From positions 2,490 through 66,489 of IMG/VR virus record IMGVR_UViG_3300031965_000019: a stretch of DNA of 64,000 nt; one strand, given 5' to 3'. Positions 1 through 64,000 of the stretch are shown here, piece by piece. The stretch comes from a virus. The position numbers and the translations under genes were made by a program. Each line of letters opens with the position of its first letter. Positions within the stretch are counted from its first letter, which is position 1. Below the pieces are notes generated by a model. The model was not told where the DNA came from. It saw nothing but the letters and a program-made list of their open reading frames with translations, and ran no database searches.

Positions 1-3000
1 AATTGCCTCTTCGTGGAGTCGTTGTCCTCAACAACCTCCCAGATCGGGTTATTTGGCTCTCCGTCCGCGCCGAACTCGTCAATATCCGTGCGGCGCATGA
101 CCATGATCTCTTCAGAAGTGCCATACGACCTGCGCCAGCGATTCTTCACGGTCAAATTAGTCTCGAACGGAAATCTTCCACGAACCATTTCGATGACACT
201 GGCTTTAAATAGGGCCATGGCAGGGACTACTGCGTCAGTAACCGCTGCGATCGCAACGTCGGTGTCCTGAAGAACAGGCACAAGGAATTGGTACCGAGCT
301 TCGTCCTGCGACCAGACGGCAACCCAGACTTCGCCCTGCTTGGCATTGCGGGCTTGGTTGCGGCTGTTATGCACAAGTACTCCGGAGCCGGAAAATCCTG
401 TTTCCGGCATTCGTCCAGAAAAATTTGTGCCAAAGCCTAGATTTCCCGCGTCTACTGTCACCCCAGAGGCATCGGAGTAGCTGAGTAAACCGCAGGGTGT
501 TGCCGTATTTCCCTCATAGTCGACCACATCATTTAACAGCCCCACCAACAGCGTCGCCGAATGGCTCTCGATCGAAATAATGTGCGCGGCTGGAAGTCCT
601 CCAATCACGCCAAAGGCGAGCGCGTAACCGTGAAAACCAGGCTGACTACTGCCGTCGGCGCCAGTGTAGGGTCCAGGGCCGGAAAACTTCATCAATAAGT
701 CGACGACTATGATATTTTGTTCCGGAGAGAGTGGAACTCCACTGTCGTCGACCAAGCGGGCCGACGCTTGCGTGAGACCGGCAGGCGAACTGAGTGTACT
801 TAACAACTCGAAACGATACACGACAGTTGGCGTGAATTCAGAAAATCTCTCCGTTTCGTAGTTCCCACTAGTGTCATTAAAACCGATGATCGTATCGTTA
901 TCTTCATAGGCCAGGCCAAAAGTATTGTTGAACGTCACGCTTGCGCCGGGATTCGGTCCAAAGATCGGCGAGACGCCATCGACGGTAAAAGTCGCCGTCG
1001 ATGGAAAGACCTGCCCCACTACTTGCCCCAGAATCACCGAGGCGGGGTAATTGTCGACGTGCTCCGTGAGTTCGTAGAGTTCGTTGTCTGGGTTGTAGGC
1101 AGCGAGCCACTTTTCGCCCGACTTGGCCTTGTCGGCGAGACTGCTTGATCCGGCATTGGAGACACGCACCAATCCTGGATCAGACTCCGGCGGCATCCGC
1201 GTGGCGAAAGGAGTGCCGATGCCGCGCAAATAAATGGCGTTGATATCGTCCATTGCCGGTTCAGAAGCCACGTTGCCAATCAATTCGACGATGATCGCCG
1301 GCATGAAGGCGTCGACAGAAATGACGTGCGCTCCGGGCTTGCCGGTCTCGTTGTAATCATCCGTGAACTTGATGGCCGTGCCGGCGAAACCAAATTGTGT
1401 CGTTCCATCAGCGCCGGTGTAAGTCGCCTTGCCGTTGAACTGGATGGTGTTGGAGACGACGTTGATCGTTTCCGTCGGCGAGACGGGAAGGCCGTCGTCT
1501 CCCAGCACTATGGCCGTCGTGGAAACGTCGGCTAGAAGTTTGTCTTCTGCCAGACTAAAGCGATAAATTTTGATGCCACTGCCAGAGAACTTATCCGTCT
1601 CAAAGTTTCCGGTATCCGCGCGCCGCCAGCCCATGATCTTGTCGTTATCTTCATAGACTTGGCTGAACGTGTTATTGAATGTCACGGTTTCCGTGGCACT
1701 GCCCGTGTCGAACCGCGGATCAACGCCGGAGATCAACGAAATGTTGTCCACGTCGAATGTCGCCGTGCCGGACGATACGCTGCCAACTACCTGGCCGAGG
1801 ATGATCGTGGTGTGACTGGCCACGGGGACGAAAAACTGATACTGACCGTCTAGTCCGAATTGATCCACTCGATAGAGCACGATCCAGCGGTCGCCAGTCT
1901 TGGCGTTCGCCGCCACGCCGTATTGGTCGCCCACTGGAAATTCCGTGGGAGCCTGAGTGATCTTCGGGCTGCGTCCGTTGAAGGGGTGTCCCAGCGGGTA
2001 GGAATCGTCCGTCAACTGAGTGCAAAGCGTCGTTCCCGGCTGGAGGCTTTCATAGAGTTCGACGAATAGGAACTGAGCCGGTCCTTCCATCGACAGGATT
2101 TCGTACCCGGCTTTGCCGGTCGGTCCGGCACCCGCGTCGTAGTCGTCGATGATCTTACGGGCATGACCGCGATAGCCGCGCTCGTTGGGCGGGACGGACG
2201 GCTCGGGGGTGTCTGGATTGTCCCACGCGACAAATCCTTCGTATTTGAGATGCTGGTCGATGACATAGAAATCATCCGCCGTGGTGACGAGATTGCCGTC
2301 GTTATCGACCGGCTTGGCGAGACTGTGTGGGTCGACCAAGTGCATGTCCTCGATCAACTCGAAATGAATAATCTCTCCGCCGGCCTCGGGCCGATCTCCA
2401 ATCTGCTGCAGTTGACTGGTGACTCCGAAATTCGCCGGCTGGGATCTCACTCGCGTAAACGTCGAGTAGTCCTGGTCGCGAATGGCGATCGGCAGGTCGC
2501 ACAGTTGGTCCGGATCGCGACGCTGCAAGAGCGCGTGCTCGACCCTGTTTTGATAGGCGACGTGCCACCAGACCCAATCGTCGTATCCGTTGACCACCAA
2601 GTCCTTGACGCCCGACCAACTGGTGTCGTACTGTCCGGCGAGCCACGCATAGAAAGCTGTGGCGATGGCCTCTGCCAGCGCTGTCACTTCGGTCGCATTT
2701 GTGGCCAGCGACGGCGTGTCGGCGTCGACATTGGCAAAAGCCGAGGTGTGAAAGAGCTTCGATTCGCCGGCGCTGGTCGCCAGCCCTTCAGATACCGCCG
2801 AGGCGGCGACGGTTTCCTCCCACAGCCCGTCCGTGAGGCTGGGGACCATGCCGCCGATCGTTTTTCGGAAAATGACGCGGACATCCTCGGGGTGAAGCGT
2901 TCGCCGAGGCTCGCTGGCCGCATTGCCGCCGCCCAAGAGAAAGTCAGAAATCGCTAGCCGCGAAGCCAGACTGCTAGCGGCAGTGTCGTGGAACTGGGCA

Positions 3001-3716
3001 TCGACCGCCCCGTTTGTCCGCCGGATCACCCGTAGCCCGACAGAGGCCGCTACGGCGTCCAGCAAGAGCCCTGCGTTGTCGAATTTCCGCAGTAGTTCCA
3101 CTTCATCCGGCCGCCCAAACCCCGCGTCTAGCGTGTTGTGGTTGATCGTGACCCCAAGTGCGGTCCCGAGCAGCGTAAAGAGCTGGGCCCAAGTGGTCTC
3201 GGTGTCGATCGTGAGGTCGCCCGTGCTCTTGAACTGCCAGAAATACCGCTCGTCCACCAGGCACAAGAGCCAGCAGTCCGCTGCGCTGGTGACATTCGTG
3301 ACGCGAACCGGCGGCAACAGATACATCGTGGTCGAAACGCTGCCGGCATTGGTTCTGGTAGTCGTGCCGTCGTCGATGATAAGTGTCTTGGCAGCGGTGG
3401 ACTGCGTGGCTGCCACGATCTGGTCGAGTTGCGATTGGCTGGCGAGAAAGAGCCCAATCGCATGGCGCCCGGCCCCAGTAGGCCACCAGAGCGTATTGAT
3501 CCGCCACTCGGGCGGCTGATAGGTCGAATAGTTGGGGACCGGCAGGCCGACGTCGCCGTCCCGCGGCCGCTGCCGACCCTCTACCAAGTCGCTCGATCCG
3601 CCGCCGCCGAACAGAGTGAGACCGTGCAGCGACAGCGTCCGCTCGAGCCAGACCTGAAACTCGAAGCCGGGATCCTCCAGCAAGAGCGGTACGCCGGCAA
3701 AGGTGATTTTCGCCAT
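1..3716 (-). CDS. Large tail tip / hub or fibre protein, >1238 aa, runs off the left edge
   Basis: Manual translation from ATG 3716 (MAKITFAGVPLLLEDPG...) is open to base 3; about three internal ~250-260 aa repeats; follows tail genes; absent from ORF track because there is no stop. Confidence 0.8.
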   Translation of the reverse strand, partial: MAKITFAGVPLLLEDPGFEFQVWLERTLSLHGLTLFGGGGSSDLVEGRQRPRDGDVGLPVPNYSTYQPPEWRINTLWWPTGAGRHAIGLFLASQSQLDQIVAATQSTAAKTLIIDDGTTTRTNAGSVSTTMYLLPPVRVTNVTSAADCWLLCLVDERYFWQFKSTGDLTIDTETTWAQLFTLLGTALGVTINHNTLDAGFGRPDEVELLRKFDNAGLLLDAVAASVGLRVIRRTNGAVDAQFHDTAASSLASRLAISDFLLGGGNAASEPRRTLHPEDVRVIFRKTIGGMVPSLTDGLWEETVAASAVSEGLATSAGESKLFHTSAFANVDADTPSLATNATEVTALAEAIATAFYAWLAGQYDTSWSGVKDLVVNGYDDWVWWHVAYQNRVEHALLQRRDPDQLCDLPIAIRDQDYSTFTRVRSQPANFGVTSQLQQIGDRPEAGGEIIHFELIEDMHLVDPHSLAKPVDNDGNLVTTADDFYVIDQHLKYEGFVAWDNPDTPEPSVPPNERGYRGHARKIIDDYDAGAGPTGKAGYEILSMEGPAQFLFVELYESLQPGTTLCTQLTDDSYPLGHPFNGRSPKITQAPTEFPVGDQYGVAANAKTGDRWIVLYRVDQFGLDGQYQFFVPVASHTTIILGQVVGSVSSGTATFDVDNISLISGVDPRFDTGSATETVTFNNTFSQVYEDNDKIMGWRRADTGNFETDKFSGSGIKIYRFSLAEDKLLADVSTTAIVLGDDGLPVSPTETINVVSNTIQFNGKATYTGADGTTQFGFAGTAIKFTDDYNETGKPGAHVISVDAFMPAIIVELIGNVASEPAMDDINAIYLRGIGTPFATRMPPESDPGLVRVSNAGSSSLADKAKSGEKWLAAYNPDNELYELTEHVDNYPASVILGQVVGQVFPSTATFTVDGVSPIFGPNPGASVTFNNTFGLAYEDNDTIIGFNDTSGNYETERFSEFTPTVVYRFELLSTLSSPAGLTQASARLVDDSGVPLSPEQNIIVVDLLMKFSGPGPYTGADGSSQPGFHGYALAFGVIGGLPAAHIISIESHSATLLVGLLNDVVDYEGNTATPCGLLSYSDASGVTVDAGNLGFGTNFSGRMPETGFSGSGVLVHNSRNQARNAKQGEVWVAVWSQDEARYQFLVPVLQDTDVAIAAVTDAVVPAMALFKASVIEMVRGRFPFETNLTVKNRWRRSYGTSEEIMVMRRTDIDEFGADGEPNNPIWEVVEDNDSTKRQ

Positions 3717-3736
3717 GAAGCCACCCGAGCGGTCCC

Positions 3737-4267
3737 CTAAGATAGATCCCAATCGAACATAAGGCTGAAGACGACGCCCACCAGTGCGATCCGCAGGTTT
3801 TCGTCTCCGGCATCATCGCCCACGACTTCCATGATTCGCGGTGCGACGCTGGAGCGCGGCGTGATTAGTTCACGCAGGCACTCGTTTCCTCCCACTTGCA
3901 GGTCGACGCCGGCCATCGACTTCAAGATTTTTCGCTTGATCTCCATGAGGCCCCTTGCCTCGCGAATGAGCGTCTGCTCGTCGGAGTCGGTTGGGTCGAG
4001 ATGGCAGCGCAGGTATCCGGTCACCTGAAACGAGCCGTCCTCGGTGCATTGCTCGACGACGCCGCCGGTCAGCAAGTCCTGCGGGAAAGTCCCTTCTCCC
4101 GCAGAGACCGCTAACCACCAATCGCCACCCTTGGGGATCCGCACGGACAGCGGGTCGGACGTGAGAATCACCCGTGTTGCGTGGAGGTTGATGGTCGCGG
4201 CATCGTTTCTGTAATGCGCGACAATCGCCTCCAACAAATCGAGTTGATTGACGTCGACCCGTGCCAT
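3737..4267 (-). CDS. Putative tail terminator / completion protein (176 aa)
   Basis: Size, position in tail operon, acidic beta-rich C-terminus ending FDWDLS; assignment by context only. Confidence 0.45.
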   Translation of the reverse strand: MARVDVNQLDLLEAIVAHYRNDAATINLHATRVILTSDPLSVRIPKGGDWWLAVSAGEGTFPQDLLTGGVVEQCTEDGSFQVTGYLRCHLDPTDSDEQTLIREARGLMEIKRKILKSMAGVDLQVGGNECLRELITPRSSVAPRIMEVVGDDAGDENLRIALVGVVFSLMFDWDLS

Positions 4268-4320
4268 GCGTGATCCGTTTCAATGCACCAACTGAAAACA
4301 CCATCTGAAAAACCAGACGA

Positions 4321-5190
4321 CTATGCCAATGCCAGACGCGAGTCCTGGTGGCAGAACCAATAGTCCAGCGTGAGAACTTGCGACGTCGTAGTACGCGCCG
4401 TGCCCACCGCGACCGGCGACAGGGCCGTGGCCGGATTTACCGCATCCGCGAGCGTCGCCTTGAGCACTTCGTTGATCCACGTCTTGGCCACGCCGAGCGT
4501 GCTAACGGTCATCAGCATGTCGAGGTAGGTAGCCGCGACCGGGACCACGGCCGAATCGACGTGAGTGGCGTCGACGTCGTCGGCCACTCCCACGGCCCGC
4601 AACGTGTCGGTCGTGGCGGCCGTGTCGTAAAGCAGACCAGCGGCGTCGGTGGCGTTCGACGTGAAAGTCGACGTCGCCAGAGTGAACGGCATTTCCAGAG
4701 TCGTCTCTGGCAGCACGTCCGTGAGGCCGAGATAAGCGGCGACTGCCGTCACGGCCGCGAGCTTGAATCGAGCGCCAAAGACGATCATTCGATCCTCAGG
4801 CGTCCAGACGAGCCCCTTGGCGAGCGAACTGCCGTCATTGGCCACTGTGTCGCCGACGTCTCCGGTCACCAGAGCGACCTCGCCGCGCAGCCCACCAGCG
4901 ACGATGGCAGCTATGGCTGCCGGAGAATCAATGCCGGCCGCCTTGTTGTAGCCGGCGTCAAGAGCAGAACCGGCGAAATGGTCCACCAAATACTTTTCCG
5001 CGGCGTCGTAAAACGTCCGCCCATCCTCGGGAAACCAAGTCTGGCGCCGACTGTCGAACACCAAGCTGCGCTGGTGATCGTCGGCAAAGTAGCGACTCCC
5101 GTGATTCGGAGTCCGTGGGCGCTGAGAAAACAGACCGCACGTATCGGAACCGTTGATGACTGTCGTGTTGCGTGTGAAAAAGGCAACCAT
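4321..5190 (-). CDS. Virion structural protein, beta-sandwich-like (289 aa)
   Basis: SD AAGGAG before ATG 5190 (track extends to 5262); Ala/Thr/Val-rich; in structural operon. Confidence 0.6.
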   Translation of the reverse strand: MVAFFTRNTTVINGSDTCGLFSQRPRTPNHGSRYFADDHQRSLVFDSRRQTWFPEDGRTFYDAAEKYLVDHFAGSALDAGYNKAAGIDSPAAIAAIVAGGLRGEVALVTGDVGDTVANDGSSLAKGLVWTPEDRMIVFGARFKLAAVTAVAAYLGLTDVLPETTLEMPFTLATSTFTSNATDAAGLLYDTAATTDTLRAVGVADDVDATHVDSAVVPVAATYLDMLMTVSTLGVAKTWINEVLKATLADAVNPATALSPVAVGTARTTTSQVLTLDYWFCHQDSRLALA

Positions 5191-5254
5191 GTAAATCTCC
5201 TTGAAGGGGGTGAGTTGGTGGTCTATGAGGGAAGTCGAATTACGCAATATCGGT

Positions 5255-6871
5255 TTAGCCAATGAGGCTGTCGGGGATGTTGGTCGTGCCTGCGGTCCGT
5301 AACAAGAGGCCGTTTTCTGCCATTGGGAACACTTGATTGAAACGCTCTTGAAACTCGCCGCCGTAGTCGTTCGCGGCTGTCACGGTCCACTTGTCGGCCA
5401 GCGCCGGCGGAGTTTTGCCCGGAAACATCGCCACGAAGGGACCGCCTGGATAGAGTTGCGTGGCGGGCGCGAGTATCACGTTGTCAATGACACCCGTATT
5501 CGTCGGCTCACCCACCGATATGGCGATTTCTAGATAGAGGTTGTCCGTCGGCGCGGCTGGCGACACTCTAAAGAAACCTTTCACCGTGGTGCGACTCGCA
5601 GTGGATATCGAACCGACAATCGTTTGGTTGTTACCAGCGTCATCGGTCACGAGACTGCCGCCGATGCCATTTCTCAAAGAGATAGTTACTGAGACTCCGT
5701 CAGAATTGCTCTGGTGAAACCAGAGGCAGACTGCATAAACCACGCGCGGCTCCAGCGATACTCTTTGATGCAGTGTCACCGTCGTCCCGAGAGATGTCAG
5801 GAATAGACCGTAGCCCTGGATTCCTTGAGCATCGCCATTGGTCACTGTGGCGTGTGCGATCGATCCCGGGGAACTGTTGTCTACCGATGTCAATTGCGCC
5901 AAGTTTCCTGCAAGGCCAACAAACGTCACGGTATGCTCGAAATTAGGGGAGCTACCGGTGGAGGTGACCGTCACGGCCGACAGACCGGGAAGTGTACGCA
6001 GCGCGGATTGCACTTGAGCGGCTGTTGCGTTGAATGGCAGGGGATCGGTCGCGTGAACAAGACTTGTGGCAGGATCAGTGTATCGCAGGTGATAGGTGCC
6101 TGCGGTGGGTGTGCCTGAAATCGTGACCGTCTGCACTTCTACATTAGTCCGTCGAAAGTCAGTCGTGGGAGATCCCACCGACGGGATCCAATTGTCTGGC
6201 AAGTTGGTATTGGTCCATGCCTCAAAATCGCCGTTCGTTAAGAGGCTGTCATCGATCGAAAGCGGCGAGAGATTCGAGTTCACTCCCGAGCCTGCGGGCC
6301 AGTTTTCCACTAGCTTGGAAGTCGCCGCCCGCTCGCCGAGGAAATCCAGCACGGCCGATTCCCCACCCGTGGTGCATTCCACCCGAATCACTTCCGCAAA
6401 AATATGGTCGAGCTGCGTCCCCATCTTGCCCACGTCGGTGGCGATGAGCACCAGATCGGTGGCACTGCCGCCGGCCACGACAGCGACCGCGACAGAAGCC
6501 GCAGAGGGATCGACGTAGCGATCGTCCGTCAGCATTGCGGCCAGCAAATACTGAAGACTTTCCACCAGACCGAGGCGGTTATTGAGCGAGTCCGCGCGGA
6601 CAGACTGCCTGAGAAAACCTTGGCAGTCAGAGGCGAGGGCCGAGACCAGCGAGGAGCCCGCTGATCGCCACGACTGCTCGGCCTGCGGCACACGATTGAC
6701 TGCCAAGTCGAACGCCAGGTCCGCGTCCGTTTTCGCCTTATAGGCGTCGATGGCGTCTTGGACCTCGTCGTACACGGTCACGCGACGCGCCGTGTTGAGC
6801 GTGTTCATGGCGTGGAAATACTTTCCCAGCACGGTGAAGATGCCGCCGGTTCCAGTGTAGGTGAGTGCCAT
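5255..6871 (-). CDS. Tail-associated protein (538 aa) with carbohydrate-binding-like segments
   Basis: LLTNGDFEAW and EVQTVTISGTPTAGTY...PFNATAAQVQSAL motifs typical of phage tail/surface proteins. Confidence 0.65.
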   Translation of the reverse strand: MALTYTGTGGIFTVLGKYFHAMNTLNTARRVTVYDEVQDAIDAYKAKTDADLAFDLAVNRVPQAEQSWRSAGSSLVSALASDCQGFLRQSVRADSLNNRLGLVESLQYLLAAMLTDDRYVDPSAASVAVAVVAGGSATDLVLIATDVGKMGTQLDHIFAEVIRVECTTGGESAVLDFLGERAATSKLVENWPAGSGVNSNLSPLSIDDSLLTNGDFEAWTNTNLPDNWIPSVGSPTTDFRRTNVEVQTVTISGTPTAGTYHLRYTDPATSLVHATDPLPFNATAAQVQSALRTLPGLSAVTVTSTGSSPNFEHTVTFVGLAGNLAQLTSVDNSSPGSIAHATVTNGDAQGIQGYGLFLTSLGTTVTLHQRVSLEPRVVYAVCLWFHQSNSDGVSVTISLRNGIGGSLVTDDAGNNQTIVGSISTASRTTVKGFFRVSPAAPTDNLYLEIAISVGEPTNTGVIDNVILAPATQLYPGGPFVAMFPGKTPPALADKWTVTAANDYGGEFQERFNQVFPMAENGLLLRTAGTTNIPDSLIG

Positions 6872-6897
6872 GACGTGCTTTCCAGTGGTTGGTCCGA

Positions 6898-8733
6898 TTA
6901 ACTATTGGTGAATGATCCGCCACTTGCGCTGATGCCCATGCTGCCGGTGAGGTCGAGTTGCGACGTGCCGTCGTAACCGGGGAATTTGGTGACTGGGTTG
7001 ATGCCCACGGGTAGCGGCGCATTTTCATTGAACGACCGATCCAGCAAGTACAGATAACGCGCCTTCGTTCGTTCAATGCGCTGCTGACCGTTCGGGGACC
7101 GGATCGGTGCCAATTTTTCCACGCCGAAGTATTGCAGGTACGCCTTCACTCCCCGATACATATACGTGTTCAGCGCCTTGGGAATCGCCGGCTCGGCATC
7201 GGCCCGCTCCAATTCGACTTCAATCTTGCGGTAGCACTGCGGTCTCGCCAGCGTCAGGATTTCGCTCGATTGACCGTTTGCCGCCGTGTTGGCAATTGGC
7301 ATTTGGACTCGCATGTGATTCGCACAGTGCGTGCTCGATACGTAGGCAAACGTGTAGATGCTCTGTGCCGTTTCTTGAGAGTACGTGCTACCGCTATCCC
7401 GGGTCGGCGTGTAGCCCGATTCCGTAACTTTAGTTCCTTCGTAGCGACGGCGATCTTCGGTTGGGATGGTGGTGCCCTGCGACGCCAGGCCGAAGCCGTG
7501 AAAATCCACACACGGCGATTGCAAATAACAATGGAGTAGTAATGTTGGCAGCGGGTTACGCGCCCAATCGAGGGCGTCTGAGTCGGCGCGATATCCGTAG
7601 ATTGCCGGAATGCGACTACGGAGTGGGTCGTACTCTGTGCCCCCAACGCCGCCACCCTCTCCTCTACCAGTCGCTAAGCTCGGCAACTCCAGTGGTGCCC
7701 CCATCTTTTCCACAACTGCACTCTGGAAAGTATTCAGCGGGTTGTCCGATGCTCTCTTAACGCTGGCCGCCGCCGTCACCGACGCCACTTCACCGATGCT
7801 CTCGGAGATAATAAAACTTTCAAGAAGCACGCCATTCTCCAGAGACATAAGTTCAAGGCGGGCGTTGAGAATTTGGATGGCGCGTTCCACGAGCAATCGC
7901 TTGTCGCACGCTTGGTCTCCCTCCAGCCTGACCTCCATGTGACTCGTGAAAAATGTCGAGTATTGCACAGACTCGCTGTATTGCGCGTGCATCTTCGTCG
8001 CTGGCCACGGTGCAGCGTCGTGAACTTGAATGTCGACAACGGTGTAATTGGCCGTCAAACCGTCTGCGGCAACACTAAAGTCGATCGAATCCCTACGGAA
8101 TGATGCCTCCAGTGGTGGCACGACGATGTTTTTGAAGGCGTGGCCGGCTGTCTCCACGCCTATACCAGGATCGAAGGTGCGAGAGAGACGCATTGTTCCG
8201 GTGATCGTTCGCGTGATGTAGCAATTCGCGTCCATGCGCTCGGCGATTGACCAGCGGTTATTGAGCACTAGCTGCTTGGTATCTCGCGGCTTGTCGCACG
8301 TCCCTACCATGACCTCTATTTCAAATGCCACGCGAAATACGTTACCGCCGATCGGAGTCACGTGAACATGCGTTGGTTTGGGTCCGTTGTTGATGTCCGA
8401 CGTCTCCGCTTGCACACCGCTCCGTGCCGGCGTAACGGTTAAGACGTTGACATTGTCCATCCAGACTTCAAACTGTAGGCGGGGCTCTTCGAGCGCTTTC
8501 CGCACCTCAGTTAGCCTGTCAAACACATTACTCAGCGATCCCGATGACTTCGCAATGTATGTGGCGCTATCCTGAATCGGCACTCGCTGCGAGTGCAGTA
8601 CTCCACGAAAGCGAAAAGTGGTTTTGTGTCCAATAAGGTCCGTCCGACTCGCGTCGTAGACAGTCTCTTGGTCCCACATATCCGTGAGGACGTTGTAGAG
8701 TTCAACGTCGCCGTAGATGACTCGCGTATTCAT
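6898..8733 (-). CDS. Tail protein, possibly distal-tail/baseplate (611 aa)
   Basis: Directly follows tape-measure-like gene; long ORF; no catalytic motif recognised. Confidence 0.6.
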   Translation of the reverse strand: MNTRVIYGDVELYNVLTDMWDQETVYDASRTDLIGHKTTFRFRGVLHSQRVPIQDSATYIAKSSGSLSNVFDRLTEVRKALEEPRLQFEVWMDNVNVLTVTPARSGVQAETSDINNGPKPTHVHVTPIGGNVFRVAFEIEVMVGTCDKPRDTKQLVLNNRWSIAERMDANCYITRTITGTMRLSRTFDPGIGVETAGHAFKNIVVPPLEASFRRDSIDFSVAADGLTANYTVVDIQVHDAAPWPATKMHAQYSESVQYSTFFTSHMEVRLEGDQACDKRLLVERAIQILNARLELMSLENGVLLESFIISESIGEVASVTAAASVKRASDNPLNTFQSAVVEKMGAPLELPSLATGRGEGGGVGGTEYDPLRSRIPAIYGYRADSDALDWARNPLPTLLLHCYLQSPCVDFHGFGLASQGTTIPTEDRRRYEGTKVTESGYTPTRDSGSTYSQETAQSIYTFAYVSSTHCANHMRVQMPIANTAANGQSSEILTLARPQCYRKIEVELERADAEPAIPKALNTYMYRGVKAYLQYFGVEKLAPIRSPNGQQRIERTKARYLYLLDRSFNENAPLPVGINPVTKFPGYDGTSQLDLTGSMGISASGGSFTNS

Positions 8734-9683
8734 CAGAATCGCCCCCCAGGGGGTTCCACTGGCCGGCGATGATGTCCTTGACTATTGGTGGCGTTGGTGT
8801 TGCTTTCCAGCTTGCGCAGCACATTGATTAAGTTTTGCTGGTCGTTTTGAAGTTTTCCGTTTCCCATCAAGTCGTTGAAATACTCGACAGTTTTTTTGAA
8901 TCCCCAATCCTCCATCATCCCGAGGATGGCAGCGCCAATATCTACCGGGATCGATTTCGCGAAATTCCAGAGATTCTCCGTGAGCGATTTATACGGTAAT
9001 GCCTCCTTGCGGAAGTCCATGATGTGTTTTGCCAATCGCTCAGTACTTTCGCCCACTAGGTTAGCGCGCGCAACGGACTGGCGAATCTCAAACAATTCCT
9101 GTCGACTTGCCAAGGCGGCCAGCCGTGGGCTATATCGCCGAAGTTCCTGAATTGCCGCATCGTTCGACGACTTGGCGAGTCTGATGAGAGCGCCAGTGGC
9201 AAACGCGGCTGCGGTTGCCATGCCCCCTGCTCGCAATGTGAACGACCTCACTTCCAGCGTGGCGTCCCTAAACTTCGGACCAAGCTCGGCGGCGTGCCTG
9301 TCCTCGCGCTCCCGCTGCTTGCTCCTCCGCAGCGTGTCGACTTGCTGGGCCAGTTGTGCCCGCAGCATCATCCGCTGCTGAGAACTCATCGGCCCCGCCG
9401 AGGCCAGCCGCTCCCGCATGTGAGATATGGCAGCCAGGTTCGGCCGGGGCAGTGTCGGCCTCGGGTCGTGAGTTCGCTGAAAGAAACCGCGAATGCCACC
9501 GCCGACCGTAGGGCCAGCCGCCTCAGCAGCAGCCTTGCCGGCGGCCTGTTTGGCTCCCTCGCGAGCGCCGAGCCCGCCCAGCATCCGAGTCATGCCCGGG
9601 CCCATCGACTGCGCAGCAGCCCCCATGCGACCCATGGCGCCACCGGCGAGCCTCAGTAACATTCCTGCCAGTGGGAGCGGCAT
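8733..9683 (-). CDS. Short tape-measure-like protein (316 aa)
   Basis: Follows frameshifted chaperone; Ala/Gly/Met-rich helical composition. Confidence 0.6.
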   Translation of the reverse strand: MPLPLAGMLLRLAGGAMGRMGAAAQSMGPGMTRMLGGLGAREGAKQAAGKAAAEAAGPTVGGGIRGFFQRTHDPRPTLPRPNLAAISHMRERLASAGPMSSQQRMMLRAQLAQQVDTLRRSKQREREDRHAAELGPKFRDATLEVRSFTLRAGGMATAAAFATGALIRLAKSSNDAAIQELRRYSPRLAALASRQELFEIRQSVARANLVGESTERLAKHIMDFRKEALPYKSLTENLWNFAKSIPVDIGAAILGMMEDWGFKKTVEYFNDLMGNGKLQNDQQNLINVLRKLESNTNATNSQGHHRRPVEPPGGRF

Positions 9684-9689
9684 AGTCTG

Positions 9690-10003
9690 CTATTCTCCGT
9701 AATTTCCCTGGGCCGCGGCTCGCTCGTCGTCACACTTCGCCATCGCCTCTTGACGCTCTTTCGCGAATTTGGCTTCCAGCGGGTCTAGCACCAAGGCGGA
9801 GAGCATTTCCAGGCTGTTGACCTTGGAAAATGCTTCCCCGATTCCCCTCGCGATGCGCGACGCCTGACGCAATTCCGAGCGGTAGAGATTGAGGTAAAGG
9901 CCGAAAATCAACTCATGGTCGCAGACGATTCCTCCGGCACGGGTGTCGAGGATTCCTGCGCCGTAGGTTGCCGCCAGGTCGGACCAGGGTCGATGTTTTT
10001 TTT
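9690..10003 (-). CDS. -1 frameshift extension of tail chaperone (gpT-like)
   Basis: -1 frame is open from the slippery site to TAG just before the tape-measure gene (…KKHRPWSDLAATYG…QGNYGE). Confidence 0.75.
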
Positions 10004-10327
10004 TACCTCGTCGCAGTATTCCATGAAGTCGGCCAGGATATCGAGGCACTCGGCGCCGGTGAGACCGAACCACGTATCCGGCGTGTAGAGCGTCACGTCG
10101 AAGATGTCGCAGATCGCCTCAAGGTAGACTTTGGTTTTGTCGGCGTGACCAGCGCGGACCATTTCAAAATCTTCCCAACTGAACGTGGGGTGCAACTCCA
10201 GCGCAATGTGCACTTGCAGCGGATCGAGTCTCCGCAATCGTCGGCCGTCGAAGTAGGCGAAGAGTTCACGGCGCCGTCGGGCAATGCGGCGATGAATCAG
10301 ATTGGCTATCCATCGAATGAGAATCAT
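9908..10327 (-). CDS. Tail assembly chaperone (gpG-like)
   Basis: Between tail tube and tape measure; contains the A9 slippery run near its 3' end. Confidence 0.75.
   Translation of the reverse strand: MILIRWIANLIHRRIARRRRELFAYFDGRRLRRLDPLQVHIALELHPTFSWEDFEMVRAGHADKTKVYLEAICDIFDVTLYTPDTWFGLTGAECLDILADFMEYCDEVKKNIDPGPTWRQPTAQESSTPVPEESSATMS
9995..10004 (-). promoter_or_regulatory. Programmed -1 frameshift slippery site A AAA AAC
   Basis: Minus strand GTA AAA AAA AAC; X XXY YYZ form at the canonical position. Confidence 0.8.
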
Positions 10328-10345
10328 GGTCGCTGTCCTGGCGGG

Positions 10346-10840
10346 CTATGTCGTGACGGCGTTGTATAGCACGCCGCTGCCATCCTTGTGGCACTCGAAT
10401 TCGCAAATGTAAGTCGAGAACTTGGTCCCGCGGCCGATCTCCTGCGCGTTGCGAGGAATCACGCGAGGGAAGTTTCTGGGGTCAGAGGCGGCGTTCAGTA
10501 AAAGTCGCATCGTGCGGACGCCACTGAACATAAGCGTACCTGCCGTGAACGGCTGACCAGCGGTGGCGCCACTAACACGACTGCGGACCACGTTGCAAAC
10601 GGTCAAGTCGTACTTGGTGAGTTCCAAGCGGACGATAGCGATTTCGCCGAGGTAGATGACTTCAATGGGAGGACCATCGTCGCCGCCGTTTTGATCCCCG
10701 GGCACATCCAGGAAAAACGCCTCTTTGCGAGTCTCGGCAAAGTTGCGGGTAAACCCAAGAGTTTGGAGAGCGCCAGCGGCGACGTCGGGGGCCGCGATCC
10801 GCACCTGACAGGCACCGGCGACGTTGACTGTTTCAGCCAT
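10346..10840 (-). CDS. Tail tube (major tail) protein (164 aa)
   Basis: Position before chaperone; beta-rich; size typical of tube proteins. Confidence 0.7.
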   Translation of the reverse strand: MAETVNVAGACQVRIAAPDVAAGALQTLGFTRNFAETRKEAFFLDVPGDQNGGDDGPPIEVIYLGEIAIVRLELTKYDLTVCNVVRSRVSGATAGQPFTAGTLMFSGVRTMRLLLNAASDPRNFPRVIPRNAQEIGRGTKFSTYICEFECHKDGSGVLYNAVTT

Positions 10841-10857
10841 GATTCGTTAGCCTCGCG

Positions 10858-11364
10858 CTATCTGCCCAACGGCAGACGTTCCTGCCGGCTCGGATAAAAA
10901 TGCCGCGTCCGATCGGGAATGAAGCGGATGTTGTTTTGGTACTGTTGAAACGACGGGCCGTCGATGTCCGGCAGGCCCGCGGCCAGGTTCGCCTCGATGT
11001 CGAGCACCCTGACGCCCTTGCGGATCTGCTCAAGCACTTCTTCCACGCCGTCGCGGACCTCTTTCGACGCCTTGCCATACTTTTCTGGACGTCGCCGCAA
11101 TAGGTACGACAGAGCGATTTCGCAGCAGAGCCGTTTCAGAAATGCCTGCGATTCTCCAGTAAGATTCGTGAGATCGTCGGGATCATATTGCCGGCCCACA
11201 AACAGCGCCGCCTTGATCGTGCCCGTGGCATCGTCAAGCGCGGAGGTCATTTTGGTATCGGTCGACAAGCTCGTCACCGGAGTATCGTCGTCGCTCACCA
11301 ATTCCTTGAGCGTCCGCTCGTCGAAGCGATTGACCATGTCGGCGGAAGTGGCGTAGGCGGCCAT
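10858..11364 (-). CDS. Head-tail adaptor, Mu gp36-like (DUF1320)
   Basis: YATSADMVNRF…ALDDATGTI…LKRLCCEIALSYL pattern. Confidence 0.8.
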   Translation of the reverse strand: MAAYATSADMVNRFDERTLKELVSDDDTPVTSLSTDTKMTSALDDATGTIKAALFVGRQYDPDDLTNLTGESQAFLKRLCCEIALSYLLRRRPEKYGKASKEVRDGVEEVLEQIRKGVRVLDIEANLAAGLPDIDGPSFQQYQNNIRFIPDRTRHFYPSRQERLPLGR

Positions 11365-11446
11365 ATCGGTGCACGTGATCGCTGGTAAGACGCCCCGGTC
11401 CGCGCGACCAACGACGGACCGGGGCGAAAGGCAAACAGTTCAACAG

Positions 11447-12490
11447 TTACGCCGCGGCATTCTGGAACAAGACGCCGCTGGCCGGGGCCACGATATCGTA
11501 AGTGATCGTGTCGACCACGCGGCCCTTGGTGCGACGGTTGTTGGCGTCGCGCAAGGTCTCGACCGTCATTTCCTCTTGAGCGAAGCCCACGCAGGTCGAA
11601 AAGTTCGGGGCATCGGCCACGCCCACTAGGCCACCCGGGCGAGCGACCATGAACGGCGTCGCCTTGGCGAGCACTTGGCTCTTGGCCGTGGTCGCGCCCT
11701 TTTTCGACGTAACCTTGCGGGTGGCCTCGACCACCAGCGGGAAGCCGTACAGCTTGTTGGGCAAACCGTACATGGTGTTTTCGCCGGGCAGTTCGCCCTT
11801 CACTTGGGCCAGCGCGTCGGGCGAGCCCTTGATATAGTCAGTTATTTCCTGACTCTGCGTCAGTTCGGCGGCCAGCGCCGAGTTGATCACCACAACCAGA
11901 TCATCCATTTCGATCGCCGCGAGCGTGTCGTCCAGGATCAGCTCGGCCGCGGTCTGGAGCGATCGCTTGATGTCCTGGCGCGCGGTCGTGCTCTGGGCCC
12001 AGTTGCCCGTGTTGTTGGCGATCGCCGACACGTCCAAAACGTGCGAGACCGAGTAGTTGGCCGTGTTGGTGAGCGCGGAGATCGCCAGTTGCGTCCGGGC
12101 CGTCATCGCCTTGCGGCTGTGAATGCTCGCGTGCTGATCAAGGATGTTCCACGACGCCTGATTGATCGTGAGATCGCCCAGACGGAACCCGTAAGCGTAG
12201 CGCTTGGCGGTGAACGGAAAGAACTCGAACGATTCGTTCCCGTCGATGCCTTCGGGCGCTTCCTGTCCGTCGTACCAGACATAGGTGCGCAGGTCGGCAT
12301 GAATGAGACGCCCCGCCTCTTCGACGGTCATGCGCAGAAAGTAGCCGCCGATTTTCTCGACGGGCACTACCTGCGTGTACTTGTTGACGGCGAACTTCTT
12401 GATGTTCCGCGCGAAGTCAATGACCATTTTGTTGGAATGTTCATGCGAGCGGATGTAGACGTTACTCGGTCCAGGATGTACGGCGGCCAT
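11447..12490 (-). CDS. Major capsid protein (347 aa)
   Basis: Position after protease and decoration gene; size; …LPNKLYGFPLVV… capsid-like C-terminal half. Confidence 0.85.
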   Translation of the reverse strand: MAAVHPGPSNVYIRSHEHSNKMVIDFARNIKKFAVNKYTQVVPVEKIGGYFLRMTVEEAGRLIHADLRTYVWYDGQEAPEGIDGNESFEFFPFTAKRYAYGFRLGDLTINQASWNILDQHASIHSRKAMTARTQLAISALTNTANYSVSHVLDVSAIANNTGNWAQSTTARQDIKRSLQTAAELILDDTLAAIEMDDLVVVINSALAAELTQSQEITDYIKGSPDALAQVKGELPGENTMYGLPNKLYGFPLVVEATRKVTSKKGATTAKSQVLAKATPFMVARPGGLVGVADAPNFSTCVGFAQEEMTVETLRDANNRRTKGRVVDTITYDIVAPASGVLFQNAAA

Positions 12491-12640
12491 GTTTGAATCT
12501 CCATAGCCGACCGCAGCGGCCCGCGTGTGTCACGACGGCGACTGGACGCGGTATCCAGTTTTTCGGGAGCGACCCTAGCCGTCGAGTTGTTTGAAAAAAG
12601 TGTGCGAGTAAGACAACTAAACCAAAACGATTGAAAGCTG

Positions 12641-13066
12641 TTACGTCAGCTCGGGACGGAACACCTCAGGATTGATCATCACCCGAATGAGTTCGTCCTC
12701 GTCGGCGGCGGCCTGTTGAGTCCGACCACCGCATTGCTGATTCGTGGTGGCCGCGGCGTCAATGGCGACCGCCTTGCCGTTGGTGTCGCTTTTGAAGAGC
12801 GTGCCGGCGGCAATGGCCGCTCCTGCGGCTACCATCGCCTCTTCCCCGGGCCCGCGAAGTTCGATTTGGTCACCGGCTTCCGCGTGCAGATTCGTGGTTA
12901 CCAGGTCGTTCAGCGGCGCAAACTTGGTCGCACCGGTGGAGGCGCCGATGATCGGATCGTTGGCCCCGGCTTGCGAGCCCGTGTGGTCGGCCGAAACGCT
13001 GGGGGTAATCAGACGGAACGTATTGACGTTTCCGCCCGCAATCAAACGTGGTGTGCCAAATGCCAT
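12641..13066 (-). CDS. Capsid decoration / cement protein (DUF2190-like)
   Basis: VAAGAAIAAGTLFKSDTNGKAV…AAADEDELIRV motif; between protease and capsid genes. Confidence 0.8.
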   Translation of the reverse strand: MAFGTPRLIAGGNVNTFRLITPSVSADHTGSQAGANDPIIGASTGATKFAPLNDLVTTNLHAEAGDQIELRGPGEEAMVAAGAAIAAGTLFKSDTNGKAVAIDAAATTNQQCGGRTQQAAADEDELIRVMINPEVFRPELT

Positions 13067-13141
13067 GACTGGTTACTCCTATGAGGACGCCCTTGGGCGA
13101 AACAAAATTCTGTTGACCTCGATTGATTCCACGTCTCCGAA

Positions 13142-14896
13142 TTAGGCGACATCTCCGTACTTGCCGTTTTTGACATCGGTGAGGACCGCCACGTAGTCCG
13201 CATCCTTCCCCTCGGCGATGAATCCCTCGCAGATCACCCGTGCCTTATCAGCACAAGCCTTGCCGTACTGCTCTTTCTGTAGCCGGTTTCCCGGGGCGGT
13301 CGGTTCGATCATGCCCGCGATCGGATCGTAAGGCAGATCGATCGTCGGCATCCGCTGATAGTGCTCGGTGATTGCCGCGATCGCGTCTGTGAACTGATCG
13401 TTGTTCACCTTGCCGGCGTTCAGACGCTCCATTTCCTTGTCAGGATCGAGCGCGTAGCCGTCCATCTGGAGCGCCTGCAGGTTTTGACGACGCTCGGCAT
13501 TGATCCTGGCATAGCGTTCGACCTGCAACTCTTTCTTGAGCTGCGCGGACTCATCGGAGACACGCCGCAAGTCGGCCTGGACCCGCTGATACTGGATGCT
13601 CTCGGCATGGCTGACGCGGGCGTAAGGTGCCGAAGCGTTTTTCCCATTTCCCGTGGCGTCGTCGACCGAACCGCTGGCCACGCTCATCGAACCGTCGGCG
13701 GAACCCTCGCCGCTGGGGTTTTGTGGACTGCCGTCAACCGAACCGTCCGCCTGATAAGAGGCTGGCCCCGTGGTTTCGTCGCGATCGACTTTCTTGCCGC
13801 CGAGGTCGCCCTCGTTGGCCGTCTGATACGACCCCGCGGCGTTTTCGCCATCGGCTGCGTATCTGCGCTGCTTACGGCTCGCCATGTAGCAATCGATATC
13901 CTCGTCGCTCATGTCGTCCATCGCGGCGTAGGCTTTCTGCATCTTGGCCTTTTGCTCGTCGTCGGACGGGACCGCTGGCGGCGAAACGTCTCCATTGGCA
14001 GCGGGCGGACTTGGCGGGGCAGCGTCCGGGGGAGGTGAAACCGGGGGCGCTGGAGAAGATGGCGGCGCTTGCGGCGTAGGCGGTGCCGGTGCCGTCGGTG
14101 CCGGACTCGGAGTGTCTCCGGCGACTTCGCCACCCGCCAAGCCACCCGACTGTTGAGCCATAAGAGTGCGGATGAATTGGAACTCTTCGGTTTGCCCGAG
14201 TGAATTGCAAATCTGTTGAATGTCTTGCTCGGTCAACATGGTTGAATCCCCAGTGTTGGAGGGTGAATAGTTTTGCCTCTCGTCCTCACTGTCGGGGACG
14301 AAAACATTACTAGGGCCAGGCGCGACGGCCGCGTACTTTTCACGCAGCACGCGCCGACCGCCGCGATGTAAAGTGGCCGAGTACAAGAGCCCCAGATCGA
14401 GTCGAGGCGCTTCCGCGCCCAAGAGCGCAATCGGGTCCAGGAACATTTCCTCGTAACGGTCCTCAAGCCACAGCTCCGGACTGCGTCTTGGGTAACGCTT
14501 GAAGCGATTGACTTCGTCGCGAAAGATGTGAAAATCGGCCAGAATAGCCCAGCGTTGACGAGTGCCAGCCTGGCCAATCTTACCCATGCGAAACGGGCCA
14601 GCGAAACCAACCACCTCGGGCTCGGCGCCGCCGCCAGGCTTTTGCGTGTGGCCGATGCACACGGCCGCGAAGTCGCCGCTTTCAGCAATGCGACGATTGC
14701 ACCGATCGCAGACCAGCTTGAGCTCGTTGTACGTGAACTTGAGATCACGGCCGCGTCGGTCCTGCGTCTCATGCTCGGCGAACACGGGCACGTTGGCGAT
14801 GCTGACGAACTCGTCGTCGGGGAAGTCGCCTGGCTGCCGGACGTTTCCTTGCGGAACGGCCATCGCCATGTCGGAGGCTTGGACGGTCGCGACCAT
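13142..14896 (-). CDS. Mu gpI-like prohead protease with scaffold (584 aa)
   Basis: IGHT and RRSPEL putative catalytic motifs, ALLGAEAP; Pro-rich linker; coiled-coil C-terminus. Confidence 0.8.
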   Translation of the reverse strand: MVATVQASDMAMAVPQGNVRQPGDFPDDEFVSIANVPVFAEHETQDRRGRDLKFTYNELKLVCDRCNRRIAESGDFAAVCIGHTQKPGGGAEPEVVGFAGPFRMGKIGQAGTRQRWAILADFHIFRDEVNRFKRYPRRSPELWLEDRYEEMFLDPIALLGAEAPRLDLGLLYSATLHRGGRRVLREKYAAVAPGPSNVFVPDSEDERQNYSPSNTGDSTMLTEQDIQQICNSLGQTEEFQFIRTLMAQQSGGLAGGEVAGDTPSPAPTAPAPPTPQAPPSSPAPPVSPPPDAAPPSPPAANGDVSPPAVPSDDEQKAKMQKAYAAMDDMSDEDIDCYMASRKQRRYAADGENAAGSYQTANEGDLGGKKVDRDETTGPASYQADGSVDGSPQNPSGEGSADGSMSVASGSVDDATGNGKNASAPYARVSHAESIQYQRVQADLRRVSDESAQLKKELQVERYARINAERRQNLQALQMDGYALDPDKEMERLNAGKVNNDQFTDAIAAITEHYQRMPTIDLPYDPIAGMIEPTAPGNRLQKEQYGKACADKARVICEGFIAEGKDADYVAVLTDVKNGKYGDVA

Positions 14897-14939
14897 CGCA
14901 TTGCAGTTGCTCGATTTTCTGAATGGCGTCGAGACAAAT

Positions 14940-14985
14940 AAAAAAGGCCGGGCCGCACCCGCTGTGGATGCGAACCCGGCCTTTT
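14940..14985 (-). terminator. Intrinsic terminator-like hairpin upstream of protease gene
   Basis: Minus strand GGCCGGG…CCCGGCC followed by TTTTTT. Confidence 0.65.
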
Positions 14986-15094
14986 GTGCTCGACCGGAAA
15001 TTTAAGTTTTGACTGCCAGCCCTGGGACTCCAGGGCAACGCCTGCATTCTTGATCGTTTAGGGAGGGTCTGTCAAGCCTTTTCGAGAAAAAGGC

Positions 15095-15292
15095 TCAATC
15101 CGGCGAGAGATTCTTGTTGAGGCTGCTGCGGGCATCGGTCGCTAGGCCATTGCTGATATTGATGTTGACCACGATATTTCCGCTGAGTTTCTTGGCTAGC
15201 ACAAGCCGTAGCAGCTCTTGAAGTTCCCGGACGGCGGCCAGCTTCCAGCGTTTACTGCTATCAGTATCGACTCCCTGGTGGACGATGCTCAC
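15095..15292 (-). CDS. Small hypothetical protein (65 aa)
   Basis: GTG start with GGGAG SD just after portal stop; track ORF 15095..15577 overextends it. Confidence 0.5.
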   Translation of the reverse strand: MSIVHQGVDTDSSKRWKLAAVRELQELLRLVLAKKLSGNIVVNINISNGLATDARSSLNKNLSPD

Positions 15293-15302
15293 CTGCCGCT
15301 CC

Positions 15303-18032
15303 CTAGACCATTTGCGCCATATAGGCTTCCAGGACTTGCTTGCGGAAGAACATTTCACGCTGGGCGCCGGTGAGCCGGCTCGGCCGCTTTGGTTTTGCGG
15401 CTTGCTGCCCCACATGGGACGGGTCGACGTCTTTGAACAGGCCGCGCTGGCCAGGCAGCGATGCCGCCTGCTTGGCCGGATGCTCCCAGCCGGTGAAGTC
15501 GATCGCCGCGAACTGACCGCCGCTGTCGCGATTGTGCTTGGATTCGCTCCAATCGGTGCCGTAGTCAATCCGATCATCGGCAGGATCGAACGTACCGCGG
15601 TTGCCGGTGGCGGATTTTATCTGGTTCGGATTGAAGGCAATCCAGACACGGCCGTAGTCACCTTCACGTTCAAGTCCAAGGCGGACGCTTCCAGCAACGT
15701 CCCCAGCCATGTGAGTTATTCCATCATATCCAGCAGAAGCGATGAGATCATTTACATGCGACTTAGTGCGGTAGTTTAAGAATAACCTCCAAAGATCTCG
15801 ATGCTTCATTCCATCATCATCTTTGTAGTAAAGAGAAACTGTGTCGTGGATTTCCTCGGATTCACGCTCTGAGATTAGTCGCGACTCGACAGTGCGAGAC
15901 ACAATCCTCTGGGCCTCTTCAAGCTCGATCGGCGAATCGTAGTCGAACGGCCTGCGGATATTGAGATAAACGGCGCGGATATGGCTGTCATCGGATGCGT
16001 ACATTGACGCGATTTCTTTGTTCTCGGCAAAATAAAACCCTTTGCCGACCATAGTCGCCCCTGATTTCTCAGGATCGAAGGCATCGAAATCTGCATCAGT
16101 GCCGTGGTAAACAACCTTGCCATCGCCGTGAGTTTCTTGTGGCTCACCAGTTCCCTTGTTGACCACCTTGCTAGAATTTGCCCGATCATTCTCCCAGTCA
16201 CCAAACCACGCCTTGAACTCTGGTGTCTCAGTCTGCTTGGAGCGGCTCTCAGTGGCCACCGCTGTTTCGCCGACGTCGGTGAACTTACCGTCATCGGATC
16301 GCGGGTGTTCCTCTTCTCGAAACGCCGCGTAACTCGCCAGCCGCTTGCGGTCGCTGTTCTCGCTCGGGAGTCCGTTGGCGACATACTCGGCTTGCTCCGC
16401 GGCCTCTGCCGGCGCGGAAGGCGTCGGCTCCGCAGACTGTCCATTCGAGCTCGGATCGCCGAACTGGCCAATGTTCGCCCCGGGGACCGGGCCCATCGCG
16501 CCCATCTGTGCCGATTGCGCCGCGGCCTGCTGCTCTTTCATCTGCTCGAATTTGTCCAGGACTTCGGAATCCGGCTCTGGCGCCGGCGCGCCTATGAGAT
16601 CGCGAAGCTGCTTGGCGTCCAGTCGCAGGCCCATCTCGTAAGCCTTCAAAAACGCCTCGATCATCGACTCCGCGTCGGGCTCGCGAGTGTGAATCACGAA
16701 CCTGAAGTCGACGTTGGCCATCCGCGGCAGGGCGAGCTTCTTAATCGGACTCAACAGGTCCGTAGTAATCGTTTCCTCCAGCAGCATGGAGTCGTAACGC
16801 ACGATCTGCATGAAGACATCCATTTGAACGTCGGCGAGATTCGAGCCGAGGCCCGTGGCCGACGCTTCCGTGGTGAGCGTCTGGCCGAGGATGTAGCGCT
16901 TGATCGAGTGGCCGAAGTATTCGGTAATGATGCTTTTGAGGGACTCGACTCCGCCCATGCCTGGCTCGATTCGCTCCACACCGTAGACCTGACCGTCCTC
17001 GCCCATCGGTCGCGGGACCATGATGATGTTGCGGCCGTTTTCGATTTTTTCCTCGGCGGCCTTGCGCATTTCGGCTTTGGCCGTCGCATTGCCCATTGGG
17101 TAATACCAGATTTCGATGCCCATTGCCGAGCGTTCCATGAAATCCATCATATTGGCGAGCGTCTCTTGCTTCTGGTACCAAGTCCAGTAAATGACGGAAC
17201 GAATACCGACTCCGTGAATCCGGCCGGCGTTAGCCGGATCGTGATAGTCGCCGTCCTCGATCCGGTGCTTGTGGACCGCCAGCAGAATCGACTCCCAAGT
17301 GTCCAGAAAATACGCCAGTCCGTGATCGGTCGCTTCCAACTTGCGGACCCGTTCCACCGTGCCTCGGAAGCCACGCGAGCGATAGTGGTCCTGCATCTGA
17401 CTCAACTGGTTGACGCCCGTGTAGATGCCCGCGCCGACTCGAATCCCGATCTGATCGGGCCGGTGGTCGTTCATGCCGTCGTCGTACCGAAACACGATCT
17501 TGTCGCCGTTCACTGGCAGCCACCGCAACGGCATGGGACGCATCTTGCCCGCGACTAAGCGGTAGCCCCACTTGTGCTGGATGCCGTATTTTCCGTACCA
17601 CGTCGCGTGCAGTAGATTCTCACGATACTGCATAAAGCGGGGAATCTTTTCCAGGATTTTCGTGAGGATCTGTGCCGCCTCTTTCTGCTCGGCATTGTTC
17701 GCGTCCTCGGGCTCGACGCTCCAATCCAAGAGTGCCACGGCCCGCTGCCGCATTTCGACGCACTCCATGATCGTGACGTCGTTACGCATGAATTTGGCAT
17801 TGTCGAAGCTGTCCTGGATTGCCTCGTCGCTGGCGCGATAGACTTTGGCCTGCGAGCCGGCAATGCCCTGAAAAGTGAAGGCGTGGCGCAATAGGTAGTC
17901 GCCCAGATTGGGCGGCATTCCGTCGATGCCGGATGCCGGATCGTCGCCCGCGTCAAACCGCTCGTCGCCTATTTTCAGCGGATCGCGACGCATGGAATCG
18001 CCAAGATCAATGACTGTGCCTGTAGCGGCCAT
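15303..18032 (-). CDS. Portal protein (DUF935 / Mu gp29-like) fused to C-terminal ADP-ribosyltransferase-like domain (909 aa)
   Basis: Start MAATGTVID at 18032 with AGGGGG SD; portal region …ILGQTLTT…; then EFKAWFGDW…YHGT…GFYF…QIKSATGNRGTFDP. Confidence 0.85.
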   Translation of the reverse strand: MAATGTVIDLGDSMRRDPLKIGDERFDAGDDPASGIDGMPPNLGDYLLRHAFTFQGIAGSQAKVYRASDEAIQDSFDNAKFMRNDVTIMECVEMRQRAVALLDWSVEPEDANNAEQKEAAQILTKILEKIPRFMQYRENLLHATWYGKYGIQHKWGYRLVAGKMRPMPLRWLPVNGDKIVFRYDDGMNDHRPDQIGIRVGAGIYTGVNQLSQMQDHYRSRGFRGTVERVRKLEATDHGLAYFLDTWESILLAVHKHRIEDGDYHDPANAGRIHGVGIRSVIYWTWYQKQETLANMMDFMERSAMGIEIWYYPMGNATAKAEMRKAAEEKIENGRNIIMVPRPMGEDGQVYGVERIEPGMGGVESLKSIITEYFGHSIKRYILGQTLTTEASATGLGSNLADVQMDVFMQIVRYDSMLLEETITTDLLSPIKKLALPRMANVDFRFVIHTREPDAESMIEAFLKAYEMGLRLDAKQLRDLIGAPAPEPDSEVLDKFEQMKEQQAAAQSAQMGAMGPVPGANIGQFGDPSSNGQSAEPTPSAPAEAAEQAEYVANGLPSENSDRKRLASYAAFREEEHPRSDDGKFTDVGETAVATESRSKQTETPEFKAWFGDWENDRANSSKVVNKGTGEPQETHGDGKVVYHGTDADFDAFDPEKSGATMVGKGFYFAENKEIASMYASDDSHIRAVYLNIRRPFDYDSPIELEEAQRIVSRTVESRLISERESEEIHDTVSLYYKDDDGMKHRDLWRLFLNYRTKSHVNDLIASAGYDGITHMAGDVAGSVRLGLEREGDYGRVWIAFNPNQIKSATGNRGTFDPADDRIDYGTDWSESKHNRDSGGQFAAIDFTGWEHPAKQAASLPGQRGLFKDVDPSHVGQQAAKPKRPSRLTGAQREMFFRKQVLEAYMAQMV

Positions 18033-18043
18033 CGGCTGACCCC

Positions 18044-19222
18044 CTATCGAAAGTTGAACGGGCTCGGTTTCATGGTCGCGCCGCTCGTAAGCACCTTGAT
18101 TTTTCCAGTGCTCACGCTCTTGACCCGGACGGTTCGCTGAACATACATTTCGCCTTCGGCCGTCATAGTAGCCTTGCGCGGGACGTAGTTGTTTCTGACG
18201 CCGACGAGCTGATAATCGTGCTGGTGGCCAGAAATCGTGCCGCGAATTCTCAGGCTGTCCCACACCCAGCCGCCCTTGGACGCCGCGGCGTGTAGTCCAA
18301 GAAACTTCTGGGGTCGTACATTCGCATAGCTGTAGAGGCTCCCCGCGACTCCGTAGACCATGTGCGACTGAAACCGCACGTAGAGCGTCCATGTGTCGAC
18401 GTCATAGGAATAGCTGTAGACGTTGGACGATTGGGGCGTGCGGACCATTTCCTTGGTGACAATCGGATGCGTCGCCGGGAACCTGCGCCGCGAGCCGTCG
18501 CCAAAGTCGACGTCGATCACCTTGCGTGGCTGACCGCGTCCGGTGGTTTTCGAGACACCGCCAGGATAGGTCGATTCGTCGACGGTTGTCGTGGGCTCGT
18601 CGCTCAGCCCTCGAGCCTTGGCAGCGGCCCCAGCCGCTCCCACCTTTCCGGCCTGTGGTTTTACTTCGTACCCGTGGGTTTCGAGGAATTCTTTGGCGGC
18701 TTCGATCTGGTCGGCGACTTCACGCGCGGACCGATTGGCGATCGGCTTTTGCAGACGAGACGCCTTGCGGCCGCGGGTCGAGAGCATATCTGGCGCTACC
18801 GCGTCCAGGAAATCCAACGCCGTCTGGATATCGCCACCGAGGCCGCTCTTGCGGGCCCTGCCGCCACTGGTCACCAGCGACCGGATGAGGGAGCCCACCG
18901 GACCCATCGTCGAGAGAAACTCGCCCAACAGTTGCGCAGTCGATCCCCCGAGGCGGGCGTAACGCTCCACTTCGCGTACCATGCGACCGAAGTCATTCGA
19001 CAACAGCGAGTTCCTCACCGTGTCGTTCAACCCGCCGCGTCCCCAAGACGTGAGGGCGTCGCGGATGGCCGTGCCGGCGCTGGCGTGTTTCCCAGAATTC
19101 AGCGCGGAGCGGACCTGGCCGATGGCTTTGGCCGCGGTCGTGCGTTGCCACTCGCGACGGGCCGATCTCTGGACGGTACGTGACGCGAGGCGAAACAACG
19201 GATTGATGTGAAAGTTGCCCAT
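18044..19222 (-). CDS. KTSC-domain protein (392 aa)
   Basis: SSNVYSYSYD…TLYVRF…YSYANV…AASKGGWVW KTSC pattern near C-terminus. Confidence 0.7.
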   Translation of the reverse strand: MGNFHINPLFRLASRTVQRSARREWQRTTAAKAIGQVRSALNSGKHASAGTAIRDALTSWGRGGLNDTVRNSLLSNDFGRMVREVERYARLGGSTAQLLGEFLSTMGPVGSLIRSLVTSGGRARKSGLGGDIQTALDFLDAVAPDMLSTRGRKASRLQKPIANRSAREVADQIEAAKEFLETHGYEVKPQAGKVGAAGAAAKARGLSDEPTTTVDESTYPGGVSKTTGRGQPRKVIDVDFGDGSRRRFPATHPIVTKEMVRTPQSSNVYSYSYDVDTWTLYVRFQSHMVYGVAGSLYSYANVRPQKFLGLHAAASKGGWVWDSLRIRGTISGHQHDYQLVGVRNNYVPRKATMTAEGEMYVQRTVRVKSVSTGKIKVLTSGATMKPSPFNFR

Positions 19223-19225
19223 GTG

Positions 19226-19606
19226 TCAGTTCACGCTTAGTTTCACCAAGCCATAGTGGAAAATCGGACTCGGCACGTATTCGGTAGTTGTCGGCATGAG
19301 CCGCAATACGTAGCAATCCGACGGATGGAACAATTCATGTTCGATCGCATCCACGATCGACAGACTATGGTGGAGCCACAGGAAATACTGCCAAGCCGCG
19401 ATCGGCCCTATCGGTATCACGATGTGAAATAGGCGATAGCGATGATGCTCGTATTCCGGCTGAAAACCGCCGACAAGGCAGTCGCCGGCCAGGACTTCGC
19501 ACCCGCTCTTGATTCGCGAACACTGAAACTTATCTTCGCGCTCTAGCTGCGCATGGAGCATCCCGTGCAAAGGTCCGCCGACGCAAATTGTTTCCAGACG
19601 TTCCAT
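19226..19606 (-). CDS. Hypothetical protein (126 aa)
   Basis: ATG 19606 just after TerL stop; CVGGPLHG start common in small phage proteins. Confidence 0.55.
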   Translation of the reverse strand: MERLETICVGGPLHGMLHAQLEREDKFQCSRIKSGCEVLAGDCLVGGFQPEYEHHRYRLFHIVIPIGPIAAWQYFLWLHHSLSIVDAIEHELFHPSDCYVLRLMPTTTEYVPSPIFHYGLVKLSVN

Positions 19607-19610
19607 TTGA

Positions 19611-21314
19611 CTATCGTCTCGGCATGATCCCGTTGGTGGCACGGCGCAGGGCCCGTTCGAGCTTCCCTCTGGAGAATTGTACCGACTTTCTGTCCGTGGC
19701 GCTCGATGTTTTTTTCGTGCTCTCGATAGTTTCCGACACGGGCAGTGCCGTAGTGAACACCAGATAGCGGAGCGCATCCACCGTATCATCATCCCGTTTC
19801 AGGGGTTCCGGCTTCGCGACTTGCGGATTGAGGACCGAGCCTTGCGTAGGCTTCCTACCGCGCTTCCAGCGATATTTGCGCAGCTCTTCAATGAGGTGCT
19901 TGCAACGGCTCGAAATCCGAATCCGAGGTTCGCCCGTAGTGGGGTGGCACTTGAGCGCCGTGCGAACCGCGTTGATCCCGTCGTAAACCGCATTGCGGGC
20001 CGGCCCGGTAGGAATCCCGTAGCGGCAGTATTCGTTGATCTCGCCCGGCCGCGCGGGATCCGCGTAGTTCATCCCCCATAGAGCATCGCGCGTGGTGAGC
20101 AATCGCTTGTGGACGCGAATCACTTCGCCACGCTCTTCTTGCTCGCCTGGTCGCAATTCCCGCACTCTGTTGGTGCTCACTGCGGTGCGATATGTCTCGA
20201 TCGGCCAGCCCCACCGCTCATAGATTTCCAGCATGGCGAGCGCGTGGTCCTCATTGATCTTGTTTTGATCGATCGACCAAAATTCGTCATATATCAGCCA
20301 GTCTCCTATCGTGTCCTGGCAGCCGAACACTGCGGTCTGCGGATGCTCGGCAGACGCTCCCCAGTCGGTAGCCGAGTTGTGCCGAGCCCCCACGGGGATG
20401 CGCACTTGATCCTCGGGGATGACGTGGATTCTCTGGTTGAACGACGGATAGATGACGCCCTCGAAAGACGCCAAGGCGCCGGTCTCGCGCGTGGCCCGCA
20501 TTTCGTCCGGCACCAAGGCGAAGAATTGCTCGTACCAGCCGGGTTGCAGATTCGGGACGTTTTTTAGCGTGTTGGCCCGATAGAACCGCCAGCCCGCGGG
20601 GACATTGTCCATCGCCTTTTCGACCCAGATCGAGAGCTCGGGATCCACCGGCGTAAACTCGGCAAACTGGCCGCCCGGGAACATATACTCGCGACAGCCG
20701 CGGAGCACCTCCAGAAAGATATCCAGCGGGAACTGCTCACTAAACCAGAAACCGCCGATCGAGCGGGCCTGCATCGCCTGTCGGCCTTGCTCGTAACTCT
20801 TGAACTCCAAACGCCAATTCTTGGTCGGACTGCCGCCGCGCGACTCCGGCCACGGCTTCAACGGCACGCTCTTGGGGCGATTGAGTTTCTCAGAAAACCA
20901 ACTCACCCGCTCCCAATCCACTTCGCAAGACGGGATGTGGCCGTGACCTTCGAGCTTCTCGCCCCAGCACACGTCCATGCACTGCTCGTAGGTCTCGGCG
21001 ATGATCCAAAACGGGGTGTCTTTTCGTGGCGGCGGCTGTTGGTGCAATAGGAACTGCGCGGTCTTAAAACTCGCGCATTCTGTGGTCCCGGAAGCATTTC
21101 CGCCAACCATGAATGAAACTTGGTCGCGGTTGTAGCAAAACGATTCCTGCTCGTCGAAGTCAGCTGGGGCATCTGGCCGCGGGATGAAACTGTAATAGAA
21201 ATCCTCGCCGTCCATCGACTCCAAAAATCCGCGCACGACGGGATCGATCTCGGCTAGGGCGAGCACTTCGTCGATCGTGACTTCGGGTGCGGAGACCATG
21301 CTAATTCTTCTCAC
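19611..21314 (-). CDS. terL: Terminase large subunit
   Basis: Degenerate Walker A GGNASGTT, FWFSEQ Walker B region, nuclease ATDWG and C-terminal DDDTVDALRY. Confidence 0.88.
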   Translation of the reverse strand: MRRISMVSAPEVTIDEVLALAEIDPVVRGFLESMDGEDFYYSFIPRPDAPADFDEQESFCYNRDQVSFMVGGNASGTTECASFKTAQFLLHQQPPPRKDTPFWIIAETYEQCMDVCWGEKLEGHGHIPSCEVDWERVSWFSEKLNRPKSVPLKPWPESRGGSPTKNWRLEFKSYEQGRQAMQARSIGGFWFSEQFPLDIFLEVLRGCREYMFPGGQFAEFTPVDPELSIWVEKAMDNVPAGWRFYRANTLKNVPNLQPGWYEQFFALVPDEMRATRETGALASFEGVIYPSFNQRIHVIPEDQVRIPVGARHNSATDWGASAEHPQTAVFGCQDTIGDWLIYDEFWSIDQNKINEDHALAMLEIYERWGWPIETYRTAVSTNRVRELRPGEQEERGEVIRVHKRLLTTRDALWGMNYADPARPGEINEYCRYGIPTGPARNAVYDGINAVRTALKCHPTTGEPRIRISSRCKHLIEELRKYRWKRGRKPTQGSVLNPQVAKPEPLKRDDDTVDALRYLVFTTALPVSETIESTKKTSSATDRKSVQFSRGKLERALRRATNGIMPRR

Positions 21315-21481
21315 TTCCAGTCGATTCCGCGTGCTTCGCAGTAAGCGATTACATCATCAACGGACATTGAATAAATCTTGGCAATTTGAATCACCGAAAC
21401 ATGCTCGGCCACCAGCTCTTCAATGCTGTCAATGTGTTTCTGCGGCGTCGGATCATTCTCTGAAAATTCAAAGCGGTTCAT
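21311..21481 (-). CDS. Small HTH-like protein (56 aa)
   Basis: IEELVAEHVSVIQIAKIYSMSVDDVIAYC resembles repeats in the 22822..23874 protein. Confidence 0.55.
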   Translation of the reverse strand: MNRFEFSENDPTPQKHIDSIEELVAEHVSVIQIAKIYSMSVDDVIAYCEARGIDWK

Positions 21482-21500
21482 TTCAATATCTTCCGTAACC

Positions 21501-22106
21501 CTAAACGGCCCGCACAAGTCGACAACGCGCATCCGCCGACAACTCGCTTCCCAGCAATCTCGCTTTATGCTGTGCGAGCGAAAGCACTTGTGTTCCAGAT
21601 GATCGCGTGCGAACTCTACCAGTATCCTTTTCGCACCATCGCAAGACATAGTTATCTCGGTCTGGGTAGTTTACGACATGCACATTCACGCCTTGTTCGA
21701 GTTCCTCGGCCCAATCCATCAGCGTGTCGTACCCCTCACTGTTGAGTAAGTATCCCAAGACTGAGTAAATCCCTTCGATGTAATCTCCGAATACGCCCAG
21801 TGCCACATTGCATCGTTGGCAAAGCAAGCCGCGAATTTTTCCGGTCGTGTGATTGTGGTCAACCAGAAGGCGTCCGTGCTTGGTCTTTGGTTCATCGGTT
21901 CGACAGATCGCGCATCGCCCGTGTTGCGCATGGAGTAAGTTGTTATAGTCCTCGTCGTCCATGCGATATTCACGAAACAAAGTATCTGAGTATCTTTTGT
22001 CTCGACTGTCCGAACGATCTAAATGGCGTTGCGCGCGAGCCAGAGCACCCGGGTACTCGACCTCGCGTTTTTCATTGACTTCTTTCAATAGCTTCGCCAT
22101 GCTCAT
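21501..22106 (-). CDS. Endonuclease VII-type HNH (homing) endonuclease
   Basis: Q.GRCAIC…VDHNH.TGKIRGLLCQRCN.ALG motif. Confidence 0.85.
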   Translation of the reverse strand: MSMAKLLKEVNEKREVEYPGALARAQRHLDRSDSRDKRYSDTLFREYRMDDEDYNNLLHAQHGRCAICRTDEPKTKHGRLLVDHNHTTGKIRGLLCQRCNVALGVFGDYIEGIYSVLGYLLNSEGYDTLMDWAEELEQGVNVHVVNYPDRDNYVLRWCEKDTGRVRTRSSGTQVLSLAQHKARLLGSELSADARCRLVRAV

Positions 22107-22116
22107 TGCAATAGTC

Positions 22117-22785
22117 CTAATTCTTGCCGGGGGTTGTCATGCGGCTGAACGCCCCGCTGGCTTCGGAAACTCTTGTCTCGTACTCGCGGCGCTCGATCGC
22201 CTTCGAGTGAATGCGCTTCATCATGTCCTGCATGAGCAATGCGGGGGTTGTGCCGGCCACGCGATACTCTTCGTGCTGAACGCGGAATTTCACGGCGGCA
22301 AAGTGGCCTTCGAGCCGGCAACGCGTGTCGATGCACCATTGGGCGATTTCCAGCCACGCCTTTTCGCCGTGCCGGTAAACGCTGGTGACGGCCCGCTCCA
22401 GCAGACTCTCGACGTTTTTGCGCTGCGCTTCCGGCAGAGTTTTCAGTTTGGCGATCTGCTGCTTGACCAGTTCCCGCCGCTCGGCCGGCTTCGTGCTGTA
22501 AAAGCATTTCCAGGCCACACGCTCCAATTCGTTGATCTTCAAAAGTTCGGCCGCGATCGAGCGCGTGGACGACGCCTGAATCATGGGAAAGATGTGCTTG
22601 TTGAAATGGTGCTGGATGGTGAACTTGCCCACGTCATAATGCGCGGCGATTTGCCGAAACGACCAGCCCTGACCGTAGAGTCGCATGATCTGGTCGTAAT
22701 CGTCCGGCACAATCTTCCGCTCGCCTGGCGGGGGACACCCGGACTTGCGCGCAGCGGTTTTCGGCGTTGGTTTTTTCTTCGCCAT
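22117..22785 (-). CDS. Putative terminase small subunit
   Basis: N-terminal HTH (GWSFRQIAAHYDVGKFTIQHH), helical body, upstream of TerL. Confidence 0.65.
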   Translation of the reverse strand: MAKKKPTPKTAARKSGCPPPGERKIVPDDYDQIMRLYGQGWSFRQIAAHYDVGKFTIQHHFNKHIFPMIQASSTRSIAAELLKINELERVAWKCFYSTKPAERRELVKQQIAKLKTLPEAQRKNVESLLERAVTSVYRHGEKAWLEIAQWCIDTRCRLEGHFAAVKFRVQHEEYRVAGTTPALLMQDMMKRIHSKAIERREYETRVSEASGAFSRMTTPGKN

Positions 22786-22821
22786 GTTTGCCTACTTGTT
22801 GTCGACTTGGTCGCGGAAACT

Positions 22822-23874
22822 CTATGCCGTAGGTTGCTCTACTTCCTGCCGCCGCCGGAGCACGGCCGCTACTTTCTGCGATGACGTTCCCAGCAGTTTG
22901 GCGATGTCCTTGGGCGGCTGTTCCGGATCGTTCTCGTAGGCCAAGAGAATCTGCTCTTCCAGGCTCAAGGGCTGGCCATCGTCAGGTCCGAACTCGTCGT
23001 CCTCACCTTCGCCTTCGACTTCGACTTCCAATTCATCTTCCAGCGCCCCCAGCGGACCGGCGTCGTCATCCGGGTCGAAAGAATTCCCTGCCGGCGTCGG
23101 CGACCCGTCAGTCGAGCCAGACGCACCGGCGATCGACGGTTCCAATTCGAGCCCGTGATCGCTGCAATACTTGAGCACGCTGCCGACCGGCATGACCTTC
23201 ACCTTGGCGATCTGCGCTGCACTGAGACCCTGTGCGACCAGCGTTTCGATCTTCTCGGGACCAGCCGTTGGCGCCGCCGGCGCTTTCTTGCCAATCTTTT
23301 CCTGCATCTGCTTCGCCTTGAGCCGATCCAATTCGCGCCGCTTTTTTTCTTTCTCGGCAATCTGCTTGACATAGCCCTGACCGTCGTGTTTCCCGGGGTT
23401 GTTGATCGCATCGCGGACCTTGGCCACGTCCGGGCTGCCGAATTCGTCGTACCAATCATAAATTTTGGCGATCTGATGCAGGGAAACTTTTTGGTTCACC
23501 AGTTCGGCGACTGGCTCCAGTTGCTTTTGAGCCTTGGGCGTGGCGCCGGTCCTAGCGGCCGCGATCGTGTCGATGCACGACCAGACGTTGTTGCCGGGCA
23601 ACAGGTCATCCTTGGGGCTCATTTCCGCTTGGGTGACGTGGGCCCGCCAATGCTTGGTGAACTCCTCGACGGCACGGCAGAGATTCCGGCACGATGCGGG
23701 GATAGTGCCTTTCGCGAAAGCGTCGACCACTTCTTGCGCGGCCATCCACAGCGGTCCGCCGACCGGCAGTCCGTTAATGGAGGTGTCGTCACTCCAGCGT
23801 TGCCGCTCTTCGAGCATGTTGTCGACGGAAAGAAACAGATACGTTTGTCTTTCTTGAAGTGATTCGAGTGACAT
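22822..23874 (-). CDS. Hypothetical protein with repeated HTH-like motifs (350 aa)
   Basis: Two ELV/TLV…QIAK repeats, acidic linker, C-terminal DIAKLLGTS HTH. Confidence 0.65.
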   Translation of the reverse strand: MSLESLQERQTYLFLSVDNMLEERQRWSDDTSINGLPVGGPLWMAAQEVVDAFAKGTIPASCRNLCRAVEEFTKHWRAHVTQAEMSPKDDLLPGNNVWSCIDTIAAARTGATPKAQKQLEPVAELVNQKVSLHQIAKIYDWYDEFGSPDVAKVRDAINNPGKHDGQGYVKQIAEKEKKRRELDRLKAKQMQEKIGKKAPAAPTAGPEKIETLVAQGLSAAQIAKVKVMPVGSVLKYCSDHGLELEPSIAGASGSTDGSPTPAGNSFDPDDDAGPLGALEDELEVEVEGEGEDDEFGPDDGQPLSLEEQILLAYENDPEQPPKDIAKLLGTSSQKVAAVLRRRQEVEQPTA

Positions 23875-23930
23875 AGTGTTTGCCTACCTGTTAAAAGACT
23901 TGGTGAAAGTGGAAAGACGATGGTCGCGAA

Positions 23931-24257
23931 CTAGCTCTTACATAACGTGAGAATGGACCGCTCGGCGGCTTCAGCGCCGTTCGATACCAAGCGAAGCTGG
24001 TTACAGCCGAACGCCGCATCCGGCAATCGTACGATCGTGCTGGCCGCAAACGTAATGCTCAGCGTGGCGCCCAGCGCATCCTTGATTGGAAACCACGAGC
24101 CGCTGTTTTGCAATCTGCCTTCGATAGCCAATGCAGTCCCGGTCATGGCGGCTGGAAGCTGCACGCTGCCAAAGGCCATGTCGTCGACTTCAAAGGCCGT
24201 GGATTCGGTCCCCGATTCGGCGATGACGACCGTCTTAGGTCTCCTGATTCTTTCCAT
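23931..24257 (-). CDS. Small virion beta-sandwich protein (108 aa)
   Basis: VQLPAAMTGT…LRLVS…AERSI pattern typical of small virion proteins. Confidence 0.55.
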   Translation of the reverse strand: MERIRRPKTVVIAESGTESTAFEVDDMAFGSVQLPAAMTGTALAIEGRLQNSGSWFPIKDALGATLSITFAASTIVRLPDAAFGCNQLRLVSNGAEAAERSILTLCKS

Positions 24258-24267
24258 GATAGCCTCG

Positions 24268-26397
24268 CTAAGATGCGCTGGGAATTAGTAACTGCTGCTG
24301 TCGATATTCATTGCTGCCGAAACTCGCGTTCGCATGAAGCTCTTCCATGAACAGTGCCGCCCCGAAAAACTCCGCTGCGTCGAAGTCAAGCGGGTGCGTG
24401 GTAAGACTGTCCAACAGCACGTTGCTGTAGGTGGTTGTGTGCGCCGTGTTGAACGCATCCATCCAAATGGCAGCTGCGCCGTTGGCGTCATTGTCGACGA
24501 GCGAGAAGCCGTCGCTAAAATCATCGAACGATGCGCCCTCTGTGAGCAGGTAGCCGGAGACGTAGCCGACATTGTCGTTGGCGGCGGCTATCGCGGCGGC
24601 GGCCAGCGTGTGATTCTCCGCGTCGATCCGTCCGGCTGCCATCGTGTTGCTGCCTTCGTGGACGTGCGGTGCGTAGATAATGATGGGCCAGCGCGGCTTT
24701 CCCATTGCATCGTGGCGGGCATTCATCCGATTGACGACGGCTTGATAGACCGTTTCATATTCTGCTTGCGTTTTGTTTTCGCGAGCGAAGTACATTGCGT
24801 AGAAACCGCGATTTGGCAGGGCACCGTGGTAGTTCGTGAGATTGGCGTCATCGAACTGCTTGGGCGTTCCGGCACTGCTTTCCGCGTCCACGCCGAAGCC
24901 GATGATCGGCCAGGAAGCGTCGGCTAGATTCGCGAAGATGATGCCGCCAGAAATGTCGGCCCGACGCACTACGAATCCGGCCAGGTCGAAGGTTTTGTTC
25001 TCTTGGCCGGTCCAGCCTGCGACTGGCTTGCTGAGAATCATGCCTCTACTACTGCCAGCGCCATCGCCCGTGTTGAATAGCTCACTTGTGACTGAGATTT
25101 CACCGGCAACGCCCGTCGAGAGATCGAGGTCTATGTATTCATCGAGTTCAACATCGTAAACGCCGATCACAAGCAGGGGATTTTGCGTCGAGGTTCGCTG
25201 GAGCAATCGAACGCCCACGGTCTCCTTAGTCGCGCCGGACAACCAACTAGACAGAACGCCTGAGAAGAGTATCAAGTCCGAAAATACGACAGAGAACACA
25301 TCGGGGTCGCCCACGTAGGGGCCAGCGCCAGTGTGCAGTTCCATGATCTGATTGACCGGCAGGCCGAAGTGCGTCGGCACGGACTCTAGTTTTTCGATCT
25401 CATAGTTAGTGCCGCTGTCTACTACTGCCCAAGTGTGCGTGTCGGGTGAAGTTATTGCTCCGTCGAATGGGTTGCCGGAATTAACCGACAGCGTATCCGC
25501 TCCGAGAATCAATTTCTCCAGCGGCAGACCCGTCAAGACCGCCAGTCTCTCCAGCGCATGGAACGGATAGCGGCTATAGATGTTCGCCACCGAAATACTA
25601 TCGCCCAACGCCACAAACGTCTTGTCCACGGACAGATTGACGATGCCGAGATTGGCGCTGGCAGGAGTGGCAGCGATGGCGGACGCAGCCCAGATCGGCG
25701 CGGCCTCGCCCGTGAAAAACGCCGAGTCGTCGCTGAACGTCGGCATGATGCCTGTGTCGAATAGCACCGTTCCGGTTTCGGCCGTGAGTGAATTCTTGAG
25801 CGATACGTTGCCCGTGGCATTTGCGCCAATCGCCGGCGTGGAAGTAGTCGTGTAAATCCGAATCGGGCTGGCCGAGTCGGCCATCATGGTATTGCGGTCA
25901 GCGGTCGTGAGCGTGGCCGTCGCCCATACCTGGATGCCGCCGATGCGCATGTTGTGGCCGGCGATTTGCGTTCCTCCCGTAGCGCGACCGATCCACAGCG
26001 TCGTCAACGCGGAATTAGGGATGCTCGTCGCCGTCGGGAAGGCGTTTGTCCCAGCTTGATCGACATACACGCTGAATGTGCCGCCCGTTAACCGCCAGTA
26101 GACGGTGTGCGGAATGCCGCCAGTGGCCAGATCGAGATTCACCGTCGCAGAGGCGGGCGTAGGCGTGTCGTTGCTGATCGTGATAACCAGCTTATTGGCG
26201 GTGTCTACTGCGAAAGAGATTTTGCTGCCGCCTGCGCTCAGGTATTCCAGAAACACCCGCTGCGAGCCGGGCGCGACTAGAGATTCGATAACGAACTTGC
26301 CGCCATACGCCGCGCCGGCAATCGAGGGGAATAGACTGGGCGACAACGTGCTATTTGTCACCAGGTAATTCGCGCGCGTGGAATTGAGAATGTACAC
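24268..26397 (-). CDS. Tail fibre/spike with LamG-like region and SGNH-type esterase (709 aa)
   Basis: LWIG…IGGIQVW lectin-like N-terminus; ALGDSIS block I; TTHP near C-terminus. Confidence 0.65.
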   Translation of the reverse strand: MYILNSTRANYLVTNSTLSPSLFPSIAGAAYGGKFVIESLVAPGSQRVFLEYLSAGGSKISFAVDTANKLVITISNDTPTPASATVNLDLATGGIPHTVYWRLTGGTFSVYVDQAGTNAFPTATSIPNSALTTLWIGRATGGTQIAGHNMRIGGIQVWATATLTTADRNTMMADSASPIRIYTTTSTPAIGANATGNVSLKNSLTAETGTVLFDTGIMPTFSDDSAFFTGEAAPIWAASAIAATPASANLGIVNLSVDKTFVALGDSISVANIYSRYPFHALERLAVLTGLPLEKLILGADTLSVNSGNPFDGAITSPDTHTWAVVDSGTNYEIEKLESVPTHFGLPVNQIMELHTGAGPYVGDPDVFSVVFSDLILFSGVLSSWLSGATKETVGVRLLQRTSTQNPLLVIGVYDVELDEYIDLDLSTGVAGEISVTSELFNTGDGAGSSRGMILSKPVAGWTGQENKTFDLAGFVVRRADISGGIIFANLADASWPIIGFGVDAESSAGTPKQFDDANLTNYHGALPNRGFYAMYFARENKTQAEYETVYQAVVNRMNARHDAMGKPRWPIIIYAPHVHEGSNTMAAGRIDAENHTLAAAAIAAANDNVGYVSGYLLTEGASFDDFSDGFSLVDNDANGAAAIWMDAFNTAHTTTYSNVLLDSLTTHPLDFDAAEFFGAALFMEELHANASFGSNEYRQQQLLIPSAS

Positions 26398-26410
26398 TGT
26401 TTCTACCTTC

Positions 26411-27673
26411 TCATGGCCAAACTAGATTTTCAACATTGGGAATTGCCACGTTGGCTTCATCGCGACAGCCGAAGCAATTGACATAGATGCCTGACACGCC
26501 GCTCGCGGAGAATACGTCCGTAATCGCCGACCAGCCCGTCCCCCGGAAACGATGCCCGTAGAAACTAACGACTTGCCGATGCGTAGTCATGCCCGTCGAG
26601 TTCCAAAGCACCGTGCCTTTTTCAATGCCCATCCCGCCATAGACATCAACAGCGCCAGAACCGCGTATCTCAAACAGGTGCGCACCATTGGCCTGATGCA
26701 CTGATCCAGAAATAATCGGGTTGTCGAATCGCACTTGCCAAGGGTCTTGAACTGGCATGCTCGGCAAGCACTGCACCAGCATTACGCCGGACATATACGC
26801 TGCACCAGCTTGCGCATCAGAAGCGAAGTTTCTTATGATGTGCTGTCCCGCATTGAAAGCGCCTTTAGCTAATCTGACGCAGACTACTGGGTTTACCGTA
26901 GTGACGCCATCAGCGTAGAATTTGGCATTCTGGGCCGTCAGATCAAATACAACGCCCGTTCCAGGTTCCCCTAGAGACGGTCCACCAACCTCTCCAGGAT
27001 TGGGAAATTGGAAAAACTCATAAATGTTGTCCTTGAAAAACCAACCCTGCGCTTGATTGTTCACCGCCCTAAAAGCAACGTCGTGGTTCTCTATCTTACA
27101 ACGCTCAACACGGCAGAGGTCGCAGTTACTATCTGTGGACGCTAGGCCAGCTTGAAAAGCAACCTTGCCTTTGTAGAGGTTCAGGTCATGGAAATAATGC
27201 TTGCCGGAGCCAAGCCCTGCATCGAATGGAACAAGGATCGTGACATCAGGATTCGTCCCATACTGATCTGTAAGCGTGTCGCCTTGTATGGAAAATTGGC
27301 CTATCTCGCAATTCGTGCCTCGCACTGTAATTACCGGAACGTCATCGGCTACGCTGTTGTCGCGCTGCAGCAGCGATACGCTGCCAAAAAGTGTGTGAGC
27401 GGGATTATGATGATTACTGTTGCCGTTGCCTAGAATCTTTAAGCCAGAGCGATTGGGTATCTCTATCCCACCGACCAGTTCAAGTCCTGGCTTGCCCCAG
27501 ACGATGCCTCTGGTGCGTGAAGCGTCGATCTGCGCCTGAATCGAGAGTCCGCCATTGAACGAAACATCAATGCGGTCGCTGACCTCGATTATCTCCGGCA
27601 CGTCGATCGGATCATCGACCTCGATCAGGTCGGGACCGTCCTGGACGACTTCAATGGTAAGTTCTTCGGCCAT
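26411..27673 (-). CDS. Beta-helix (pectate-lyase-like) tailspike (420 aa)
   Basis: SGLKILGNG…IGQFSIQGD…VERCKIEN parallel beta-helix pattern; AT-richer than flanks. Confidence 0.7.
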   Translation of the reverse strand: MAEELTIEVVQDGPDLIEVDDPIDVPEIIEVSDRIDVSFNGGLSIQAQIDASRTRGIVWGKPGLELVGGIEIPNRSGLKILGNGNSNHHNPAHTLFGSVSLLQRDNSVADDVPVITVRGTNCEIGQFSIQGDTLTDQYGTNPDVTILVPFDAGLGSGKHYFHDLNLYKGKVAFQAGLASTDSNCDLCRVERCKIENHDVAFRAVNNQAQGWFFKDNIYEFFQFPNPGEVGGPSLGEPGTGVVFDLTAQNAKFYADGVTTVNPVVCVRLAKGAFNAGQHIIRNFASDAQAGAAYMSGVMLVQCLPSMPVQDPWQVRFDNPIISGSVHQANGAHLFEIRGSGAVDVYGGMGIEKGTVLWNSTGMTTHRQVVSFYGHRFRGTGWSAITDVFSASGVSGIYVNCFGCRDEANVAIPNVENLVWP

Positions 27674-27700
27674 GCCGCCACGTCTCAGTAGGACTCTACC

Positions 27701-28072
27701 TTAGACTGCCACCGTTGGCAGGACATCGAAAATAATCTCGGCGATCTTGGTAGTCGTGCCGCCGCTCGACGTAATGAGGATGTCGCCCACCGGTTTCTGA
27801 CTTGCTTGTCTGCCGGCAGTCGAGCCCGTGAAGGCCGCCGTCACCGCACTCGAAAGCGATAACGTGATCGTGCCCAGCGCCACGTCGATGACCGGATTTA
27901 ATTCTGTTTTCGCGCCGAGAACGACCGCGCCGCCGCGATCCTCCAAGTCCGCCTTCGCCGTGTAGCCGGTCAAATCGAACGGTAGTCCTGTCGCCTTCAC
28001 CTTCATGGCAAAGACCTTGGAATAGGTCGCGCCCTTGTCGATTCGATGATTGAATGACGCTGGCTTTCTCAT
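27701..28072 (-). CDS. BppU-like N-terminal domain protein (123 aa)
   Basis: IDKGATY…PFDLTGYTAKA…GTITLSLS motif; ATGA overlap with upstream gene. Confidence 0.7.
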   Translation of the reverse strand: MRKPASFNHRIDKGATYSKVFAMKVKATGLPFDLTGYTAKADLEDRGGAVVLGAKTELNPVIDVALGTITLSLSSAVTAAFTGSTAGRQASQKPVGDILITSSGGTTTKIAEIIFDVLPTVAV

Positions 28073-28389
28073 CTGGCAACCTCCACCGCTCGCACCCGCC
28101 GCGAGGCTTTCAGCCGCTTCGCCTCGCACTCGATGCAGGTTTTCGTGACGATTTTATGCCCGCAGTCCGGACAGCGCCAGACGCGATTGCCAGTACGCGG
28201 CGACGGCACGTATTCCCTCTGCGCCTTAGTCGGCGTCCGCTTTCGTCGTTCCGAAGCCGACGTGATCCGATGCCCGGCAACGGCGTCCACAGTTTGTCGC
28301 GAGACTTCGCTCACCTCTGCTATCGTGCGACGTGAGAAGCCGCCGCGGAGCATGTTTTCTATCTGCTCGATTTTTTCGGCGGGGATCAT
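28069..28389 (-). CDS. HTH plus Zn-finger protein
   Basis: SRRTIAEVSEVSRQTV HTH; CPDC…CIEC. Confidence 0.7.
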   Translation of the reverse strand: MIPAEKIEQIENMLRGGFSRRTIAEVSEVSRQTVDAVAGHRITSASERRKRTPTKAQREYVPSPRTGNRVWRCPDCGHKIVTKTCIECEAKRLKASRRVRAVEVAR

Positions 28390-28667
28390 CGTTTATCCTC
28401 CAGCAGCTTTTCAATGCGCTCGCTGTTTACCTCTACAGCAGACTCGGCCCTATCCACGGCCGCCTCCGCTCTGATTACAGCAGACTCGGCTCTATCTACA
28501 GCAGATTCTGCTTTCTCCGAGTCCGTGGAAAGCTGCTCGACCTGCTTCCGCACGTCCACCAATGGCGTCACCACCAGTTGCACGCCTGCCGCGCCGATCA
28601 GCACCAACGCTACAATCAGCGCGATAAGCGGAGCGCGCAAGTCGTTACTTTGATCGTCCTGTTCCAT
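28386..28667 (-). CDS. Single-TM coiled-coil protein (spanin/holin-like, 93 aa)
   Basis: N-terminal TM followed by AESAVDR heptad repeats (21-nt DNA repeats). Confidence 0.6.
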   Translation of the reverse strand: MEQDDQSNDLRAPLIALIVALVLIGAAGVQLVVTPLVDVRKQVEQLSTDSEKAESAVDRAESAVIRAEAAVDRAESAVEVNSERIEKLLEDKR

Positions 28668-29067
28668 CGCCTTCCCACCCTGGATACCATTTATCCATCC
28701 ACCGGCGACCCATGTAGTCTCCCAGCGTCCCGGCAAGAAACGACACGATGATCAGCCAGCCTAGATTTTGCGCCGGCTGAAATACGATCTGACTCTCCTC
28801 TTTCAGCCATTTGTTGGCCAAGGCAACCACAGTCTCAGGCCCAAGCACGCTGACGGCAAACCCCAAAAACGCTCCGCAGGCTACGTCGAAAATCATCATC
28901 CGCGGCGTCGTGCGGCGGGCATTGCTGGTTGCCACCTGCACCACCACGCTGCCAATCACGCCAACAAACGCCGCCAACAATCCCGGCGGGAAATCTTCGT
29001 AAAAAGTCGCCAGCACGGTCACTACTCCGATGTTCGCGCACAATAGTAACAGGCTGGTATTGAACAT
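28645..29067 (-). CDS. Holin-like multi-TM protein (140 aa)
   Basis: Three to four hydrophobic segments and charged C-terminus. Confidence 0.55.
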   Translation of the reverse strand: MFNTSLLLLCANIGVVTVLATFYEDFPPGLLAAFVGVIGSVVVQVATSNARRTTPRMMIFDVACGAFLGFAVSVLGPETVVALANKWLKEESQIVFQPAQNLGWLIIVSFLAGTLGDYMGRRWMDKWYPGWEGDGTGRSK

Positions 29068-29177
29068 TGCATTTGTGCGTCCTGCTAAGTAAAACCCGCC
29101 GCACCGTTCAGAGGATGCAGAAACGGCACGACGGGCTCGGAATGAAGGCCCCGTTCAAGACCCTCATACGGCTGCAA

Positions 29178-29579
29178 CTACTCGCTACTGGCGCCTAGAC
29201 ACTCGGTCGTGCCCACGCAAGCCACGCCGACGCTTTGCAATCCGACAGCCGGAACGGTCGTCACCTGAACTTTAGTAGCACGGTTCTCTAGGCGCTGATT
29301 GCGTACTGCACGACGATTCGCCTTCACCTTCGACAGTAGACCAGGTCGGAGCGTGTAGGTGTCCGCCTCCTGCGCCACGGCAAGCGTGTACGCGGTTGCG
29401 CGCTGTTCGACGATCACCGGAGCACTTTGCACGACATACGCTTGCGGCGCCACGGCCACGGTCGGGGTTTCCACGGTAGCGGTCGCGGTTGCGACACCAG
29501 CAACAGCCGGACACGGCAACAGGCCCAGCGTCCACAGGGCGAAAGCTATCAGGACGGCGAGAATCAAAAACGGTTTCAT
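29178..29579 (-). CDS. Secreted/membrane low-complexity protein
   Basis: MKPFLILAVLIAF signal peptide; GAAAGGA SD. Confidence 0.6.
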   Translation of the reverse strand: MKPFLILAVLIAFALWTLGLLPCPAVAGVATATATVETPTVAVAPQAYVVQSAPVIVEQRATAYTLAVAQEADTYTLRPGLLSKVKANRRAVRNQRLENRATKVQVTTVPAVGLQSVGVACVGTTECLGASSE

Positions 29580-29710
29580 GGTAGGTTTCCTTTCAGAAAA
29601 CATCGGGGGAGAAAAAAGACATCGCGCTCAACGCCACGAGGGCCAGAGCGGCCAGAATCGCTAACAGGTTTTCCTTTCGTTCAATGGTCATGGGTCAATA
29701 GGACCGGATT

Positions 29711-30394
29711 TTACTCGCCGAGTTCGCAGTCCTCGCAATCGTCTGGTGTTTCGGGAAGTTCGTCCGGCGTCGGCTCCAGGCTCTGGACTTGAATCTGTTG
29801 CGCTTTCACGTCGCTGAGCGTCTCGCCGCGTTCTAGTGCGGCCGTCTTTCGCTCGGCTTCCAGTGCGATACGCTGCTGGTCTAACTCACTCTGACGCTTG
29901 ATCGCCGCGATCTTTCGTTGGCGAACGGCTAGGTCTAAGGCCGCCTTTGCGTTCGCCTCAGCAGATATCGCCGCGTCGAGTGGCAGCGGTTCGTCTTTCA
30001 CCGGCACACTGGAGGTCTCGGCGGACAGGGCGGCTCCGCACCCGTCGCAGATTCCATCTCCGTTGGCGTCGACGTGCTGCGCTCTGATGGTCGTGGGCGG
30101 AGCTCCGACGATGGTTCCGGTGCCGGGGTCGATGTAACCGGGTCGACCTCCGAACTCTTCTCGGGTGACCGGACCGGCGCCGGTCGCGGGACCACAGGGC
30201 TGGCCGGTGCGGTCGTCGAGTCCGTCTCCGTCGGCGTCGACGCATTGGGTGCGTGGTACGCTGGAGGGGATTTGGACCTGTCTGGCGGCTTTGCGAGCGG
30301 CACGCCGCTTAAACAACTGCGCATCAGCATCAGCAGCAGCATGAAAGATCATCGCGACGCCTACCAGCGCCGCAACTGCAATTCGAGTTCGCAT
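29711..30394 (-). CDS. Secreted protein with Dx[DN]xDG motifs and coiled coil (227 aa)
   Basis: Signal peptide; CVDADGDGLDD and VDANGDGICDGC; C-terminal coiled coil. Confidence 0.65.
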   Translation of the reverse strand: MRTRIAVAALVGVAMIFHAAADADAQLFKRRAARKAARQVQIPSSVPRTQCVDADGDGLDDRTGQPCGPATGAGPVTREEFGGRPGYIDPGTGTIVGAPPTTIRAQHVDANGDGICDGCGAALSAETSSVPVKDEPLPLDAAISAEANAKAALDLAVRQRKIAAIKRQSELDQQRIALEAERKTAALERGETLSDVKAQQIQVQSLEPTPDELPETPDDCEDCELGE

Positions 30395-30416
30395 GATAGT
30401 TTTCCTTGATTAAAGG

Positions 30417-30839
30417 TTAGCGGCGGCCCGCGCCTTTCCAGTTCGCGGGAGCCCAAACAAATGTGTAGTACGTTCTACCGCCAACGCTGTAGGCGGCAGC
30501 GCCGGCCCAGTAAGCTCTTGTGTCCGTTCCTGGATTGCCCCTCCCATTTGGGAAGTGGTAGCACGTCGAGATTCTGCGCCCATAAGGATCGTTGCCGTGT
30601 TGATAACCGACGCCTTCCCACGTTCCCGAGAGCATCCCGCCAACGTGGCCCATGCGTCCACGCGCGGCTTGCATTCTCACCGAACGATCGGCTACGGCCA
30701 TGAGTGCGGAGTGATATCGCACCGGCTGATAGCCGCTCTGGACCCGACGCAAATTGACCGCGTTTAACACGTGGATATCGGCCCAGCACTGCGCGGCCAG
30801 CAGCAGCACGAGAGCCAGCGATAGGATAGGTCGGGTCAC
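30417..30839 (-). CDS. Secreted CAP/SCP-domain protein
   Basis: Signal peptide; LNAVNLRR…L..VA…GRMGH CAP pattern. Confidence 0.75.
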   Translation of the reverse strand: MTRPILSLALVLLLAAQCWADIHVLNAVNLRRVQSGYQPVRYHSALMAVADRSVRMQAARGRMGHVGGMLSGTWEGVGYQHGNDPYGRRISTCYHFPNGRGNPGTDTRAYWAGAAAYSVGGRTYYTFVWAPANWKGAGRR

Positions 30840-31855
30840 TGGTCGCTTACTCTTTCCGGGTTTAACGTCCCCACCAGCCGCGCGCCGTCGGTCAGACCTG
30901 TGAGCTGTGCCGCGAACGATTGGGAAGCTATTGCAGGCGACTCCTCGCCGCCCAGCAATGAATCGTTGAGGTACTCGTAGAACAGGCGCTTGTAGTCGAT
31001 AAAGCCGCGCCCCGACACAAAGTCGTATCCAGGCTGCCCCAAATCTACCACATAGGTCTGTAGCTTTAGCAGCGCCTCATCATTCACCGACACGCGCTTG
31101 CCGAAGAACTTCTTCTCGCCAGCTGTCAGCAGCGAGCCGGTTCCAGCAACATGCGGACACGCGAACGACGTGCCATCCATAAGCTGCACCTGACCGTTAG
31201 GAAGAATGCACGGCACGGCCACGCCTGGGGCGACAAGATCAATACCTTCTCCGCCGTTGGAAAATCTCGCCACATTGAATTGTTCATCCATTGCGCCGGG
31301 AGCGACCGCGTAAAATGCCGGGTAGCTAACACTGCGTCGACGACCCTCATTGCCGCTCGCAAACACGCACGGCACGTTGTAGTCCTTAGCGTACTCAACG
31401 GCTTTCTCCAGTTCCTTGCTCGCGAATCGACCGCCGAACGCTCCGCTGATCCAGGTCGCGCCGTTGTCGACCGCGTAGCGAATCCCGGTAGCGATCCACT
31501 CGTTCGCGCCAGAGCCGCCATCGTCCAAGACTTTCACCGGCATGATGCTAGCCTGGGGATTGACCCCGTAGGTCTCGCCGGCTGCTACGCCAGCGGTTGC
31601 CGTGCCGTGGAAGTTACGGTCTCCCCAATCGTCGTCGTGGGGGATAAACGATCTCCCCTTGACGATACGTCCCGCAAACTCCGGGTGATTCTTGGTGATT
31701 CCGGTGTCGAGATTAGCGATTGTTTCACCGACGCCGCCAACGCGATCTTGGATGGCGCGGAGATTGAACAGTCTGAGATGCCAAGGCACTGTTTGAGCGA
31801 ATGCGTCGACTGCCGGCGACGCGAAGCCGACCCAGGGAATTCTTACGTCGTTCAT
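30836..31855 (-). CDS. Subtilisin-like S8 serine peptidase (339 aa)
   Basis: Catalytic triad motifs LDTGI, HGTATAG, GTSFACP; ASGN oxyanion motif. Confidence 0.92.
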   Translation of the reverse strand: MNDVRIPWVGFASPAVDAFAQTVPWHLRLFNLRAIQDRVGGVGETIANLDTGITKNHPEFAGRIVKGRSFIPHDDDWGDRNFHGTATAGVAAGETYGVNPQASIMPVKVLDDGGSGANEWIATGIRYAVDNGATWISGAFGGRFASKELEKAVEYAKDYNVPCVFASGNEGRRRSVSYPAFYAVAPGAMDEQFNVARFSNGGEGIDLVAPGVAVPCILPNGQVQLMDGTSFACPHVAGTGSLLTAGEKKFFGKRVSVNDEALLKLQTYVVDLGQPGYDFVSGRGFIDYKRLFYEYLNDSLLGGEESPAIASQSFAAQLTGLTDGARLVGTLNPERVSDQ

Positions 31856-32043
31856 TTCGCAACCTCACGGCGGGGTGAACAAAGGCGAATCGCATAGTCG
31901 ATCCCAGCCAACAAATACGGCAGCCAAGCGGAGTCGATCGTGCGCGGGACGCAATCAAGACAAACCGCGCCGCCCTCGCAACGCCGCAGGTCGTGCCAGC
32001 TTCGCTCTCGGTCGCAGATTTTGCAGTGCTCGTGCACGGTCAT
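31852..32043 (-). CDS. Small Cys-rich protein (63 aa)
   Basis: AGGAG SD, CKIC…C…CLDC. Confidence 0.5.
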   Translation of the reverse strand: MTVHEHCKICDRERSWHDLRRCEGGAVCLDCVPRTIDSAWLPYLLAGIDYAIRLCSPRREVAK

Positions 32044-32624
32044 ACTCCTACCAAGGTCCACCGGTAACGGTAGAACGAGCTCCGAGCCAAGTCTCCAGGC
32101 AGAGTGAACCGGTCTGCAAGATTCGCCACAGGATCAATCCCACCGCCGTAGTGGTCAGCCATAGCGCAAGCCTGCGAGCAAAAAGCCGGTAGGCCTGGTC
32201 GGTCTCCATTTTCAAGTTCGTAGTCATGGTCGATCACCAAGCGAATCACCGGCAAATGCTGGAAGGCCGCGCGATAGACGGCCAACCAGCCGTAGTCCTG
32301 ACCCGCAAATCGTCGCATGTAGCCCGCTGACGCCGCTCGATCAAACCCAGTCTTGTTTTCTGGATTCGCCGAGAACACATCGATCAGGCCGGCGTAATTT
32401 GCCACCTGACTCGCGAGCGTAACGATCCGGCCTCCCTTCAACTCGCGACACTCGACGCAATACAATTCACTCCCCAGTCGGTCGACCTTGGCGGCGTGCG
32501 AATACTTGCTACGCCCGCCAACCGCGATCAGCCGGCTAATCCAGCTCTGGCCGCGAAACAACAGCAAGTCCGCCGTCCGCAACTCGCCGGCTACTTCATG
32601 CAGCAGTCTTTCGTTGCGAATCAT
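32040..32624 (-). CDS. Permuted papain-like NlpC/P60 (YiiX/YaeF-like) enzyme
   Basis: DLLLFRG…SKYSHAA…FCSQ with His before Cys. Confidence 0.8.
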   Translation of the reverse strand: MIRNERLLHEVAGELRTADLLLFRGQSWISRLIAVGGRSKYSHAAKVDRLGSELYCVECRELKGGRIVTLASQVANYAGLIDVFSANPENKTGFDRAASAGYMRRFAGQDYGWLAVYRAAFQHLPVIRLVIDHDYELENGDRPGLPAFCSQACAMADHYGGGIDPVANLADRFTLPGDLARSSFYRYRWTLVGV

Positions 32625-33183
32625 GCAATCTCACCAATGCAAAGTGATTGCCGTCGGCAGTCTTGACCCCCACGACCGCGTAGCCGTCGTGCAGAGGCAC
32701 GACAGCGCCGGTTCCCGGATTGAGGCCCTCAAACAAGCCGATCAACTTCTGAATCGCGGCAATAATCTCGTCGATGTTTTCAATAAACCAGGTCAGCCAA
32801 TCGTTGAGCGGTTTTCCCGTGTCCGGCATCGGCGTCAAGTTCACGGTGGGGTCGTTGTCGATCTGCCACGCGAGCAAGTCGAGATTGCCGTCCTGAGCGA
32901 AGAAATTTCGCAGCACACTAACGCGGGTGTCGCGTCGGCCGAGCGAGCCTTGAAATCTTTTCAGCAGTCCGCCTAACAACCGCGTGTCGATGTTGCCACG
33001 GTTGAGCAGAATACCCTCGACGGCAGGCGTCGGCGATTCGTTCTGAACGGTGCTGAACTCAACCGACTCACCTGGTTGAACAACAATGGCCGGTCGAATC
33101 AATTGCAGCTTTAGTGGTCGCGCGTCGGCGGTAGTCGCGCCTAGTAGGACGGCAGCGAACAGGGCGAGCAAGATTTTCTTCAT
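32596..33183 (-). CDS. Secreted hypothetical protein (195 aa)
   Basis: MKKILLALFAAVLL signal peptide. Confidence 0.6.
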   Translation of the reverse strand: MKKILLALFAAVLLGATTADARPLKLQLIRPAIVVQPGESVEFSTVQNESPTPAVEGILLNRGNIDTRLLGGLLKRFQGSLGRRDTRVSVLRNFFAQDGNLDLLAWQIDNDPTVNLTPMPDTGKPLNDWLTWFIENIDEIIAAIQKLIGLFEGLNPGTGAVVPLHDGYAVVGVKTADGNHFALVRLHDSQRKTAA

Positions 33184-33230
33184 GGCGTGGTTCCTTTCAG
33201 ACTGAATCAGGTGGAAGGCGTGGATTGCTT

Positions 33231-33779
33231 TCATGCGTACAACTTCATGCTTTGGCTTTCAGGGCTCGGCTCGTAGCCGGGGGCGCGGTACACCATTTCG
33301 TAAGCGGCCTCGGGCGACTCTTCGTAATAGTCCCGCAATACTTTTGTCGCAGTGAATCCCATCGCCTTGAAAAACAACTGGGCGGAAAGATTGCTCTCGC
33401 GAACGTGCAAGACGATCATGCGCTTCCACCGTCGGCTTAGTTTGTTCTGCAAAGTCTCCATCATCATGCGGCCGACGCCCTGCCTGTTCGCATCGAACGC
33501 CACGGCGAAATTGAGTAGCGTCAGTTTGTGCTTGTACAGTTCGTAAACCATGTAGCCCAAAACCTTATCGTCTCGCTGAGCCACCATGCCCATGCAATTG
33601 CGTTGTCGAAGTGCATCGACAAAATCTCTCTTGTCCCAGGGAAACTCAAATCGCTCAAACTCGATGTCCAAAACCTCTTTCATGTGGCGGAGGATCATCC
33701 AGCGCATCGGCGGCGTGTACGGCGTGTCAGGTATTCGTTTCATCGTTCTAAAACCCCGTCGCGCGTATAGAGGTTGCAT
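33231..33779 (-). CDS. rimI: RimI-like GNAT N-acetyltransferase
   Basis: EFPW…RQRNCMGMVA…LNFAV…RQGVG…VRESNLSAQLFF…GF…YY…AY.M. Confidence 0.85.
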   Translation of the reverse strand: MQPLYARRGFRTMKRIPDTPYTPPMRWMILRHMKEVLDIEFERFEFPWDKRDFVDALRQRNCMGMVAQRDDKVLGYMVYELYKHKLTLLNFAVAFDANRQGVGRMMMETLQNKLSRRWKRMIVLHVRESNLSAQLFFKAMGFTATKVLRDYYEESPEAAYEMVYRAPGYEPSPESQSMKLYA

Positions 33780-34007
33780 CGTGGCTACGGTACAAACCCA
33801 GAGGGTATGAGAAGCTACGCACGACGGGGTCGGCGACGGGCTTGGCGGTGTTGGAAATTTCGGTCATCACCGGGGCGGCAGTGAATGTGGTCGTGGCGGA
33901 CGGCGGCAGTTCACCGAAGCTACTGCGCTTCCTGCCCCTACAGCGGTTGTGCATACCGTTTACTTTTTTCTGTCGATTTTTCTGTCTGCGTTTCTTATAC
34001 ATGGCGC

Positions 34008-34056
34008 AAAAAAAAGGCGCTCGGCTCCCTCCTCCAGCGGAGAGAATCGAACGCCC
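34008..34056 (-). terminator. Intrinsic terminator-like hairpin downstream of NUMOD4-HNH
   Basis: GGCGTTCG…CGAGCGCC followed by T8 on minus strand. Confidence 0.6.
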
Positions 34057-34085
34057 TTTCGGGTGGCCCATACGGGACTCTAAGT

Positions 34086-34712
34086 TTACGCAACAGCCAG
34101 CGCACAGCACCGGCACTTACTTCTCCTGTTGATCTTAATTGGACTCAAGCCCAAGTAGCTCCACCTCTTGCCCGAAAGTGCCTTCCTCGCAGTCGAGCGA
34201 GATACACATATCTCGCATGACCGCATGGAACAAATTAAACATAAACCAGATTTCACAAATTCGTAAAGCCTTCTCACATCTACCTCGGACATCTTGGCGC
34301 ATGCATTCTTTTCCCCGTCCCGTTCAATCAACTTCGTAGCAATTGAGTGCTGGATGTTCTCTAAATTAGTGACCCATTCCAGATTATTGACACAGTTGTT
34401 AGTTTTCACGCCGTCAATGTGATTAACTTCCTCAGCGCCATCCCTTGGCTCAAGAAACGCCTCGGCAACAAGACGATGCACTCGCCTTAGTTTAGTTCCA
34501 TTGCCTCCTGTACCAATTGTAACTACGTAGTAGCCCTGCTTATTGAGTTGTGGTTTTCTCTGCACGCTTGGCAATGTTTGACGCCATCCGTTCTTCCTGA
34601 TTATTACGCGGTCAACACTGCGCACATTGCCAATACTTGAGACTTCATAATATGGATTGTCTAGCATCTGCCTCCACTCTTGAACTATAATCGCCACCGT
34701 CTGAACCTCCAT
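34086..34712 (-). CDS. NUMOD4-HNH homing endonuclease
   Basis: EWRQM…YEVSSIGNVRS; VHRLVAEAF…VNHIDGVKTNN…NLEW. Confidence 0.9.
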   Translation of the reverse strand: MEVQTVAIIVQEWRQMLDNPYYEVSSIGNVRSVDRVIIRKNGWRQTLPSVQRKPQLNKQGYYVVTIGTGGNGTKLRRVHRLVAEAFLEPRDGAEEVNHIDGVKTNNCVNNLEWVTNLENIQHSIATKLIERDGEKNACAKMSEVDVRRLYEFVKSGLCLICSMRSCEICVSRSTARKALSGKRWSYLGLSPIKINRRSKCRCCALAVA

Positions 34713-34719
34713 GAAAGGT

Positions 34720-34895
34720 TTGGGCCATGCCCCGGTAGTTTGCGCTACGCGGGGCTCTTTTCAGATTTTAGAACAACCCCGCTGTTCACGGCTACAGGGC
34801 CGGCACTCAGCGGGGCACGGTTACAGGGTGTTTCCAGTTACATCTCAAACCTCTTTCAACAGTGACCATTCACGGTCCAGGAGTTACCTCCAGTA
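34720..34895 (-). ncRNA. Putative structured late-operon leader RNA
   Basis: Stems CCCCGCTG/CAGCGGGG and GCCCCG-GTAG/CTAC-CGGGGC; 13-nt direct repeat CCCTGTARCCGTG. Confidence 0.35.
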
Positions 34896-34901
34896 GCAGA
34901 T

Positions 34902-34931
34902 ATCCTAAGCCTTTCTGCGGAACTTTGTCAA
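34902..34931 (-). promoter_or_regulatory. Sigma70-like promoter facing the late operon
   Basis: TTGACA-18 nt-TAGGAT. Confidence 0.55.
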
Positions 34932-35103
34932 CCTCGGTGGGGGCCGCTGGGCCGGCAGTTCCTCCAGTAAAATGCGTATCTTGCCATTTCGCAGCACAAT
35001 TGCCGTTACGGCCCGGTTGGCCTCTGGGAACACGAACCGGCCGCCCGGCTCCAGGTCTCGGCTCCACTGTCGGTGTTTCGATGCTTCCATGCGGTCGGCT
35101 CTC

Positions 35104-35355
35104 CTAGTGCGATTCTGGCCAGACTTCTCGCTTGTGCCGTAAGAGCATTTGGATTACTTCATCCACTCGCTGGGGCGTTTTGATCCGGCAGACTAACTGC
35201 TCGCCCGACTCTAATTCAATTGCAATCGCAACAGCCTGGGGCGGTCCGCTGCCGTCTGGCGTTGGACACCACGACCCTACTGTGAAGCTCTCGACATTGC
35301 GCCCCCACATTTCCTTGCCGCCAAACTCGGCGGGTGGTAATCTTCGCTTTGCCAT
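35104..35355 (-). CDS. Hypothetical protein (83 aa)
   Basis: Compact ORF abutting neighbours. Confidence 0.6.
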   Translation of the reverse strand: MAKRRLPPAEFGGKEMWGRNVESFTVGSWCPTPDGSGPPQAVAIAIELESGEQLVCRIKTPQRVDEVIQMLLRHKREVWPESH

Positions 35356-35618
35356 TAGTTCGCTATCCTTTTGTCATCGGTGCGTAGCCGTTTGCCGCAA
35401 CACTTTTTGAATTTGACTCCGCTTCCGCACGGACACGGATCATTGCGAGAAATGCGCCGGACCTCTTTCACCTCAAGTGATTTTGTCTTTCCGGCCTCCA
35501 GCCGCTCTTGAGCGGCATCGCGGCGCGCGGCAAATGCCTCACGTAGCTTTTGCGACTCGAAGCCGAAAAGCCGGTCAGTAACTTGTCTGTCGCCAAAATC
35601 CTCTCGAATCTCTTGCAT
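35355..35618 (-). CDS. SEC-C motif protein
   Basis: [18 protein letters not shown]. Confidence 0.85.
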
Positions 35619-35632
35619 GATATTTTCCTTTC

Positions 35633-35986
35633 TCAGTGCCCACGCCGGGCCGTTAGCTCGGGATGCTTCAGGTACGCTCTCAGGTCGCGATAGAAGTCCT
35701 CCTGGGAACGGCAGAGCCAGTCCAGGTATTCGAGCGGCACATCATCGAACCGTTTGCCTTGGTACGCTCCGAAGGGCATGAGCGTGCTGCCGAGGCGGGC
35801 TATCGGCGTAGGCTGTTCGACCGAAATTTCGTCTTTCTTGCGATGCGGTAACAGCTTGGCAAGTTCCTTCAACAGGGACTCCGCAAAGTCGGCACCGAAT
35901 CCATCCTCCCATTCCAAGAGGTCGAACAGTTCTATCGCTTGCCTTCGGCCATCGATGCACGCCTGGATTCTTTGCCGTTCGTTCAT
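35633..35986 (-). CDS. DUF3820-like protein
   Basis: [22 protein letters not shown] motif. Confidence 0.75.
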
Positions 35987-36014
35987 GCGGTCGGCCTCCT
36001 GTGCCGAGGGGCGG

Positions 36015-36176
36015 CTAGTCCATACGGTACTGGACAACGAGTGCGAAAATGAACGCGATGCAGACAGGGATGATCTGGAAAATAATCAACTCAGGGTATT
36101 TCGTATTCGGCACCACCAGTATGGTCATGCAAATCGCATAGGAACACGCGATGATGATTAGTGCTAGTTGCTTCAT
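36015..36176 (-). CDS. Small two-TM membrane protein (53 aa; not in track)
   Basis: Manual translation MKQLALIIIACSYAICMTILVV…IFQIIPVCIAFIFALVVQYRMD; GAGAGA SD. Confidence 0.55.
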   Translation of the reverse strand: MKQLALIIIACSYAICMTILVVPNTKYPELIIFQIIPVCIAFIFALVVQYRMD

Positions 36177-36217
36177 CGTCTCTCACTTTCTCGCGCTGGG
36201 GCGGCTAATCGGTTTAA

Positions 36218-36433
36218 TTAAAGCAAGCGAGCTTTTTGACAGCTATCAATTATCGTTCCCAATGTTTCCAGGTCGGCGGGAGATAATTCGAGTTCATAGT
36301 CGTGAGATTGAATAAGCAACCGACCTGTCTCAGGATACCATTTCCAACTTCCTGCTCTATGAGAGTCGGGGTTGAACGGTTTTGTTTCCAACGTGATTTT
36401 TAACTCGGATGCAATACATTTAGTAATTTTCAT
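36218..36433 (-). CDS. Hypothetical protein (71 aa)
   Basis: ATGA overlap with upstream gene. Confidence 0.5.
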   Translation of the reverse strand: MKITKCIASELKITLETKPFNPDSHRAGSWKWYPETGRLLIQSHDYELELSPADLETLGTIIDSCQKARLL

Positions 36434-36816
36434 TTGTCGTCTCTCACCTTTCTCCGCGCTTGGCGGTGACTTGGTAACTCCCAATTTTCGATCACGATTT
36501 CCCAATCGACTTCATTAACTGGCGCATCCCCAAATGAGGCAATTTTGTTCATCTGCTCTTGGATATGCGGTAGTCGTAAACAGTCTGGGAACAGTTTTGC
36601 GACCTCCTCTGCGCCTAACGTGGCGGTAGGGCCAAGATCGGATTCCTTGATGAACCACGTCATCAAGCAATTTGCGCATGACTTTCCAGTCGTCTTAGTC
36701 CCACGACGAAAGTAGCTTGACGCCGACTTAGGCCCGACCTGACAAAGCCGTCCGCACCGCTCGCAAGACTTTTTAGTGACTGAAGATTCTTCCGAAAAAA
36801 GACTATGCTGTGTCAC
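36430..36816 (-). CDS. Zn-finger hypothetical protein
   Basis: CERC…CANC. Confidence 0.55.
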   Translation of the reverse strand: MTQHSLFSEESSVTKKSCERCGRLCQVGPKSASSYFRRGTKTTGKSCANCLMTWFIKESDLGPTATLGAEEVAKLFPDCLRLPHIQEQMNKIASFGDAPVNEVDWEIVIENWELPSHRQARRKVRDDK

Positions 36817-36965
36817 GGCCCGTCCTCTGCGTTGCGGCAGGCGAGGTTGTGGGTCAGGATTTTGTTCTGCGCCTTGAGTGCGGCGATCTCGTCACTGAGT
36901 GCTTTCAACACGCCGCGCAGGTCGGCTAATGCGGCGAGTATTTCGGCGGCAGTGGGCTTAAGCAT
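36813..36965 (-). CDS. Small coiled-coil protein (50 aa; not in track)
   Basis: MLKPTAAEILAALADLRGVLKALSDEIAALKAQN…; GGAGG SD. Confidence 0.55.
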   Translation of the reverse strand: MLKPTAAEILAALADLRGVLKALSDEIAALKAQNKILTHNLACRNAEDGP

Positions 36966-37185
36966 GACTTGCCTCCTCTAACTCTCGCACGCGATTGGTG
37001 AGGTCAGCGATGACATCACAGCCTGGACCCTTGTAGGTCACTCCAGTCGGTACAAAGTCAAACCAGATTTCCGTGCCGCACGCAAAATAGACGCGGAGAC
37101 GTTTTCCACCACAGTACAGCACGCCATATTCGTCAGCTCCGCATCGCTGGCACTTTTCAAGATCGACTGCCGCGTGCTCTTTCAT
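36958..37185 (-). CDS. Hypothetical Zn-ribbon protein (75 aa)
   Basis: CQRCG…C…CG; GGAGTGAAGG SD. Confidence 0.55.
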   Translation of the reverse strand: MKEHAAVDLEKCQRCGADEYGVLYCGGKRLRVYFACGTEIWFDFVPTGVTYKGPGCDVIADLTNRVRELEEASHA

Positions 37186-37232
37186 CCTTCACTCCTCTGG
37201 TTTCAATTTCCGCACGGCGTACCTACTGGTAA

Positions 37233-37540
37233 TCACTCACGTGGAGGAAAAACTCTGGCAACGGTCAGCGAAATCCAGGTAGACTGAATGCGTTCCCGTG
37301 CTTCGTGCTCAGACAAGAATTTCAACTTCATAGGCAACGGTTCGCGTGACCACGACCACCGCGGTCCGGTCAGCATCGATTGTTCCTTTTCTGTAAACAG
37401 AATCCTCGCGTCGATCTCTTTCACCACGTCGGGAATTTCCTCCGGCAGGTCGAATCGCTCGGCGATCGCCAGCCACAATCGCCGCTCGATCATGCCGATT
37501 TGCGTCACGGAATATCTGCGGTTTTCCCAATTCGACCACG
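37233..37540 (-). pseudogene. Remnant of HD-domain (YfbR-like) phosphohydrolase
   Basis: IERRLW.AIAERFDLP…VKEIDARIL.TE matches the C-terminal half; HD core missing. Confidence 0.55.
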
Positions 37541-37597
37541 CGACTCATGTAGCCATCCATGACGTTCCTGCCGAGGTTTTTGTGGATTCTTGTTCAA

Positions 37598-37629
37598 ACC
37601 CCGGGGCCGATTGCGCCGACCCCGGGGTG
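37598..37629 (-). terminator. Hairpin, possible terminator
   Basis: ACCCCGGGG…CCCCGGGGT followed by TTG. Confidence 0.45.
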
Positions 37630-37650
37630 TAAATCCTCTACGATCGAACA

Positions 37651-38313
37651 CTAGGCCGTCGGTCGCGATTGCAGCAACCGGACCACCTCGGGCGTGACCT
37701 CTTGGAAGAACGCCAACAGTTGCGGAGCTGGCAAACTGCGTTCAGCGAACTTCCGCGCCTCGTCGCCTTGCAGCACGTCCTCCAGCGAGGCCACCGTCAC
37801 AGTGCCTGTGCCAACGTGCTCGACAATGCGTCTCTCGACGATCGACAACGCTCGCACGGTGGTATCGTCTGCAGCCACCGTATTCAGCAGTTCAAAGATC
37901 GCTTTGCTCCGGACCATCGGCAGGCGGTTGCGAAGCGACTCGCGAACGAGTCCGACCATGATGCTGCCATCGGGATCCGCCGGAACTGTGACCGCGACAA
38001 TTGGCGCAGACTGCTCTGGCGCTGGCGGTGGGGCGAACGCCGGGGCATTCTCGGCAGGTGTCGTGGGTCCATTCTCCGGAGCAACCGGCGCGGCATCGGC
38101 TGTCTGAGGACCGCCGGTCTGAGTCTGACCCGTGTAAGCCTCACTGGCTTGCTCTACCGTTTGCGTCTCGACGGTTTGGGCCGGGGCTGGTGCGGCAGCG
38201 GGCGGAGTCGTTTCTTCCGCGGGTGCGGTCGGCGCGGCGGCCGATTCGGGCCCTGCAAATGATCCTTGCGATCCGGGGTCGATTGATCCTGTGGGGTTTT
38301 CTTCGTTGGACAT
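37651..38313 (-). CDS. Pro/Ala/Thr-rich hypothetical protein
   Basis: GGAGA SD before MSNEEN; disordered N-terminus, folded C-terminus. Confidence 0.6.
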   Translation of the reverse strand: MSNEENPTGSIDPGSQGSFAGPESAAAPTAPAEETTPPAAAPAPAQTVETQTVEQASEAYTGQTQTGGPQTADAAPVAPENGPTTPAENAPAFAPPPAPEQSAPIVAVTVPADPDGSIMVGLVRESLRNRLPMVRSKAIFELLNTVAADDTTVRALSIVERRIVEHVGTGTVTVASLEDVLQGDEARKFAERSLPAPQLLAFFQEVTPEVVRLLQSRPTA

Positions 38314-38370
38314 GGCATTGAGTCTCCTGCCTACGGGACAAAAAATCACCGCTACGCAGCGGTGGGAAAA

Positions 38371-39234
38371 CTAACCTTCACGAAGTCGATAACCATTTCC
38401 TACTTTCTCAAAGGCTTGGTCGTCAAGCACACGCTCCAGATGCTCGACGGAAAAGTTGGTGCGTCGTGATAGCTCGTTGATCGTGCGCGGCCAATCGGCG
38501 AGTGACAGTTCAGCGCGGACTATGTCGCGAGTTATAGTGCTACCCTTCTCTCCGCCGGCTTCGCGATCCATCTTCGCCAAAATTTCCGGAAGTGTGCGCT
38601 CTTTGCCTTTCTTGGAGTGGTTTGAATCAAGGGGCTTGCGCGTCTTGCTGGGCTGGCCTTTGGCGACAACTATTGGCGCCTCGACCCGGGCGAGTGGCGC
38701 GTTCGATTTCGGCAGTGGCTCGATATCTGGTTCGTCGGAAGGCTTATCCTCGTCGCGCGCTACCGGTTCCCTGAGTTGCGGTTTGGGCTGCGGTATTTTC
38801 TCGCCGTCATGCTGGTCTGTCTCCAGCAGTTTGATTTTGCCTTTGGGGTGAACGGCGACTTTTCCGGTGTCTTTTGCCAGCTTGATAATCAGAGTAGGAA
38901 TTCCCGTGTGCCTTTGGATAATTCCCGGGGCTCGCCAGCCAGGATTGTCACGCAGATACTCGAAAAGCGCTTCCAGGTGATCTTCGTCAGTGCGTTCGTC
39001 TACTTCCGGCTCGGCTTCGCTCGGCCCTTCCACTTCGGAGTCGTCGTCGACGTCTGATAGGTCATCGACCACCGATGCCTTTTCGGCGATGTCAGTGTCG
39101 TCGTCGACGTGACCTATCGCCCGCGCCACGCGCAGCACGAGGTCTGGATATTTCTCGGCGATTTCGACCAGTTCCTGCGCAGCGCCGAGCCGATCCTGTT
39201 CATCATGCAGCAGCGATTTAAGGGTTGCGTCCAT
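38371..39234 (-). CDS. Hypothetical protein with winged-helix-like segments
   Basis: LFEYLRDNPG…IQRHTGI and TINELSRRTNFS; track start 39369 is an alternative. Confidence 0.6.
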   Translation of the reverse strand: MDATLKSLLHDEQDRLGAAQELVEIAEKYPDLVLRVARAIGHVDDDTDIAEKASVVDDLSDVDDDSEVEGPSEAEPEVDERTDEDHLEALFEYLRDNPGWRAPGIIQRHTGIPTLIIKLAKDTGKVAVHPKGKIKLLETDQHDGEKIPQPKPQLREPVARDEDKPSDEPDIEPLPKSNAPLARVEAPIVVAKGQPSKTRKPLDSNHSKKGKERTLPEILAKMDREAGGEKGSTITRDIVRAELSLADWPRTINELSRRTNFSVEHLERVLDDQAFEKVGNGYRLREG

Positions 39235-39646
39235 GCGGGCGTGCCTTATGTAAACCTCTTCGGTGGGGGCGGCGGCGACGTAAGCACCGGACCAAGCGGC
39301 GGCAACGCCATACCGGTCCCGATGCAGGCGTGGCAAGTCGTGCGTTTGTGCCAGCGCCAGAATTGCCACCAGTGGCCGTAGTAACCATAGATTTTTCTAC
39401 GGATACGGTTCTGTACTCTTTCTCAGTCGCGACGTTCTCGTTCAATGGTTGCTCATTCTGCGTCTTCAGTGCGGCGTTCTCGTCAATGAGCTCTCTCAGC
39501 ACGCGGCGCAGGTCGTCGAATCTCAAGTTGCGGTCGGGCCAGCCGGGGAGTGGTAGGGAACGAAGACGGACGGCCCAGCACGTGTAGACATCGAACTCAC
39601 CACCATCAATCGCGGCGAGAATTTCTTGGACGTTGGGCTCACGCAT
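39218..39646 (-). CDS. Hypothetical protein
   Basis: ORF between neighbours; N-terminus resembles the 36813..36965 protein. Confidence 0.45.
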
Positions 39647-40166
39647 GGTCGGCCTCAACTTTCTGGTTTGGGAACTCTCTCACGCGCAAATCTTCCGGCC
39701 ATTGCGACCAGTCGCCGCCTTTGGAGTCTCGAATCTCAGACAGCTCGCACTCGATGTCTGCGCAAGGACAACTGCCAAGCTGCTTGACAAAGCATGGCAC
39801 ACCGACCGCTCGGCACTGCTCAATCAATGTACTAATCCATTCAGTGTCGCATCGCCTCGCCTTCGGCCCACTTTCTCCACCGACAATCACCCAACTGGGC
39901 GCGATGCCGTTTCGGATCACAGCCCAGAGGTCGATCGCTTCAATCAGCGGCTCAATAGCTTTGAAAACTTTCTTGCCGATATGGGATTGCGGCCATCGCC
40001 ACAGCATTCTCTGGACCGATACCCAGACAATGACGGACCGTACTCGCCAAGCAATTGCCGCTGGGCAACCAAGAGCCAGCAAGCCCGCAACCGTCGACCA
40101 GCGCGAAGGTAGCCCGAGCACCGCGATATGCTGCTTGAAAATCGCTTGCGGTAGAAGTGGTTTCAT
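39639..40166 (-). pseudogene. DUF5131 (Gp37/Gp68-like) C-terminal fragment with foreign 5' part
   Basis: IEPL…WVIVGGESG…FVKQLG…[15 protein letters not shown]; N-terminal Cys cluster absent. Confidence 0.75.
39950..40112 (+). pseudogene. Inverted HNH endonuclease fragment
   Basis: [46 protein letters not shown]. Confidence 0.8.
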
Positions 40167-40169
40167 GGT

Positions 40170-40466
40170 TCACCAGTTTCGTTGCGGTTGATGGAACGGC
40201 ACGCCCATCGAGTCCTTCGGCGGATTGCCATTAGGCGCCGGCGTTTCATCTTTGTCCGCGGCCTTCAACTTCGCATCTTGCGCCGTTATTTTGTCGATGA
40301 TGGCCTCGATGCAAAACAGGTTCATCGAGAGCCTGGCCCCGGGATCGCGTACGCGCGAATTGAATTCGATCACCGCTGCCTTAGTGCGCTCGTGCAGGCT
40401 CTTCGGCATCCTCACGGTTATGACTCGAATGACTTCCACTTCGGAATTCGTGCTATTCGTTTCCAT
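40170..40466 (-). CDS. Ribbon-helix-helix (Arc-like) regulator
   Basis: VITVRMPKSLHERTKAA…LSMNLFCIEAI. Confidence 0.7.
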   Translation of the reverse strand: METNSTNSEVEVIRVITVRMPKSLHERTKAAVIEFNSRVRDPGARLSMNLFCIEAIIDKITAQDAKLKAADKDETPAPNGNPPKDSMGVPFHQPQRNW

Positions 40467-40650
40467 TCTGAGAATCTCCCTTGGGTTTGTCGCGGGCGAG
40501 TAATTCGCTCCGCAAAATCTTCACATACGGCGGCGCCTCAATGCCCAAACACACTCCGGGTGGATCGCAGCCTTTCAACCTCGTGACCATGATGCGAATG
40601 TCGTCGCCAATCAAAATCGACTCGTTCAACTTGCGTGAAAGTATGAGCAC
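40453..40650 (-). CDS. csrA: CsrA-family translational regulator
   Basis: MLILSRKLNESILIGDDIRI…LGIEAP..VKILRSEL. Confidence 0.9.
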   Translation of the reverse strand: MLILSRKLNESILIGDDIRIMVTRLKGCDPPGVCLGIEAPPYVKILRSELLARDKPKGDSQNGNE

Positions 40651-40809
40651 TGCGAATCCTTTCTTGAAAATCCATGACCAGCGGCCCCGTCCGTGCGACC
40701 GCCGGTCGATTGTGCTTTACCTCGCGTGTAAACGATTCCTCAGAGGTCCGTCCCCGTTTCGTTCACCAGTTCGGTAAAGACTTTTAGCCGCCGACATCGT
40801 GCCAGCGGG

Positions 40810-41028
40810 TTAGCGTTGTCTGCCGAGTCTGTCTCGCTTCTTGTCCCTGGCCCGGTCCTCACGTTCGAGACGAGCCGCCACGTTGAAGTCGCTGTAGTCC
40901 GAACCCTCGTCCGGATCAGAGTCAAAATACGCGCCGCAGGCTTCGCATCGGTACTGGCCGCCGCCGATCGACTTCACCCGCTTCACGCGACCGCAACCCG
41001 GGCATTTTGGTTTCGTGCTCGTGCTCAT
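40810..41028 (-). CDS. Zn-ribbon protein
   Basis: CPGC…CEAC; GGAGA SD. Confidence 0.6.
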   Translation of the reverse strand: MSTSTKPKCPGCGRVKRVKSIGGGQYRCEACGAYFDSDPDEGSDYSDFNVAARLEREDRARDKKRDRLGRQR

Positions 41029-41066
41029 GTCTTTTCTCCTCAAGTCATCTCGCGACTGGCGGCCAA

Positions 41067-41402
41067 TCAACCCTTCTGGTTTACCTTCACGACTTTGACG
41101 CTCTCGACGCCCGGCTCAATGTAGTATTTTTTGCCCGACACGATGTAGCAATCCAGTTCGTGCTCATGCAGCGCCGCGGCAATGTCTTGCAGCCGGGCAT
41201 CCATCCCGTCCTTGAGCGACTTTCGTTTCTCCCGGTCGGCTTGATCGGCATTGCACAATTCATCGAGTGCGGGGATCCGCTCGTCGACGTCCTCCATGCC
41301 TTCGAGCGGATTTTGTCTCGGATTCCAAACGTCGAGTCCGTTCTCCGCCGGCACGATCTTGGCCGCTCCCGCTCGTTTGCGCTGTCTCGTCTTGGTCGCC
41401 AT
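41067..41402 (-). CDS. Hypothetical protein (111 aa)
   Basis: GGAG SD, coiled-coil core. Confidence 0.6.
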   Translation of the reverse strand: MATKTRQRKRAGAAKIVPAENGLDVWNPRQNPLEGMEDVDERIPALDELCNADQADREKRKSLKDGMDARLQDIAAALHEHELDCYIVSGKKYYIEPGVESVKVVKVNQKG

Positions 41403-41430
41403 CGGTAATCTCCTTGGTTAGGGGGAAAGG

Positions 41431-42033
41431 TTAAAACATGCTTGGTTGTGGCGTAGGCGCCACCGTTGGCGCCGGCCTCTTTTTCTTGGGGCTCTGGATG
41501 CCCAGCACCGTGTCGGCCGCTTCGCGTTGCGCCGCGATCTCAGGCTCGGCCAATCCTTCGGCAACCAAGCCGAGACGGTAGAGCCCGTAGGCGTCGTACT
41601 CGTCGTTCGAGCTCAATAAGACGCCGTAGCGTTTCGTGAGATGCGCCGCGATCATGTCCTTCGTGCCTTTGCCAACGCCCGTGCAAAACTTTTTCAGCGT
41701 CGACGGCGCGACCTCGAAAATTCGCGGCGTGAGTTCCGCCAAATGCCAGCGCAAAATTCCGCCGTACTCTGCGATCCCGGAGACGGCGTTGCCCATGCTG
41801 GCGAAGCTGTAGCCCTCGATGTAGACCGCGGCGATCGGACCGTCGCCAATCCAGTCCATGATCCGCGCGACCAAGTCGTCGTAACGCGCGACGCGCCCGG
41901 ACACGTTTTTGCCGCATGGCAGCGACGAGAAAACGGCCAAGCTGTAACTGTCCGTGTCGGCGCCGCCCTGAATGACCGCCGTGCTGGTCAGCGACGGATC
42001 GATGGCTAGGATGTTTTTTGCGACGTCGGTCAT
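41431..42033 (-). CDS. RuvC-like Holliday junction resolvase
   Basis: ILAIDPSL…YIEGY…KKFCTGVGKGTK…DEYDA. Confidence 0.85.
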   Translation of the reverse strand: MTDVAKNILAIDPSLTSTAVIQGGADTDSYSLAVFSSLPCGKNVSGRVARYDDLVARIMDWIGDGPIAAVYIEGYSFASMGNAVSGIAEYGGILRWHLAELTPRIFEVAPSTLKKFCTGVGKGTKDMIAAHLTKRYGVLLSSNDEYDAYGLYRLGLVAEGLAEPEIAAQREAADTVLGIQSPKKKRPAPTVAPTPQPSMF

Positions 42034-42269
42034 TTCATTTCCTCCAGTACGTACCGGTGACACAGCAGCAGCTTGCCGCCCACGTCCTCAAATCGTTTTT
42101 TGCACTCCTCGTAATCTCGCCGGCTCCCCGCCAACTCCACGCAGCGGATCATGCGCGACGTGCGCGGCACCGGCTGTTCGTACACGATGCGGATGATCTC
42201 CTTCGGCGCCAGCTCGCGACTCAGGCCGAACTCGAAGGCGATCTCGGATGTGTGATCGTGGTCAGGCAT
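42030..42269 (-). CDS. Hypothetical protein (79 aa)
   Basis: Overlapping stop/start with neighbours. Confidence 0.55.
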   Translation of the reverse strand: MPDHDHTSEIAFEFGLSRELAPKEIIRIVYEQPVPRTSRMIRCVELAGSRRDYEECKKRFEDVGGKLLLCHRYVLEEMK

Positions 42270-43239
42270 TGTCGTCTCCCGGCGGTGCTGACGGGCTATT
42301 TTTTTCGGCCTTCGCGGCAGACTTCGAACTCGGCTGGTTCGTAGGCGGCATGGTGATCGCCTTCCACTGCGCGTCGAAGTTTAGGCCAGCAGCTTTGCAG
42401 ACGCGAATCAGTTCGCTTTTTAGGTACCCCCACGGTCGCCGGATGACTTCACCTCTCAGAGTTCGCTCCTCGATCTGGACGACGATCGCCATAATGCTAT
42501 CACGCAGGTCTGGGTAGGCTGCAGCGATCGCCGCTGTCTTAACGACCAACTCGTAATTCGCGAGAGATAGCTTGCCATGCCCAGGTTGGACACGACCTGC
42601 AATGCTCTTGCTCTTGGCGCGCAAAGCTTCCCAAACCTTCCCCACATCCACCGGACGGACGGCACGGACGGCACGGACGGGAGCGACGGGCGGTTTCTCT
42701 CCGTCGTCCGTCCGTCCGTCCGTTAGGTCCGTTAGGTCCGTTAGGTCCGTAGTCTGGGTATTGCCCAGGTGACGACTGGGTGACGACTGGGTATCTACTG
42801 GGTGTCGGCTGGGTGGTGTCTGTTGGCCGGACTGGTTACTGTCTGGGTGTTGCCCAGGTGACGACTGGTCGGGAATACCATCCCAGGTTTCAAGCCATCC
42901 GATCTCCGCTTTTGAAGCCCACTCGAAGAGCCGTTCGAACTGGTCTGCGGAAGCCATTCCTTGACTCAGCGCGGCGAGCCGATCGAAGGTGTAGGGAACG
43001 CCACGAGAGGTCGCTAGAACGCCTCTCTCTGGCGCCTGTGAGGCGATGGCCACTAGAATGCACCAAATGCCGTACACCTCGGCTGCCCCATCCTGGTGCG
43101 CGTCAGCGAGCATCTGGCAACCATTAGAACCGAGATTGGTGGGCATGGATATCCAAGGCAGGGAGCGAAATCGTCGGCTGTCGGCAGTTTCGAAAGTCTC
43201 CCGCCACTTGGCGATTTTGTAGATTGTCTTTTCAGGCAT
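42262..43239 (-). CDS. Replication initiator (lambda O-like)
   Basis: YKIAKW…WISMP N-terminus, repeat-rich linker, helical C-terminus. Confidence 0.7.
   Translation of the reverse strand: MPEKTIYKIAKWRETFETADSRRFRSLPWISMPTNLGSNGCQMLADAHQDGAAEVYGIWCILVAIASQAPERGVLATSRGVPYTFDRLAALSQGMASADQFERLFEWASKAEIGWLETWDGIPDQSSPGQHPDSNQSGQQTPPSRHPVDTQSSPSRHLGNTQTTDLTDLTDLTDGRTDDGEKPPVAPVRAVRAVRPVDVGKVWEALRAKSKSIAGRVQPGHGKLSLANYELVVKTAAIAAAYPDLRDSIMAIVVQIEERTLRGEVIRRPWGYLKSELIRVCKAAGLNFDAQWKAITMPPTNQPSSKSAAKAEKNSPSAPPGDDNA
42652..42868. repeat. Iteron cluster, probable replication origin
   Basis: GGACGG vs CCGTCC inverted arrays; GTCCGTTAG x3; 11-bp-spaced CTGGGT; 28-bp duplication at 42752 and 42841. Confidence 0.7.
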
Positions 43240-43281
43240 CTATAGCCCTCCCCCTCTACTGCTGACCCCTGGTTTCGTCCA

Positions 43282-43821
43282 CTAAACGGCCCTAGCAAAT
43301 TCGCCGTGTAATTTACTTATCCCAGCAGCGTAGGCGCGATGCGCTTCGTCTGGGGTCTTGAATGAACCGAAGTAATGCGGAATTCCGTCTTTTTTGCCCA
43401 CCGCTACCCAACTACCGCGGATGAGGCGAACACCCTTAATACCATAACGATTATGGCATCGACGGTTGGCGTTGTTCTGCGAAATTGTAGCCTCCCGAAG
43501 GTTCTCAATCCTGTTGTCGTCACGGCATCCATTCTTGTGATCGAGAAGCATTCGCGGATGACACCCGTGGTAGTGAAGCCACGCGACATTGTGGGCACCG
43601 AGCATGCGGCAGCCTAGCAATGAGATATGTCGATAGCCTGTTTTGTTGTTGACGGAGCCAGCGATTGCCCCAACGTTTACACTGGTTTTATAGGGTCTCT
43701 TGCGCCATCTGAGTTGGCCCGTGTGCGGGTTGTAATCGAAGTATTCTCGAACAGTATCCGCCGAAATTTTTTTGATCTTGGGACTCAAGACCACCGCCTC
43801 CGGCTTAGTTTTCTTGGCCAT
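43282..43821 (-). CDS. HNH-AP2 homing endonuclease
   Basis: YNPHTGQLRW…LDHKNGCRDDNRIENLREAT…GIKGV…GSFKTPDEAHRAY. Confidence 0.9.
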   Translation of the reverse strand: MAKKTKPEAVVLSPKIKKISADTVREYFDYNPHTGQLRWRKRPYKTSVNVGAIAGSVNNKTGYRHISLLGCRMLGAHNVAWLHYHGCHPRMLLDHKNGCRDDNRIENLREATISQNNANRRCHNRYGIKGVRLIRGSWVAVGKKDGIPHYFGSFKTPDEAHRAYAAGISKLHGEFARAV

Positions 43822-43898
43822 GATCGGCCTCCAGAGTTAGGGGTTTGACTCTAATCTCCGCACAAGTTCGACAAATGCCACAGCAGCTTGCAACGGAC

Positions 43899-44429
43899 TC
43901 AAGCCACGCCAATCCTATCCAGTAACTCCAGCCGATAGTTGGCGATAACGAAATCAAGTAAATCGTCCACTCGTTGGCCGTATGGATGCGTTCTGCATGT
44001 CCACAATTCTAGATTCTCAATACTATTGTCATGAGAATTGCCATTGCGATGATGCACAGATTCCGTGGCAAGTAATCTCCGCCGCAGATGTCGCTCCATC
44101 ACAGCACGGTGTTCTAAAACCCTTCTGCCATCGTGCATGACAACTCGTCGGTACTTTTTGTGCATTGGTTTTTGTTGGTGTCCAAGAGTTTGTGAACGTG
44201 CGCTGCACTTAGTCGAGCAAAACTTATCCCTTGATGCTTTTGGCTGGAACTCATTGCCGCACGATGAGCACGTAATTGGCACGAGCTTTCTTCGTAGCGC
44301 TGATGCGCATGCGTGGCTGCAAGCTCGCCGCGATTCCCATCGGTTTAACTGCCAACGAGGTTTTCGATGGAACTGCTTTCCGCAATATCGACAAATCTTC
44401 GGCTTAGTCGGCGTCATCTTCTTGCCCAT
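43899..44429 (-). CDS. HNH endonuclease with Zn-ribbon repeats
   Basis: CxxC repeats; EHRAVME…VHHRNGNSHDN.IENLEL. Confidence 0.88.
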   Translation of the reverse strand: MGKKMTPTKPKICRYCGKQFHRKPRWQLNRWESRRACSHACASALRRKLVPITCSSCGNEFQPKASRDKFCSTKCSARSQTLGHQQKPMHKKYRRVVMHDGRRVLEHRAVMERHLRRRLLATESVHHRNGNSHDNSIENLELWTCRTHPYGQRVDDLLDFVIANYRLELLDRIGVA

Positions 44430-45546
44430 ATCCCAGCCCTTTCAGTAAGAACGACAAACGATAGTGCTGCTTGCAACGGAACGCAACCATTTCCTGCGCA
44501 GCGAAGCTGATCGGATCGGCTCGCGTCCACCACCAAGGTGAGCCCATCAACCAGCACACGAACGCCGGGTTTAACCGCCGGCGCTCGGAAGTCGAAAGAG
44601 CCGTCGGCGACAACTCGATCCCATCCGTCGAAGTCACCGGGACCAGGGGCGAAAAGTTCGCCGCTTGATCCGGCAACAAGTCCTCGCGCTCTTCCGCTCC
44701 CACTTGGCAGCGGCTCGTGTGCATCTGGCCCGCTGGGGTCTGCCACTGGTCGACCTGGTTCGCCAACTGAATCCCGTGATCCACTTCGCGAGGCGTTTGC
44801 GTTCGCTCGTGGGAGTTCGGCGTTGCCCACTGCTGCGCCTGTCCCGCCAGCAACGGCTCGTCGATCCGCTCCCCGCCCCGGCTCACGCTGCCGCCGCCCA
44901 TCCCGTTCGGACTCGCCCATTGACTCGTCGCTCCAGTCAGCGTTGGCTGAGTTGTCCCATCCTTTTGATTCTGGTAATCGCCGACTTCGTGCGAACGGAT
45001 GGTAGGCCAAGATGAACACTCGCTCGCGTCGATGCGACGCGCCAACCGCCTCAGCAGTGATAAAGAGCGGGCTTTCGATTTCATAACCCAGTCGGCATAG
45101 TTCCTCTCCGAAAGATCGAAACCATCCTCCTCGAACCCAGGCAGGGACGTTTTCGAGGAACACCAGGGCGGGTCGCATTTCTCCCACGATGCGGAGGAAA
45201 TGGGGCAAGGGGCCGTCGCCGTCTCCGAAGCTGCGATGGTCGGCGTTGCCAAGCTGCCTGCCAGCGCAAGAGTATGGCTGACACGGCAGGCCCGCAATTG
45301 CGATGTCCACCATGCCGTGAAACGGTCTGCCGTCAAAGGTTGCGATATCGTCCCAGACAAGAGCATCATCCAACGACGATTCCGCCATCCTCGCCACGAT
45401 AACGGACGCTGCGTATGCGTCCCGCTCAATGTAAGCCAAACTTTTATATCGTACGCCGAGCAATTCGCATCCTGCACGAATGCCTTCCGACAACCAACCA
45501 ACGCCGGCACACACTTCGATTCCATTCCAGGTACATGAAGCCACAC
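44404..45546 (-). CDS. Alternate-frame methyltransferase partner chain (motif IX-like)
   Basis: Open 380 aa; W[PAQ]TP-type repeats and RLNPAFVCWLMG.PWWWT. Confidence 0.7.
   Translation of the reverse strand: MWLHVPGMESKCVPALVGCRKAFVQDANCSAYDIKVWLTLSGTHTQRPLSWRGWRNRRWMMLLSGTISQPLTADRFTAWWTSQLRACRVSHTLALAGSLATPTIAASETATAPCPISSASWEKCDPPWCSSKTSLPGFEEDGFDLSERNYADWVMKSKARSLSLLRRLARRIDASECSSWPTIRSHEVGDYQNQKDGTTQPTLTGATSQWASPNGMGGGSVSRGGERIDEPLLAGQAQQWATPNSHERTQTPREVDHGIQLANQVDQWQTPAGQMHTSRCQVGAEEREDLLPDQAANFSPLVPVTSTDGIELSPTALSTSERRRLNPAFVCWLMGSPWWWTRADPISFAAQEMVAFRCKQHYRLSFLLKGLGYGQEDDAD
44414..45544 (-). CDS. C5 cytosine methyltransferase, catalytic chain
   Basis: EVCAGVG (I), GLPCQPYS (IV), ENV (VI), HRRERVF (VIII), LRCAGNG (X). 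Confidence 0.9.
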   Translation of the reverse strand: MASCTWNGIEVCAGVGWLSEGIRAGCELLGVRYKSLAYIERDAYAASVIVARMAESSLDDALVWDDIATFDGRPFHGMVDIAIAGLPCQPYSCAGRQLGNADHRSFGDGDGPLPHFLRIVGEMRPALVFLENVPAWVRGGWFRSFGEELCRLGYEIESPLFITAEAVGASHRRERVFILAYHPFARSRRLPESKGWDNSANADWSDESMGESERDGRRQREPGRGADRRAVAGGTGAAVGNAELPRANANASRSGSRDSVGEPGRPVADPSGPDAHEPLPSGSGRARGLVAGSSGELFAPGPGDFDGWDRVVADGSFDFRAPAVKPGVRVLVDGLTLVVDASRSDQLRCAGNGCVPLQAALSFVVLTERAGIWARR

Positions 45547-45547
45547 G

Positions 45548-46066
45548 TCATGCCCTCCATGCTTTTGCTCGGATGGCGTAAGCGTATGATTCGCTCATAC
45601 CCAACCGCTTGCGGACACTAGACACATCCGACGCTACGCACAAACGAATCTGTGCAATCTGATCGTCTGTAAATTTTGCCGAACCATTCTTGCCGCCAAC
45701 AGCAGCGTTCCCGTTGACTGCCTTATCAGACTCATTGCCTGATTGAGTGCCCCATCTAAGATTTCCGACAGCGTTGTTCCTGGGATCATCATCGCTATGC
45801 AACACCTGCGGAAGCTTCCGTGGGTTTTCAATGAACGCCAACGCGACAAGTCGGTGAACAAAGCAATTCATCTTTCGTCCGTTCACGACTGGTGTTACGC
45901 GAAGATAGCCCCGCCGCCCATGCGGTGATGGCATTAACGCTTTGCCGGAAATCTGAGAAATAATTGAGCCGTCGCTTCCAGCTATGTAGCCAGCAACGCC
46001 AGGAATATCACGATATTCGATCATGCCGACTCCGAATGATGCTGTAGTGATGATGGGAGAAGCCAC
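45548..46066 (-). CDS. HNH (NUMOD4-like) endonuclease
   Basis: YRDIPG..GY…VHRLVALAF…VLHSDDDPRNNAVGNLRWGT. Confidence 0.88.
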   Translation of the reverse strand: MASPIITTASFGVGMIEYRDIPGVAGYIAGSDGSIISQISGKALMPSPHGRRGYLRVTPVVNGRKMNCFVHRLVALAFIENPRKLPQVLHSDDDPRNNAVGNLRWGTQSGNESDKAVNGNAAVGGKNGSAKFTDDQIAQIRLCVASDVSSVRKRLGMSESYAYAIRAKAWRA

Positions 46067-46067
46067 A

Positions 46068-46454
46068 TCAATCGACCCTCCCGTACTCCGCCAGCGAGGC
46101 GCCGAAAGAATCGTGAACGATGGGGACAGTCATCGGCTCTGTGTGGCCTTCCGGCAGGTATTCGAGACCGGCGCGTGATCGTCGATCGCTGTGCGACCAG
46201 CGGAGTTGAATGAGCCGACAGAGGTCCGCGATTTCCTCGGGCGACGGCGCGTAGCAGAGATCACGGTATTCGACGAGCCGCGTCTGCGTGGTGCCTTCGA
46301 GGCGGACCACGATCCGATAGGTCAACAGCCGGGTGATCCTGGCGAACTCTCCTGCCTCGACTGTCCGACAGCCGCGCACGAAGATTTGCACTCTGTCGCC
46401 GACGCGCAATTGGTGGTCCGTGAGGTCGATATCATCCGTGACGTTTCGGATCAT
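46068..46454 (-). CDS. Hypothetical protein (128 aa)
   Basis: AGGAG SD; SH3-like LRVGDRVQI start. Confidence 0.6.
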   Translation of the reverse strand: MIRNVTDDIDLTDHQLRVGDRVQIFVRGCRTVEAGEFARITRLLTYRIVVRLEGTTQTRLVEYRDLCYAPSPEEIADLCRLIQLRWSHSDRRSRAGLEYLPEGHTEPMTVPIVHDSFGASLAEYGRVD

Positions 46455-46550
46455 CCTTAACTACTCCTGAGATCAATGATTCCAGTGCCATCCGGCCAGC
46501 GCGGCCTTGCGCCAGTACAATTTGGGGCCGCGCCGACCGGTGGATTTTGA

Positions 46551-46955
46551 TTACAAGTTACTGACCTCTTCCGGATCCAATTCACCTAATCGTTCGGCCT
46601 GTGAACGGGAGATTTCGTCGCCAGGCGAGTTCTCTTCCAGCGGCTTAAACGAAATCGAGTTCGGGTGAATTTCGTAAACCCGGCCGGTAGCGACGTCCTC
46701 GACCATTGCCGTGTTGACACGCCTGATCGGCCCTCCCTTGCCACCGCCCACAGTCTTACTGCCGAAGAGGTGGAAGATGCCTGGCTTCCACTCGGCGTTC
46801 TCATTCAACCGATACCAACAAGCCCGTTGCTTGCTGGTGAGCCGATCGAACACGTCGACCATTTCGGTAAAACTTCTCATTGACTCCGTGAAATCGCTGA
46901 GTGCCGCAATCGATTCCTCATTCAACGCAAGTGTGTCTGACATGCTGTCCTCCAT
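46551..46955 (-). CDS. Hypothetical protein (134 aa)
   Basis: Typical composition, in operon. Confidence 0.55.
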   Translation of the reverse strand: MEDSMSDTLALNEESIAALSDFTESMRSFTEMVDVFDRLTSKQRACWYRLNENAEWKPGIFHLFGSKTVGGGKGGPIRRVNTAMVEDVATGRVYEIHPNSISFKPLEENSPGDEISRSQAERLGELDPEEVSNL

Positions 46956-47019
46956 TCTTATGGGTAAAACTGGGGCCGTGAGTTTTCCATTGCACTTCCG
47001 CCCCGCTGGTGGCTACCAA

Positions 47020-47364
47020 TCACTCGATTGGCTCTCCCGAGATCAGGTCCACTCCGCAACTCGGCCTCGCCCGCTCCACTGTCTCGCGTCGCGGACCATT
47101 CAATCGCTGTGGCTGGAGCGTGTGGTCGCGAACCACGGTGAGCGAGTCTTTGGCCATCGCGGCCGCAAAGCGAACTCGCCGCGATACGTCGAAGTCGGCC
47201 AACAATTCGTCACATAGGTCCAGGGCTCGCTCGAGGGCGGTCTCGCCGACGTTGTACAGTTGCGTCCGGCCAGGCAACAGGTTGTGGTGGAAATGGGGCA
47301 TAACAAACCTAGGTACCGATGTAATCTTGGCTGTCGAATAGTTCTTGCAGCATCCGTGCTTCAC
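47020..47364 (-). CDS. Hypothetical protein (114 aa)
   Basis: GGAAAGAGAAG before GTG start. Confidence 0.45.
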   Translation of the reverse strand: MKHGCCKNYSTAKITSVPRFVMPHFHHNLLPGRTQLYNVGETALERALDLCDELLADFDVSRRVRFAAAMAKDSLTVVRDHTLQPQRLNGPRRETVERARPSCGVDLISGEPIE

Positions 47365-47674
47365 TTCTCTTTCCTGTTGTCTGTTTCTTCGGCCAACTGT
47401 CGGGAATTCTCATATTCAGATTCGCTCTTCCATTGAGCTTCATGTAATCCACACAGTCGGAGAACATCTGCAATCCTTCACTGCGCAGAAATTCGAGCGG
47501 TAAGAACAACCAACCAGCGGGGCAATTGGTGATGTTCTTTTCTTCCGAAACCATCATGCCGAGATGGCCTCCCGTGTTGAGCATGCAGCCGCCCTGTTCT
47601 AGCGTATTTTTGAAATAAGACCGCCGCGAGATCGGGCAGGAGAATCCTTCGGGATATTTCATGGGTCGAAGCAT
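47309..47674 (-). CDS. Hypothetical protein
   Basis: GGAG SD before MLRPMKYPEG. Confidence 0.5.
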   Translation of the reverse strand: MLRPMKYPEGFSCPISRRSYFKNTLEQGGCMLNTGGHLGMMVSEEKNITNCPAGWLFLPLEFLRSEGLQMFSDCVDYMKLNGRANLNMRIPDSWPKKQTTGKRSEARMLQELFDSQDYIGT

Positions 47675-47676
47675 GG

Positions 47677-48525
47677 TCAAACTCCCGCCTCGGGGGCCCG
47701 CGGATCGTGCTGATTGCATTTCGCCCAAAACTTCCTCTCGTCCGCGCGCATCAACAGCAGGTGAGCAATGACGTCGTCAGTCGGGACCATGCTGCCGGCG
47801 TAAGTGCCACGATAGAATCCGATCGGGTGCATACACAGCGCGGCAAGGATTTTCGTATTGTCATGGCCAAGCATTGGGGCAATGGCGAGCGTCGGCCGGC
47901 ACTTGCGGAAGAAGTAGATGATCTTTGATCGCTTGCTGGTTTCCAGGAACGTGCCTGTCAGCAGGTAATAGCGGAAGGCACGGGAAGTGACCAAACCCTT
48001 GAGGCTGGCAAGTGCAGTGAACTCTGCCCTGACGCTCCAGGCTTGGGACGCACAGAGGGTATCTAGCACTATACTCGCCCGCTGCGACGACGTGCGATTC
48101 GGGATGGCCATGCACTTTACTTGACCATCCTCGCGATAGACGATGATCTGCCGCCCACGCTCGCGGTCGATCCACTGATTGACGATCTCGCAGTTATCGT
48201 GATCGACAGGATCGTCTTTTTTGGAAAGCGATGCGCCGTTGAGAGTGGCGTAGAGCGGGTGCCTCGGCTCGATTTCGAGACTCACGTCAACCATCGGCAT
48301 GGGGTAGCCGGCCCAATTTCCGCCCTCGCCGGCCAGTGTGACGATCCTCTGTCGAATGTTTTCCCAACCGTCGTCGAGGCCCTCCAGTAGCGTGTGCTGA
48401 GACTCCAAGTCGCCACACTTCTCGATGCGCCGAGCCAATCGCGCCAGCGACTTGAGTTCTCGCTCCCGCTTTTTGTTGGCCAGCTTTTTTTTGGTGGCAT
48501 TACCTGCCATTTCAACCTCCAGCAC
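47677..48525 (-). CDS. Hypothetical phage protein (~280 aa)
   Basis: Long ORF with conserved-looking LCMHPIGFY…D..IAHLL C-terminus. Confidence 0.65.
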   Translation of the reverse strand: MLEVEMAGNATKKKLANKKRERELKSLARLARRIEKCGDLESQHTLLEGLDDGWENIRQRIVTLAGEGGNWAGYPMPMVDVSLEIEPRHPLYATLNGASLSKKDDPVDHDNCEIVNQWIDRERGRQIIVYREDGQVKCMAIPNRTSSQRASIVLDTLCASQAWSVRAEFTALASLKGLVTSRAFRYYLLTGTFLETSKRSKIIYFFRKCRPTLAIAPMLGHDNTKILAALCMHPIGFYRGTYAGSMVPTDDVIAHLLLMRADERKFWAKCNQHDPRAPEAGV

Positions 48526-48907
48526 TTGGCGCGACGCCGGTCACGGACGTCGTCTTGGCGGATACTCTGCGACCATTGCCGCGTCCACGCTTTGATGGAG
48601 TAGGCGGCTTGGTGCCTGGCTTCGTTTCCTCATCCAAAGGAATCGGCGGCGCTGTCGGACCATCTGCAATCACGTACTCGCATGTCTTAGCGTCGAACCG
48701 TTTCACGCGGACGAATTCGCCGTCGACCTTGGCGAACAGCATGTAGCCCCGTTTGAGCATGTCTTTCACGACGCGCTCCGCCCGGGCCACTTCTAGCGGG
48801 TCTTTGCTGTCGAACGAAAAAACCATGTCGCCGGCTCCGCAGTTGAGGACCGACACGTTGGCGGGAATCGGTATCAGTGTCATGGGTTGTCCAGTGGTAA
48901 AACGCAA
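48512..48907 (-). CDS. Hypothetical protein (131 aa)
   Basis: LNCGAGD…APSAGG; upstream of the 280-aa gene. Confidence 0.6.
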   Translation of the reverse strand: MRFTTGQPMTLIPIPANVSVLNCGAGDMVFSFDSKDPLEVARAERVVKDMLKRGYMLFAKVDGEFVRVKRFDAKTCEYVIADGPTAPPIPLDEETKPGTKPPTPSKRGRGNGRRVSAKTTSVTGVAPSAGG

Positions 48908-48934
48908 AAGTAGGACTGTGTCATAAAGTCATAA

Positions 48935-49004
48935 AATGCTGTGCTGTGCATGGCAATGCGTTGCGACGCGCTGCTCAGCGATGCGTAGCACCGCCTCGCT
49001 TAGC
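48935..49004 (-). ncRNA. 5-nt periodic repeat unit F (14 pentamers), putative guide RNA
   Basis: GCTAA GCGAG GCGGT GCTAC GCATC GCTGA GCAGC GCGTC GCAAC GCATT GCCAT GCACA GCACA GCATT TT. Confidence 0.7.
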
Positions 49005-49011
49005 AGGATTA

Positions 49012-49731
49012 TCAAACAATCCACGCTGTAAACTTTCCAAACGGGCCGCCAGACGATTTCTTATTCCTGCCGCGCGGCTTGATGTAAGCCCTGAACGCGC
49101 CGAGACCAACACTCATTCCAGCGAATCGTAAAATGTCCTCGAAATAGTTTGAGATGACCCCCATGCAGTCCGTGTTACTCGTGTCGACGATCAACTTAAA
49201 ATTCGCCGCCCAAGTGTCGAAGCGAGGTCGGATTGCCACGATGGCCCCGCCCGTGTTGCCGTTGACCGCCCGCCGCATGTCAATCGCGTAGTCTTTTTCC
49301 GTGAGCGGTTTTCCCGTCTTGGGGTCGACCAACTTCGTGAGCGTCGTTTCATAGTCGAAGGTAAGACCGGCCTGGAGAATGGAAGCGGCGGAAGGGGCAT
49401 AGCGCCCCGACCCGACTTTCAGCTTCATAAGTTCGGCGGCGTCCATGATGCAGGAGAACAAGGCGACGTTTGGAAATGCACAGTGGCCGTCCCCGTCGAT
49501 GTAGGATTGTCGCCTGGCTACCGCCGCCGGCGCATTGTCTTGTTGCTTCTTGGTCCGTGTCGCGCCGCTTTCTTCCGGCTGCATATCGGCGGGATTCGCG
49601 CAAAGCAGCGGCGTGATTCCTTCCACATGGATTGTGAGCCGGTCCAGATTGAACAGCGTGGACTTCGCCGGCATGGCGGCTCCATTCTTTTCGATACGAT
49701 TGGTGGGCTTCGTTTTCGTTTTCGTGGCCAC
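49012..49731 (-). CDS. Stand-alone RAMP / Cas7-like protein (239 aa)
   Basis: IHVEGITPLL first strand, AFPNVALFSCIMDAA, IRPRFDTW, Gly-rich C-terminal AGMSVGLGAFR…GPFGKF; fold is inferred. Confidence 0.65.
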   Translation of the reverse strand: MATKTKTKPTNRIEKNGAAMPAKSTLFNLDRLTIHVEGITPLLCANPADMQPEESGATRTKKQQDNAPAAVARRQSYIDGDGHCAFPNVALFSCIMDAAELMKLKVGSGRYAPSAASILQAGLTFDYETTLTKLVDPKTGKPLTEKDYAIDMRRAVNGNTGGAIVAIRPRFDTWAANFKLIVDTSNTDCMGVISNYFEDILRFAGMSVGLGAFRAYIKPRGRNKKSSGGPFGKFTAWIV

Positions 49732-49753
49732 TTGGTTGTCTCCTATTAGTTAA

Positions 49754-49818
49754 AGGGCTGTGCTGTGCTTGGCCGAGCATCGCCATGCGAGGCCCGGTTT
49801 CGCGCAGCATTGCCTCGC
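49754..49818 (-). ncRNA. 5-nt periodic repeat unit E (13 pentamers)
   Basis: GCGAG GCAAT GCTGC GCGAA ACCGG GCCTC GCATG GCGAT GCTCG GCCAA GCACA GCACA GCCCT TT. Confidence 0.7.
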
Positions 49819-49842
49819 TCCTAAACGATGAATCGTAAAATC

Positions 49843-49892
49843 TGTGCTGTGGTTTGCGATGCGCCGCAATGCACCACACTGCTGGGCAAAGC
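49843..49892 (-). ncRNA. 5-nt periodic repeat unit D (10 pentamers)
   Basis: GCTTT GCCCA GCAGT GTGGT GCATT GCGGC GCATC GCAAA CCACA GCACA GATTTT. Confidence 0.65.
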
Positions 49893-49918
49893 AACGAAAC
49901 ATTTGTTCGATTAAATCC

Positions 49919-49978
49919 TGTGCTGTGCTGCGCTGCGCCACGCGTCGCGCTGCAAAGCGCTGCCACGCAGTGCCACGC
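49919..49978 (-). ncRNA. 5-nt periodic repeat unit C (12 pentamers)
   Basis: GCGTG GCACT GCGTG GCAGC GCTTT GCAGC GCGAC GCGTG GCGCA GCGCA GCACA GCACA GGATTT. Confidence 0.7.
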
Positions 49979-49989
49979 ACTGAAACATT

Positions 49990-50655
49990 TCACGCCACCA
50001 ACAGCACCTCCAAGGCGTGGTGTAATTTCTGGAGCCGGGCGAACAGCTTTTCGTCATCCGGCAGGGACTTCGATTCCAACAGCTTCAATAGCACGTTGAC
50101 GTGGTAGGAAGCGGTCTGCCCGCCGACGTGCTCATAAACATCCTCTTGTATCTTGGTGAGTTTCGTGCCGGCAAGGTGGGCCATCGGACGGCGGAGAACT
50201 ACGTCACCGCGGGAGCCTTTGGCGGAGCGACTGCCAACGATATCCGTCAGCTTCTCCCGCGTGACGTGAAGCGCCGTCGCCAATTTCTCCCGTGAGATGC
50301 GGAACTTCTTTCCGAGTGTCGCACAGCGGGCAATGTCCGCCGTCGTGAGCCTTCGGCCGTGGGTCGCGTTGCGGGCAATAGCGTCCAGCACCATTTCCGC
50401 TTCGTTCTTGAAATCGACCAGCATGACTTCCATCTCGGCATCATCGCCAGATACTTTGATATTGGCTCGACGCCGGTGGAAACCGTCAGTGAGCCGCAAG
50501 CTCTTGACATCGGCGACGCAGGGAGGCAGCGCCGCCCCAGCCCGAATTGATTCCGCCAGATCGTAGACGTGGCCATCGAACACGCAGTTGCGCGGGTAGA
50601 TGGAAAAATCTTCGATCAGTTCCGAGGCTTTCAGGACTTTAGTTTTGTGAGTCAT
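49990..50655 (-). CDS. ParB/Srx-like N-terminal domain protein (221 aa)
   Basis: SIYPR…LAESIRAG..LPP…LTDGFHRRRA; GAAAGGA SD before ATG 50655. Confidence 0.8.
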   Translation of the reverse strand: MTHKTKVLKASELIEDFSIYPRNCVFDGHVYDLAESIRAGAALPPCVADVKSLRLTDGFHRRRANIKVSGDDAEMEVMLVDFKNEAEMVLDAIARNATHGRRLTTADIARCATLGKKFRISREKLATALHVTREKLTDIVGSRSAKGSRGDVVLRRPMAHLAGTKLTKIQEDVYEHVGGQTASYHVNVLLKLLESKSLPDDEKLFARLQKLHHALEVLLVA

Positions 50656-50682
50656 GCGAATCCTTTCTGGTTGACAAAAATC

Positions 50683-50742
50683 TGTGCTTTGCTTTGCGCG
50701 GCGATGCATAGCCTGGCCCAGGCTCGCGGCGCCGTGCATTAC
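50683..50742 (-). ncRNA. 5-nt periodic repeat unit B (12 pentamers)
   Basis: GTAAT GCACG GCGCC GCGAG CCTGG GCCAG GCTAT GCATC GCCGC GCAAA GCAAA GCACA GATTTTT. Confidence 0.65.
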
Positions 50743-50775
50743 GGGGTCGCTACTTGATGAATTGGTTCATAAAAC

Positions 50776-50850
50776 TGTGCTGTGCTTTGCGTAACAACGC
50801 TTCGCCGCGCCCGACTAAGCTGGGCCCCGCGTCGCCGAGCCGCGCCTCGC
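50776..50850 (-). ncRNA. 5-nt periodic repeat unit A (15 pentamers)
   Basis: GCGAG GCGCG GCTCG GCGAC GCGGG GCCCA GCTTA GTCGG GCGCG GCGAA GCGTT GTTAC GCAAA GCACA GCACA GTTTT. Confidence 0.7.
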
Positions 50851-50858
50851 GGCGACAA

Positions 50859-52277
50859 CTAATAAATCTCCGCTCTCAGTTCACCGTCCGCCGCTTCCGC
50901 GCTGAGGATGATGATTTGCTTTTCATGCGCGAACTCAATAATCTCTTGCCGATTGGTTGGATCGAGGCTCTCGAAGTCCCCTTGGTCGACCACAACCACG
51001 CCGCCAGGGCCGACGCGCGAAGCCACCAGCCGGACCCCCAGCTTTACACGCTCGCCATGCGACAGCTCGCCGATCGGCTCGGCGCCGCGATCTGTGTTTA
51101 CACGCAGCAGGCCCTTCTCGACGAACAGACCGATGTCCAGTCCGGCCACGGCGTCGGAGAGTACGCTGTCGATACCCAGCGCGGCGGAGCGGAAGAGGTC
51201 TGCGATTTCGTCCGCGGCCTTCCCCTGCTGGAGTTCCTTGTCGGCCAGCGCCTTCGCCTTGTCGTACTCGCGGGCTTTCACGCCAGTTTCGACGGCGTCG
51301 CGGGCTGTATCGACACGCTGCGATGCCGCCAGAACTTCGCTGATCGTGATGGGCTGCGGTAGTTCAGTGGCGAGGATCTTCTCGAAACCATCGCGCATGG
51401 CGACAAGCCGTTTGTCGGCAAGCACAGCCGCCTCGGCCAATTTGTACTCGGTTGCCGCCTCGGACTGGATTCGCTGGGCTTCCGCCAGCGCCGCTTCCGC
51501 CCTATTCAGTGACTCGACTGCCGCAACCATACGGGAGTCCACTACTGCCGAATCTGCGGCTGGCAACTTCGCCAGCCTCGCCTCGGCTTCCTCGCGTTTG
51601 ACGGCTTGGTCCTGTTGGTCACGGTCCCGCTGTTCAATCGAAGATTGTTCGCGGATCGCCGCCTCCAACTGCGCCTGCAGCTTGGCCGAGTCCCGCTCTT
51701 GCGTGGGCCCAAACTCGGTGGCGTTGGCCATGAGGCCGGTCGACTTTTGATGGTGGGCCACGGCGCGGGCCGAATTGTCTCTAGCCCCTTGCTCAAGTTT
51801 GCGTTTCACGCGGCCAGCGTACTCGACCAGATCCTCGCAGGGCTCCACGGCCAGCGACTCGAAAACCGGCGTGGGAATCAGCCGCGGCGTGAACAGCGCC
51901 GCATCGCCCGTGACGCCCCGGATCGCCAGCAGACTCTTGATCCGTTTCGCGTCGGCCGAGGCCGGATCGTCGATGCCAGGGTCGATGAACGCGGCCAGGT
52001 CCAGCTTGCCCTCGATGCTCTGGACATCCAGGTGTCCGCTCTTCGTGATCCTAGGCCCGATGTTGATTCTCGCCCCCCAGCCCTCGGCCGTCCCCTTATC
52101 GGCCCCGTCATGGACGGTCGGACGCTCGTCTCCGCCCAATAGGCGCTTGACCGTGTCGAGCCCGTGAGACTTGCCAGTACCATTCGCTCCGCGGAGCAAA
52201 ATGAGCCCGCCCCCCTCGGGAGTCTGAAACTCGATCGACTTGACCGCTCCGGAATTTTCAATGGTTACAGTCGCCAT
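50859..52277 (-). CDS. SMC/Rad50-like ABC ATPase (472 aa)
   Basis: Walker A GANGTGKS, long coiled coil, LSHGE signature, VVVDQ Walker B. Confidence 0.85.
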   Translation of the reverse strand: MATVTIENSGAVKSIEFQTPEGGGLILLRGANGTGKSHGLDTVKRLLGGDERPTVHDGADKGTAEGWGARINIGPRITKSGHLDVQSIEGKLDLAAFIDPGIDDPASADAKRIKSLLAIRGVTGDAALFTPRLIPTPVFESLAVEPCEDLVEYAGRVKRKLEQGARDNSARAVAHHQKSTGLMANATEFGPTQERDSAKLQAQLEAAIREQSSIEQRDRDQQDQAVKREEAEARLAKLPAADSAVVDSRMVAAVESLNRAEAALAEAQRIQSEAATEYKLAEAAVLADKRLVAMRDGFEKILATELPQPITISEVLAASQRVDTARDAVETGVKAREYDKAKALADKELQQGKAADEIADLFRSAALGIDSVLSDAVAGLDIGLFVEKGLLRVNTDRGAEPIGELSHGERVKLGVRLVASRVGPGGVVVVDQGDFESLDPTNRQEIIEFAHEKQIIILSAEAADGELRAEIY

Positions 52278-52330
52278 GATTCACTCGCTTTCTAGAACTG
52301 ATTGGTTTGTCACCGTGTCGGCCAACGCCG

Positions 52331-53416
52331 CTACTTCGTTTTCCCCCACTCGGCCAACTTGACCGCGTGCTGGGCTATGGCGAGCCGGTCCGGCGCCACC
52401 GCTTCGTCCGCCTGCATCTCGCCGAGCACGACTTTCTTGTCGGCGACTGTGGGCGCGGCGGCAATCTCAGCTTCGTAGTCGCGAGTGATGCTAGGCTCTG
52501 CCTCCGCTTCGGGAGACGGCCACACCACCCCCAGAGCATCCAGCCGCTTGGCGGCCGCGTCCTGGATCATGTCGACCAGTTCGGTCGGCAGTTTCGTGCC
52601 CGGCGAGCACCACATACTCAGCAGCGCTTCAATGCCCGCCTCGTCGGCCATGACCATCTTGTCTAGGACTCCTTGCAGCCAATCTGGCAACGGCTCTCCG
52701 GTGCTTTCCGGTTTCTCGCCGTTGGCATCGTTCGTCTCCGGCTTGTTGAGGATCTTGTCGGCGAGCGTGTTGAGCGTCGTTGGGGCCACTGGTTCCGCCG
52801 GTGCGGAAGGCGCTGACATACGCTCCAGATCGTCGTCGGTCAGTACGCCCATAATCACTTCCGGGCAGTAGCGCCGAGCCCACTTGATCGCGCCGCTATA
52901 GCACAGCTTTTGGTCCGGGTCTTTCTTCCACATATCGTTCTCGGTCTTGGCCTGTTTGACCGACAATTCGATCGTGAGCACCTTTTCGGAGCCCTGGAAA
53001 GTTGCCGAGACGATGACCGTGCGCTCGTCGCCTTCGCCTTTGAAGTCGTAAGCCAGCCGTTCTTTCAGGCCAGCGCGGGAATTGACAACGGCCGCGACAA
53101 GTTTCCCCTGATAGCCGAGTTTCCCGTGAACGACATAGGACTCGTCGGCAACAGCAAAAGGATCAAACCCCCAGCGGTAGGCTTGGTTCACGACACGCAA
53201 ACAGTTGCCGACAGTTTCGGACTGATTGCTACCTTTCAGGTGTTTCGGGCAGAGCGAACTGCCGCCGATGGCTATTGCGACACGCTGCATTTGGTTGAAG
53301 GTTTCAGTCTGCAACAACGCGCTTTGAGCGCCGGCCGGTTGCATGGCCAACGGCGAGGGAGTGCTGGGGACAAGAGCGGAACTTACGGTCGGTTCTGGGG
53401 CGGTTACGGTACTCAT
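52331..53416 (-). CDS. recT: RecT-family single-strand annealing protein
   Basis: WGFDPFAVA…GKLGYQGKLV…WKKDPDQKL.Y…WARRYCPEVIMGV. Confidence 0.85.
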   Translation of the reverse strand: MSTVTAPEPTVSSALVPSTPSPLAMQPAGAQSALLQTETFNQMQRVAIAIGGSSLCPKHLKGSNQSETVGNCLRVVNQAYRWGFDPFAVADESYVVHGKLGYQGKLVAAVVNSRAGLKERLAYDFKGEGDERTVIVSATFQGSEKVLTIELSVKQAKTENDMWKKDPDQKLCYSGAIKWARRYCPEVIMGVLTDDDLERMSAPSAPAEPVAPTTLNTLADKILNKPETNDANGEKPESTGEPLPDWLQGVLDKMVMADEAGIEALLSMWCSPGTKLPTELVDMIQDAAAKRLDALGVVWPSPEAEAEPSITRDYEAEIAAAPTVADKKVVLGEMQADEAVAPDRLAIAQHAVKLAEWGKTK

Positions 53417-54618
53417 GCGAAGGTCTCCACGGGTAAGGTCGCGTCGCTGCCACGCTTGTTATTGCACGCGGCGCAGGCGAGCGCGATGTTGTTGGGATCG
53501 TTCGTCCCGCCCACGCTGAGCGGAATAACGTGTTCGAGCGTGGCCGTCTTGGCCGTCAATGTTGCTCCGCACCACTTGCAATGCGGGTCTTGCTCCAAGA
53601 GTTGCCGCTTGATCCAGCGCGGCAATTGCTTGCGTTCGGCAACGCAATAGTCCTCAGGTTCCGGCAGGGCCACGCCCTTGGGCGCCTTGCAGGTCCGCAG
53701 GGTGCGGAAAGATGTCGCCGCGACTTCATACGCCGTGCGGTCGGTGGTCTTGAGAGAGAGCCAGCGGGCGTCAGGCGTTACGCCATAAGTGCTGTCACCG
53801 ATCCATGCCTTGAACTGATTCTTGATCCGTTCGATACGGCGGTCGCAAGCCTTGGCGACGCGTTGGGCCCGTTCGTACATGGAAAGAATTGCATCGGCTT
53901 CGGCCGGCAATGCCGCTACCGTGCCGTCATCGTCTGGATGAAGTCTCGCGAGGGCCTTGGCTGTCGCCGCGGATTCGTCCATCGGCGGCTCGATCTGGTC
54001 CACGACGTAACCCCAAAACTCTTCCAGCGCCACCAACAGCGCGTCGATGAAGTGCTGGTTACGCTCGAAATAGAATTGCTCCAGGCTTTGGCTGCCGAAG
54101 AATACGGCGACCACACCCCAGTCCCAGCCGGTCACCAGTAACTCTTGCATCAGTTGCACTTGCACGGCCACCGGCGGCTCGTCGCGCCAATCGCCGCGGC
54201 CAAACTCGCTCCAAGTCTTGATACTGAATGAGCCAGGCCGATCACCAAACCGTTCCGAATGAAACACCACGGCATCCGGAGTGCAGTGAATGTGGCTGTG
54301 GTCTGGATGGCGCGCCAGCGTGTGCTCGGGCCAGCTCTCGATGCGACCGCCAAACTTGCTGGTGTAAAGCCGCTGGACCCATCCCTCCATGCCGAGCCCG
54401 ATCTGCTGCCGTTCGGTGGACACCGACAGTAGCGGTGGACGCACCTTGTCGGCCCAGACCTTCACGGGTGAACTGTAATCGCCGGCGAGGCCGAGGATGG
54501 CCGGGCTGTCGCTGCCACCGATACTCTTGGCCCGCTCTTCCAGCCAGTGCTGCCGGTCACGGCACTGGACCAACTCGGCCGTGGTGAGCTTGGCGATGGT
54601 GGCGAGGTCGTTTTTCAT
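53413..54618 (-). CDS. YqaJ / lambda-exonuclease fused to C-terminal HNH domain
   Basis: IGGSD…HCTPDA…SIKT…Q.QL; CKWC…LEHVIPLSVGGTND..NIALAC..CN. Confidence 0.88.
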   Translation of the reverse strand: MKNDLATIAKLTTAELVQCRDRQHWLEERAKSIGGSDSPAILGLAGDYSSPVKVWADKVRPPLLSVSTERQQIGLGMEGWVQRLYTSKFGGRIESWPEHTLARHPDHSHIHCTPDAVVFHSERFGDRPGSFSIKTWSEFGRGDWRDEPPVAVQVQLMQELLVTGWDWGVVAVFFGSQSLEQFYFERNQHFIDALLVALEEFWGYVVDQIEPPMDESAATAKALARLHPDDDGTVAALPAEADAILSMYERAQRVAKACDRRIERIKNQFKAWIGDSTYGVTPDARWLSLKTTDRTAYEVAATSFRTLRTCKAPKGVALPEPEDYCVAERKQLPRWIKRQLLEQDPHCKWCGATLTAKTATLEHVIPLSVGGTNDPNNIALACAACNNKRGSDATLPVETFA

Positions 54619-54918
54619 ATCGTTCTCAACATCTTCAACTCGACTGACGCACCGTTTCCCGAACGACTTCCTGCCGCAGTTGCCATGCGATATGGGGATC
54701 GCTAGCGCCCGATCGCGACGCTGGAAGGCATGTCCGGCCGTGCTCCCGCACGTCCCCGTCTGTCCGTGAGTGTTCGCGCCATGCTGGGCATGGTCTCGGT
54801 CGTCGCAGTGAGTCAGTCAAGTTGCCCATATCGTTCTCAAACTCCGCCGCCGGCAGGTGCTAACGACTTGCATCCCGGCCCGGTGAACGCGGACAGGTGC
54901 CTGCCGGCAGCGGGGCGT

Positions 54919-55089
54919 TCACTCCTGAAACCGTTTTTTCAAATGTTCGTAGAGTTCTCTCAATTCACTGATAACAAGTGCGTCGCAGATCACCTCAATC
55001 TGTTTGTAAGACTCCAAGCACTGCAAGGCATCGATCGCAATCTTCACAAGTTGATCTGCGTTCACGTTGTTAATCGTTATGTGGTGCAT
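54919..55089 (-). CDS. Small hypothetical protein (56 aa; not in track)
   Basis: GGAGAGGTG SD; MHHITINNVNADQLVKIAIDAL…. Confidence 0.5.
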   Translation of the reverse strand: MHHITINNVNADQLVKIAIDALQCLESYKQIEVICDALVISELRELYEHLKKRFQE

Positions 55090-55092
55090 CGC

Positions 55093-55308
55093 TCACCTCT
55101 CCAGCACTCTCAGCGCCAATACGGAAATCGCCACCAGCCCGGCCACGGCGAGGCAAATCAGCGCAGCCCAGACGGAGTCCAAAAACTCCGCGGGGCTCGG
55201 CTCTGGCTCGCTGTCCAGCAGATCGTCGTCCGGCTCGGGAGTCGGCGTGGACGTGGTTTCCCATGGACCGGGGTAATCGCGATAGCTGCGTGAGTAGGGG
55301 TCGCTCAT
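55093..55308 (-). CDS. Small membrane protein (71 aa)
   Basis: Acidic N-terminus, C-terminal TM; GGAGG SD. Confidence 0.6.
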   Translation of the reverse strand: MSDPYSRSYRDYPGPWETTSTPTPEPDDDLLDSEPEPSPAEFLDSVWAALICLAVAGLVAISVLALRVLER

Positions 55309-55727
55309 GGCGTAGCCTCCACTCCAGCCTTTTCAAACTGCGACCGCACAAAAATGTCGAGTTCGTTGAGTTCACTGGCTAATTGGGCCACTATGATGGC
55401 CAATCTTGGCAGCGGCTCCATGTCTGGACGCTCTCTGCCGAGAGTGCACCTCGTCAGTTCGTACCGCAACTGATGCGATTTGTGTCGAAGCAACCCTGTC
55501 CTGTCGGCAGAGGGGATGTTCACCAGCGAACTCCTGCCGTCCGCGCTAGTTCCGTCCTGCAGGAACGTCTGGATCGCCTCGACGTCGCCCTTATACTTGA
55601 CCAATGCAATGATTGGGCCGACATGTGGTGAGCCACCCTTGTCAGTGCAAATTATTCGGGCGCTTCGGCCGTCGGTCGTTACAACTGGTTTTGTTGGATC
55701 GAACTTTCGCTGCGCAGCAACGGACAT
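55305..55727 (-). CDS. Hypothetical phage protein
   Basis: KPVVTTDGRSARIICTD…PIIALV pattern common in phage proteins. Confidence 0.6.
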   Translation of the reverse strand: MSVAAQRKFDPTKPVVTTDGRSARIICTDKGGSPHVGPIIALVKYKGDVEAIQTFLQDGTSADGRSSLVNIPSADRTGLLRHKSHQLRYELTRCTLGRERPDMEPLPRLAIIVAQLASELNELDIFVRSQFEKAGVEATP

Positions 55728-55874
55728 GGGTAAACCCCGTATTATGTGCCTCAGGCTGCCGGCCAGATGCGTCCGAACGCTTTGGCGAGAAGCCGTAATC
55801 GTTACGAGTGCCGATCCTGGCCGCGACACCAGGAATACGCTTGATCGGCAGGTACTTTTAACCCAACTGGCGTT

Positions 55875-55902
55875 ATATTATCACGCAGCGGGACAATTGC
55901 AA
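55875..55902 (-). promoter_or_regulatory. Leftward early promoter candidate
   Basis: TTGCAA-16 nt-TAATAT with TG extension. Confidence 0.5.
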
Positions 55903-55951
55903 CACCAAAACACCCATATCGTGAGAATTTTTGAGAAAAAAACAAGCCGGC

Positions 55952-56203
55952 TCATTCATTTGCCGGGCGGCCCCTGGAATTACGCTCTTTTTTGTAGCGG
56001 GCGATCTCGGCCTTGTGGATATACCAGTCTGCGCCAGGGCTCATTTGGAAGCCTTCTAGGGCAGGGCTCTTTTTTTCCAGGAAATTATTGCAGTAGCGGC
56101 GCACGGAGTCGGCAGTCAGCCCAAGGGCCTCTGCCGCCTCGGCACAGGTGAGATAGTCCTTAGTTTCAATCGTGGGCATACTCATGGCCCTTGAAATTAT
56201 CAC
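55952..56203 (-). CDS. Excisionase-like HTH protein
   Basis: YLTCAEAAEALGLTADSVRRYC. Confidence 0.8.
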   Translation of the reverse strand: MIISRAMSMPTIETKDYLTCAEAAEALGLTADSVRRYCNNFLEKKSPALEGFQMSPGADWYIHKAEIARYKKERNSRGRPANE

Positions 56204-56338
56204 GAAGCGTGTGTAAAGTCAATGCTCTCTGGAGCGGTCGTAACGATTCCGGCAGGAGCTAGAATGTTCGGCGCCTCGCGGCTAACCGCCACTCCAGAGA
56301 GCCATGTATTGCGGATTGGTCATGGGCTAAGTTGGTTG

Positions 56339-56407
56339 CACGGAAAACCCTGGAGCGGGCGTAAACGATTCTCGGCAGGACCAAGAACCGAGTCGGGGCC
56401 TCACGGC
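56339..56407. repeat. 69-bp direct repeat, copy 1
   Basis: One mismatch to 56748..56816. Confidence 0.9.
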
Positions 56408-56443
56408 ATCCGGGCCTCTCCCATAGTTCAGGAGGTTCCTTTA

Positions 56444-56704
56444 ATGAACAGTTCAAAAACAAATGAGAATTGCGGTGAATTGGTCGGCGACTTCGACGAA
56501 TTCATGGCCCTTCTCGCGAGGCTAAAAAAGACGCTGCCGACACTATCTCCAGAACTCAAGGATCGACTTCGCCGAATCCTTGATCTTCCGGGTGAAGCCG
56601 GCACCCTTGAAACTGAAACCACAGGACGGACAGTCAAAGTCACGCTGCGCCCTTCGCACAGTCTGCTTGAAATTGCGGCCGCAGCCGGGGCACTTGACGT
56701 CTAG
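56444..56704 (+). CDS. Small protein (86 aa), antisense to the Zn-ribbon gene
   Basis: AGGAGG SD before ATG 56444. Confidence 0.5.
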   Translation: MNSSKTNENCGELVGDFDEFMALLARLKKTLPTLSPELKDRLRRILDLPGEAGTLETETTGRTVKVTLRPSHSLLEIAAAAGALDV

Positions 56705-56731
56705 CTTCGCGTTCTGGTCGATCACTCCCAT
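56543..56731 (-). CDS. Small Zn-ribbon protein (62 aa)
   Basis: GGAGGTG SD; CPGC…CPSC. Confidence 0.6.
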   Translation of the reverse strand: MGVIDQNAKLDVKCPGCGRNFKQTVRRAQRDFDCPSCGFSFKGAGFTRKIKDSAKSILEFWR

Positions 56732-56747
56732 TGTTCACCTCCAAATT

Positions 56748-56816
56748 CACGGAAAACCCTGGAGCGGGCGTAAACGATTCTCGGCAGGACCAGGAACCGA
56801 GTCGGGGCCTCACGGC
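56748..56816. repeat. 69-bp direct repeat, copy 2
   Basis: One mismatch to 56339..56407. Confidence 0.9.
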
Positions 56817-56908
56817 TGACCGCCACTCCAGGGGGGAACTGTGGGGACGGGGCCAAGAGGCCCCTTTTTTCTTGACGTCTGCCAATCCACCTGCGCTGTG
56901 GAACAAAG

Positions 56909-56980
56909 CTCCCGGGGCTGGACTCGAACCAGCAACCGATCGGTTAACAGCCGATTGCTCTACCATTGAGCTACCCGGGA
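56909..56980 (-). tRNA. tRNA-Asn(GTT), no encoded CCA
   Basis: TCCCGGG/CCCGGGA acceptor, GCTC/GAGC D-stem, ATCGG-CTGTTAA-CCGAT anticodon arm, GGTTCGAGTCC T-arm. Confidence 0.95.
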
Positions 56981-57143
56981 CCGCGTTTCCCCTCCAGCGC
57001 TACTAAGCCGCTTGCGTTGGAAGTCGCTGGAAAGCGGCGAAAAGTTGTTGTCCCCGACCCCCACTGGAACTATATTGAAGCCAACACCCTAACGGCCGGC
57101 TGAGTCGGCATGGAGAACAACGGATTGCGCGGAGAGACGCGCC

Positions 57144-57965
57144 ATGATTGCCGTCGCCGATTCTTTTGTCGCCCATGCCGAGCGATACATGCTGGCTAAT
57201 CCTTGCTGTCGAAAGCACCGGGAAAACATACGGGGTCGCATCCGTCGCTTCGTGGCGTGGTTCCCGGGCTCCCCGAAATCGCTGGCGCCCGAAGACCTGA
57301 ATGGCTTTCTGGCTTCCCTGGAGCGCGCCGGCCTCAGCGCTCACACTGTCAACGGCTACCGCGCGACAATCATGGCTGTCTGGCGGTTCGTGCTGGGAGA
57401 AAGAATTCGTTGGAAGATAAGGCGGGTACGTCCGCCGCAGAGAGAAGTGAAAGCCTGGAGCGTCGGCCAAGTGCGACAACTGCTGAGCGTTGCCGTGACG
57501 TTGCGTGGCCGGCTGCCCAACGGCGTGCAGCGGCGGCTGTTTTTCCTAACGGCGATCCACGCCGGGTTTTCCACGGGACAGAGATACGGGGATCTGGCCA
57601 GACTGCCAGTGGCGGCGATTCGAGCCGATAGGACGGCGACCTTCGTTCAATCCAAGACGGGCCGTCGCGTCACTGTTCGTTTCAGCGATAAGGCGGTGCG
57701 CTGCATTCGAGCTCACGGGCAGGCGACGGTAATTCCCAATCCGCACACGCAGCAGTGGTTTTGCGTGGCGTTCGGCGATTTGGTGGAACGAGCCGGGATC
57801 AGGCGCGGGAGCTTCAGGTGGCTCCGCCGCAGCGCGGGCTCGTATGTCGAGCGGGCGACTGGGCGAGGGCCGGAACTGCTGGGGAACACCAGAGCCGTGT
57901 TCGAGGCGAATTATCAGGCGGAGTCAATCACGAGGCGAGCACCGCCGGAGCCGCCGCGGCTGTAG
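57144..57965 (+). CDS. int: Tyrosine recombinase / integrase (273 aa, divergent)
   Basis: SAM-like N-terminus, TGQRYGDL, QSKTG, FRWLRR, LLGN, Tyr in ANY. Confidence 0.8.
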   Translation: MIAVADSFVAHAERYMLANPCCRKHRENIRGRIRRFVAWFPGSPKSLAPEDLNGFLASLERAGLSAHTVNGYRATIMAVWRFVLGERIRWKIRRVRPPQREVKAWSVGQVRQLLSVAVTLRGRLPNGVQRRLFFLTAIHAGFSTGQRYGDLARLPVAAIRADRTATFVQSKTGRRVTVRFSDKAVRCIRAHGQATVIPNPHTQQWFCVAFGDLVERAGIRRGSFRWLRRSAGSYVERATGRGPELLGNTRAVFEANYQAESITRRAPPEPPRL

Positions 57966-58172
57966 CTACCACGGGTCGTCTACTTCACGGTAGTGAATTA
58001 TTGCCGAGCCGTTCGGCGTCCGCCCCAGGAGGATCGCGTCGAATTCCGAACCGCGCACGGACACCACGAATCCACCGCTCGCGGACCGCTGGAGCACGCT
58101 CCAGGGATCGTCGTGGAACGCTAGTCGCGCGTGAGCGATAACGTCGGTTTCAGTGAGAGCTATTGCGTTCAT
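57966..58172 (-). CDS. Hypothetical protein (68 aa)
   Basis: ATGA overlap with PEP-CTERM gene. Confidence 0.45.
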   Translation of the reverse strand: MNAIALTETDVIAHARLAFHDDPWSVLQRSASGGFVVSVRGSEFDAILLGRTPNGSAIIHYREVDDPW

Positions 58173-59095
58173 TCGTTCAACCCCTTGCGGCGTATTCCTA
58201 CAAAGCACCAAATCAACAGCAATAGGGTAGCCGGCTCCGGCACACTTACTGCCCCCAGTGGGCCAACGCCGCTTCCGTACTCACGTTGCCAGGCGAGAAA
58301 ATCATTACCATCCAGATCATCGCCGTAGCGGGTTTCCCAACCAAGGGTCGAGTGTGTGAGGTCGGCGTTGTCCACATCGCCGTCACCATCGAAGTCGGCT
58401 GACGGGCTCACGCCGCTACGGGGCTCATTTAATAACGCAAGCCACGCGACCGGGTGGATTCTCTCAGGATCGTACTCGCCGCTCAGCACGGTCGCCACCG
58501 TTCCCTTGAGCACGTTTTGCATGAAAACGCTCGCGTGGGAGTTGGCGTCGCGGTAGAGGTCTGTGCCCTCTGGCATGTTGGCGAAAATGTTGCCGGTGGG
58601 AATCAGGTAGACGGGATTCGGGATCGTCGGCGCCACGGCGTCAAAAAACGCTTGATAGGTTTCCTGGTCCCATAGGTCTTTGTTAATTTCGCCGCCCACA
58701 TTTGGAGCGTACCATTGTCCCAGCTTTTCCTCGATCGGCCACGCTGCGTAGATGAACACCTTAGTGAGTGGGTTGTTGTTGAGGGTAAGAAAATTTTGCA
58801 GAGCCGCAGACTCCGCTGCAATGTATTGGGATTGCGAATAAGAGTGAGCCGGATGCGTCTGGAACACCAGAGCATCCCACAAATTGTTCGGCAATGCTTC
58901 GGTAAACTTCCCGTAGCTACTCGACGGCACGTTAATCGTGTCCGGATCATTCCAAATATCTTCCATTGGCGATGAGGACCGGATGTGCCAGCCGCCTTGC
59001 AGATGGTCGTACACGTTCGGGTAGAATTTAGGCTGCGAGTCCCAAAGGAACGAAGCCCCGATGGCGAAGTACGTGATAAGGTTTGGCATGTTCAT
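58169..59095 (-). CDS. PEP-CTERM protein with SGNH-like domain and dockerin-like repeat
   Basis: IGASF…DANSH; ADFDGDGDVD…DGNDFLAWQR; VPEP, TM and RRK tail. Confidence 0.85.
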   Translation of the reverse strand: MNMPNLITYFAIGASFLWDSQPKFYPNVYDHLQGGWHIRSSSPMEDIWNDPDTINVPSSSYGKFTEALPNNLWDALVFQTHPAHSYSQSQYIAAESAALQNFLTLNNNPLTKVFIYAAWPIEEKLGQWYAPNVGGEINKDLWDQETYQAFFDAVAPTIPNPVYLIPTGNIFANMPEGTDLYRDANSHASVFMQNVLKGTVATVLSGEYDPERIHPVAWLALLNEPRSGVSPSADFDGDGDVDNADLTHSTLGWETRYGDDLDGNDFLAWQREYGSGVGPLGAVSVPEPATLLLLIWCFVGIRRKGLNE

Positions 59096-59128
59096 ACTCC
59101 CTCTGGAATGTTGACCGGGACGAGCGGC

Positions 59129-59458
59129 TCATTTCCGCCTCACGTAGCGTTGAAGAAACTCGCGAATGACTTTCGATGGGGTGGTTTCCTCTTGGTATGC
59201 CCTCAACTTGAGAGCGTTCCATAGTTCATCTGACAGCCTAAATGTTCTTGTTGGTTCCTGACCAGTTGCGGGACGACCAACTTTTTTAGCATTTGCATTG
59301 GCGCGTATTCTTTTAATGGGAATCAACGATTGCCTGTTGTACTTGGGACGAAGTTTCTTGATCCACCAGCGTTCAATGACTCCCATGCCACAATTGTCGC
59401 ACGGTAGTACGAACATTGCCTGATCGATAGATTCGTGGATGGGCTGCCTACTTCTCAT
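59129..59458 (-). CDS. GIY-YIG-like fragment plus RHH DNA-binding protein
   Basis: IERWWIKKLRPKYN; GRPATG..PTRTFRLSDELW…VIREFL. Confidence 0.6.
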   Translation of the reverse strand: MRSRQPIHESIDQAMFVLPCDNCGMGVIERWWIKKLRPKYNRQSLIPIKRIRANANAKKVGRPATGQEPTRTFRLSDELWNALKLRAYQEETTPSKVIREFLQRYVRRK

Positions 59459-59639
59459 TTCGTAGCTTCCTCTTGGCTGCCCTCAATAGCGTGTCGCGAG
59501 CCCAAACCGATGGCTGCGGAGCCCCCGCATTATCAATGAGGGACCGTTCATCCACCGTCAGTTTGATAAACAGCGGCGTGGCGTCCTTGGCTTCGCCAGG
59601 GGCCTTGGGAGGCCTGCCACGCGTGATTTTCTTACCCAT
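59448..59639 (-). CDS. RHH-like small regulator (63 aa)
   Basis: GRPPK…IKLTVDERSLI…SVWARDTLL. Confidence 0.7.
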   Translation of the reverse strand: MGKKITRGRPPKAPGEAKDATPLFIKLTVDERSLIDNAGAPQPSVWARDTLLRAAKRKLRNEK

Positions 59640-59717
59640 GCGGCCATTATCCACGTGGTTCTCATTATCGGCAAGCCTGAAAGTCAGAAAAATTTCCAAA
59701 TTTCGTACCTACACCTA

Positions 59718-59745
59718 TTTACAGGCTAGCCGATAATGTTATACT
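59718..59745 (+). promoter_or_regulatory. Rightward promoter candidate
   Basis: TTTACA-16 nt-TATACT with TG extension. Confidence 0.55.
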
Positions 59746-59807
59746 GAGGGTGTCGGCTGAGGCGTTTCAAGCGGTAATTCGGTTTTGACGAAAGCGAGGG
59801 TAAGACA

Positions 59808-60230
59808 ATGACAGACGCCCATTTTGACCACAGTGCTACCTATTCCCCCGAGGACAACAAGTTGCGGCTCTATCCAGCCTATCGGCTGCCGAAAGACGAG
59901 TACGATCGTTTGCGGGCCGCTGGCTTCAAGTGGGCGCCGCGGCAGGAACTATTCGTCGCTCCCATGTGGACCCCGCAACGGGAGGACTTGCTGATCGAAA
60001 TGGCCGGAGAGATCGGGGACGAGGACACGTCTCTGGTCGACCGGGCCGCAGAGCGGGCGGAGCGGTTTGGCGAGTATTCTGACGCTCGGCGTCATGCCGC
60101 CGAGTCGGCCAGGAAAGCCGTCGACCGAATCGCGGATGACTGGATTGACCTGCCGGCCGGGTCGTTCAAGAATGCCGGGACCAACGTCAACGCGGCGATC
60201 GTGGTGATCGGAGCCGCAGAAAGCGAGTGA
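59808..60230 (+). pseudogene. Internally deleted DUF3560-methyltransferase fusion
   Basis: ATYSPEDNKLRLY…GFKWAP…RAERF joined directly to LPAGSFKNAGTNVNAAIVVI. Confidence 0.65.
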
Positions 60231-60295
60231 AGAACTGACCGCTAGCGGCTAAAATTCACTCGCCAAGGATGCCGCGGGAGGTGTAGAATAAGGCC

Positions 60296-60553
60296 ATGAG
60301 CCGATTGAGTACCAAGCATGTTTTTCTTCCGCTCACCAATCGCACGGGACGCACGATCAGGGTCGGCGAGATACTACTTCCGCATCCGCTGATAGTCGAT
60401 CCCACCGAGCATGTCATCGAGCGCGACATACAACCTGGGCACCATGTTTACGTCGCCATTACCGAAGGATTGGAGGGCTCGCAACTCGATATCGTGGAAG
60501 AGGATTGCTGTTTGGTAATGAGAACCATTTCCAATGGTAAGGATGCCCCATGA
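60296..60553 (+). CDS. Hypothetical protein (85 aa)
   Basis: Co-oriented ORF. Confidence 0.45.
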   Translation: MSRLSTKHVFLPLTNRTGRTIRVGEILLPHPLIVDPTEHVIERDIQPGHHVYVAITEGLEGSQLDIVEEDCCLVMRTISNGKDAP

Positions 60554-60837
60554 ACAGTCAATTGATGCTTGTTGTCGATGTAGATCTCGCCACGCAACAC
60601 AGCAATGGTCGCACGCCTAGGCAAATGATGAACGACTTAGGCGTTCGCCATGAAAGTGAAGGCGACGTTTTCGCGCAGTTTGTGGGACCGACTAAATATG
60701 GTCAGTGCCTATTCGGCGGTATCGATGAATCTACATTGCCGGCAGAGTTGCCAGTGTGGGTTAAGGCGATAAACACATCTGCCGGTGGAAATCTTGGACG
60801 ATCGCAAGTCGCTGCTGCGCCGTGCTGCGGAACTTGA
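60550..60837 (+). CDS. Hypothetical protein (95 aa)
   Basis: ATGA overlap. Confidence 0.5.
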   Translation: MNSQLMLVVDVDLATQHSNGRTPRQMMNDLGVRHESEGDVFAQFVGPTKYGQCLFGGIDESTLPAELPVWVKAINTSAGGNLGRSQVAAAPCCGT

Positions 60838-60910
60838 AACACAGGGCAAGCGAGTGTTTTTCTTCGTTTGGGCCGATTACTGGGATAGCCAACCAAGGTG
60901 AGGGATTGCC

Positions 60911-63900
60911 ATGAACGCCACGCTCGCCATCCGCAAAGCCTTCCGCATCCAGCGTTACCGAGAACGATTCCGCGCCGCCACCGACCAGCGGATCCACGTC
61001 CGAGACAGAGCGGCGCTCGTCGCCGCGCTCAATGAGCAATTCTCACGGCAGCGCTACGCGGCCGACGATCACCAGTGGGTCACCATCGGCGGCAGTGCCG
61101 AAGGCGGTAAGAAACACGCCGGCGGGACGCCAGTCAGGCTGGACGAGTCTGGGCAGATTACCGCGGGCCCACCATCGCTTGAAGGCAAGTCGATTCACAG
61201 TCTCGGCAAGGCACCGGAGTCTGAGCCAGACGGCGATCTCTTTAGCGACGTCAAAGCGGCCGACAAGGCCGGTGCGTTCACGGGTCGGAAGTCGGAACCG
61301 GCCAGCGATGCGATTCCCAAGGCGCAGCCAGCTCGCGTCGGCGGCATCGACGCACCTTCCGTCAAATCCATGCCAGACGGGCGCAAGGTGGGACTCACGC
61401 TGCTGCGTCCCGACGAAATGGAAGCGGACCCGGCGCGATTCCAGTACAAGGTGAGCGGCATCGGCGACGAAGGCGTCACGGAAGAGTTGAAAGAGATCGA
61501 GCGATTCCGGCCGGAGTTCGCCGGACAACTCTTGGTGTGGCACGATCCGAAGGATGGAAAGACGTATGTCGTCAACGGTCACCATCGTTTCGAGCTCGCC
61601 CGCCGCTCTGGATACGACCAGCCGCTTCCAGTCTATCTCATCGATGTAAAGGATGAACGTGGGGCCCGTGCTCAAGGGGCACTGGCCAATATCGCCGAGG
61701 GCCGTGGCACCGCGATTGACGCGGCCAAGTTTTTCCGCGAGTCCGACATGACGCCGGATGAACTCAAGTCCGAGGGCGTATCGATGAAGGGCAAGACAGC
61801 CGACGAGGGCCTTAGTTTGTCGAAGCTATCGGAAAACTCCTTTACTGCTCTGGTAAACGATCAACTCGACGAGAAACGGGCGCTGGCCATTACCAGGAAC
61901 GTCGACGATCACGACAAGCAGGACGAGATTCTGCGATCCGTCCGCCGTTACGAGCAAGCTGGCCGGCCTATGCGCGACGATGCCGTGGAGGAAATGGCGA
62001 TCGACGCCGCGCTCACGGAATCGGTGGTCGAAGAGCAAACCGACCTGTTCGGGACAGAAGAGGTGAAGCGGTCGCTCGCCGCCGAGCGGGGCGTGCTCAA
62101 AGCGGCGGTGAAGAGCGAACTATCGCGGGAAGCTCGTGCTTTCACCGAGGTCGGGTGCCGCGGCCGCGCCGAAACACTGGCCGAGGCGGGCAACGTACTG
62201 GATATCTCCGGCAATCAGCAGCGGGCACAAGCGGCGCAACAATTATTGGCACAGTTTGTCAGCGATACCAAATTCAAGGGAGGAATCAACGATGTCATCA
62301 ACGAATTCAGCAATCGACTCACCAAAGAACCCAAGCGAGAAAAAGAACTCATCCGAGAGCTCGTCGCCCAAGTCCGAACCATTTTATCACAAGCTGACTC
62401 CGGAAGAGAAAAAGCATCTGGCCCGGCAGACGGCGGAGATTCAGCGGCTCGAGAAGGCTACCGGAAGAGAACAGAGCGGGCCGTCTTTACGCTAAGGGAA
62501 TCGCTCACCAACATGCGGTTCGCGCGGCAACTCGCTTACGGGATCGAGGCGCTGCGGTACGCCAAGGGATTCGTCGAGTCTGAGCATCCGCGGGACGATG
62601 AGGGGCAGTTCACCAGCAACGGCAGTTCCGCGAAGCCGCCGGCAGAAACGGAAATCATAAATCCTTCCAAGTCTCTGGCGGACCGGTTCGGAGATGACGC
62701 GAAGCAAGTTCCGGCGAAGATTTCCGAGGGACGCAGCCAACGTGAAATCAATCGCTGGCAAGAGAAACTGAACAAGGATGGTGACAAGGCGCTCCAAGCG
62801 CTCAGCGGTTATCTCGCCAGCCTCATTATTGGCCGCGACTTCAACGAACAACCCGACAAGTATTTCGAGCGGCAAGGGCTCACGGAGTTCGTGAAATGGT
62901 CTCGCACCGCCAAAGCTGATCTACAAAAGTCAGCCGAAGATCCCACGCCACGTCGAAAAGACGGTAAGCCAATTTGGAACCAATCGAATCGAGGACTACA
63001 AAACAGGTCGTTGCAAGTCGCGATGGCAGCGGGGCACAAAAACTGGAAAGTGAGCGACTTGCCGAATTCCGCTCAGGAAGTATTGGCCGATAAGAAAATA
63101 GACAGAAACCTCGGCTTGTTGCCGGAAGATGCCGACCAGAGAATCGCCAAGGCATTCGAGGATACGCCGGCCGCGATGCGAGCAGGACTCGTAACTGTGT
63201 TGCGTGATCGACTTGATCCCTGGTTTTACGACTGGGTTCCGACCCCAGAGGGTCGCACCGCCAAGACCGAGACGGGCGACGATAGGGACCAACTCCAGCG
63301 GGAAATGTTCCACCGCATCGCCGGCCACTTACTCCGCTACGGAATGCTGGAGCACAACGCGACTTGCTTCGGCGGGGACTGCTACGTGCTGGACAAGCCC
63401 AAGCCGCGGCAACAGGACTACGCGGCCGGACAATGGGACGAGTCAAAACACCCACGCGCGGCTGACGGCAAGTTCGGCAGCGGGTTCGGCCAGGCAGCGA
63501 CCGCGGAGCCGCCGTCCACGCCATCCACAGACGCGCCACAGGCCCACGGTGAGGCGCAGAGTCAGTCGGCTGATCTTAGTGAGATTCACCGCCGCTACCC
63601 GCCGCACAATCCCGATGGCCACGACACGCAGTCGCGATACAAGCGTCCCGACGGATCGTACACACCCGAGCGAAAGCGGCTCCATGATTCGATCATCGGC
63701 AAGCACCTGGAGGGCGTGACGCCGTCGGAGTCGCCCACGGTCTACATGCTCGGCGGCGGGACGGCCTCCGGCAAAACTAGTGCCATCAAGTCGGGCCTCA
63801 TCAAACTGCCGACCAACGCGGCACAGGTCGACCCGGATGCCATCAAGGGCGAGCTCCCCGAGTACGCGGCTCTCACAGAGGCCCGAGACGTGATAGCGTC

Positions 63901-64000
63901 CGCGTTCGCGCACGAGGAATCGTCGGACCTCTCGAAACAGGTGATTGCGGCCGGACTCTCCAGCGGCGTCGACGTCGTGGTCGACACCACGGGCGACAAC
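60911..64000 (+). CDS. Large polyvalent protein (>1030 aa): ParB-like domain, HPR-x3-G-x-F motifs, zeta-toxin-like kinase; runs off the right edge
   Basis: Manual translation is open from ATG 60911; YVVNGHHR; GGGTASGKT at 63752; DPDAIK; AHEESS; VVDTT. Confidence 0.88.
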   Translation, partial: MNATLAIRKAFRIQRYRERFRAATDQRIHVRDRAALVAALNEQFSRQRYAADDHQWVTIGGSAEGGKKHAGGTPVRLDESGQITAGPPSLEGKSIHSLGKAPESEPDGDLFSDVKAADKAGAFTGRKSEPASDAIPKAQPARVGGIDAPSVKSMPDGRKVGLTLLRPDEMEADPARFQYKVSGIGDEGVTEELKEIERFRPEFAGQLLVWHDPKDGKTYVVNGHHRFELARRSGYDQPLPVYLIDVKDERGARAQGALANIAEGRGTAIDAAKFFRESDMTPDELKSEGVSMKGKTADEGLSLSKLSENSFTALVNDQLDEKRALAITRNVDDHDKQDEILRSVRRYEQAGRPMRDDAVEEMAIDAALTESVVEEQTDLFGTEEVKRSLAAERGVLKAAVKSELSREARAFTEVGCRGRAETLAEAGNVLDISGNQQRAQAAQQLLAQFVSDTKFKGGINDVINEFSNRLTKEPKREKELIRELVAQVRTILSQADSGREKASGPADGGDSAAREGYRKRTERAVFTLRESLTNMRFARQLAYGIEALRYAKGFVESEHPRDDEGQFTSNGSSAKPPAETEIINPSKSLADRFGDDAKQVPAKISEGRSQREINRWQEKLNKDGDKALQALSGYLASLIIGRDFNEQPDKYFERQGLTEFVKWSRTAKADLQKSAEDPTPRRKDGKPIWNQSNRGLQNRSLQVAMAAGHKNWKVSDLPNSAQEVLADKKIDRNLGLLPEDADQRIAKAFEDTPAAMRAGLVTVLRDRLDPWFYDWVPTPEGRTAKTETGDDRDQLQREMFHRIAGHLLRYGMLEHNATCFGGDCYVLDKPKPRQQDYAAGQWDESKHPRAADGKFGSGFGQAATAEPPSTPSTDAPQAHGEAQSQSADLSEIHRRYPPHNPDGHDTQSRYKRPDGSYTPERKRLHDSIIGKHLEGVTPSESPTVYMLGGGTASGKTSAIKSGLIKLPTNAAQVDPDAIKGELPEYAALTEARDVIASAFAHEESSDLSKQVIAAGLSSGVDVVVDTTGDN
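62292..62495 (+). CDS. Nested out-of-frame small ORF (67 aa)
   Basis: GGAGG SD 8 nt before ATG; C-terminal amphipathic helix. Confidence 0.4.
   Translation: MSSTNSAIDSPKNPSEKKNSSESSSPKSEPFYHKLTPEEKKHLARQTAEIQRLEKATGREQSGPSLR

Follow-up and report, generated by a model that had tools for sequence, protein, structure and literature searches.

Head and cargo genes of the phage

The window, the whole 64,000-nucleotide stretch of DNA analysed here, covers most of a complete 67.8-kb uncultured phage genome, whose record is one genome with terminal repeats (Table 1). The head genes follow the order TerL, KTSC gene, portal, protease-scaffold, small gene and capsid gene, which is the same in relatives; a MuF gene is absent, and a KTSC-domain gene precedes the portal gene. 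At the right end, the gene of a polyvalent protein extends past the window and encodes 1147 aa in full. The first-pass annotation had tied this right-end gene to the phage through shared motifs. We found that the tie holds and that the motifs are not needed for it, given the complete genome with terminal repeats and one relative in which orthologues of the polyvalent gene and the head genes lie on a single contig.

The portal probably starts at Met121 (position 18032), the database gene call being 909 aa long, and its Portal_Mu match spans profile positions 7-335 of 336. The portal tail that follows the ADP-ribosyltransferase (ART) module was found by jackhmmer in three related portals, irrespective of their cargo. 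The polyvalent protein contains a ParB-like part (residues 168-478, matched by phrog_1033), a middle module and, from residue 933, a Zeta-like module (Zeta_toxin PF06414, E 2.7e-14); the C-terminal part of phrog_21 is matched as well (E 2.1e-67). Its basic leader ends in the string Q-R-Y-A-A-D-D (from 61049), and at the position of Tyr49 in this leader the relative carries a complete tag together with a Tyr site.

Phage polyvalent proteins, and effectors fused to portal or MuF proteins, have been predicted to be packaged and injected, with proteolytic processing proposed via zincin-like metallopeptidase domains (Iyer, Burroughs, Anand, de Souza, Aravind 2017, PMC5512222). The proteins described here resemble them in carrying several effector domains per polypeptide (ART-PolyVal, Zeta, P1 DdrB-type ParB-like) and in fusing one to a head protein; at least two effector or enzymatic domains occur in each polypeptide (Portal_Mu with ART-PolyVal; ParB-like with Zeta_toxin), signature domains of the class included. 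No zincin-like metallopeptidase domain is present here. In a term search of Iyer et al. 2017 (PMC5512222), neither 'HPR' nor 'linker' occurred, and the polyvalent-protein picture is extended below by the tag and by the Tyr sites.

The protease-scaffold protein has a scaffold-like C-terminus, and both this fusion and its gene position between the portal and capsid genes are those of gp21/assemblin-type proteases. His42, His83 and Ser139 of its N-terminal domain are invariant in 36 homologues and are candidate catalytic residues. In a VIA-align search of 48,161 chains with the domain model (pLDDT 76), the best match was the T4 gp21 prohead protease (Z 6.9, 116 aligned residues, rmsd 4.2) and the second the VZV protease (Z 6.3, 110 aligned, rmsd 4.1), both below the caution line of Z 8 under which a match may reflect a common arrangement; CMV and KSHV proteases were also listed. 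Foldseek returned no match to the model, no Pfam, PHROG or NCBIfam model matches the domain (in Pfam none at E<=1, not even the one for Mu-like proteases), and it was not found in cultured phages.

Table 1. Features of the head and cargo genes in window coordinates; arrows mark the predicted scissile bonds.
Feature	Position	Strand	Basis or remark
Candidate major capsid gene	11447-12490	-	
Candidate major capsid protein, 13 N-terminal residues after Met	12449-12487	-	mimicked by protease-scaffold
Protease-scaffold ORF, 584 residues	13142-14896	-	
Linker site R-R-Y↓A-A-D-G (Tyr346)	13847-13867	-	homologue comparison
Linker site A-Y↓A-A-M-D-D (Tyr323)	13913-13936	-	conserved Y-x-A column
Release-type site K-Y↓A-A (Tyr188) and 13-residue capsid N-terminus copy	14294-14338	-	sequence comparison
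Protease-scaffold N-terminal domain, residues 1-188	14333-14896	-	candidate assemblin-fold prohead protease
Portal ORF	15303-18392	-	
Conserved 68-residue portal tail after tag 2	15306-15509	-	jackhmmer
Portal junction 2, D-Y↓G-T (Tyr944) and tag 2 (948-961), after ART	15510-15566	-	57.7 bits
ART-PolyVal ADP-ribosyltransferase module, residues 755-935	15588-16130	-	Pfam PF18760, E 3.5e-26
Portal junction 1, S-Y↓A-A (Tyr688) and tag 1 (691-704), before ART	16281-16334	-	56.4 bits
Portal_Mu core, residues 202-601	16590-17789	-	Pfam PF06074, E 2.5e-40
Peptidase_S8 subtilisin ORF	30836-31855	-	E 3.8e-35
Polyvalent protein gene (ParB-like, middle module, Zeta-like kinase)	60911-64000	+	profile matches
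Conserved 49-residue basic leader ending R-Y↓A-A-D-D (Tyr49)	60911-61069	+	conserved in relative
Polyvalent junction 1, R-Y↓A-K (Tyr550) and tag (554-567)	62555-62611	+	56.5 bits
Polyvalent junction 2, D-Y↓A-A (Tyr837) and tag (842-855), before Zeta-toxin-like module	63416-63475	+	49.5 bits

The leader tag and its spread

A six-frame regular-expression search of the window for [W/F]-x-E-x-x-H-[P/N]-R-x3-G-x-F returned exactly four copies, two flanking the ADP-ribosyltransferase in the Mu-type portal and two in the ParB/Zeta polyvalent protein. A profile built from the four tags scores 49-58 bits on them and 5.5 bits on the next match in the 89-ORF proteome. Portal tag 1 reads His696-Pro-Arg (His codon at 16307), and tag 2 is an H-N-R variant, His953-Asn-Arg (His codon at 15536), which relatives conserve in a likewise diverged form (H-K-R, H-A-R), again with a Tyr site. 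The motif strings quoted in the first-pass annotation are all present, in frame and at the places it gave. Its placement of them at domain boundaries also agrees with the domain and tag coordinates in the portal and the polyvalent protein; all four tags lie at such boundaries, with polyvalent junction 1 separating the ParB-like part from the middle module. Each junction has two parts, an upstream Tyr site ([K/R/D/S]-Y followed by a small residue), which is specific to this phage lineage, and a downstream leader tag, [W/F]-D-E-S-K-H-P-R-x3-G-K-F, which heads single cargo modules of portal fusions and polyvalent proteins.

Among 1.84e9 proteins the tag matched 850 at E<=1e-3, every one with at least two copies, and its Glu, His, Pro and Arg are 97-100% conserved over 499 instances in very diverse proteins. 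The gap between tags has a median of 250 aa and at least 80 aa follow the last tag in 135/145 proteins, a domain-sized stretch being nearly always found downstream. The tag hardly varies between phages whose portal and capsid families are unrelated (Portal_Mu, Phage_portal, HI1409-type). We found no published description of this approximately 20-residue tag, which is widespread and apparently undescribed. There is no upstream Tyr preference across the 499 instances; other lineages have their own recurring residues directly before the tag, and the six residues upstream have an identity of 0.25 when compared within a protein, as against 0.10 between proteins; no other flank has so large a ratio. 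The Tyr site is not part of the general tag.

The first-pass annotation took H-P-R..G.F for a capsid-targeting tag exposed after cleavage. Our data confirm a widespread tag, which would stand at the new N-terminus if the upstream site were cut; they do not support the targeting role, since a copy fused to the portal has no need of it. We consider it unlikely that, with the sites cut as proposed, the tag is the entry signal that draws cargo into the procapsid through contact with a surface of the capsid, scaffold or portal, in the manner of the T4 capsid-targeting sequence or the encapsulin cargo-loading peptide. The tag does occur on proteins encoded beside head genes, its first copy often lies near the N-terminus (within 60 aa in 45 of 145 proteins), and in a short tblastn probe it turned up in 14 phage records but in just 1 from the plasmid collection, which is three times larger. 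The portal (two copies) and the protease-scaffold protein of one relative, which has one copy inside it, reach the head anyway, however, and internal copies, redundant for entry, are conserved as well as N-terminal ones. A partner on the capsid side should vary between unrelated portal and capsid families, yet the tag barely does.

Encapsulin cargo-loading peptides are usually C-terminal and their shell binding is demonstrated; the likeness here is of a short conserved peptide on diverse enzymes, putatively as cargo of an HK97-fold shell. In T4, the gp21 prohead protease, which cuts at Leu/Ile-x-Glu, strips an N-terminal capsid-targeting sequence from the internal proteins and Alt. The likeness, a predicted one on the side of the present phage, lies in packaging in the head, in injection and in a short consensus site for an assemblin-fold prohead protease. 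Their signal is only N-terminal and is removed, whereas the present tag is internal, repeated and common to many lineages, and would be retained because it lies downstream of the inferred cut site. The 49-residue leader of the polyvalent protein does fit the T4-type layout and is the better candidate for an entry signal. Since the tag is kept per module, repeated and present on head-anchored proteins, it more likely serves the module once freed, for example in placement within the head, in exit through the portal and tail or in a host step.

Tyr sites and the protease-scaffold family

Y-[A/G] stands 8-10 residues before the tag His at 4/4 junctions here and at 34/463 (7%) elsewhere. In other loci that encode the protease-scaffold family it is found at 12 of 21 tags and lacking at 9; these 12 of 21, to which the 4/4 here add, contrast with the 34/463 elsewhere (Fisher p 2e-8), with the caveat that these counts are not independent events because related phages share ancestry. 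Among the Y-A-tag proteins sampled outside these loci, 5/5 lie beside KTSC and Portal_Mu head genes, and in 2 cases a protease homologue is encoded on the same contig or in the same locus, against 0/4 informative controls.

Within the phage, seven of the nine Y-A-A tripeptides of the proteome fall in the portal, the polyvalent protein and the protease-scaffold, which make up 13% of its residues. One of the seven sits inside the Zeta fold (residue 985), and a conserved G-N-Y-A-A occurs in the capsid proteins of relatives, so the tripeptide is also present within folded domains. In the protease-scaffold linkers of 121 homologues we counted 159 Y-A-A, compared to 15.2 +/- 4.0 in shuffles (approximately 10-fold), and 72 [K/R]-Y-A-A, compared to 1.1 expected (approximately 65-fold); the 186 Y-[A/G]-A linker sites fall in 179 distinct nonamer contexts. 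The linker site at Tyr323 had been overlooked in the first-pass annotation. Residues around the Tyr vary, with Y-G-T, Y-A-K and, in relatives, Y-E-A.

Tyr188 (K-Y-A-A-V-A-P), which closes the conserved protease domain, is invariant and lies in a stretch of low model confidence that is presumably flexible. Past this invariant K-Y, the sequence is a copy of the N-terminus of the phage's own capsid protein and co-evolves with it. In 24 non-redundant loci, the 13 residues that follow K-Y were matched to the 13 that follow the capsid Met, with 6.8/13 identities within a locus and 5.7 across loci (permutation p 1e-4). The match is preceded by Tyr in 24/24 and, one position further upstream, by Lys in 22/24. 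Because the segment past K-Y copies the capsid N-terminus, the bond cut is likely the one after Tyr. The similarity to the N-arm also fits a docking segment that is not cleaved.

Taken together, the linkers loaded with K-Y-A-A, the association with the protease-scaffold family and the capsid N-terminus copy make cleavage after Tyr by the phage head protease the best reading, and a reasonably probable one. We infer the cut, its exact bond and the enzyme from the observed motifs, positions, distribution and covariation. The earlier proposal that Y-A-A marks prohead-protease sites is well supported by the linker enrichment, the covariation and the N-arm copy; as to the form of the motif, [K/R]-Y↓[A/G/T/S] describes it better.

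It is distinctly less probable that K-Y-A-A is an uncut docking motif for a lineage-specific head component, such as the site that holds the capsid N-arm, which would recruit scaffold and cargo alike. Such docking would account for a segment past Tyr188 that mimics and co-evolves with the N-arm, for the multiple copies in scaffold linkers and for cargo that bears the same motif. However, the capsid likeness begins exactly after Tyr, at the equivalent of the residue after the initiator Met, which fits a new N-terminus rather than internal docking. The N-arm copy is also confined to Tyr188, the other sites sharing only Y and small residues, about as much as a protease site takes up, and sites occur at every module boundary.

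Modules have indeed been exchanged at the tags. Compared with a relative, the portal carries ART in place of InPase between the same flanks, the polyvalent protein has a different middle module, and one post-tag segment has moved from one tag to another. That the junctions are scars of cassette shuffling, with the tag-coding stretch a recombination hotspot and the Tyr a functionless drift of the lineage, is nevertheless very improbable: the tag is conserved at the amino-acid level, Y-A-A is enriched also in scaffold linkers that have neither tag nor cargo, and shuffling and function are compatible. Least probable of all is cutting by another enzyme, either the phage's own Peptidase_S8 subtilisin, a class that accepts aromatic residues before the cut, or a host protease, since the Tyr sites travel with the protease-scaffold family and four relatives with that family have no Peptidase_S8, an absence that is not certain because their records are 51-88% complete.

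Predicted processing and known systems

Cleavage by the head protease would combine with the tag into a two-part junction, a lineage-specific Tyr site cut by the phage's own prohead protease followed by the widespread leader tag, which we regard as somewhat better than an even prospect. The modules would probably be freed inside the capsid, because the comparative evidence links the pre-tag Tyr-Ala site to the head protease. Three proteins would first enter the procapsid uncut, namely the protease-scaffold, the ART-extended portal and the polyvalent protein. The protease would free itself at K-Y188↓A, exposing the copy of the capsid N-arm, and cut its own linker at Tyr323 and Tyr346. Trimming of the portal at Tyr688 and Tyr944 would yield a 256-residue ART module and an 85-residue tail peptide, while cuts at Tyr49, Tyr550 and Tyr837 would divide the polyvalent protein into leader, ParB-like, middle and Zeta-like modules. 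Four pieces (ART, portal tail peptide, middle and Zeta-like) would start 2-5 residues before a tag; the ParB-like module would start at Ala50, without one.

Several features of this scheme have counterparts. In herpesviruses, assemblin is a protease fused to scaffold that releases itself at the end of its domain and cuts further scaffold sites, which end in Ala↓Ser. The present protein shares the fusion, has a predicted site at the end of its domain and, in its model, may resemble assemblin in fold (at modest Z), but differs in its likely K-Y↓A site and has no sequence similarity; we know of no counterpart to the capsid N-arm copy after a herpesvirus-type release site. Phage Mu has the portal gpH, whose C-terminus is trimmed during maturation, and the protease gpI with the nested scaffold gpZ. 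Both phages have a Portal_Mu portal and encode protease and scaffold in a single reading frame that lies between the portal and capsid genes, although here the protease domain has no match to the Mu-like protease Pfam model and a KTSC gene replaces MuF. Giant-phage prohead proteases cut at small residue-x-Glu, and to our knowledge no shared leader tag has been reported for their substrates. In the giant phages phiKZ and SPN3US, a single prohead protease is described as cutting many head-internal and ejection proteins (PMC10052503, PMC7411985). These phages differ in cleavage site and belong to an unrelated lineage.

We suggest tentatively, as a possibility short of an even chance, that many tailed-phage lineages combine a lineage-specific prohead-protease site with one universal tag of approximately 20 residues as a two-part cargo address. 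Polyproteins and portal fusions would then be cut in the capsid into modules that all begin with this tag, and the tag would direct a common later step, with a new assemblin-fold family cutting K-Y↓A in this phage and unmasking a co-evolving copy of the capsid N-arm. If true, the common later step may be an exit through portal and tail in a set order, or an interaction that the modules share on the host side.

The four tag copies and the genes that carry them

The tag analyzed here is a leader peptide of about 20 residues, [W/F]-x-E-x-x-H-[P/N]-R-x3-G-x-F, which is present twice in the portal and twice in the polyvalent protein of this uncultured phage. Each copy has just upstream a Tyr site, a tyrosine followed by a small residue (Y-A-A, Y-G-T or Y-A-K). 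The strings quoted in the first-pass annotation were all found, in frame and in the right places. A six-frame pattern search of the window for H-[P/N]-R-x(2-5)-G-x-aromatic returned only four matches, none of them outside the portal and polyvalent frames, and a profile of the four tags scored its own copies at 49-58 bits while the next best match in the 89-ORF proteome reached 5.5 bits. We found that the tags are placed between Pfam domains. Of the nine Y-A-A in the proteome, seven lie in the portal, the protease-scaffold and the polyvalent protein (13% of residues), one of the seven being inside the Zeta fold. Tyr323 is a third site in the protease-scaffold, overlooked by the first-pass annotation. 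The N-terminal Y-A-A-D-D-H-Q-W of the polyvalent protein was considered as a degenerate tag and rejected, as it gave no score with the tag profile, though a relative has a true tag there.

The virus record is complete, with 67,819 bp and 127-bp direct terminal repeats, and the window covers its bases 2490-66489. The right-end gene, encoding the polyvalent protein, belongs to this phage because the genome is complete, and not on the ground of the shared motif from which that link had been argued. The true portal start is probably Met121 at 18032, judging from the 909-aa database gene call and from the overlap of the long portal ORF with the KTSC-domain gene. In 4/4 sampled relatives with contigs covering the region, a KTSC-domain gene likewise precedes the portal, either directly or with one to two small ORFs in between. 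A MuF gene was not found. The Zeta-like module weakly matches the XopAJ/AvrRxo1 zeta-toxin effector model (32.6 bits vs a cut-off of 300) and is only a distant relative of it.

Features of the phage discussed here, in window positions
Feature	Position	Strand	Remarks
Capsid protein, 13 residues after initiator Met	12449-12487	-	counterpart of the post-Tyr188 segment
Protease-scaffold, 584 residues	13142-14896	-	between portal and capsid genes
Protease-scaffold, 13 residues after Tyr188	14294-14332	-	copy of capsid N-terminus
Portal ORF, 1029 codons	15303-18392	-	Portal_Mu residues 202-601, ART-PolyVal (ADP-ribosyltransferase, ART) 755-935
Conserved portal tail of ~65 residues after tag 2	15306-15509	-	common to related loci L043, L034 and L078
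KTSC-domain protein, 392 residues	18044-19222	-	directly before portal
Peptidase_S8 subtilisin	30836-31855	-	
Polyvalent protein, 1147 residues	from 60911, beyond window end	+	ParB-like part 168-478, Zeta-toxin-like kinase from 933
Polyvalent basic N-terminal leader, 49 residues	60911-61057	+	conserved in relative; ends at Tyr site
Zeta-like module	63600-64000 and beyond	+	

A widespread tag beside a lineage-specific site

A search of 1.84 billion representative proteins with the tag profile recovered 850 proteins at E ≤ 1e-3, all with at least two tag copies; only multi-copy proteins were found because a single copy cannot reach significance. The 499 instances in the best 150 proteins give the consensus [A/K]-[A/K]-[D/E]-[W/F]-D-E-S-[K/E]-H-P-R-[D/A/G]-x2-G-x-F, with 97-100% conservation of the Glu, His, Pro and Arg and no preference for an upstream Tyr. 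The gap between tags has a median of 250 residues, at least 80 residues follow the last tag in 135 of 145 proteins, and in 45 of 145 the first tag is no more than 60 residues from the N-terminus. By their placement, tag copies appear to behave as leaders of modules. Sampled tag carriers bear GNAT, ADP-ribosyltransferase, HMG-box and M90 peptidase domains, and adjoin portal and terminase genes that belong to several unrelated families; the order portal core, acidic linker, tag, cargo domain occurs in three cultured or prophage examples. One survey protein, P0157, combines the tag with an HMG-box domain (E 8.4e-14), an odd cargo for a phage. Short-peptide tblastn, an insensitive method, gave 8 and 14 phage records vs 0 and 1 plasmid records, and these counts only weakly indicate a bias of the tag to phages. 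Cultured carriers of the tag include Pseudomonas phage Orimi01, Xanthomonas phage PhiXhv-5 and Gordonia phage Forza. Word searches restricted to the tag region and the portal tail recovered almost the query alone because E-values were scaled to 5.8e9 sequences. No description of the tag was found in Iyer et al. 2017 (PMC5512222) or in the MuF toxin paper PMC5576092, and a literature search on the motif strings EHPR, KHPR, HPRxxxG and 'HPR motif' found no relevant paper.

The tyrosine is outside the general tag: Y-[A/G] within ten upstream residues precedes 34 of 463 tags elsewhere vs 4/4 here. Tyr sites are instead enriched in the protease-scaffold family. In 121 homologues, the variable linkers, which join the conserved N-domain to the scaffold-like C-terminal part, contain 159 Y-A-A and 72 [K/R]-Y-A-A, vs 15.2 ± 4.0 and 1.1, respectively, in composition-preserving shuffles. 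The contexts of these linker sites are almost all distinct. The conserved N-domain itself ends at a K-Y-A-A site in which the Tyr is invariant.

We found that Tyr sites and the protease-scaffold family tend to occur together. An alignment-based search yielded 59 loci encoding the N-domain; a search with the single protease-scaffold protein found no related locus, so that an alignment was required. Y-[A/G] stands upstream of the tag in 12 of 21 distinct cases in these loci (Fisher p 2e-8 vs background), typically as R-Y-A-K immediately before the aromatic residue of the tag, and these counts are not independent events because the phages are related. In the reverse direction, all five proteins sampled from the survey for having Y-A before their tags adjoin a KTSC gene and a Portal_Mu portal in the gene order seen here, a protease homologue lies within one of the five loci, and another Y-A tag protein shares a metagenome-assembled (MAG) contig with the closest protease homologue. 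Five Tyr-less proteins served as controls; none of their four informative loci has the KTSC and Portal_Mu head module (0/4), and each has recurring pre-tag residues of its own (L-x-A-S, A-x-L-A, R-K-S). These recurring residues of other lineages, L-x-V-N included (loci L075, L076, L077, L073 and L074), may be the sites of their own proteases. Among 137 multi-tag proteins, identity of the six pre-tag residues is 25% within a protein and 10% between proteins, a ratio of 2.6 vs 1.3-1.65 for other flanks. Therefore, a lineage-specific element abuts a universal one. In one related locus (L009:9905-12076), a full tag lies inside the protease-scaffold itself, directly after a release-type site.

The candidate protease and its probable cut position

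Three independent comparative lines support the first-pass proposal that Y-A-A marks prohead-protease cleavage sites, and from them we infer the cut itself. The position of the cut is suggested by the capsid protein. Here, the 13-residue stretch that follows Tyr188 in the protease-scaffold agrees with the capsid N-terminus at 9 positions, and the two segments co-evolve across related loci: for 24 non-redundant loci, the stretch following K-Y and the one following the capsid Met agree at 6.8/13 positions in same-phage pairs and 5.7 in mismatched pairs (permutation p 1e-4). The likeness begins exactly one residue after the Tyr in the protease-scaffold and after the Met in the capsid protein; the residue preceding it is Tyr in 24/24 loci, and one further back is Lys in 22/24. 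An initiator Met is expected to be removed when the next residue is small. The capsid Met would be removed since the residue after it is always small, and the pattern is the one to be expected if cleavage after the Tyr makes a second copy of the capsid N-terminus. By this indirect evidence, the scissile bond is most likely that between Tyr and the small residue, and the post-Tyr188 segment may be a part of the scaffold mimicking the capsid N-arm. No data on Mu-type cleavage sites were found in the JBD30 and KS10 papers.

An AlphaFold model of the N-domain from 36 homologues (mean pLDDT 76) had no Foldseek match in the PDB. In an exhaustive structural alignment, the best match was the T4 gp21 prohead protease (Z 6.9), followed by the varicella-zoster virus protease (Z 6.3); these Z values are modest, and the cytomegalovirus and KSHV proteases were also among the matches. 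Two His and one Ser (His42, His83 and Ser139) are invariant in the homologues. The N-domain fits an assemblin-like prohead protease fused to a scaffold, given the specific fold matches to its predicted model, its gene position between portal and capsid, the scaffold-like tail and the invariant two His and Ser. The family profile had no match among PDB sequences at E ≤ 10, Pfam at E ≤ 1 gave only chance matches for 36 family members, and neither PHROGs nor NCBIfam had a match to the protease-scaffold or to the candidate capsid protein. Likewise, tblastn of the protease domain found no match among 50,697 phage records, and no cultured phage in the collection has the domain. The phage also encodes a subtilisin (E 3.8e-35) that could cut the Tyr sites in its place, but this is a weak alternative because the subtilisin was not found in four relatives (virus records, 51-88% complete) that have the protease-scaffold family.

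Overall, comparison of the sequences supports cleavage at the Tyr sites. Such cleavage would divide the protease-scaffold into 1-188, 189-323, 324-346 and 347-584, and the portal into a core ending at Tyr688, an ART module (689-944) and a tail peptide (945-1029). The polyvalent protein would yield a leader (1-49), a ParB-like module (50-550), a middle module (551-837) and a Zeta-like module (838-1147). Both downstream portal products and the middle and Zeta-like modules would begin 2-5 residues before a tag, and the ParB-like module would begin without one.

Module exchange and the role of the tag

The closest relative is a MAG contig with an integrase. Its portal (L078:1363-3819) has the same flanks with an InPase domain in place of tag 1 and ART, a clean swap of cargo, and it keeps a diverged tag 2 (H-K-R; H-N-R here) and a 68-residue tail. 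Over the leader and ParB-like module, its polyvalent protein shares 52% identity with the one described here, and over the Zeta module 61%; it has a different middle module, carries after the leader a true tag that is absent here, and has one post-tag segment joined to a different tag. These differences indicate that the tags are also seams of module exchange. The conserved portal tail includes a Q-R-E-M-F-F-R helix similar to Q-R-E-M-F-H-R, which lies close to the end of the middle module of the polyvalent protein (residues ~796-802).

The first-pass annotation took the tag for a capsid-targeting signal, and the evidence does not support this as stated. Procapsid entry is unlikely to be its sole role because two tags are on the portal and one is in a relative's protease-scaffold, because internal copies would be redundant, because the same tag occurs in phages with unrelated head proteins, and because a cut upstream would leave the tag on the module. 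These features fit a function required by every module once it is freed. As a removable entry signal, the polyvalent leader is a better candidate than the tag.

Enzymes carried in phage heads enter the host along with the injected DNA and disarm it. To our knowledge, little is known about the loading, cutting and release of such cargo in phages other than T4 and the giant phages. The known frame is formed by polyvalent proteins and by the processing of head-internal proteins by prohead proteases; new are the tag, for which we found no description, and its pairing with a lineage-specific site. The protease-scaffold family, with its putative cleavage between K-Y and A and its capsid N-arm mimic, is apparently new as well; if confirmed, it would extend the assemblin-like proteases by a new specificity and by an unusual mimic of the capsid N-arm. 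Exact mature termini can be predicted from the Tyr sites. If this reading is true, the near-universal tag would offer a simple sequence marker by which injected phage effectors could be found in metagenomes, and a means of loading capsids with foreign proteins.

Follow-up and report, generated by a model that had tools for sequence, protein, structure and literature searches.

A Mu-type portal protein with an apparently exchangeable ADP-ribosyltransferase cassette in a soil phage

Results

Portal gene and head module

The window analysed here is a stretch of 64,000 nucleotides (IMG/VR record IMGVR_UViG_3300031965_000019, positions 2,490 to 66,489). It comes from the complete genome of a tailed soil phage, ~68 kb in size (67,819 bp in the record) and bounded by direct terminal repeats. 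The head genes follow one another in the order TerL, KTSC gene, portal, small gene, protease-scaffold, 141-aa gene and capsid protein, and this order is conserved in L001, L003 and L008. The portal gene lies on the minus strand (15303..18032) and its translation gives a protein of 909 aa plus stop. Translation probably begins with the ATG at 18032, 11 nt past the stop of the upstream gene; the homologues begin at the equivalent point. The product (P0001) comprises a Mu-type portal, a Pro/Ala/Gln linker and an ART-PolyVal domain. Portal_Mu and ART-PolyVal were both matched in one open frame, which bears out the proposal of an earlier note that the portal is fused to an ADP-ribosyltransferase (ART)-like domain. 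The whole record contains one portal match and one ART match, with no second, unfused portal; the fusion gene is the sole, working portal of this phage.

The Mu-type portal domain (residues 82-481, 16590..17789, minus strand) matched Portal_Mu (PF06074) with an E value of 1.7e-40 and 139.8 bits against the Pfam cut-off of 23.9, and the protein was also matched to PHROG 113 (portal). The conserved portal body extends to about residue 505, and its identity to the best of the 506 portal homologues is 44-73%. It is followed by a low-complexity linker rich in Pro, Ala, Gln and Gly (residues 506-557, 16362..16517, minus strand; GC 0.68), which is variable and gapped in the alignment of the portal family, and then by the end-of-body motif ENSDRKRLASYAA (residues 558-570, 16323..16361, minus strand). 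The family consensus of this motif is E-N-S-[DE]-R-x-[KR]-[LVM]-x-x-Y-[AS] and it is present in most of 66 homologues, whether these bear a cargo or not. Its Y-A-A is a candidate protease site; in the phage, YAA occurs preferentially in the portal, protease-scaffold and polyvalent proteins.

The next large gene downstream of the portal (13142..14896, minus strand) probably encodes a prohead protease in its first ~190 residues, fused to a scaffold. No Pfam or PHROGs match was found for this gene. Its neighbours in the protein atlas are Mu-like_Pro, Phage_GPO, DUF2213 and Peptidase_S78; the residues H42, H83 and S139 are conserved, and Y188-A-A stands at the end of the domain. The AF2 model of the protease domain, built from four sequences, was poor (pLDDT 57.7) and in a wide PDB search resembled T4 gp21 (Z 4.6) and VZV assemblin (Z 3.6). 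These language-model and structural neighbours suggest that the product is probably a prohead protease of the Mu-I/gpO/S78 type, which makes it a candidate enzyme for cargo release. A related head module was found on a 140-kb Thermoguttaceae MAG contig, the single related locus in the genome-contig search, and the host is probably a planctomycete, as weakly indicated by the MAG names and this one prophage-like locus.

Junction motifs and composition of the cassette

The earlier note had seen two HxR-x3-G-x-F motifs bracketing the ART-like domain, and both are there: HPRSDDGKF at residues 576-584 (16281-16307) and HNRDSGGQF at residues 833-841 (15510-15536). The former belongs to junction motif 1, FREEEHPRSDDGKF (residues 571-584, 16281..16322, minus strand), which forms the start of the inserted cassette, and the latter to junction motif 2, DWSESKHNRDSGGQF (residues 827-841, 15510..15554, minus strand), which forms the start of the conserved resident tail. 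The cassette body between them (residues 585-826, 15555..16280, minus strand) opens with a conserved leader (FKAWFGDW...SSKVV), continues with the ART core, into which a helical segment of ~60 aa is inserted, and closes with the terminal QIKSATGNRGTFDP strand. The stretch between the motifs has 248 aa, compared with the domain of about 225 aa described before, and the span then given (15500-16340) corresponds to residues 565-845.

The family consensus of the junction motif is W-x-E-x-x-H-P-R-x-x-x-G-[KRQ]-F, and in many cargo-bearing homologues the motif stands directly behind the portal body. Six-frame translation of the window gave four motif matches, all four in the extended form [WF]xExxHxRxxxGxF, compared with 0.89 for the core motif and 0/100 for the extended form in the shuffled-window control; the motif is more than chance. 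The remaining two copies are both located in the polyvalent protein of the phage (60911..64000, plus strand; 1147 aa, continuing 354 nt beyond the window), which matched Zeta_toxin (E 4.9e-25) and also contains three YAA and two QxxLF motifs. The low model confidence at motif 2 suggests an exposed linear motif. No Pfam family matched the junction motif or the portal tail, a profile of 70 junction motif copies gave no significant match in the PDB (best E 1.8), and a full-text literature search with several spellings of the motif returned nothing relevant.

The cassette had been noted as visibly AT-richer than its surroundings, and the figures agree. Its GC is 0.517 and its GC3 about 0.53-0.55, compared with GC 0.586 and GC3 0.766 in the portal body and GC 0.635 and GC3 0.771 in the tail. 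For reference, the minimum GC3 among 220-codon windows of eight other genes was 0.573. The step in GC3 is sharp and falls at the junction motif boundaries. The cassette is compositionally foreign.

Empty and differently filled sites in related portals

Comparison of portal homologues with and without the insert, as recommended in the earlier note, identified a sibling phage, L001, with an empty site: its portal has the body, one junction motif and the same tail, and no ART. The only homology to L001 found by blastn lies at 17930-16767 in the portal body and at 15561-15457 in the tail. The latter segment corresponds to L001 7641-7742 with 75% identity, DNA homology thus resuming at motif 2, and the extra DNA relative to L001 amounts to about 780 nt. 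Since L001 has body, motif and tail without the ART, the ART can be described as a ~780-nt cassette inserted ahead of the tail. It does lie behind the portal body and linker, as originally described, but it is an internal cassette ahead of a conserved portal tail and not a terminal add-on.

The closest portals (69-73% identical) bear an InPase in place of the ART. In orthologous portals, the same slot holds InPase, NUDIX, 2H, DUF5661, LPD1, Fic and DUF5710 domains, and further cargo found there includes a VIP2-type ART (ADPrib_exo_Tox) and a topoisomerase IB (Topoisom_I). A length above 700 aa was found in 71 of the best 120 portal homologues. As judged from these alignments, the ART is a swappable module in the inward-facing C-terminal region of the portal.

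No RNA run was found to contain the stretch, and the other DNA runs contained short pieces only. Two short contigs from these DNA runs diverge from the window at the junction motifs, one (run X2) inside motif 1 at position 16300 and the other (run X4) at motif 2, position 15536. At a depth of 2-4 and with pieces of <200 nt, they hint at cargo variants on the same backbone.

The ART-PolyVal domain

The suggestion that the domain follows the pattern of ARTs in phage polyvalent proteins was checked with the Pfam HMM. ART-PolyVal (PF18760) matched residues 635-815 (15588..16130, minus strand) with an E value of 2.9e-26 and 93.4 bits against a cut-off of 31.2, over HMM positions 3-140 of 140; a six-frame search of the genome with the same model gave 97.2 bits. 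The domain was also matched to PHROGs of giant phage proteins, and its homologues number >9,900, mostly polyvalent proteins of several thousand residues. The three sequence marks by which it had been recognized are all where they had been placed: YHGT at residues 642-645 (16098-16109), GFYF at residues 665-668 (16029-16040) and QIKSATGNRGTFDP at residues 804-817 (15582-15623), the terminal strand of the cassette.

The active site of the family consists of a His in strand 1, a Tyr in strand 2 and an Asp in strand 5 (PMC5512222). Alignment of homologues assigned the triad to H643 (16104-16106), Y667 (16032-16034) and D770 (15723-15725), all on the minus strand, which are conserved in 62/62, 56/62 and 60/62 of the aligned homologues, respectively. 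In the AF2 model of the cassette (pLDDT 85.6, pTM 0.82), H643 lies in strand 57-60, Y667 in strand 82-85 and D770 directly before strand 187-192, thereby falling on strands 1 and 2 and the start of strand 5, and this placement matches the family description (PMC5512222).

The predicted structure also answered the question of fold, matching ARTs of the PARP/tankyrase type and an ejection protein from inside the capsid of cyanophage A4. The latter (9k3a_B) was the top Foldseek match (E 4.3e-7), followed by PARP1/2/3/4 (probability 0.8-1.0) and the ART anti-CRISPR 6kyf. In VIA the model aligned with 9k3a_B at Z 9.3 (3.4 A over 156 residues, 20% identity) and with tankyrase catalytic domains at Z 7.3-8.1 (~130 aligned residues, rmsd ~4.2 A). 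The sequence profile of the domain aligns to the NAD site of PARP12/14, H-G-T...G-x-G-x-Y-F-A. The TM-scores to solved ARTs were low (0.25-0.36), an effect of the helical insert and the leader, and the structural support taken alone is moderate. From sequence match and model together, we assign the domain to ART-PolyVal, with an intact H-Y-D triad and a predicted PARP-like fold.

The portal-borne ART shares the H-Y-D configuration with typical ART-PolyVal/Tox-ART-HYD2 domains, and the leader FKxWFGxSKVV and the terminal QIKS...GTF motif with 61 aligned homologues; the helical insert of ~60 aa, placed between strands 4 and 5, varies among family members. The family prototype is the virion RNAP polyvalent protein of Roseovarius Plymouth podovirus 1 (CBX87992.1; PMC5512222). 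A typical member is a giant protein of many domains, with up to 12-22 copies, whereas the domain described here is present in a single copy and its carrier is a portal. Its relatives in cultured phages all belong to proteins other than portals (F116 gp60, a crAss-like vRNAP subunit and DarB-like proteins). A maximum-likelihood tree of 62 ART domains was compatible with one or several origins of the four portal-borne ARTs; a quick search of the tree required four changes, but its starred branches would allow one. PADLOC gave no matches for the ART or the polyvalent protein, and no assayed PF18760 member was found in the literature.

The conserved portal tail

The conserved tail (residues 842-909, 15306..15509, minus strand) carries two Q-x-x-[LM]-F motifs, SLPGQRGLF (Q862-F866, 15435-15449) and QREMF (Q891-F895, 15348-15362). 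When the tail alone (residues 822-909) was submitted to a word-index search, only the query itself came back, and the relatives were found with a local HMM over the collected proteins. The tail is common to P0002 (InPase cargo), P0005 (ART cargo), P0007 (no cargo), P0009 and P0050; the Q, L/M and F positions are invariant across the six tails, which are 39-53% identical. In the extensions of the portal family, motifs of the QxxLF type are enriched (39 observed vs 3.8 +/- 2.1 in shuffled sequences).

This pentapeptide matches the pattern of bacterial β-clamp-binding motifs (QL[SD]LF type), and here it occurs in two conserved copies in a flexible region. A complex of the tail with DnaN of a Thermoguttaceae (planctomycete) MAG, taken as a stand-in, was modelled with a score of 0.69; the best of three controls reached 0.02. 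A mark of 0.69 was attained by 58/80 solved complexes and 2/110 mismatched pairs, with agreement of the runs in at least 51% of contacts and a partner pLDDT of at least 45. The modelled SLPGQRGLF contacts residues 174-179, 246-251, 325-328, 351 and 363-368 of the stand-in DnaN, which puts it in the canonical, hydrophobic β-clamp cleft between domains II and III. This score may merely echo the many solved clamp-peptide complexes and indicates likeness only. Clamp-binding motifs in virion or injected phage proteins were also looked for in the literature, and no pertinent account was found.

Discussion

A break in composition could in principle mark a chimeric join, and the possibility that the fusion is an assembly chimera, or that the ART is a decayed, catalytically dead remnant, was therefore considered. 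We regard either as highly improbable. The source contig covers the region at a uniform depth of 24.5 with zero differences, a 205-nt piece from a second study links motif 1 to the ART with two differences, and the reading frame is open through both cassette junctions. What follows the ART is the portal family's own tail. The same portal-ART architecture occurs in independent phages, namely P0005, encoded on seven contigs of 50-200 kb, and the further cases P0010 and P0017. As to decay, the H-Y-D triad and 30 other family-invariant positions are intact. Both forms of this explanation are largely refuted by these data, and the reservation in the earlier note that the fusion might be an assembly artefact can be set aside for this complete genome.

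Portal- and MuF-fused effectors including ARTs have been described computationally under the name of 'phage-type polyvalent proteins', and their packaging and injection proposed (Iyer 2017, PMC5512222; Iyer 2022, PMC9503650); PBECR, 2H and InPase were listed among the portal fusions (PMC5512222). The portal-ART fusion is an expected member of this family, the concept being already in the literature: here too, an enzyme is fused to a head structural domain in a portal-terminase phage, and the cargo varies among relatives. Whereas the two papers deal with architectures only, the present locus adds an empty-site sibling, exact cassette boundaries that coincide with a step in composition, a tail which is conserved behind the cargo, and junction motifs that mark the boundaries. 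Neither paper was found to mention an HPR-type motif or cleavage at one (PMC5512222, PMC9503650).

Three known systems are helpful for comparison. T4 Alt is a head-carried ART which is injected with the DNA and modifies host RNA polymerase and other proteins (PMC5512222); it belongs to the R-S-E (Alt/VIP2) clade and is a free internal protein, whereas the ART described here is of the H-Y-D type and part of the portal. The Mu portal gp29 belongs to the same Pfam family, with a similar head gene order, and the virion structure lacks its last 124 residues, which was attributed to cleavage by protease I (PMC11915804). Unlike the present portal, gp29 has a tail without an enzyme, and Mu has a separate MuF gene (gp30). 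Both the junction motif and QxxLF are absent from the gp29 and gp30 sequences, and the Mu precedent therefore covers only C-terminal processing in general. The structure that the ART model resembles most is the pre-ejectosome protein of cyanophage A4 (9k3a chain B), which is located on the portal within the capsid and becomes ejected (PMC12002296), but it is a separate podovirus ejection protein of more than 1,000 residues. Since ADP-ribosylation is not mentioned in the main text of PMC12002296, the ART-like nature of its domain is our own reading of the structural match.

Given these precedents, we consider it somewhat more probable than its opposite that the protein is a functional portal with an exchangeable ART cassette which is packaged, released by a protease and injected to modify the host. 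Portals are dodecamers with their C-termini inside the head, so each procapsid would incorporate ~12 copies of the ART. By analogy with Mu gp29, the neighbouring, probably Mu-I-like prohead protease would cut the extension off the portal, with the conserved Y-A-A immediately ahead of motif 1, the junction motifs, or both as candidate cut sites. Once free, the ART, either alone or still joined to the tail, would exit with the DNA through the portal and tail channel and, at an early stage of infection, would ADP-ribosylate macromolecules of the host with the host's own NAD+.

The same architecture admits other roles for the enzyme. The extension is covalently part of the sole portal, and its cleavage sites are candidates, so the ART could also be packaged and never released. 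Tethered to the portal crown, it would act inside the procapsid or capsid, where its substrate might be a phage protein or the DNA on its way through the portal (some ART clades, e.g. DarT, modify DNA; PMC9503650), or it might serve as an internal plug or pressure element. We think this unlikely: the slot takes unrelated enzymes which act on small molecules of the cytoplasm or on macromolecules of the host, Mu-type portals undergo C-terminal processing, and the long flexible linker and exposed junction motifs resemble release elements. Alternatively, the ART on unassembled portal monomers could reach NAD+ and host proteins in the producing cell, as T4 ModA and ModB act unpackaged (PMC5512222); the late portal-ART would then ADP-ribosylate host or defence proteins prior to assembly or independently of it, the fusion merely providing a context of late expression. 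Such a role would leave unexplained why it is consistently the capsid-internal end of a structural protein that bears the cargo and why the same junction motifs occur in a separate polyvalent protein. The literature moreover ties the portal-effector architecture to virion delivery (PMC5512222, PMC9503650), and we give action in the producing cell little credence.

Delivery could also serve another end. MuF polymorphic toxins carry polymorphic C-terminal toxin or enzyme domains, including ARTs, on a head protein beside the portal (PMC5576092), and cargo polymorphism on a conserved carrier is mirrored in the portal family. By this analogy, the ART would harm or arrest non-immune cells for the benefit of lysogens or in inter-phage competition, instead of preparing the cell for productive infection. 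The related head module on the Thermoguttaceae contig indicates that relatives may be temperate, and the genome has a weak tyrosine-recombinase match, which is below the Pfam cut-off. The delivery hypothesis is common to both systems, but the MuF toxins are linked to temperate phages and immunity genes, and the carrier here is the portal. No MuF (PF04233) match was found in the genome at E <= 1, and no ART-specific immunity gene or other cargo-specific neighbour adjoins the portal; the small downstream gene is kept in the cargo-less sibling as well, and an immunity gene may lie elsewhere in the genome. A toxin of this kind seems improbable for the present phage.

The tail invites a more speculative extension of the packaged-and-injected model, doubtful in our estimation, which draws on the modelled clamp complex. 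The tail could be an address label for host DnaN, with cargo and tail ejected as one and tethered at the replication fork, and the junction motif could be a shared cassette boundary. If so, the ART would have clamp-associated proteins or fork DNA as its substrates for ADP-ribosylation, and the tail alone, as in the cargo-less siblings, would be a clamp-occupying peptide. The motif [WF]xExxHPRxxxG[KR]F would then be a processing or recombination boundary which makes the cassettes interchangeable.

Virion-delivered enzymes are the earliest weapons of a phage in the cell. To our knowledge, they are almost unstudied, with the exception of T4 Alt and a few others. The locus described here is a clean natural experiment, in which siblings with the same head module have the slot empty or occupied by an InPase or an ART. 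With its precise cassette boundaries, it makes the loading of cargo onto the portal and its release, the role of the widespread HPR...G.F motif and the targets of ART-PolyVal domains directly testable. Should the tail prove to bind the clamp, it would mean that phages direct the enzymes they inject to the replisome of the host.

The portal–ART gene and its reality

The portal–ART gene lies on the minus strand within the ORF 15303..18392 and encodes a protein of 909 aa. The ATG at 18032 is most likely its start, since the KTSC-domain gene upstream ends 11 nt before it and the homologues start there as well. Pfam models of Portal_Mu (residues 82-481, E 1.7e-40) and ART-PolyVal (residues 635-815, E 2.9e-26, 93 bits with the cut-off at 31) both matched this protein. 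PHROGs confirmed the portal assignment and related the C-terminal part to giant phage protein families. The fusion of a portal to an ART-like domain, which had been read from the sequence in an earlier note, is thus confirmed and the identification of the domain is supported; all strings quoted in that note were present at their positions.

The window is part of a virus record of 67,819 bp with direct terminal repeats that was judged complete. Searches of this record gave a single portal match and a single ART-PolyVal match, which share one open frame. As there is no second portal match in the complete genome, the fused protein must be the working portal of the phage. The earlier note had considered that the fusion could be an assembly artefact. 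The contig from the source run exhibited a uniform depth of 24.5 over the region with zero differences, and a run of a different study yielded a 205-nt piece linking junction motif 1 to ART with 2 differences. A 53% identical homologue (P0005) has the portal–ART architecture and the same neighbour genes on seven contigs of 50-200 kb, and the homologues P0010 and P0017 are further independent cases. The complete record, the uniform depth and the independent phages with identical architecture effectively exclude an assembly chimera.

A 392-aa KTSC-domain protein (PF13619, E 1.5e-9) is encoded immediately upstream of the portal (18044-19222, minus strand), and homologues of similar length occupy the same position in the sibling contigs L001 and L003. 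A PF04233 search found no MuF gene in the phage genome; the KTSC protein may be a head-internal partner standing in for the absent MuF.

A cargo cassette between portal body and tail

The portal search returned 506 homologues, mostly on 60-73-kb contigs, and several of them were labelled as from Planctomycetota MAGs. Among the best 120 of the 506, 71 are longer than 700 aa. Behind the well-conserved body, the homologues carry InPase, NUDIX, 2H phosphoesterase, DUF5661, LPD1, VIP2-type ART, topoisomerase IB, DUF5710 or ART-PolyVal as cargo. The three closest portals (body 69-73% identical) carry InPase, not ART. Homologues with and without the insert were compared. The 639-aa portal P0007, encoded on a 70.9-kb sibling contig (L001) with a gene order identical to that of the window phage, consists of the body, one junction motif and a tail whose homology to the final ~85 residues of the window protein is clear. 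The same tail stands behind InPase in P0002 and behind ART in P0005. The DNA match between the window and L001 covers the body (17930-16767) and then 15561-15457, and the window has ~780 extra nt in between. The empty site in P0007, the shared tail and this gap indicate that ART is an insert (junction motif 1 plus ART) placed ahead of a resident unit (junction motif 2 plus tail).

The domain had been described as AT-richer than its surroundings, and this was borne out by GC3, which drops sharply from 0.77 in the portal body to 0.55 in residues 585-826 and returns to 0.77 in the tail. The cassette value is below that of every 220-codon window of eight other genes. This foreign composition suggests that the cassette was acquired fairly recently from a source of lower GC. 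The ART-domain tree is compatible with one or several origins of the portal-borne ARTs. Short low-depth contigs from two sediment metagenomes (X2 and X4) match the linker and tail of the window and part from it exactly inside junction motif 1 (16300) and at junction motif 2 (15536); cargo variants on one backbone would look like this.

The two HxRx3GxF motifs reported to bracket ART were found and belong to a longer signature, [WF]-x-E-x-x-H-x-R-x-x-x-G-x-F, for which no description was found in the searched literature. Four copies occur in the six-frame translation of the window, and 100 shuffles contained none. Two of the four lie in an 1147-aa polyvalent protein of the same phage (plus strand, 60911-64000, extending to 64354 in window numbering; L006:401-3844), together with a ParB-like segment, a Zeta_toxin kinase domain (PF06414, E 4.9e-25, residues 933-1108), three YAA tripeptides and two QxxLF motifs. 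Its gene lies far away from the head genes and is read from the other strand. A 273-aa ORF at 57144-57965 (plus strand) weakly matches a tyrosine recombinase (PF00589, 23.6 bits, cut-off 27.1) and might be an integrase or a resolvase. On a 140-kb Thermoguttaceae MAG contig (L008) there is a related head module.

The ART domain

The ART alignment comprised 62 homologues taken from more than 9,900 matches, mostly multi-kiloresidue polyvalent proteins. H643 is invariant, Y667 is conserved in 56/62 and D770 in 60/62 sequences. In the AF2 model (pLDDT 85.6, pTM 0.82) H643 falls in strand 1, Y667 in strand 2 and D770 at the beginning of strand 5, which is the H-Y-D configuration given for the ART-PolyVal family by Iyer et al. 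(PMC5512222). Upstream of the Pfam model, yet still part of the domain, is a conserved leader, FKAWFGDW...SSKVV. A helical insert of ~60 residues between strands 4 and 5 varies among homologues and is a plausible specificity element. Structural comparison also recovered the ART fold. Foldseek ranked the cyanophage A4 pre-ejectosome (chain B) first, ahead of PARP catalytic domains and 6kyf, an anti-CRISPR ART; with VIA-align, Z was 9.3 for the A4 chain and about 8 for tankyrases. The sequence profile placed the segment HGT...GxGxYFA at the PARP12/14 NAD+ site. Membership in ART-PolyVal is solid.

The A4 match falls within residues ~949-1601 of PDB 9k3a chain B (Foldseek E 4.3e-7; 156 residues aligned by VIA at 20% identity). 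As this is the best match of the ART model and ADP-ribosylation goes unmentioned in the main text of the A4 paper (PMC12002296), this solved capsid-internal ejection protein may hold an unrecognised ART-PolyVal-like domain.

Proposed packaging and release

From established portal biology, the portal is a dodecamer with its C-terminus directed into the head, so that about 12 ARTs would be built into every procapsid with no need of a targeting signal of their own. For an effect on the host, ART would have to be freed from the portal. A precedent for the release of such an extension is Mu gp29, a portal of the same Pfam family, whose last 124 residues are absent from the virion structure, a loss that the authors ascribed to protease I cleavage (PMC11915804).

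One small conserved gene separates the portal from the gene at 13142..14896 (minus strand, 584 aa), which has no Pfam or PHROG match. Language-model and structural neighbours of the N-terminal ~190 residues of its product are Mu-like_Pro, gpO, DUF2213 and S78; this domain contains conserved His and Ser residues, and in a wide PDB search it came closest to the prohead protease gp21 of T4, with Z 4.6 from a weak model. On these grounds, the product is probably a protease fused to a scaffold. Two elements are candidate cleavage signals: the motif E-N-S-[DE]-R-x-[KR]-[LVM]-x-x-Y-[AS], which closes the portal body across the family, and the junction motifs. Junction motif 2 is poorly ordered in the AF2 model, as fits an exposed linear motif. 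Seven of the nine YAA tripeptides of the window occur in the protease-scaffold, portal and polyvalent proteins, two of them directly upstream of a junction motif. The end of the protease domain (residues 186-200, K-Y-A-A-V-A-P-G-P-S-N-V-F-V), in which Y188, A190 and P193 are kept in four sibling phages, resembles the N-terminus of the capsid protein, M-A-A-V-H-P-G-P-S-N-V-Y (12449-12490, minus strand).

A comparison of the window locus with its siblings found no cargo-specific immunity gene adjoining the portal. The small gene between portal and protease (~65-70 aa, ~15095-15301, minus strand) is kept in cargo-bearing and cargo-less siblings alike (25-29% identity, with an R-x-L-Q-x-L-L core in common), so it is not an ART-specific immunity gene. 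The delivery mechanism proposed in the earlier note (packaging, cleavage and injection) is a plausible hypothesis.

The conserved tail

The tail is kept whatever cargo occupies the slot and therefore has a function of its own. The motif S-L-x-G-Q-x-x-L-F and a second Q-x-x-[LM]-F are invariant in six tails sharing 39-53% identity. Among 103 family members, the C-terminal extensions contain 39 copies of the pentapeptide Q-x-x-[LM]-F (3.8 ± 2.1 in shuffles), and the portal bodies contain fewer than expected (4 observed vs 10.6). The pentapeptide is consistent with the bacterial β-clamp-binding motif. The tail was modelled together with a pair of DnaN chains from the Thermoguttaceae MAG, a stand-in for the DnaN of the phage's host. 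The model scored 0.69 (best of three controls 0.02); among solved complexes 58 of 80 attain this mark, and among mismatched pairs 2 of 110. Many clamp-peptide complexes have been solved, so that the score may reflect memory of those and indicates likeness only. The runs agreed in at least 51% of contacts with a partner pLDDT of at least 45, and SLPGQRGLF was placed on DnaN residues 174-179, 246-251, 325-328, 351 and 363-368, the canonical cleft. In some homologues, G-Q-x-x-[LF] lies within a longer form of the junction signature, and it could thus belong to a packaging or processing signal instead. Binding of the tail to the β-clamp, as predicted by the model, is regarded as a lead of low probability.

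The pentapeptide Q-x-x-[LM]-F also occurs at residue 3 of a 128-aa protein (TQHSLF; 36433-36816, minus strand) and, as QPSMF, at the very C-terminus of a 210-aa protein (41431-42063, minus strand), positions typical for clamp-binding proteins. The phage proteome contains nine such motifs against 2.6 expected.

Fusions of PBECR, 2H and InPase to portal or MuF proteins were described by Iyer et al. (2017; PMC5512222), who proposed their packaging and injection, and the portal–ART protein is a fusion of the same type. To these, the present locus adds a sibling with an empty site, exact cassette boundaries, a compositional step, a conserved tail and the hypothesis that this tail may contact the sliding clamp.

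What the first reader, a model, noticed from the sequence alone, without database searches (positions are those of the whole stretch)
48935..50850. Candidate RNA-guided system: stand-alone RAMP/Cas7-like protein with six 5-nt-periodic repeat RNAs
Seen: six non-coding blocks of 10-15 pentamers flank two genes. Of 76 pentamers, 69 begin GC and 73 begin GY on the minus strand; they parse as a near-fixed NGC/NGY triplet plus a variable dinucleotide, and no two units share their variable part. The 239-aa gene between them has a RAMP-like first strand (IHVEGITPLL) and a Gly-rich C-terminal loop (GLGAFR…GPFGKF). There is no cas1/cas2, nuclease or CRISPR array. Established: Cas7-type RAMPs polymerise on guide RNA with a fixed footprint per subunit. 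Inference: one subunit binds each pentamer and displays the two variable bases as a non-contiguous guide. I recall a recently reported phage RAMP plus GGY/NN repeat-RNA system (VIPR) with this logic but cannot verify it here; this locus uses NGC rather than strict GGY.
Basis: partly seen in the sequence, partly recalled or inferred. Interest (0 to 1): 0.96.

Follow-up and report, generated by a model that had tools for sequence, protein, structure and literature searches.

The report
Phage VIPR guide-RNA system, GC-NNN variant
This soil-phage locus is a VIPR system, a CRISPR-like RNA-guided DNA-binding system first described in 2026 preprints, and its first guide RNA decodes to a gene end in a sibling phage that lacks the system.

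Summary
Window 48940-50862 is a 1.9-kb cassette on the minus strand. It holds six units of 5-nt repeats (74 pentamers, 67 starting GC), a 239-aa RAMP protein and a 221-aa ParB-like protein.

- **The protein is a Vipr.** It is homologous over its full length to the experimentally studied Vipr of phage SUSP1 (hhalign 99.1%, E 4e-19; same PHROG). It folds like Cas7/Csm3.
- **The association is conserved.** Homologues in other metagenomic phages carry the same partner gene and the same arrays.
- **The kind is already published.** VIPR is described in bioRxiv 10.64898/2026.04.26.720920 and .720927, including YNNNG-type repeats. This scan has met it in at least 61 other genomes. This is a new member, not a new kind.

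Three results are added here.
1. The two SUSP1 residues that read the first G of GGY are Ala in this protein. Across 13 loci, the residue at the SUSP1 D177 position tracks the base at that repeat position.
2. Guide vr1 matches 23 of 24 positions, under the published one-base-skip rule only, at the last 12 codons of an ATPase gene in a related phage. That phage lacks the cassette at exactly this site. The window's own copy matches 18 of 24.
3. The third variable base tracks the target's wobble base. This hints at a contiguous triplet reading, which remains unproven.

The parts
48940..50862 (-). Whole VIPR cassette (six vrRNA units, vap, vipr). It is present here and replaced by 122 nt in the related phage contig G001.
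   Evidence: blastn window vs G001: homology blocks end at 48939 and resume at 50863. G001 has no vipr, no vap and no 5-nt arrays.
50775..50850 (-). vrRNA unit vr1: 12 variable GC-NNN pentamers plus 3 constant ones. A possible 13th degenerate repeat lies at 50851-50855.
   Evidence: Parse. Decodes to the peptide EASDGPLRAEVY. Matches 23 of 24 NN at the 3' end of the G001 ATPase gene.
50682..50742 (-). vrRNA unit vr2 (9 variable + 3 constant pentamers), directly upstream of vap.
49990..50655 (-). vap-like accessory gene, 221 aa: ParB/Noc/KorB-like N-terminal domain plus helix-turn-helix region.
   Evidence: phrog_1033 ParB-like 8e-7. TIGR00180 3e-4, below cut-off. AF2 pLDDT 92. Foldseek hits Noc, ParB-CDP and KorB at E 1e-6. 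Co-occurs with this Vipr clade and with a GGY-type Vipr in L010.
49918..49978 (-). vrRNA unit vr3
49842..49892 (-). vrRNA unit vr4
49758..49818 (-). vrRNA unit vr5, ending 26 nt before the vipr start codon.
49012..49731 (-). vipr gene, 239 aa: single-RRM RAMP with thumb hairpin and Gly-rich loop. G1-reading residues are replaced (A45, A212). G2/Y3 contacts are kept (R168, F213, R214).
   Evidence: hhalign to SUSP1 Vipr 99.1%, E 4e-19. phrog_4652 is shared. AF2 pLDDT 92. Foldseek top hits are Csm3/Csm5, type VII Cas7 and gRAMP. Residue mapping.
48939..49004 (-). vrRNA unit vr6 (11 variable + 2 constant pentamers), last element of the cassette.
50862..50897 (-). The phage's own, diverged copy of the vr1 target: last 12 codons of the SMC-like ATPase gene (EAADGELRAEIY). 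It matches vr1 at only 18 of 24 positions.

Best explanation
The locus is a phage-borne VIPR system of the variant class whose repeats read GC-NNN (YNNNG in the preprint's frame).

Inferred by homology to SUSP1 VIPR: the six units are transcribed with the genes from the minus strand, and Vipr protomers coat each RNA, one per pentamer. Each protomer sequesters the fixed G and C through the conserved Arg (thumb), aromatic residue and Arg (Gly-loop). The variable bases are presented for pairing with double-stranded DNA in a 5-to-3 register. The filament then blocks transcription of the bound DNA.

Shown here:
- homology and fold of the protein;
- conservation of the gene-array association;
- loss of the two residues that read the first G in SUSP1, matching the loss of that G in the repeats;
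- a natural target. Guide vr1 matches the last 12 codons of the ATPase gene of a sibling phage that lacks the cassette at exactly this site, while the carrier's own copy has diverged.

The system is therefore most likely a weapon against closely related, VIPR-less competitors. The ParB-like partner is a DNA-binding accessory of unknown role. It may load or spread on DNA at the bound site (inference only).
For: - **Literature.** VIPR is defined.
- **SUSP1 locus recovered.** It was found in KT454805 with YNNGG repeats.
- **Protein homology.** BLASTP 3e-5 over the full length. hhalign 99.1%, E 4.2e-19, 179 columns. Both proteins hit phrog_4652. 526 clusters are related at E<=1e-3.
- **Fold.** pLDDT 92. 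The top 50 PDB matches are all Cas7-type RAMPs, including 6IFN chain E, the Cas7 query of the discovery paper.
- **Conservation of arrays.** All five clade loci examined (L001-L003, L005, L006) carry the 221-aa gene; these and the short contig L004 carry arrays of the same units with the same 3' constant part.
- **Transcription direction.** A true intrinsic terminator follows the last unit in L005.
- **Protein-RNA covariation over 13 loci.** Asp at the SUSP1 D177 position goes with first-base G at 55-90%. Ala or Ser goes with G at 22-39%. Asn goes with C at 92%.
- **Target.** vr1 against G001 gives 23/24 NN, z about 9-10 against shuffled guides, with the skip on the wobble position. Only period-3 rules score.
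- **Empty site.** The cassette is absent in G001 at that exact junction.
- **Second example.** L005 vr4 matches a capsid gene motif at 20/22, z 7.3.
Against: - No RNA data: the only runs holding this DNA are soil and sediment DNA metagenomes. Transcription, processing and RNP formation are therefore inferred.
- No sigma-70-like promoter or terminator was found inside the cassette.
- No pseudoknot or any shared fold exists in the 3' part, unlike SUSP1.
- Targets were found for only one of six window guides.
- The vr1 target was found after a peptide-level search that I designed post hoc. The DNA-level z-score and the rule controls were computed afterwards.
- L005 vr4 matches its own genome at 91%. 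The preprint did not see this for its systems, so regulation of the phage's own genes is not excluded.
Confidence: 0.92

Rival explanations
1. The system works as above, but its main role is to regulate the phage's own genes (timing of late or recombination genes) rather than to attack rivals.
For: In the relative L005 the guide after vipr matches that phage's own major capsid gene at 20 of 22 positions, above the preprint's 80% cut-off. In the window the best match of vr1 in its own genome is the adjacent ATPase gene end.
Against: The window's own site matches only 18/24 (75%), against 23/24 in the sibling phage. In L005 both mismatches fall in one repeat and change the Ser codon family (TCN in the guide, AGC in the gene). 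This looks like escape from self-targeting. No other self matches rise above shuffled controls.
Confidence: 0.1
2. The repeat blocks act as DNA, for example as loading sites (centromere- or iteron-like) for the ParB-like protein, and are not guide RNAs.
For: A ParB-like gene sits between the blocks. ParB proteins bind repeated DNA sites (general knowledge).
Against: The fixed bases covary with a Gly-loop residue of the RAMP protein, not with the ParB-like protein. SUSP1 has the same kind of arrays with an unrelated accessory protein. The variable bases are hypervariable between relatives, and one set decodes to a rival gene in a 5-to-3 register. ParB sites are normally palindromic and conserved.
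Confidence: 0.03
3. The similarity between vr1 and the ATPase gene reflects origin only. The unit was built from neighbouring coding sequence and no longer targets anything.
For: vr1 lies 13 nt (8 nt counting the possible 13th repeat) from the end of the same gene family it matches. Its three variable bases per unit translate to the same 12 residues as the target.
Against: The match is to the sibling's allele (Ser and Pro variants), not to the adjacent own allele. No process is known that would insert two fixed bases after every codon. The first two codon positions are kept at 96%, as expected for a working guide.
Confidence: 0.05

Closest known systems
VIPR type II system of Escherichia phage SUSP1 (Vipr + vap1 + four vrRNAs; bioRxiv 10.64898/2026.04.26.720920, 10.64898/2026.04.26.720927, 10.64898/2026.10.15.759431)
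   Same: Small single-RRM RAMP protein homologous over its full length. Two-gene phage locus with guide units upstream, between and downstream of the genes. About 10-15 pentamer repeats per unit with a constant 3' end. Five guide bases per three target bases, with the odd target base on codon wobble positions. The target lies in a competing related element.
   Different: The fixed part is GC (first G lost) and the G1-reading His and Asp are both Ala. The 3' constant part is itself in pentamer phase and unstructured, not a pseudoknot. The accessory protein is ParB-like and unrelated to vap1. The protein carries a 29-aa basic N-terminal extension and a 10-aa basic insert in the Gly-loop.
Non-canonical VIPR arrays already in print (YNNNG, NNNGG, NNNNG in 10.64898/2026.04.26.720920 methods; GAC/NN, CAC/NN, WGT/NN, TGH/NN in 10.64898/2026.10.21.760802)
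   Same: A Vipr-like fold next to 5-nt arrays whose fixed triplet departs from GGY. This locus fits YNNNG.
   Different: The main texts give no target, no decoding test and no protein-side explanation for these variants. Their supplementary tables could not be read here, so I cannot say whether this clade is listed.
Cas7/Csm3 backbone subunits of class 1 CRISPR effectors
   Same: RRM core, thumb hairpin and Gly-rich loop (Foldseek E 7e-6, TM about 0.5). Polymerisation on a guide with a fixed footprint is inferred from homology to SUSP1 Vipr.
   Different: No CRISPR array, no Cas6/Cas5/Cas10/Cas11, no adaptation genes. The footprint is 5 nt rather than 6. Sequence identity is 8-15%.
ParB/Noc/KorB CTP-dependent DNA clamps, and the ParB-like partner (TasParB) of TIGR-TasA RNA-guided systems (PMC12045711)
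   Same: The ParB N-terminal domain plus helix-turn-helix fold of the 221-aa protein. A ParB-like gene operonised with a nuclease-less RNA-guided DNA binder also occurs in TIGR-TasA loci.
   Different: The GERR-type nucleotide-binding box reads G-F-H-R-R-R-A here. CTP binding, DNA sites and any contact with Vipr are untested.

Membership tests
VIPR system | Vipr protein: small RAMP with RRM core, thumb and Gly-rich loop, homologous to described Viprs | tested here: met
   hhalign to SUSP1 Vipr 99.1%, E 4e-19. Same PHROG. Cas7-type fold.
VIPR system | vrRNA genes: 9-16 tandem pentamers with fixed triplet GGY (or a related consensus) alternating with hypervariable bases, beside vipr | tested here: met
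   Six units of 10-15 pentamers. G 93% and C 95% are fixed; the rest carries about 0 bits. This is the 'related consensus' YNNNG, not GGY.
VIPR system | Invariable 3' tail after the repeats (a pseudoknot in the SUSP1 clade) | tested here: inconclusive
   A constant 3' part (GCAAA/GCACA/GCACA-G, then U-rich, then AAUCA-like) is conserved in 34 units. No shared fold exists: z-scores run from -2.75 to +0.16. No Rfam match.
VIPR system | Minimal locus: vipr plus one accessory DNA-interacting gene, no CRISPR array or cas genes, mostly on phages | tested here: met
   ORFs and Pfam. ParB-like partner. Phage genome with portal, terminase and tRNA.
VIPR system | Targets decoded by the one-base-skip rule (xNN), with skip bases on codon wobble positions | tested here: met
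   vr1: 23/24 in G001 under xNN. NN, xxNN, xxxNN, xNNN and xxNNN stay at control level. The skip falls on the wobble position. Shown for one of six guides only.
VIPR system | Residues that hold G2 and Y3 of the repeat (SUSP1 R138, W178, R179) | tested here: met
   R168, F213 and R214 in the window protein. Conserved in 175, about 160 (aromatic) and 173 of 177 family members.
VIPR system | Residues that read G1 of the repeat (SUSP1 H17, D177) | tested here: not met
   A45 and A212. This agrees with the missing G1 in the repeats and marks a variant rather than excluding membership.
VIPR system | vrRNAs are expressed and co-purify with Vipr; binding silences transcription | not testable with these tools
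   Only DNA metagenome runs hold this sequence.
CRISPR-Cas class 1 (type III-like) | CRISPR array with 25-40-nt repeats and spacers, plus Cas10/Cas5/Cas6/Cas11 or adaptation genes | tested here: not met
   None in the 64-kb window.
ParB/Noc/KorB CTPase clamps (for the 221-aa protein) | ParB N-terminal fold with GERR-type CTP-binding box, plus a helix-turn-helix DNA-binding domain | tested here: inconclusive
   The fold matches. HMM scores fall below curated cut-offs. The box is changed to GFHRRRA. CTP binding was not tested.

The most novel reading that the evidence does not exclude
In Vipr clades that have lost the two G1-reading residues, the freed repeat position may carry information. If so, the guide reads three contiguous target bases per pentamer (GC flipped out, NNN paired, no skipped base) instead of two plus a skip. 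Alternatively, these guides may be made by a templated process that copies coding DNA codon by codon.

Basis:
- The third variable base equals the target's wobble base in 8 of 12 repeats (vr1) and 6 of 11 repeats (L005 vr4).
- At two-fold degenerate codons it keeps the purine/pyrimidine class in 11 of 11 cases.
- Both guides translate to exactly the target peptide.
- The contiguous reading scores 31/36, z 12.
Probability: 0.3. Interest if true: 0.8.

Novelty: new member of a known kind. Interest (0 to 1): 0.55.

Why it matters
VIPR was described only months ago, and experiments cover two closely related GGY-type systems. This locus offers three things.
1. It is a compact, well-delimited example of the GC-NNN variant.
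2. It comes with a protein-side explanation for the changed repeat: the Gly-loop residue at the SUSP1 D177 position tracks the first repeat base. That is a testable specificity rule for engineering orthogonal Vipr/guide pairs.
3. It has a natural target that shows the ecological logic. The cassette's first guide is aimed at the gene end flanking the empty site in a sibling phage, while the carrier's own copy has diverged.

It also raises the question of whether the variant reads three bases per unit, which would change how such guides are designed.

Tried and rejected
**Exact pattern scans that found nothing**
- Viral contigs: vr1, vr6, vr3, vr5 and L005 vr4.
- Metagenome contigs: L005 vr4.
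- Genome contigs: vr1 with a degenerate Leu position.
- The vr1 scans failed because the real site carries one mismatch (CTG for TTN).

**Chance-like hits**
- A 10-repeat vr1 scan of metagenome contigs gave three hits (L015-L017). They do not extend into the flanking repeats and lie in ordinary bacterial DNA, so I treat them as chance.

**Searches for relatives**
- The Vipr clade was not found in viral contigs or genome contigs. The host therefore stays unknown.

**Remaining guides**
- No target for vr2-vr6 in the phage's own genome, in G001 or in 58 loci with ATPase homologues.
- Peptide-level scans of all held proteins gave only the vr1 hit.

**Weak or empty tests**
- The stop-codon depletion test on guide triplets was weak: 4 observed against 7.1 expected, p 0.08.
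- Pfam, NCBIfam and PDB sequence searches do not recognise the Vipr.
- tblastn against GenBank phages was empty.
- No Rfam family matches, and no promoter or terminator consensus lies inside the cassette.
- No complex prediction was run.
Full report
**Observation.** On the minus strand, six non-coding blocks show strict 5-nt phasing of GC: 50775-50850, 50682-50742, 49918-49978, 49842-49892, 49758-49818 and 48939-49004.
- In 50-nt windows they reach 9-10 of 10 in-phase GC. The rest of the window never exceeds 6, and simulated sequence never exceeds 7.
- I parse 74 pentamers, 67 starting GC and 71 starting GY.
- Each block has 7-12 variable pentamers, then a constant GCAAA / GCACA / GCACA-G part, then a U-rich stretch.
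- Over 273 variable pentamers from 34 units in five related loci, G (93%) and C (95%) are fixed. The following three positions carry almost no information.
- The blocks flank two minus-strand genes: a 239-aa ORF (49012-49731) and a 221-aa ORF (49990-50655).

**What is known.**
- VIPR was reported in bioRxiv 10.64898/2026.04.26.720920. It comprises a lone RAMP protein (Vipr), an accessory gene (vap) and vrRNAs of 9-16 YNNGG repeats. The NN dinucleotides pair with DNA while one target base is skipped per repeat. The systems are mostly phage-borne and aimed at competing elements.
- Its methods state that some loci have YNNNG, NNNGG or NNNNG repeats.
- The companion structural preprint shows one protomer per repeat in SUSP1. 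G1 is read by H17 and D177, G2 by R138 and W178, and Y3 by R179 with neighbours. R-loop formation runs from the 3' end.
- Later preprints add satellite competition with solo guides, and further non-canonical repeat motifs.
- This scan has already noted VIPR-type loci in at least 61 other genomes.

**The protein is a Vipr.**
- I recovered the SUSP1 locus from KT454805. It has two genes with YNNGG arrays on both sides.
- The window protein aligns end to end with SUSP1 Vipr (24% identity, E 3e-5).
- A 61-sequence profile of its family matches SUSP1 Vipr at 99.1% probability, E 4e-19, over 179 columns.
- Both proteins hit phrog_4652.
- The family is large: 526 clusters at E<=1e-3.
- The AlphaFold model is confident (pLDDT 92). 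Its best PDB matches are all Cas7-type RAMPs: Csm3/Csm5 of 6IFN, type VII Cas7, type III-D and gRAMP.
- Pfam, NCBIfam and PDB sequence searches see nothing.

**The association is conserved.**
- Twenty-six homologues at 54-74% identity exist, all from metagenomes.
- All five clade loci examined (L001-L003, L005, L006) carry the 221-aa partner gene.
- These five loci and the short contig L004 carry arrays of the same units ending in the same constant part.
- In L005 the last unit is followed by a canonical intrinsic terminator, which fixes the transcribed strand.
- More distant Vipr homologues also sit beside 5-nt arrays.

**The partner protein.**
- It matches ParB-like families weakly by sequence (phrog_1033 at 8e-7; TIGR00180 at 3e-4, below cut-off).
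- It matches clearly by fold: pLDDT 92, with Noc, ParB-CDP and KorB at E about 1e-6.
- It is unrelated to SUSP1 vap1.
- A 34%-identical homologue follows a GGY-type vipr in L010, so it is a widespread accessory.
- None of the four VIPR-related main texts mentions ParB.
- TIGR-TasA loci also carry a ParB-like partner (PMC12045711).
- Its role is unknown. Loading or spreading on DNA at the bound site is my inference only.

**Why the repeat is GC-NNN.** I mapped the SUSP1 contact residues onto a 177-sequence alignment.
- The G2 and Y3 contacts are kept: R168, F213 and R214. These columns are nearly invariant in the family.
- Both G1 readers are Ala in the window protein (A45, A212).
- Across 13 loci the residue at the D177 position tracks the first repeat base:

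| Residue at SUSP1 D177 position | Loci | First repeat base |
|---|---|---|
| Asp | SUSP1, L008, L010, L011 | G at 55-90% |
| Ala or Ser | window, L001-L003, L005, L009, L012, L013 | G at 22-39% (no preference) |
| Asn | L014 | C at 92% |

- This is a small sample with about nine independent lineages. It is consistent with the structure, and I did not find it stated in the preprints' main texts.

**A natural target.**
- Exact scans of the public collections failed, or gave chance-like hits.
- A mismatch-tolerant scan of held DNA showed L005 vr4 matching that phage's own major capsid gene at 20 of 22 positions (z 7.3). The skip falls on wobble positions. The only mismatched repeat switches the Ser codon family: TCN in the guide, AGC in the gene.
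- I then read guides as codon strings. Window vr1 decodes to a 12-residue peptide. Its best match in the phage's own genome is the C-terminus of the adjacent SMC-like ATPase (9 of 12 residues, 18 of 24 bases).
- The nearest homologue of that ATPase (75% identity) ends in exactly the decoded peptide, 12 of 12.
- Its DNA lies on an IMG/VR contig of 49 kb (G001). It matches vr1 at 23 of 24 NN positions, z 9-10 against shuffled guides.
- Only period-3 readings score. The other five spacing rules stay at control level.
- The constant 3' pentamers do not extend the match.

**Ecological logic.**
- G001 is a mosaic relative of the window phage.
- It has no vipr, no vap and no 5-nt arrays. The 1.92-kb cassette (48940-50862) is replaced there by 122 nt.
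- The vr1 site abuts this empty site.
- The carrier's own allele follows the family consensus, whereas the targeted allele carries Ser and Pro variants.
- So the cassette most likely lets its carrier silence VIPR-less siblings while sparing itself.
- The other five guides have no target in the data I could search with mismatches.

**An open twist.**
- The third variable base sits in the G1 slot. It equals the target's wobble base in 8 of 12 repeats (vr1) and 6 of 11 repeats (L005 vr4).
- At two-fold degenerate codons it keeps the purine/pyrimidine class in 11 of 11 cases.
- Both guides translate to the exact target peptide, and the contiguous reading scores 31 of 36.
- Either this clade reads three contiguous bases per unit, or the guides derive from coding DNA of an allele I have not seen.
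- A stop-codon depletion test over 33 guides is only suggestive (p 0.08).
- I rate the triplet reading at about 0.3.

**Limits.**
- No RNA data exist for this DNA.
- No promoter or terminator consensus lies inside the cassette.
- The units have no shared fold and no Rfam match.
- Processing, RNP formation and silencing rest on homology.
- The host is unknown.
- The preprints' supplementary tables were not available. I cannot say which of the seven types this is, or whether the clade is already listed.

**Verdict.** This is a real feature, correctly read by the first stage. It belongs to a kind published in 2026, so it is a new member. It adds a testable specificity rule, a natural target at the cassette's empty site, and a hint of a different reading frame for the guide.

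Noticed in passing
L005:4904-4979 (guide) and L005:5748-5780 (capsid gene): In a related JGI phage contig the guide after vipr matches the phage's own major capsid gene motif YEYSGPQGGYL at 20 of 22 positions. The single mismatched repeat is a Ser codon-family switch (TCN in the guide, AGC in the gene). This could be self-avoidance or self-regulation.
   Followed up: partly
L014:432-519 and 1093-1358: A Vipr homologue with Asn at the SUSP1 D177 position sits beside arrays whose fixed triplet is CGC (first base C in 92% of 52 pentamers). This suggests a different base specificity of the G1 pocket.
   Followed up: partly
window 15303-18392 (-): A 1029-aa protein fuses a Mu-type portal domain to an ADP-ribosyltransferase domain of the 'polyvalent protein' type (PF06074 at 2.5e-40, PF18760 at 3.5e-26).
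   Followed up: no
window 52331-54618 (-): A recombination module lies upstream of the cassette: a YqaJ-type exonuclease fused to an HNH nuclease domain (53413-54618) and RecT (52331-53416). An SMC/RecF-like P-loop ATPase follows (50859-52277).
   Followed up: partly
window 56908-56980 (-): tRNA-Asn (GTT), the only tRNA gene in the window.
   Followed up: no
window 30836-31855 (-): A subtilase-family serine protease gene (PF00082 at 4e-33) lies in the phage genome.
   Followed up: no
L035:6628-7284 and L037:217-388: Two of 58 other phage loci holding a homologue of the SMC-like ATPase also carry long GGC-phased pentamer arrays within 3 kb. VIPR arrays may therefore recur near this gene.
   Followed up: no
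L009:1093-1636: In a farmland-soil contig the NGY-type units are separated by GC-rich spacers of about 60-70 nt that look structured. They might be the ribozyme-interspersed array type mentioned in the preprint.
   Followed up: no
window 48512-48883 (-) vs G001 14540-14622: The 123-aa ORF just downstream of the cassette shares its first codons with G001. There the frame stops after 9 codons, so the gene is absent or broken in the VIPR-less relative.
   Followed up: partly
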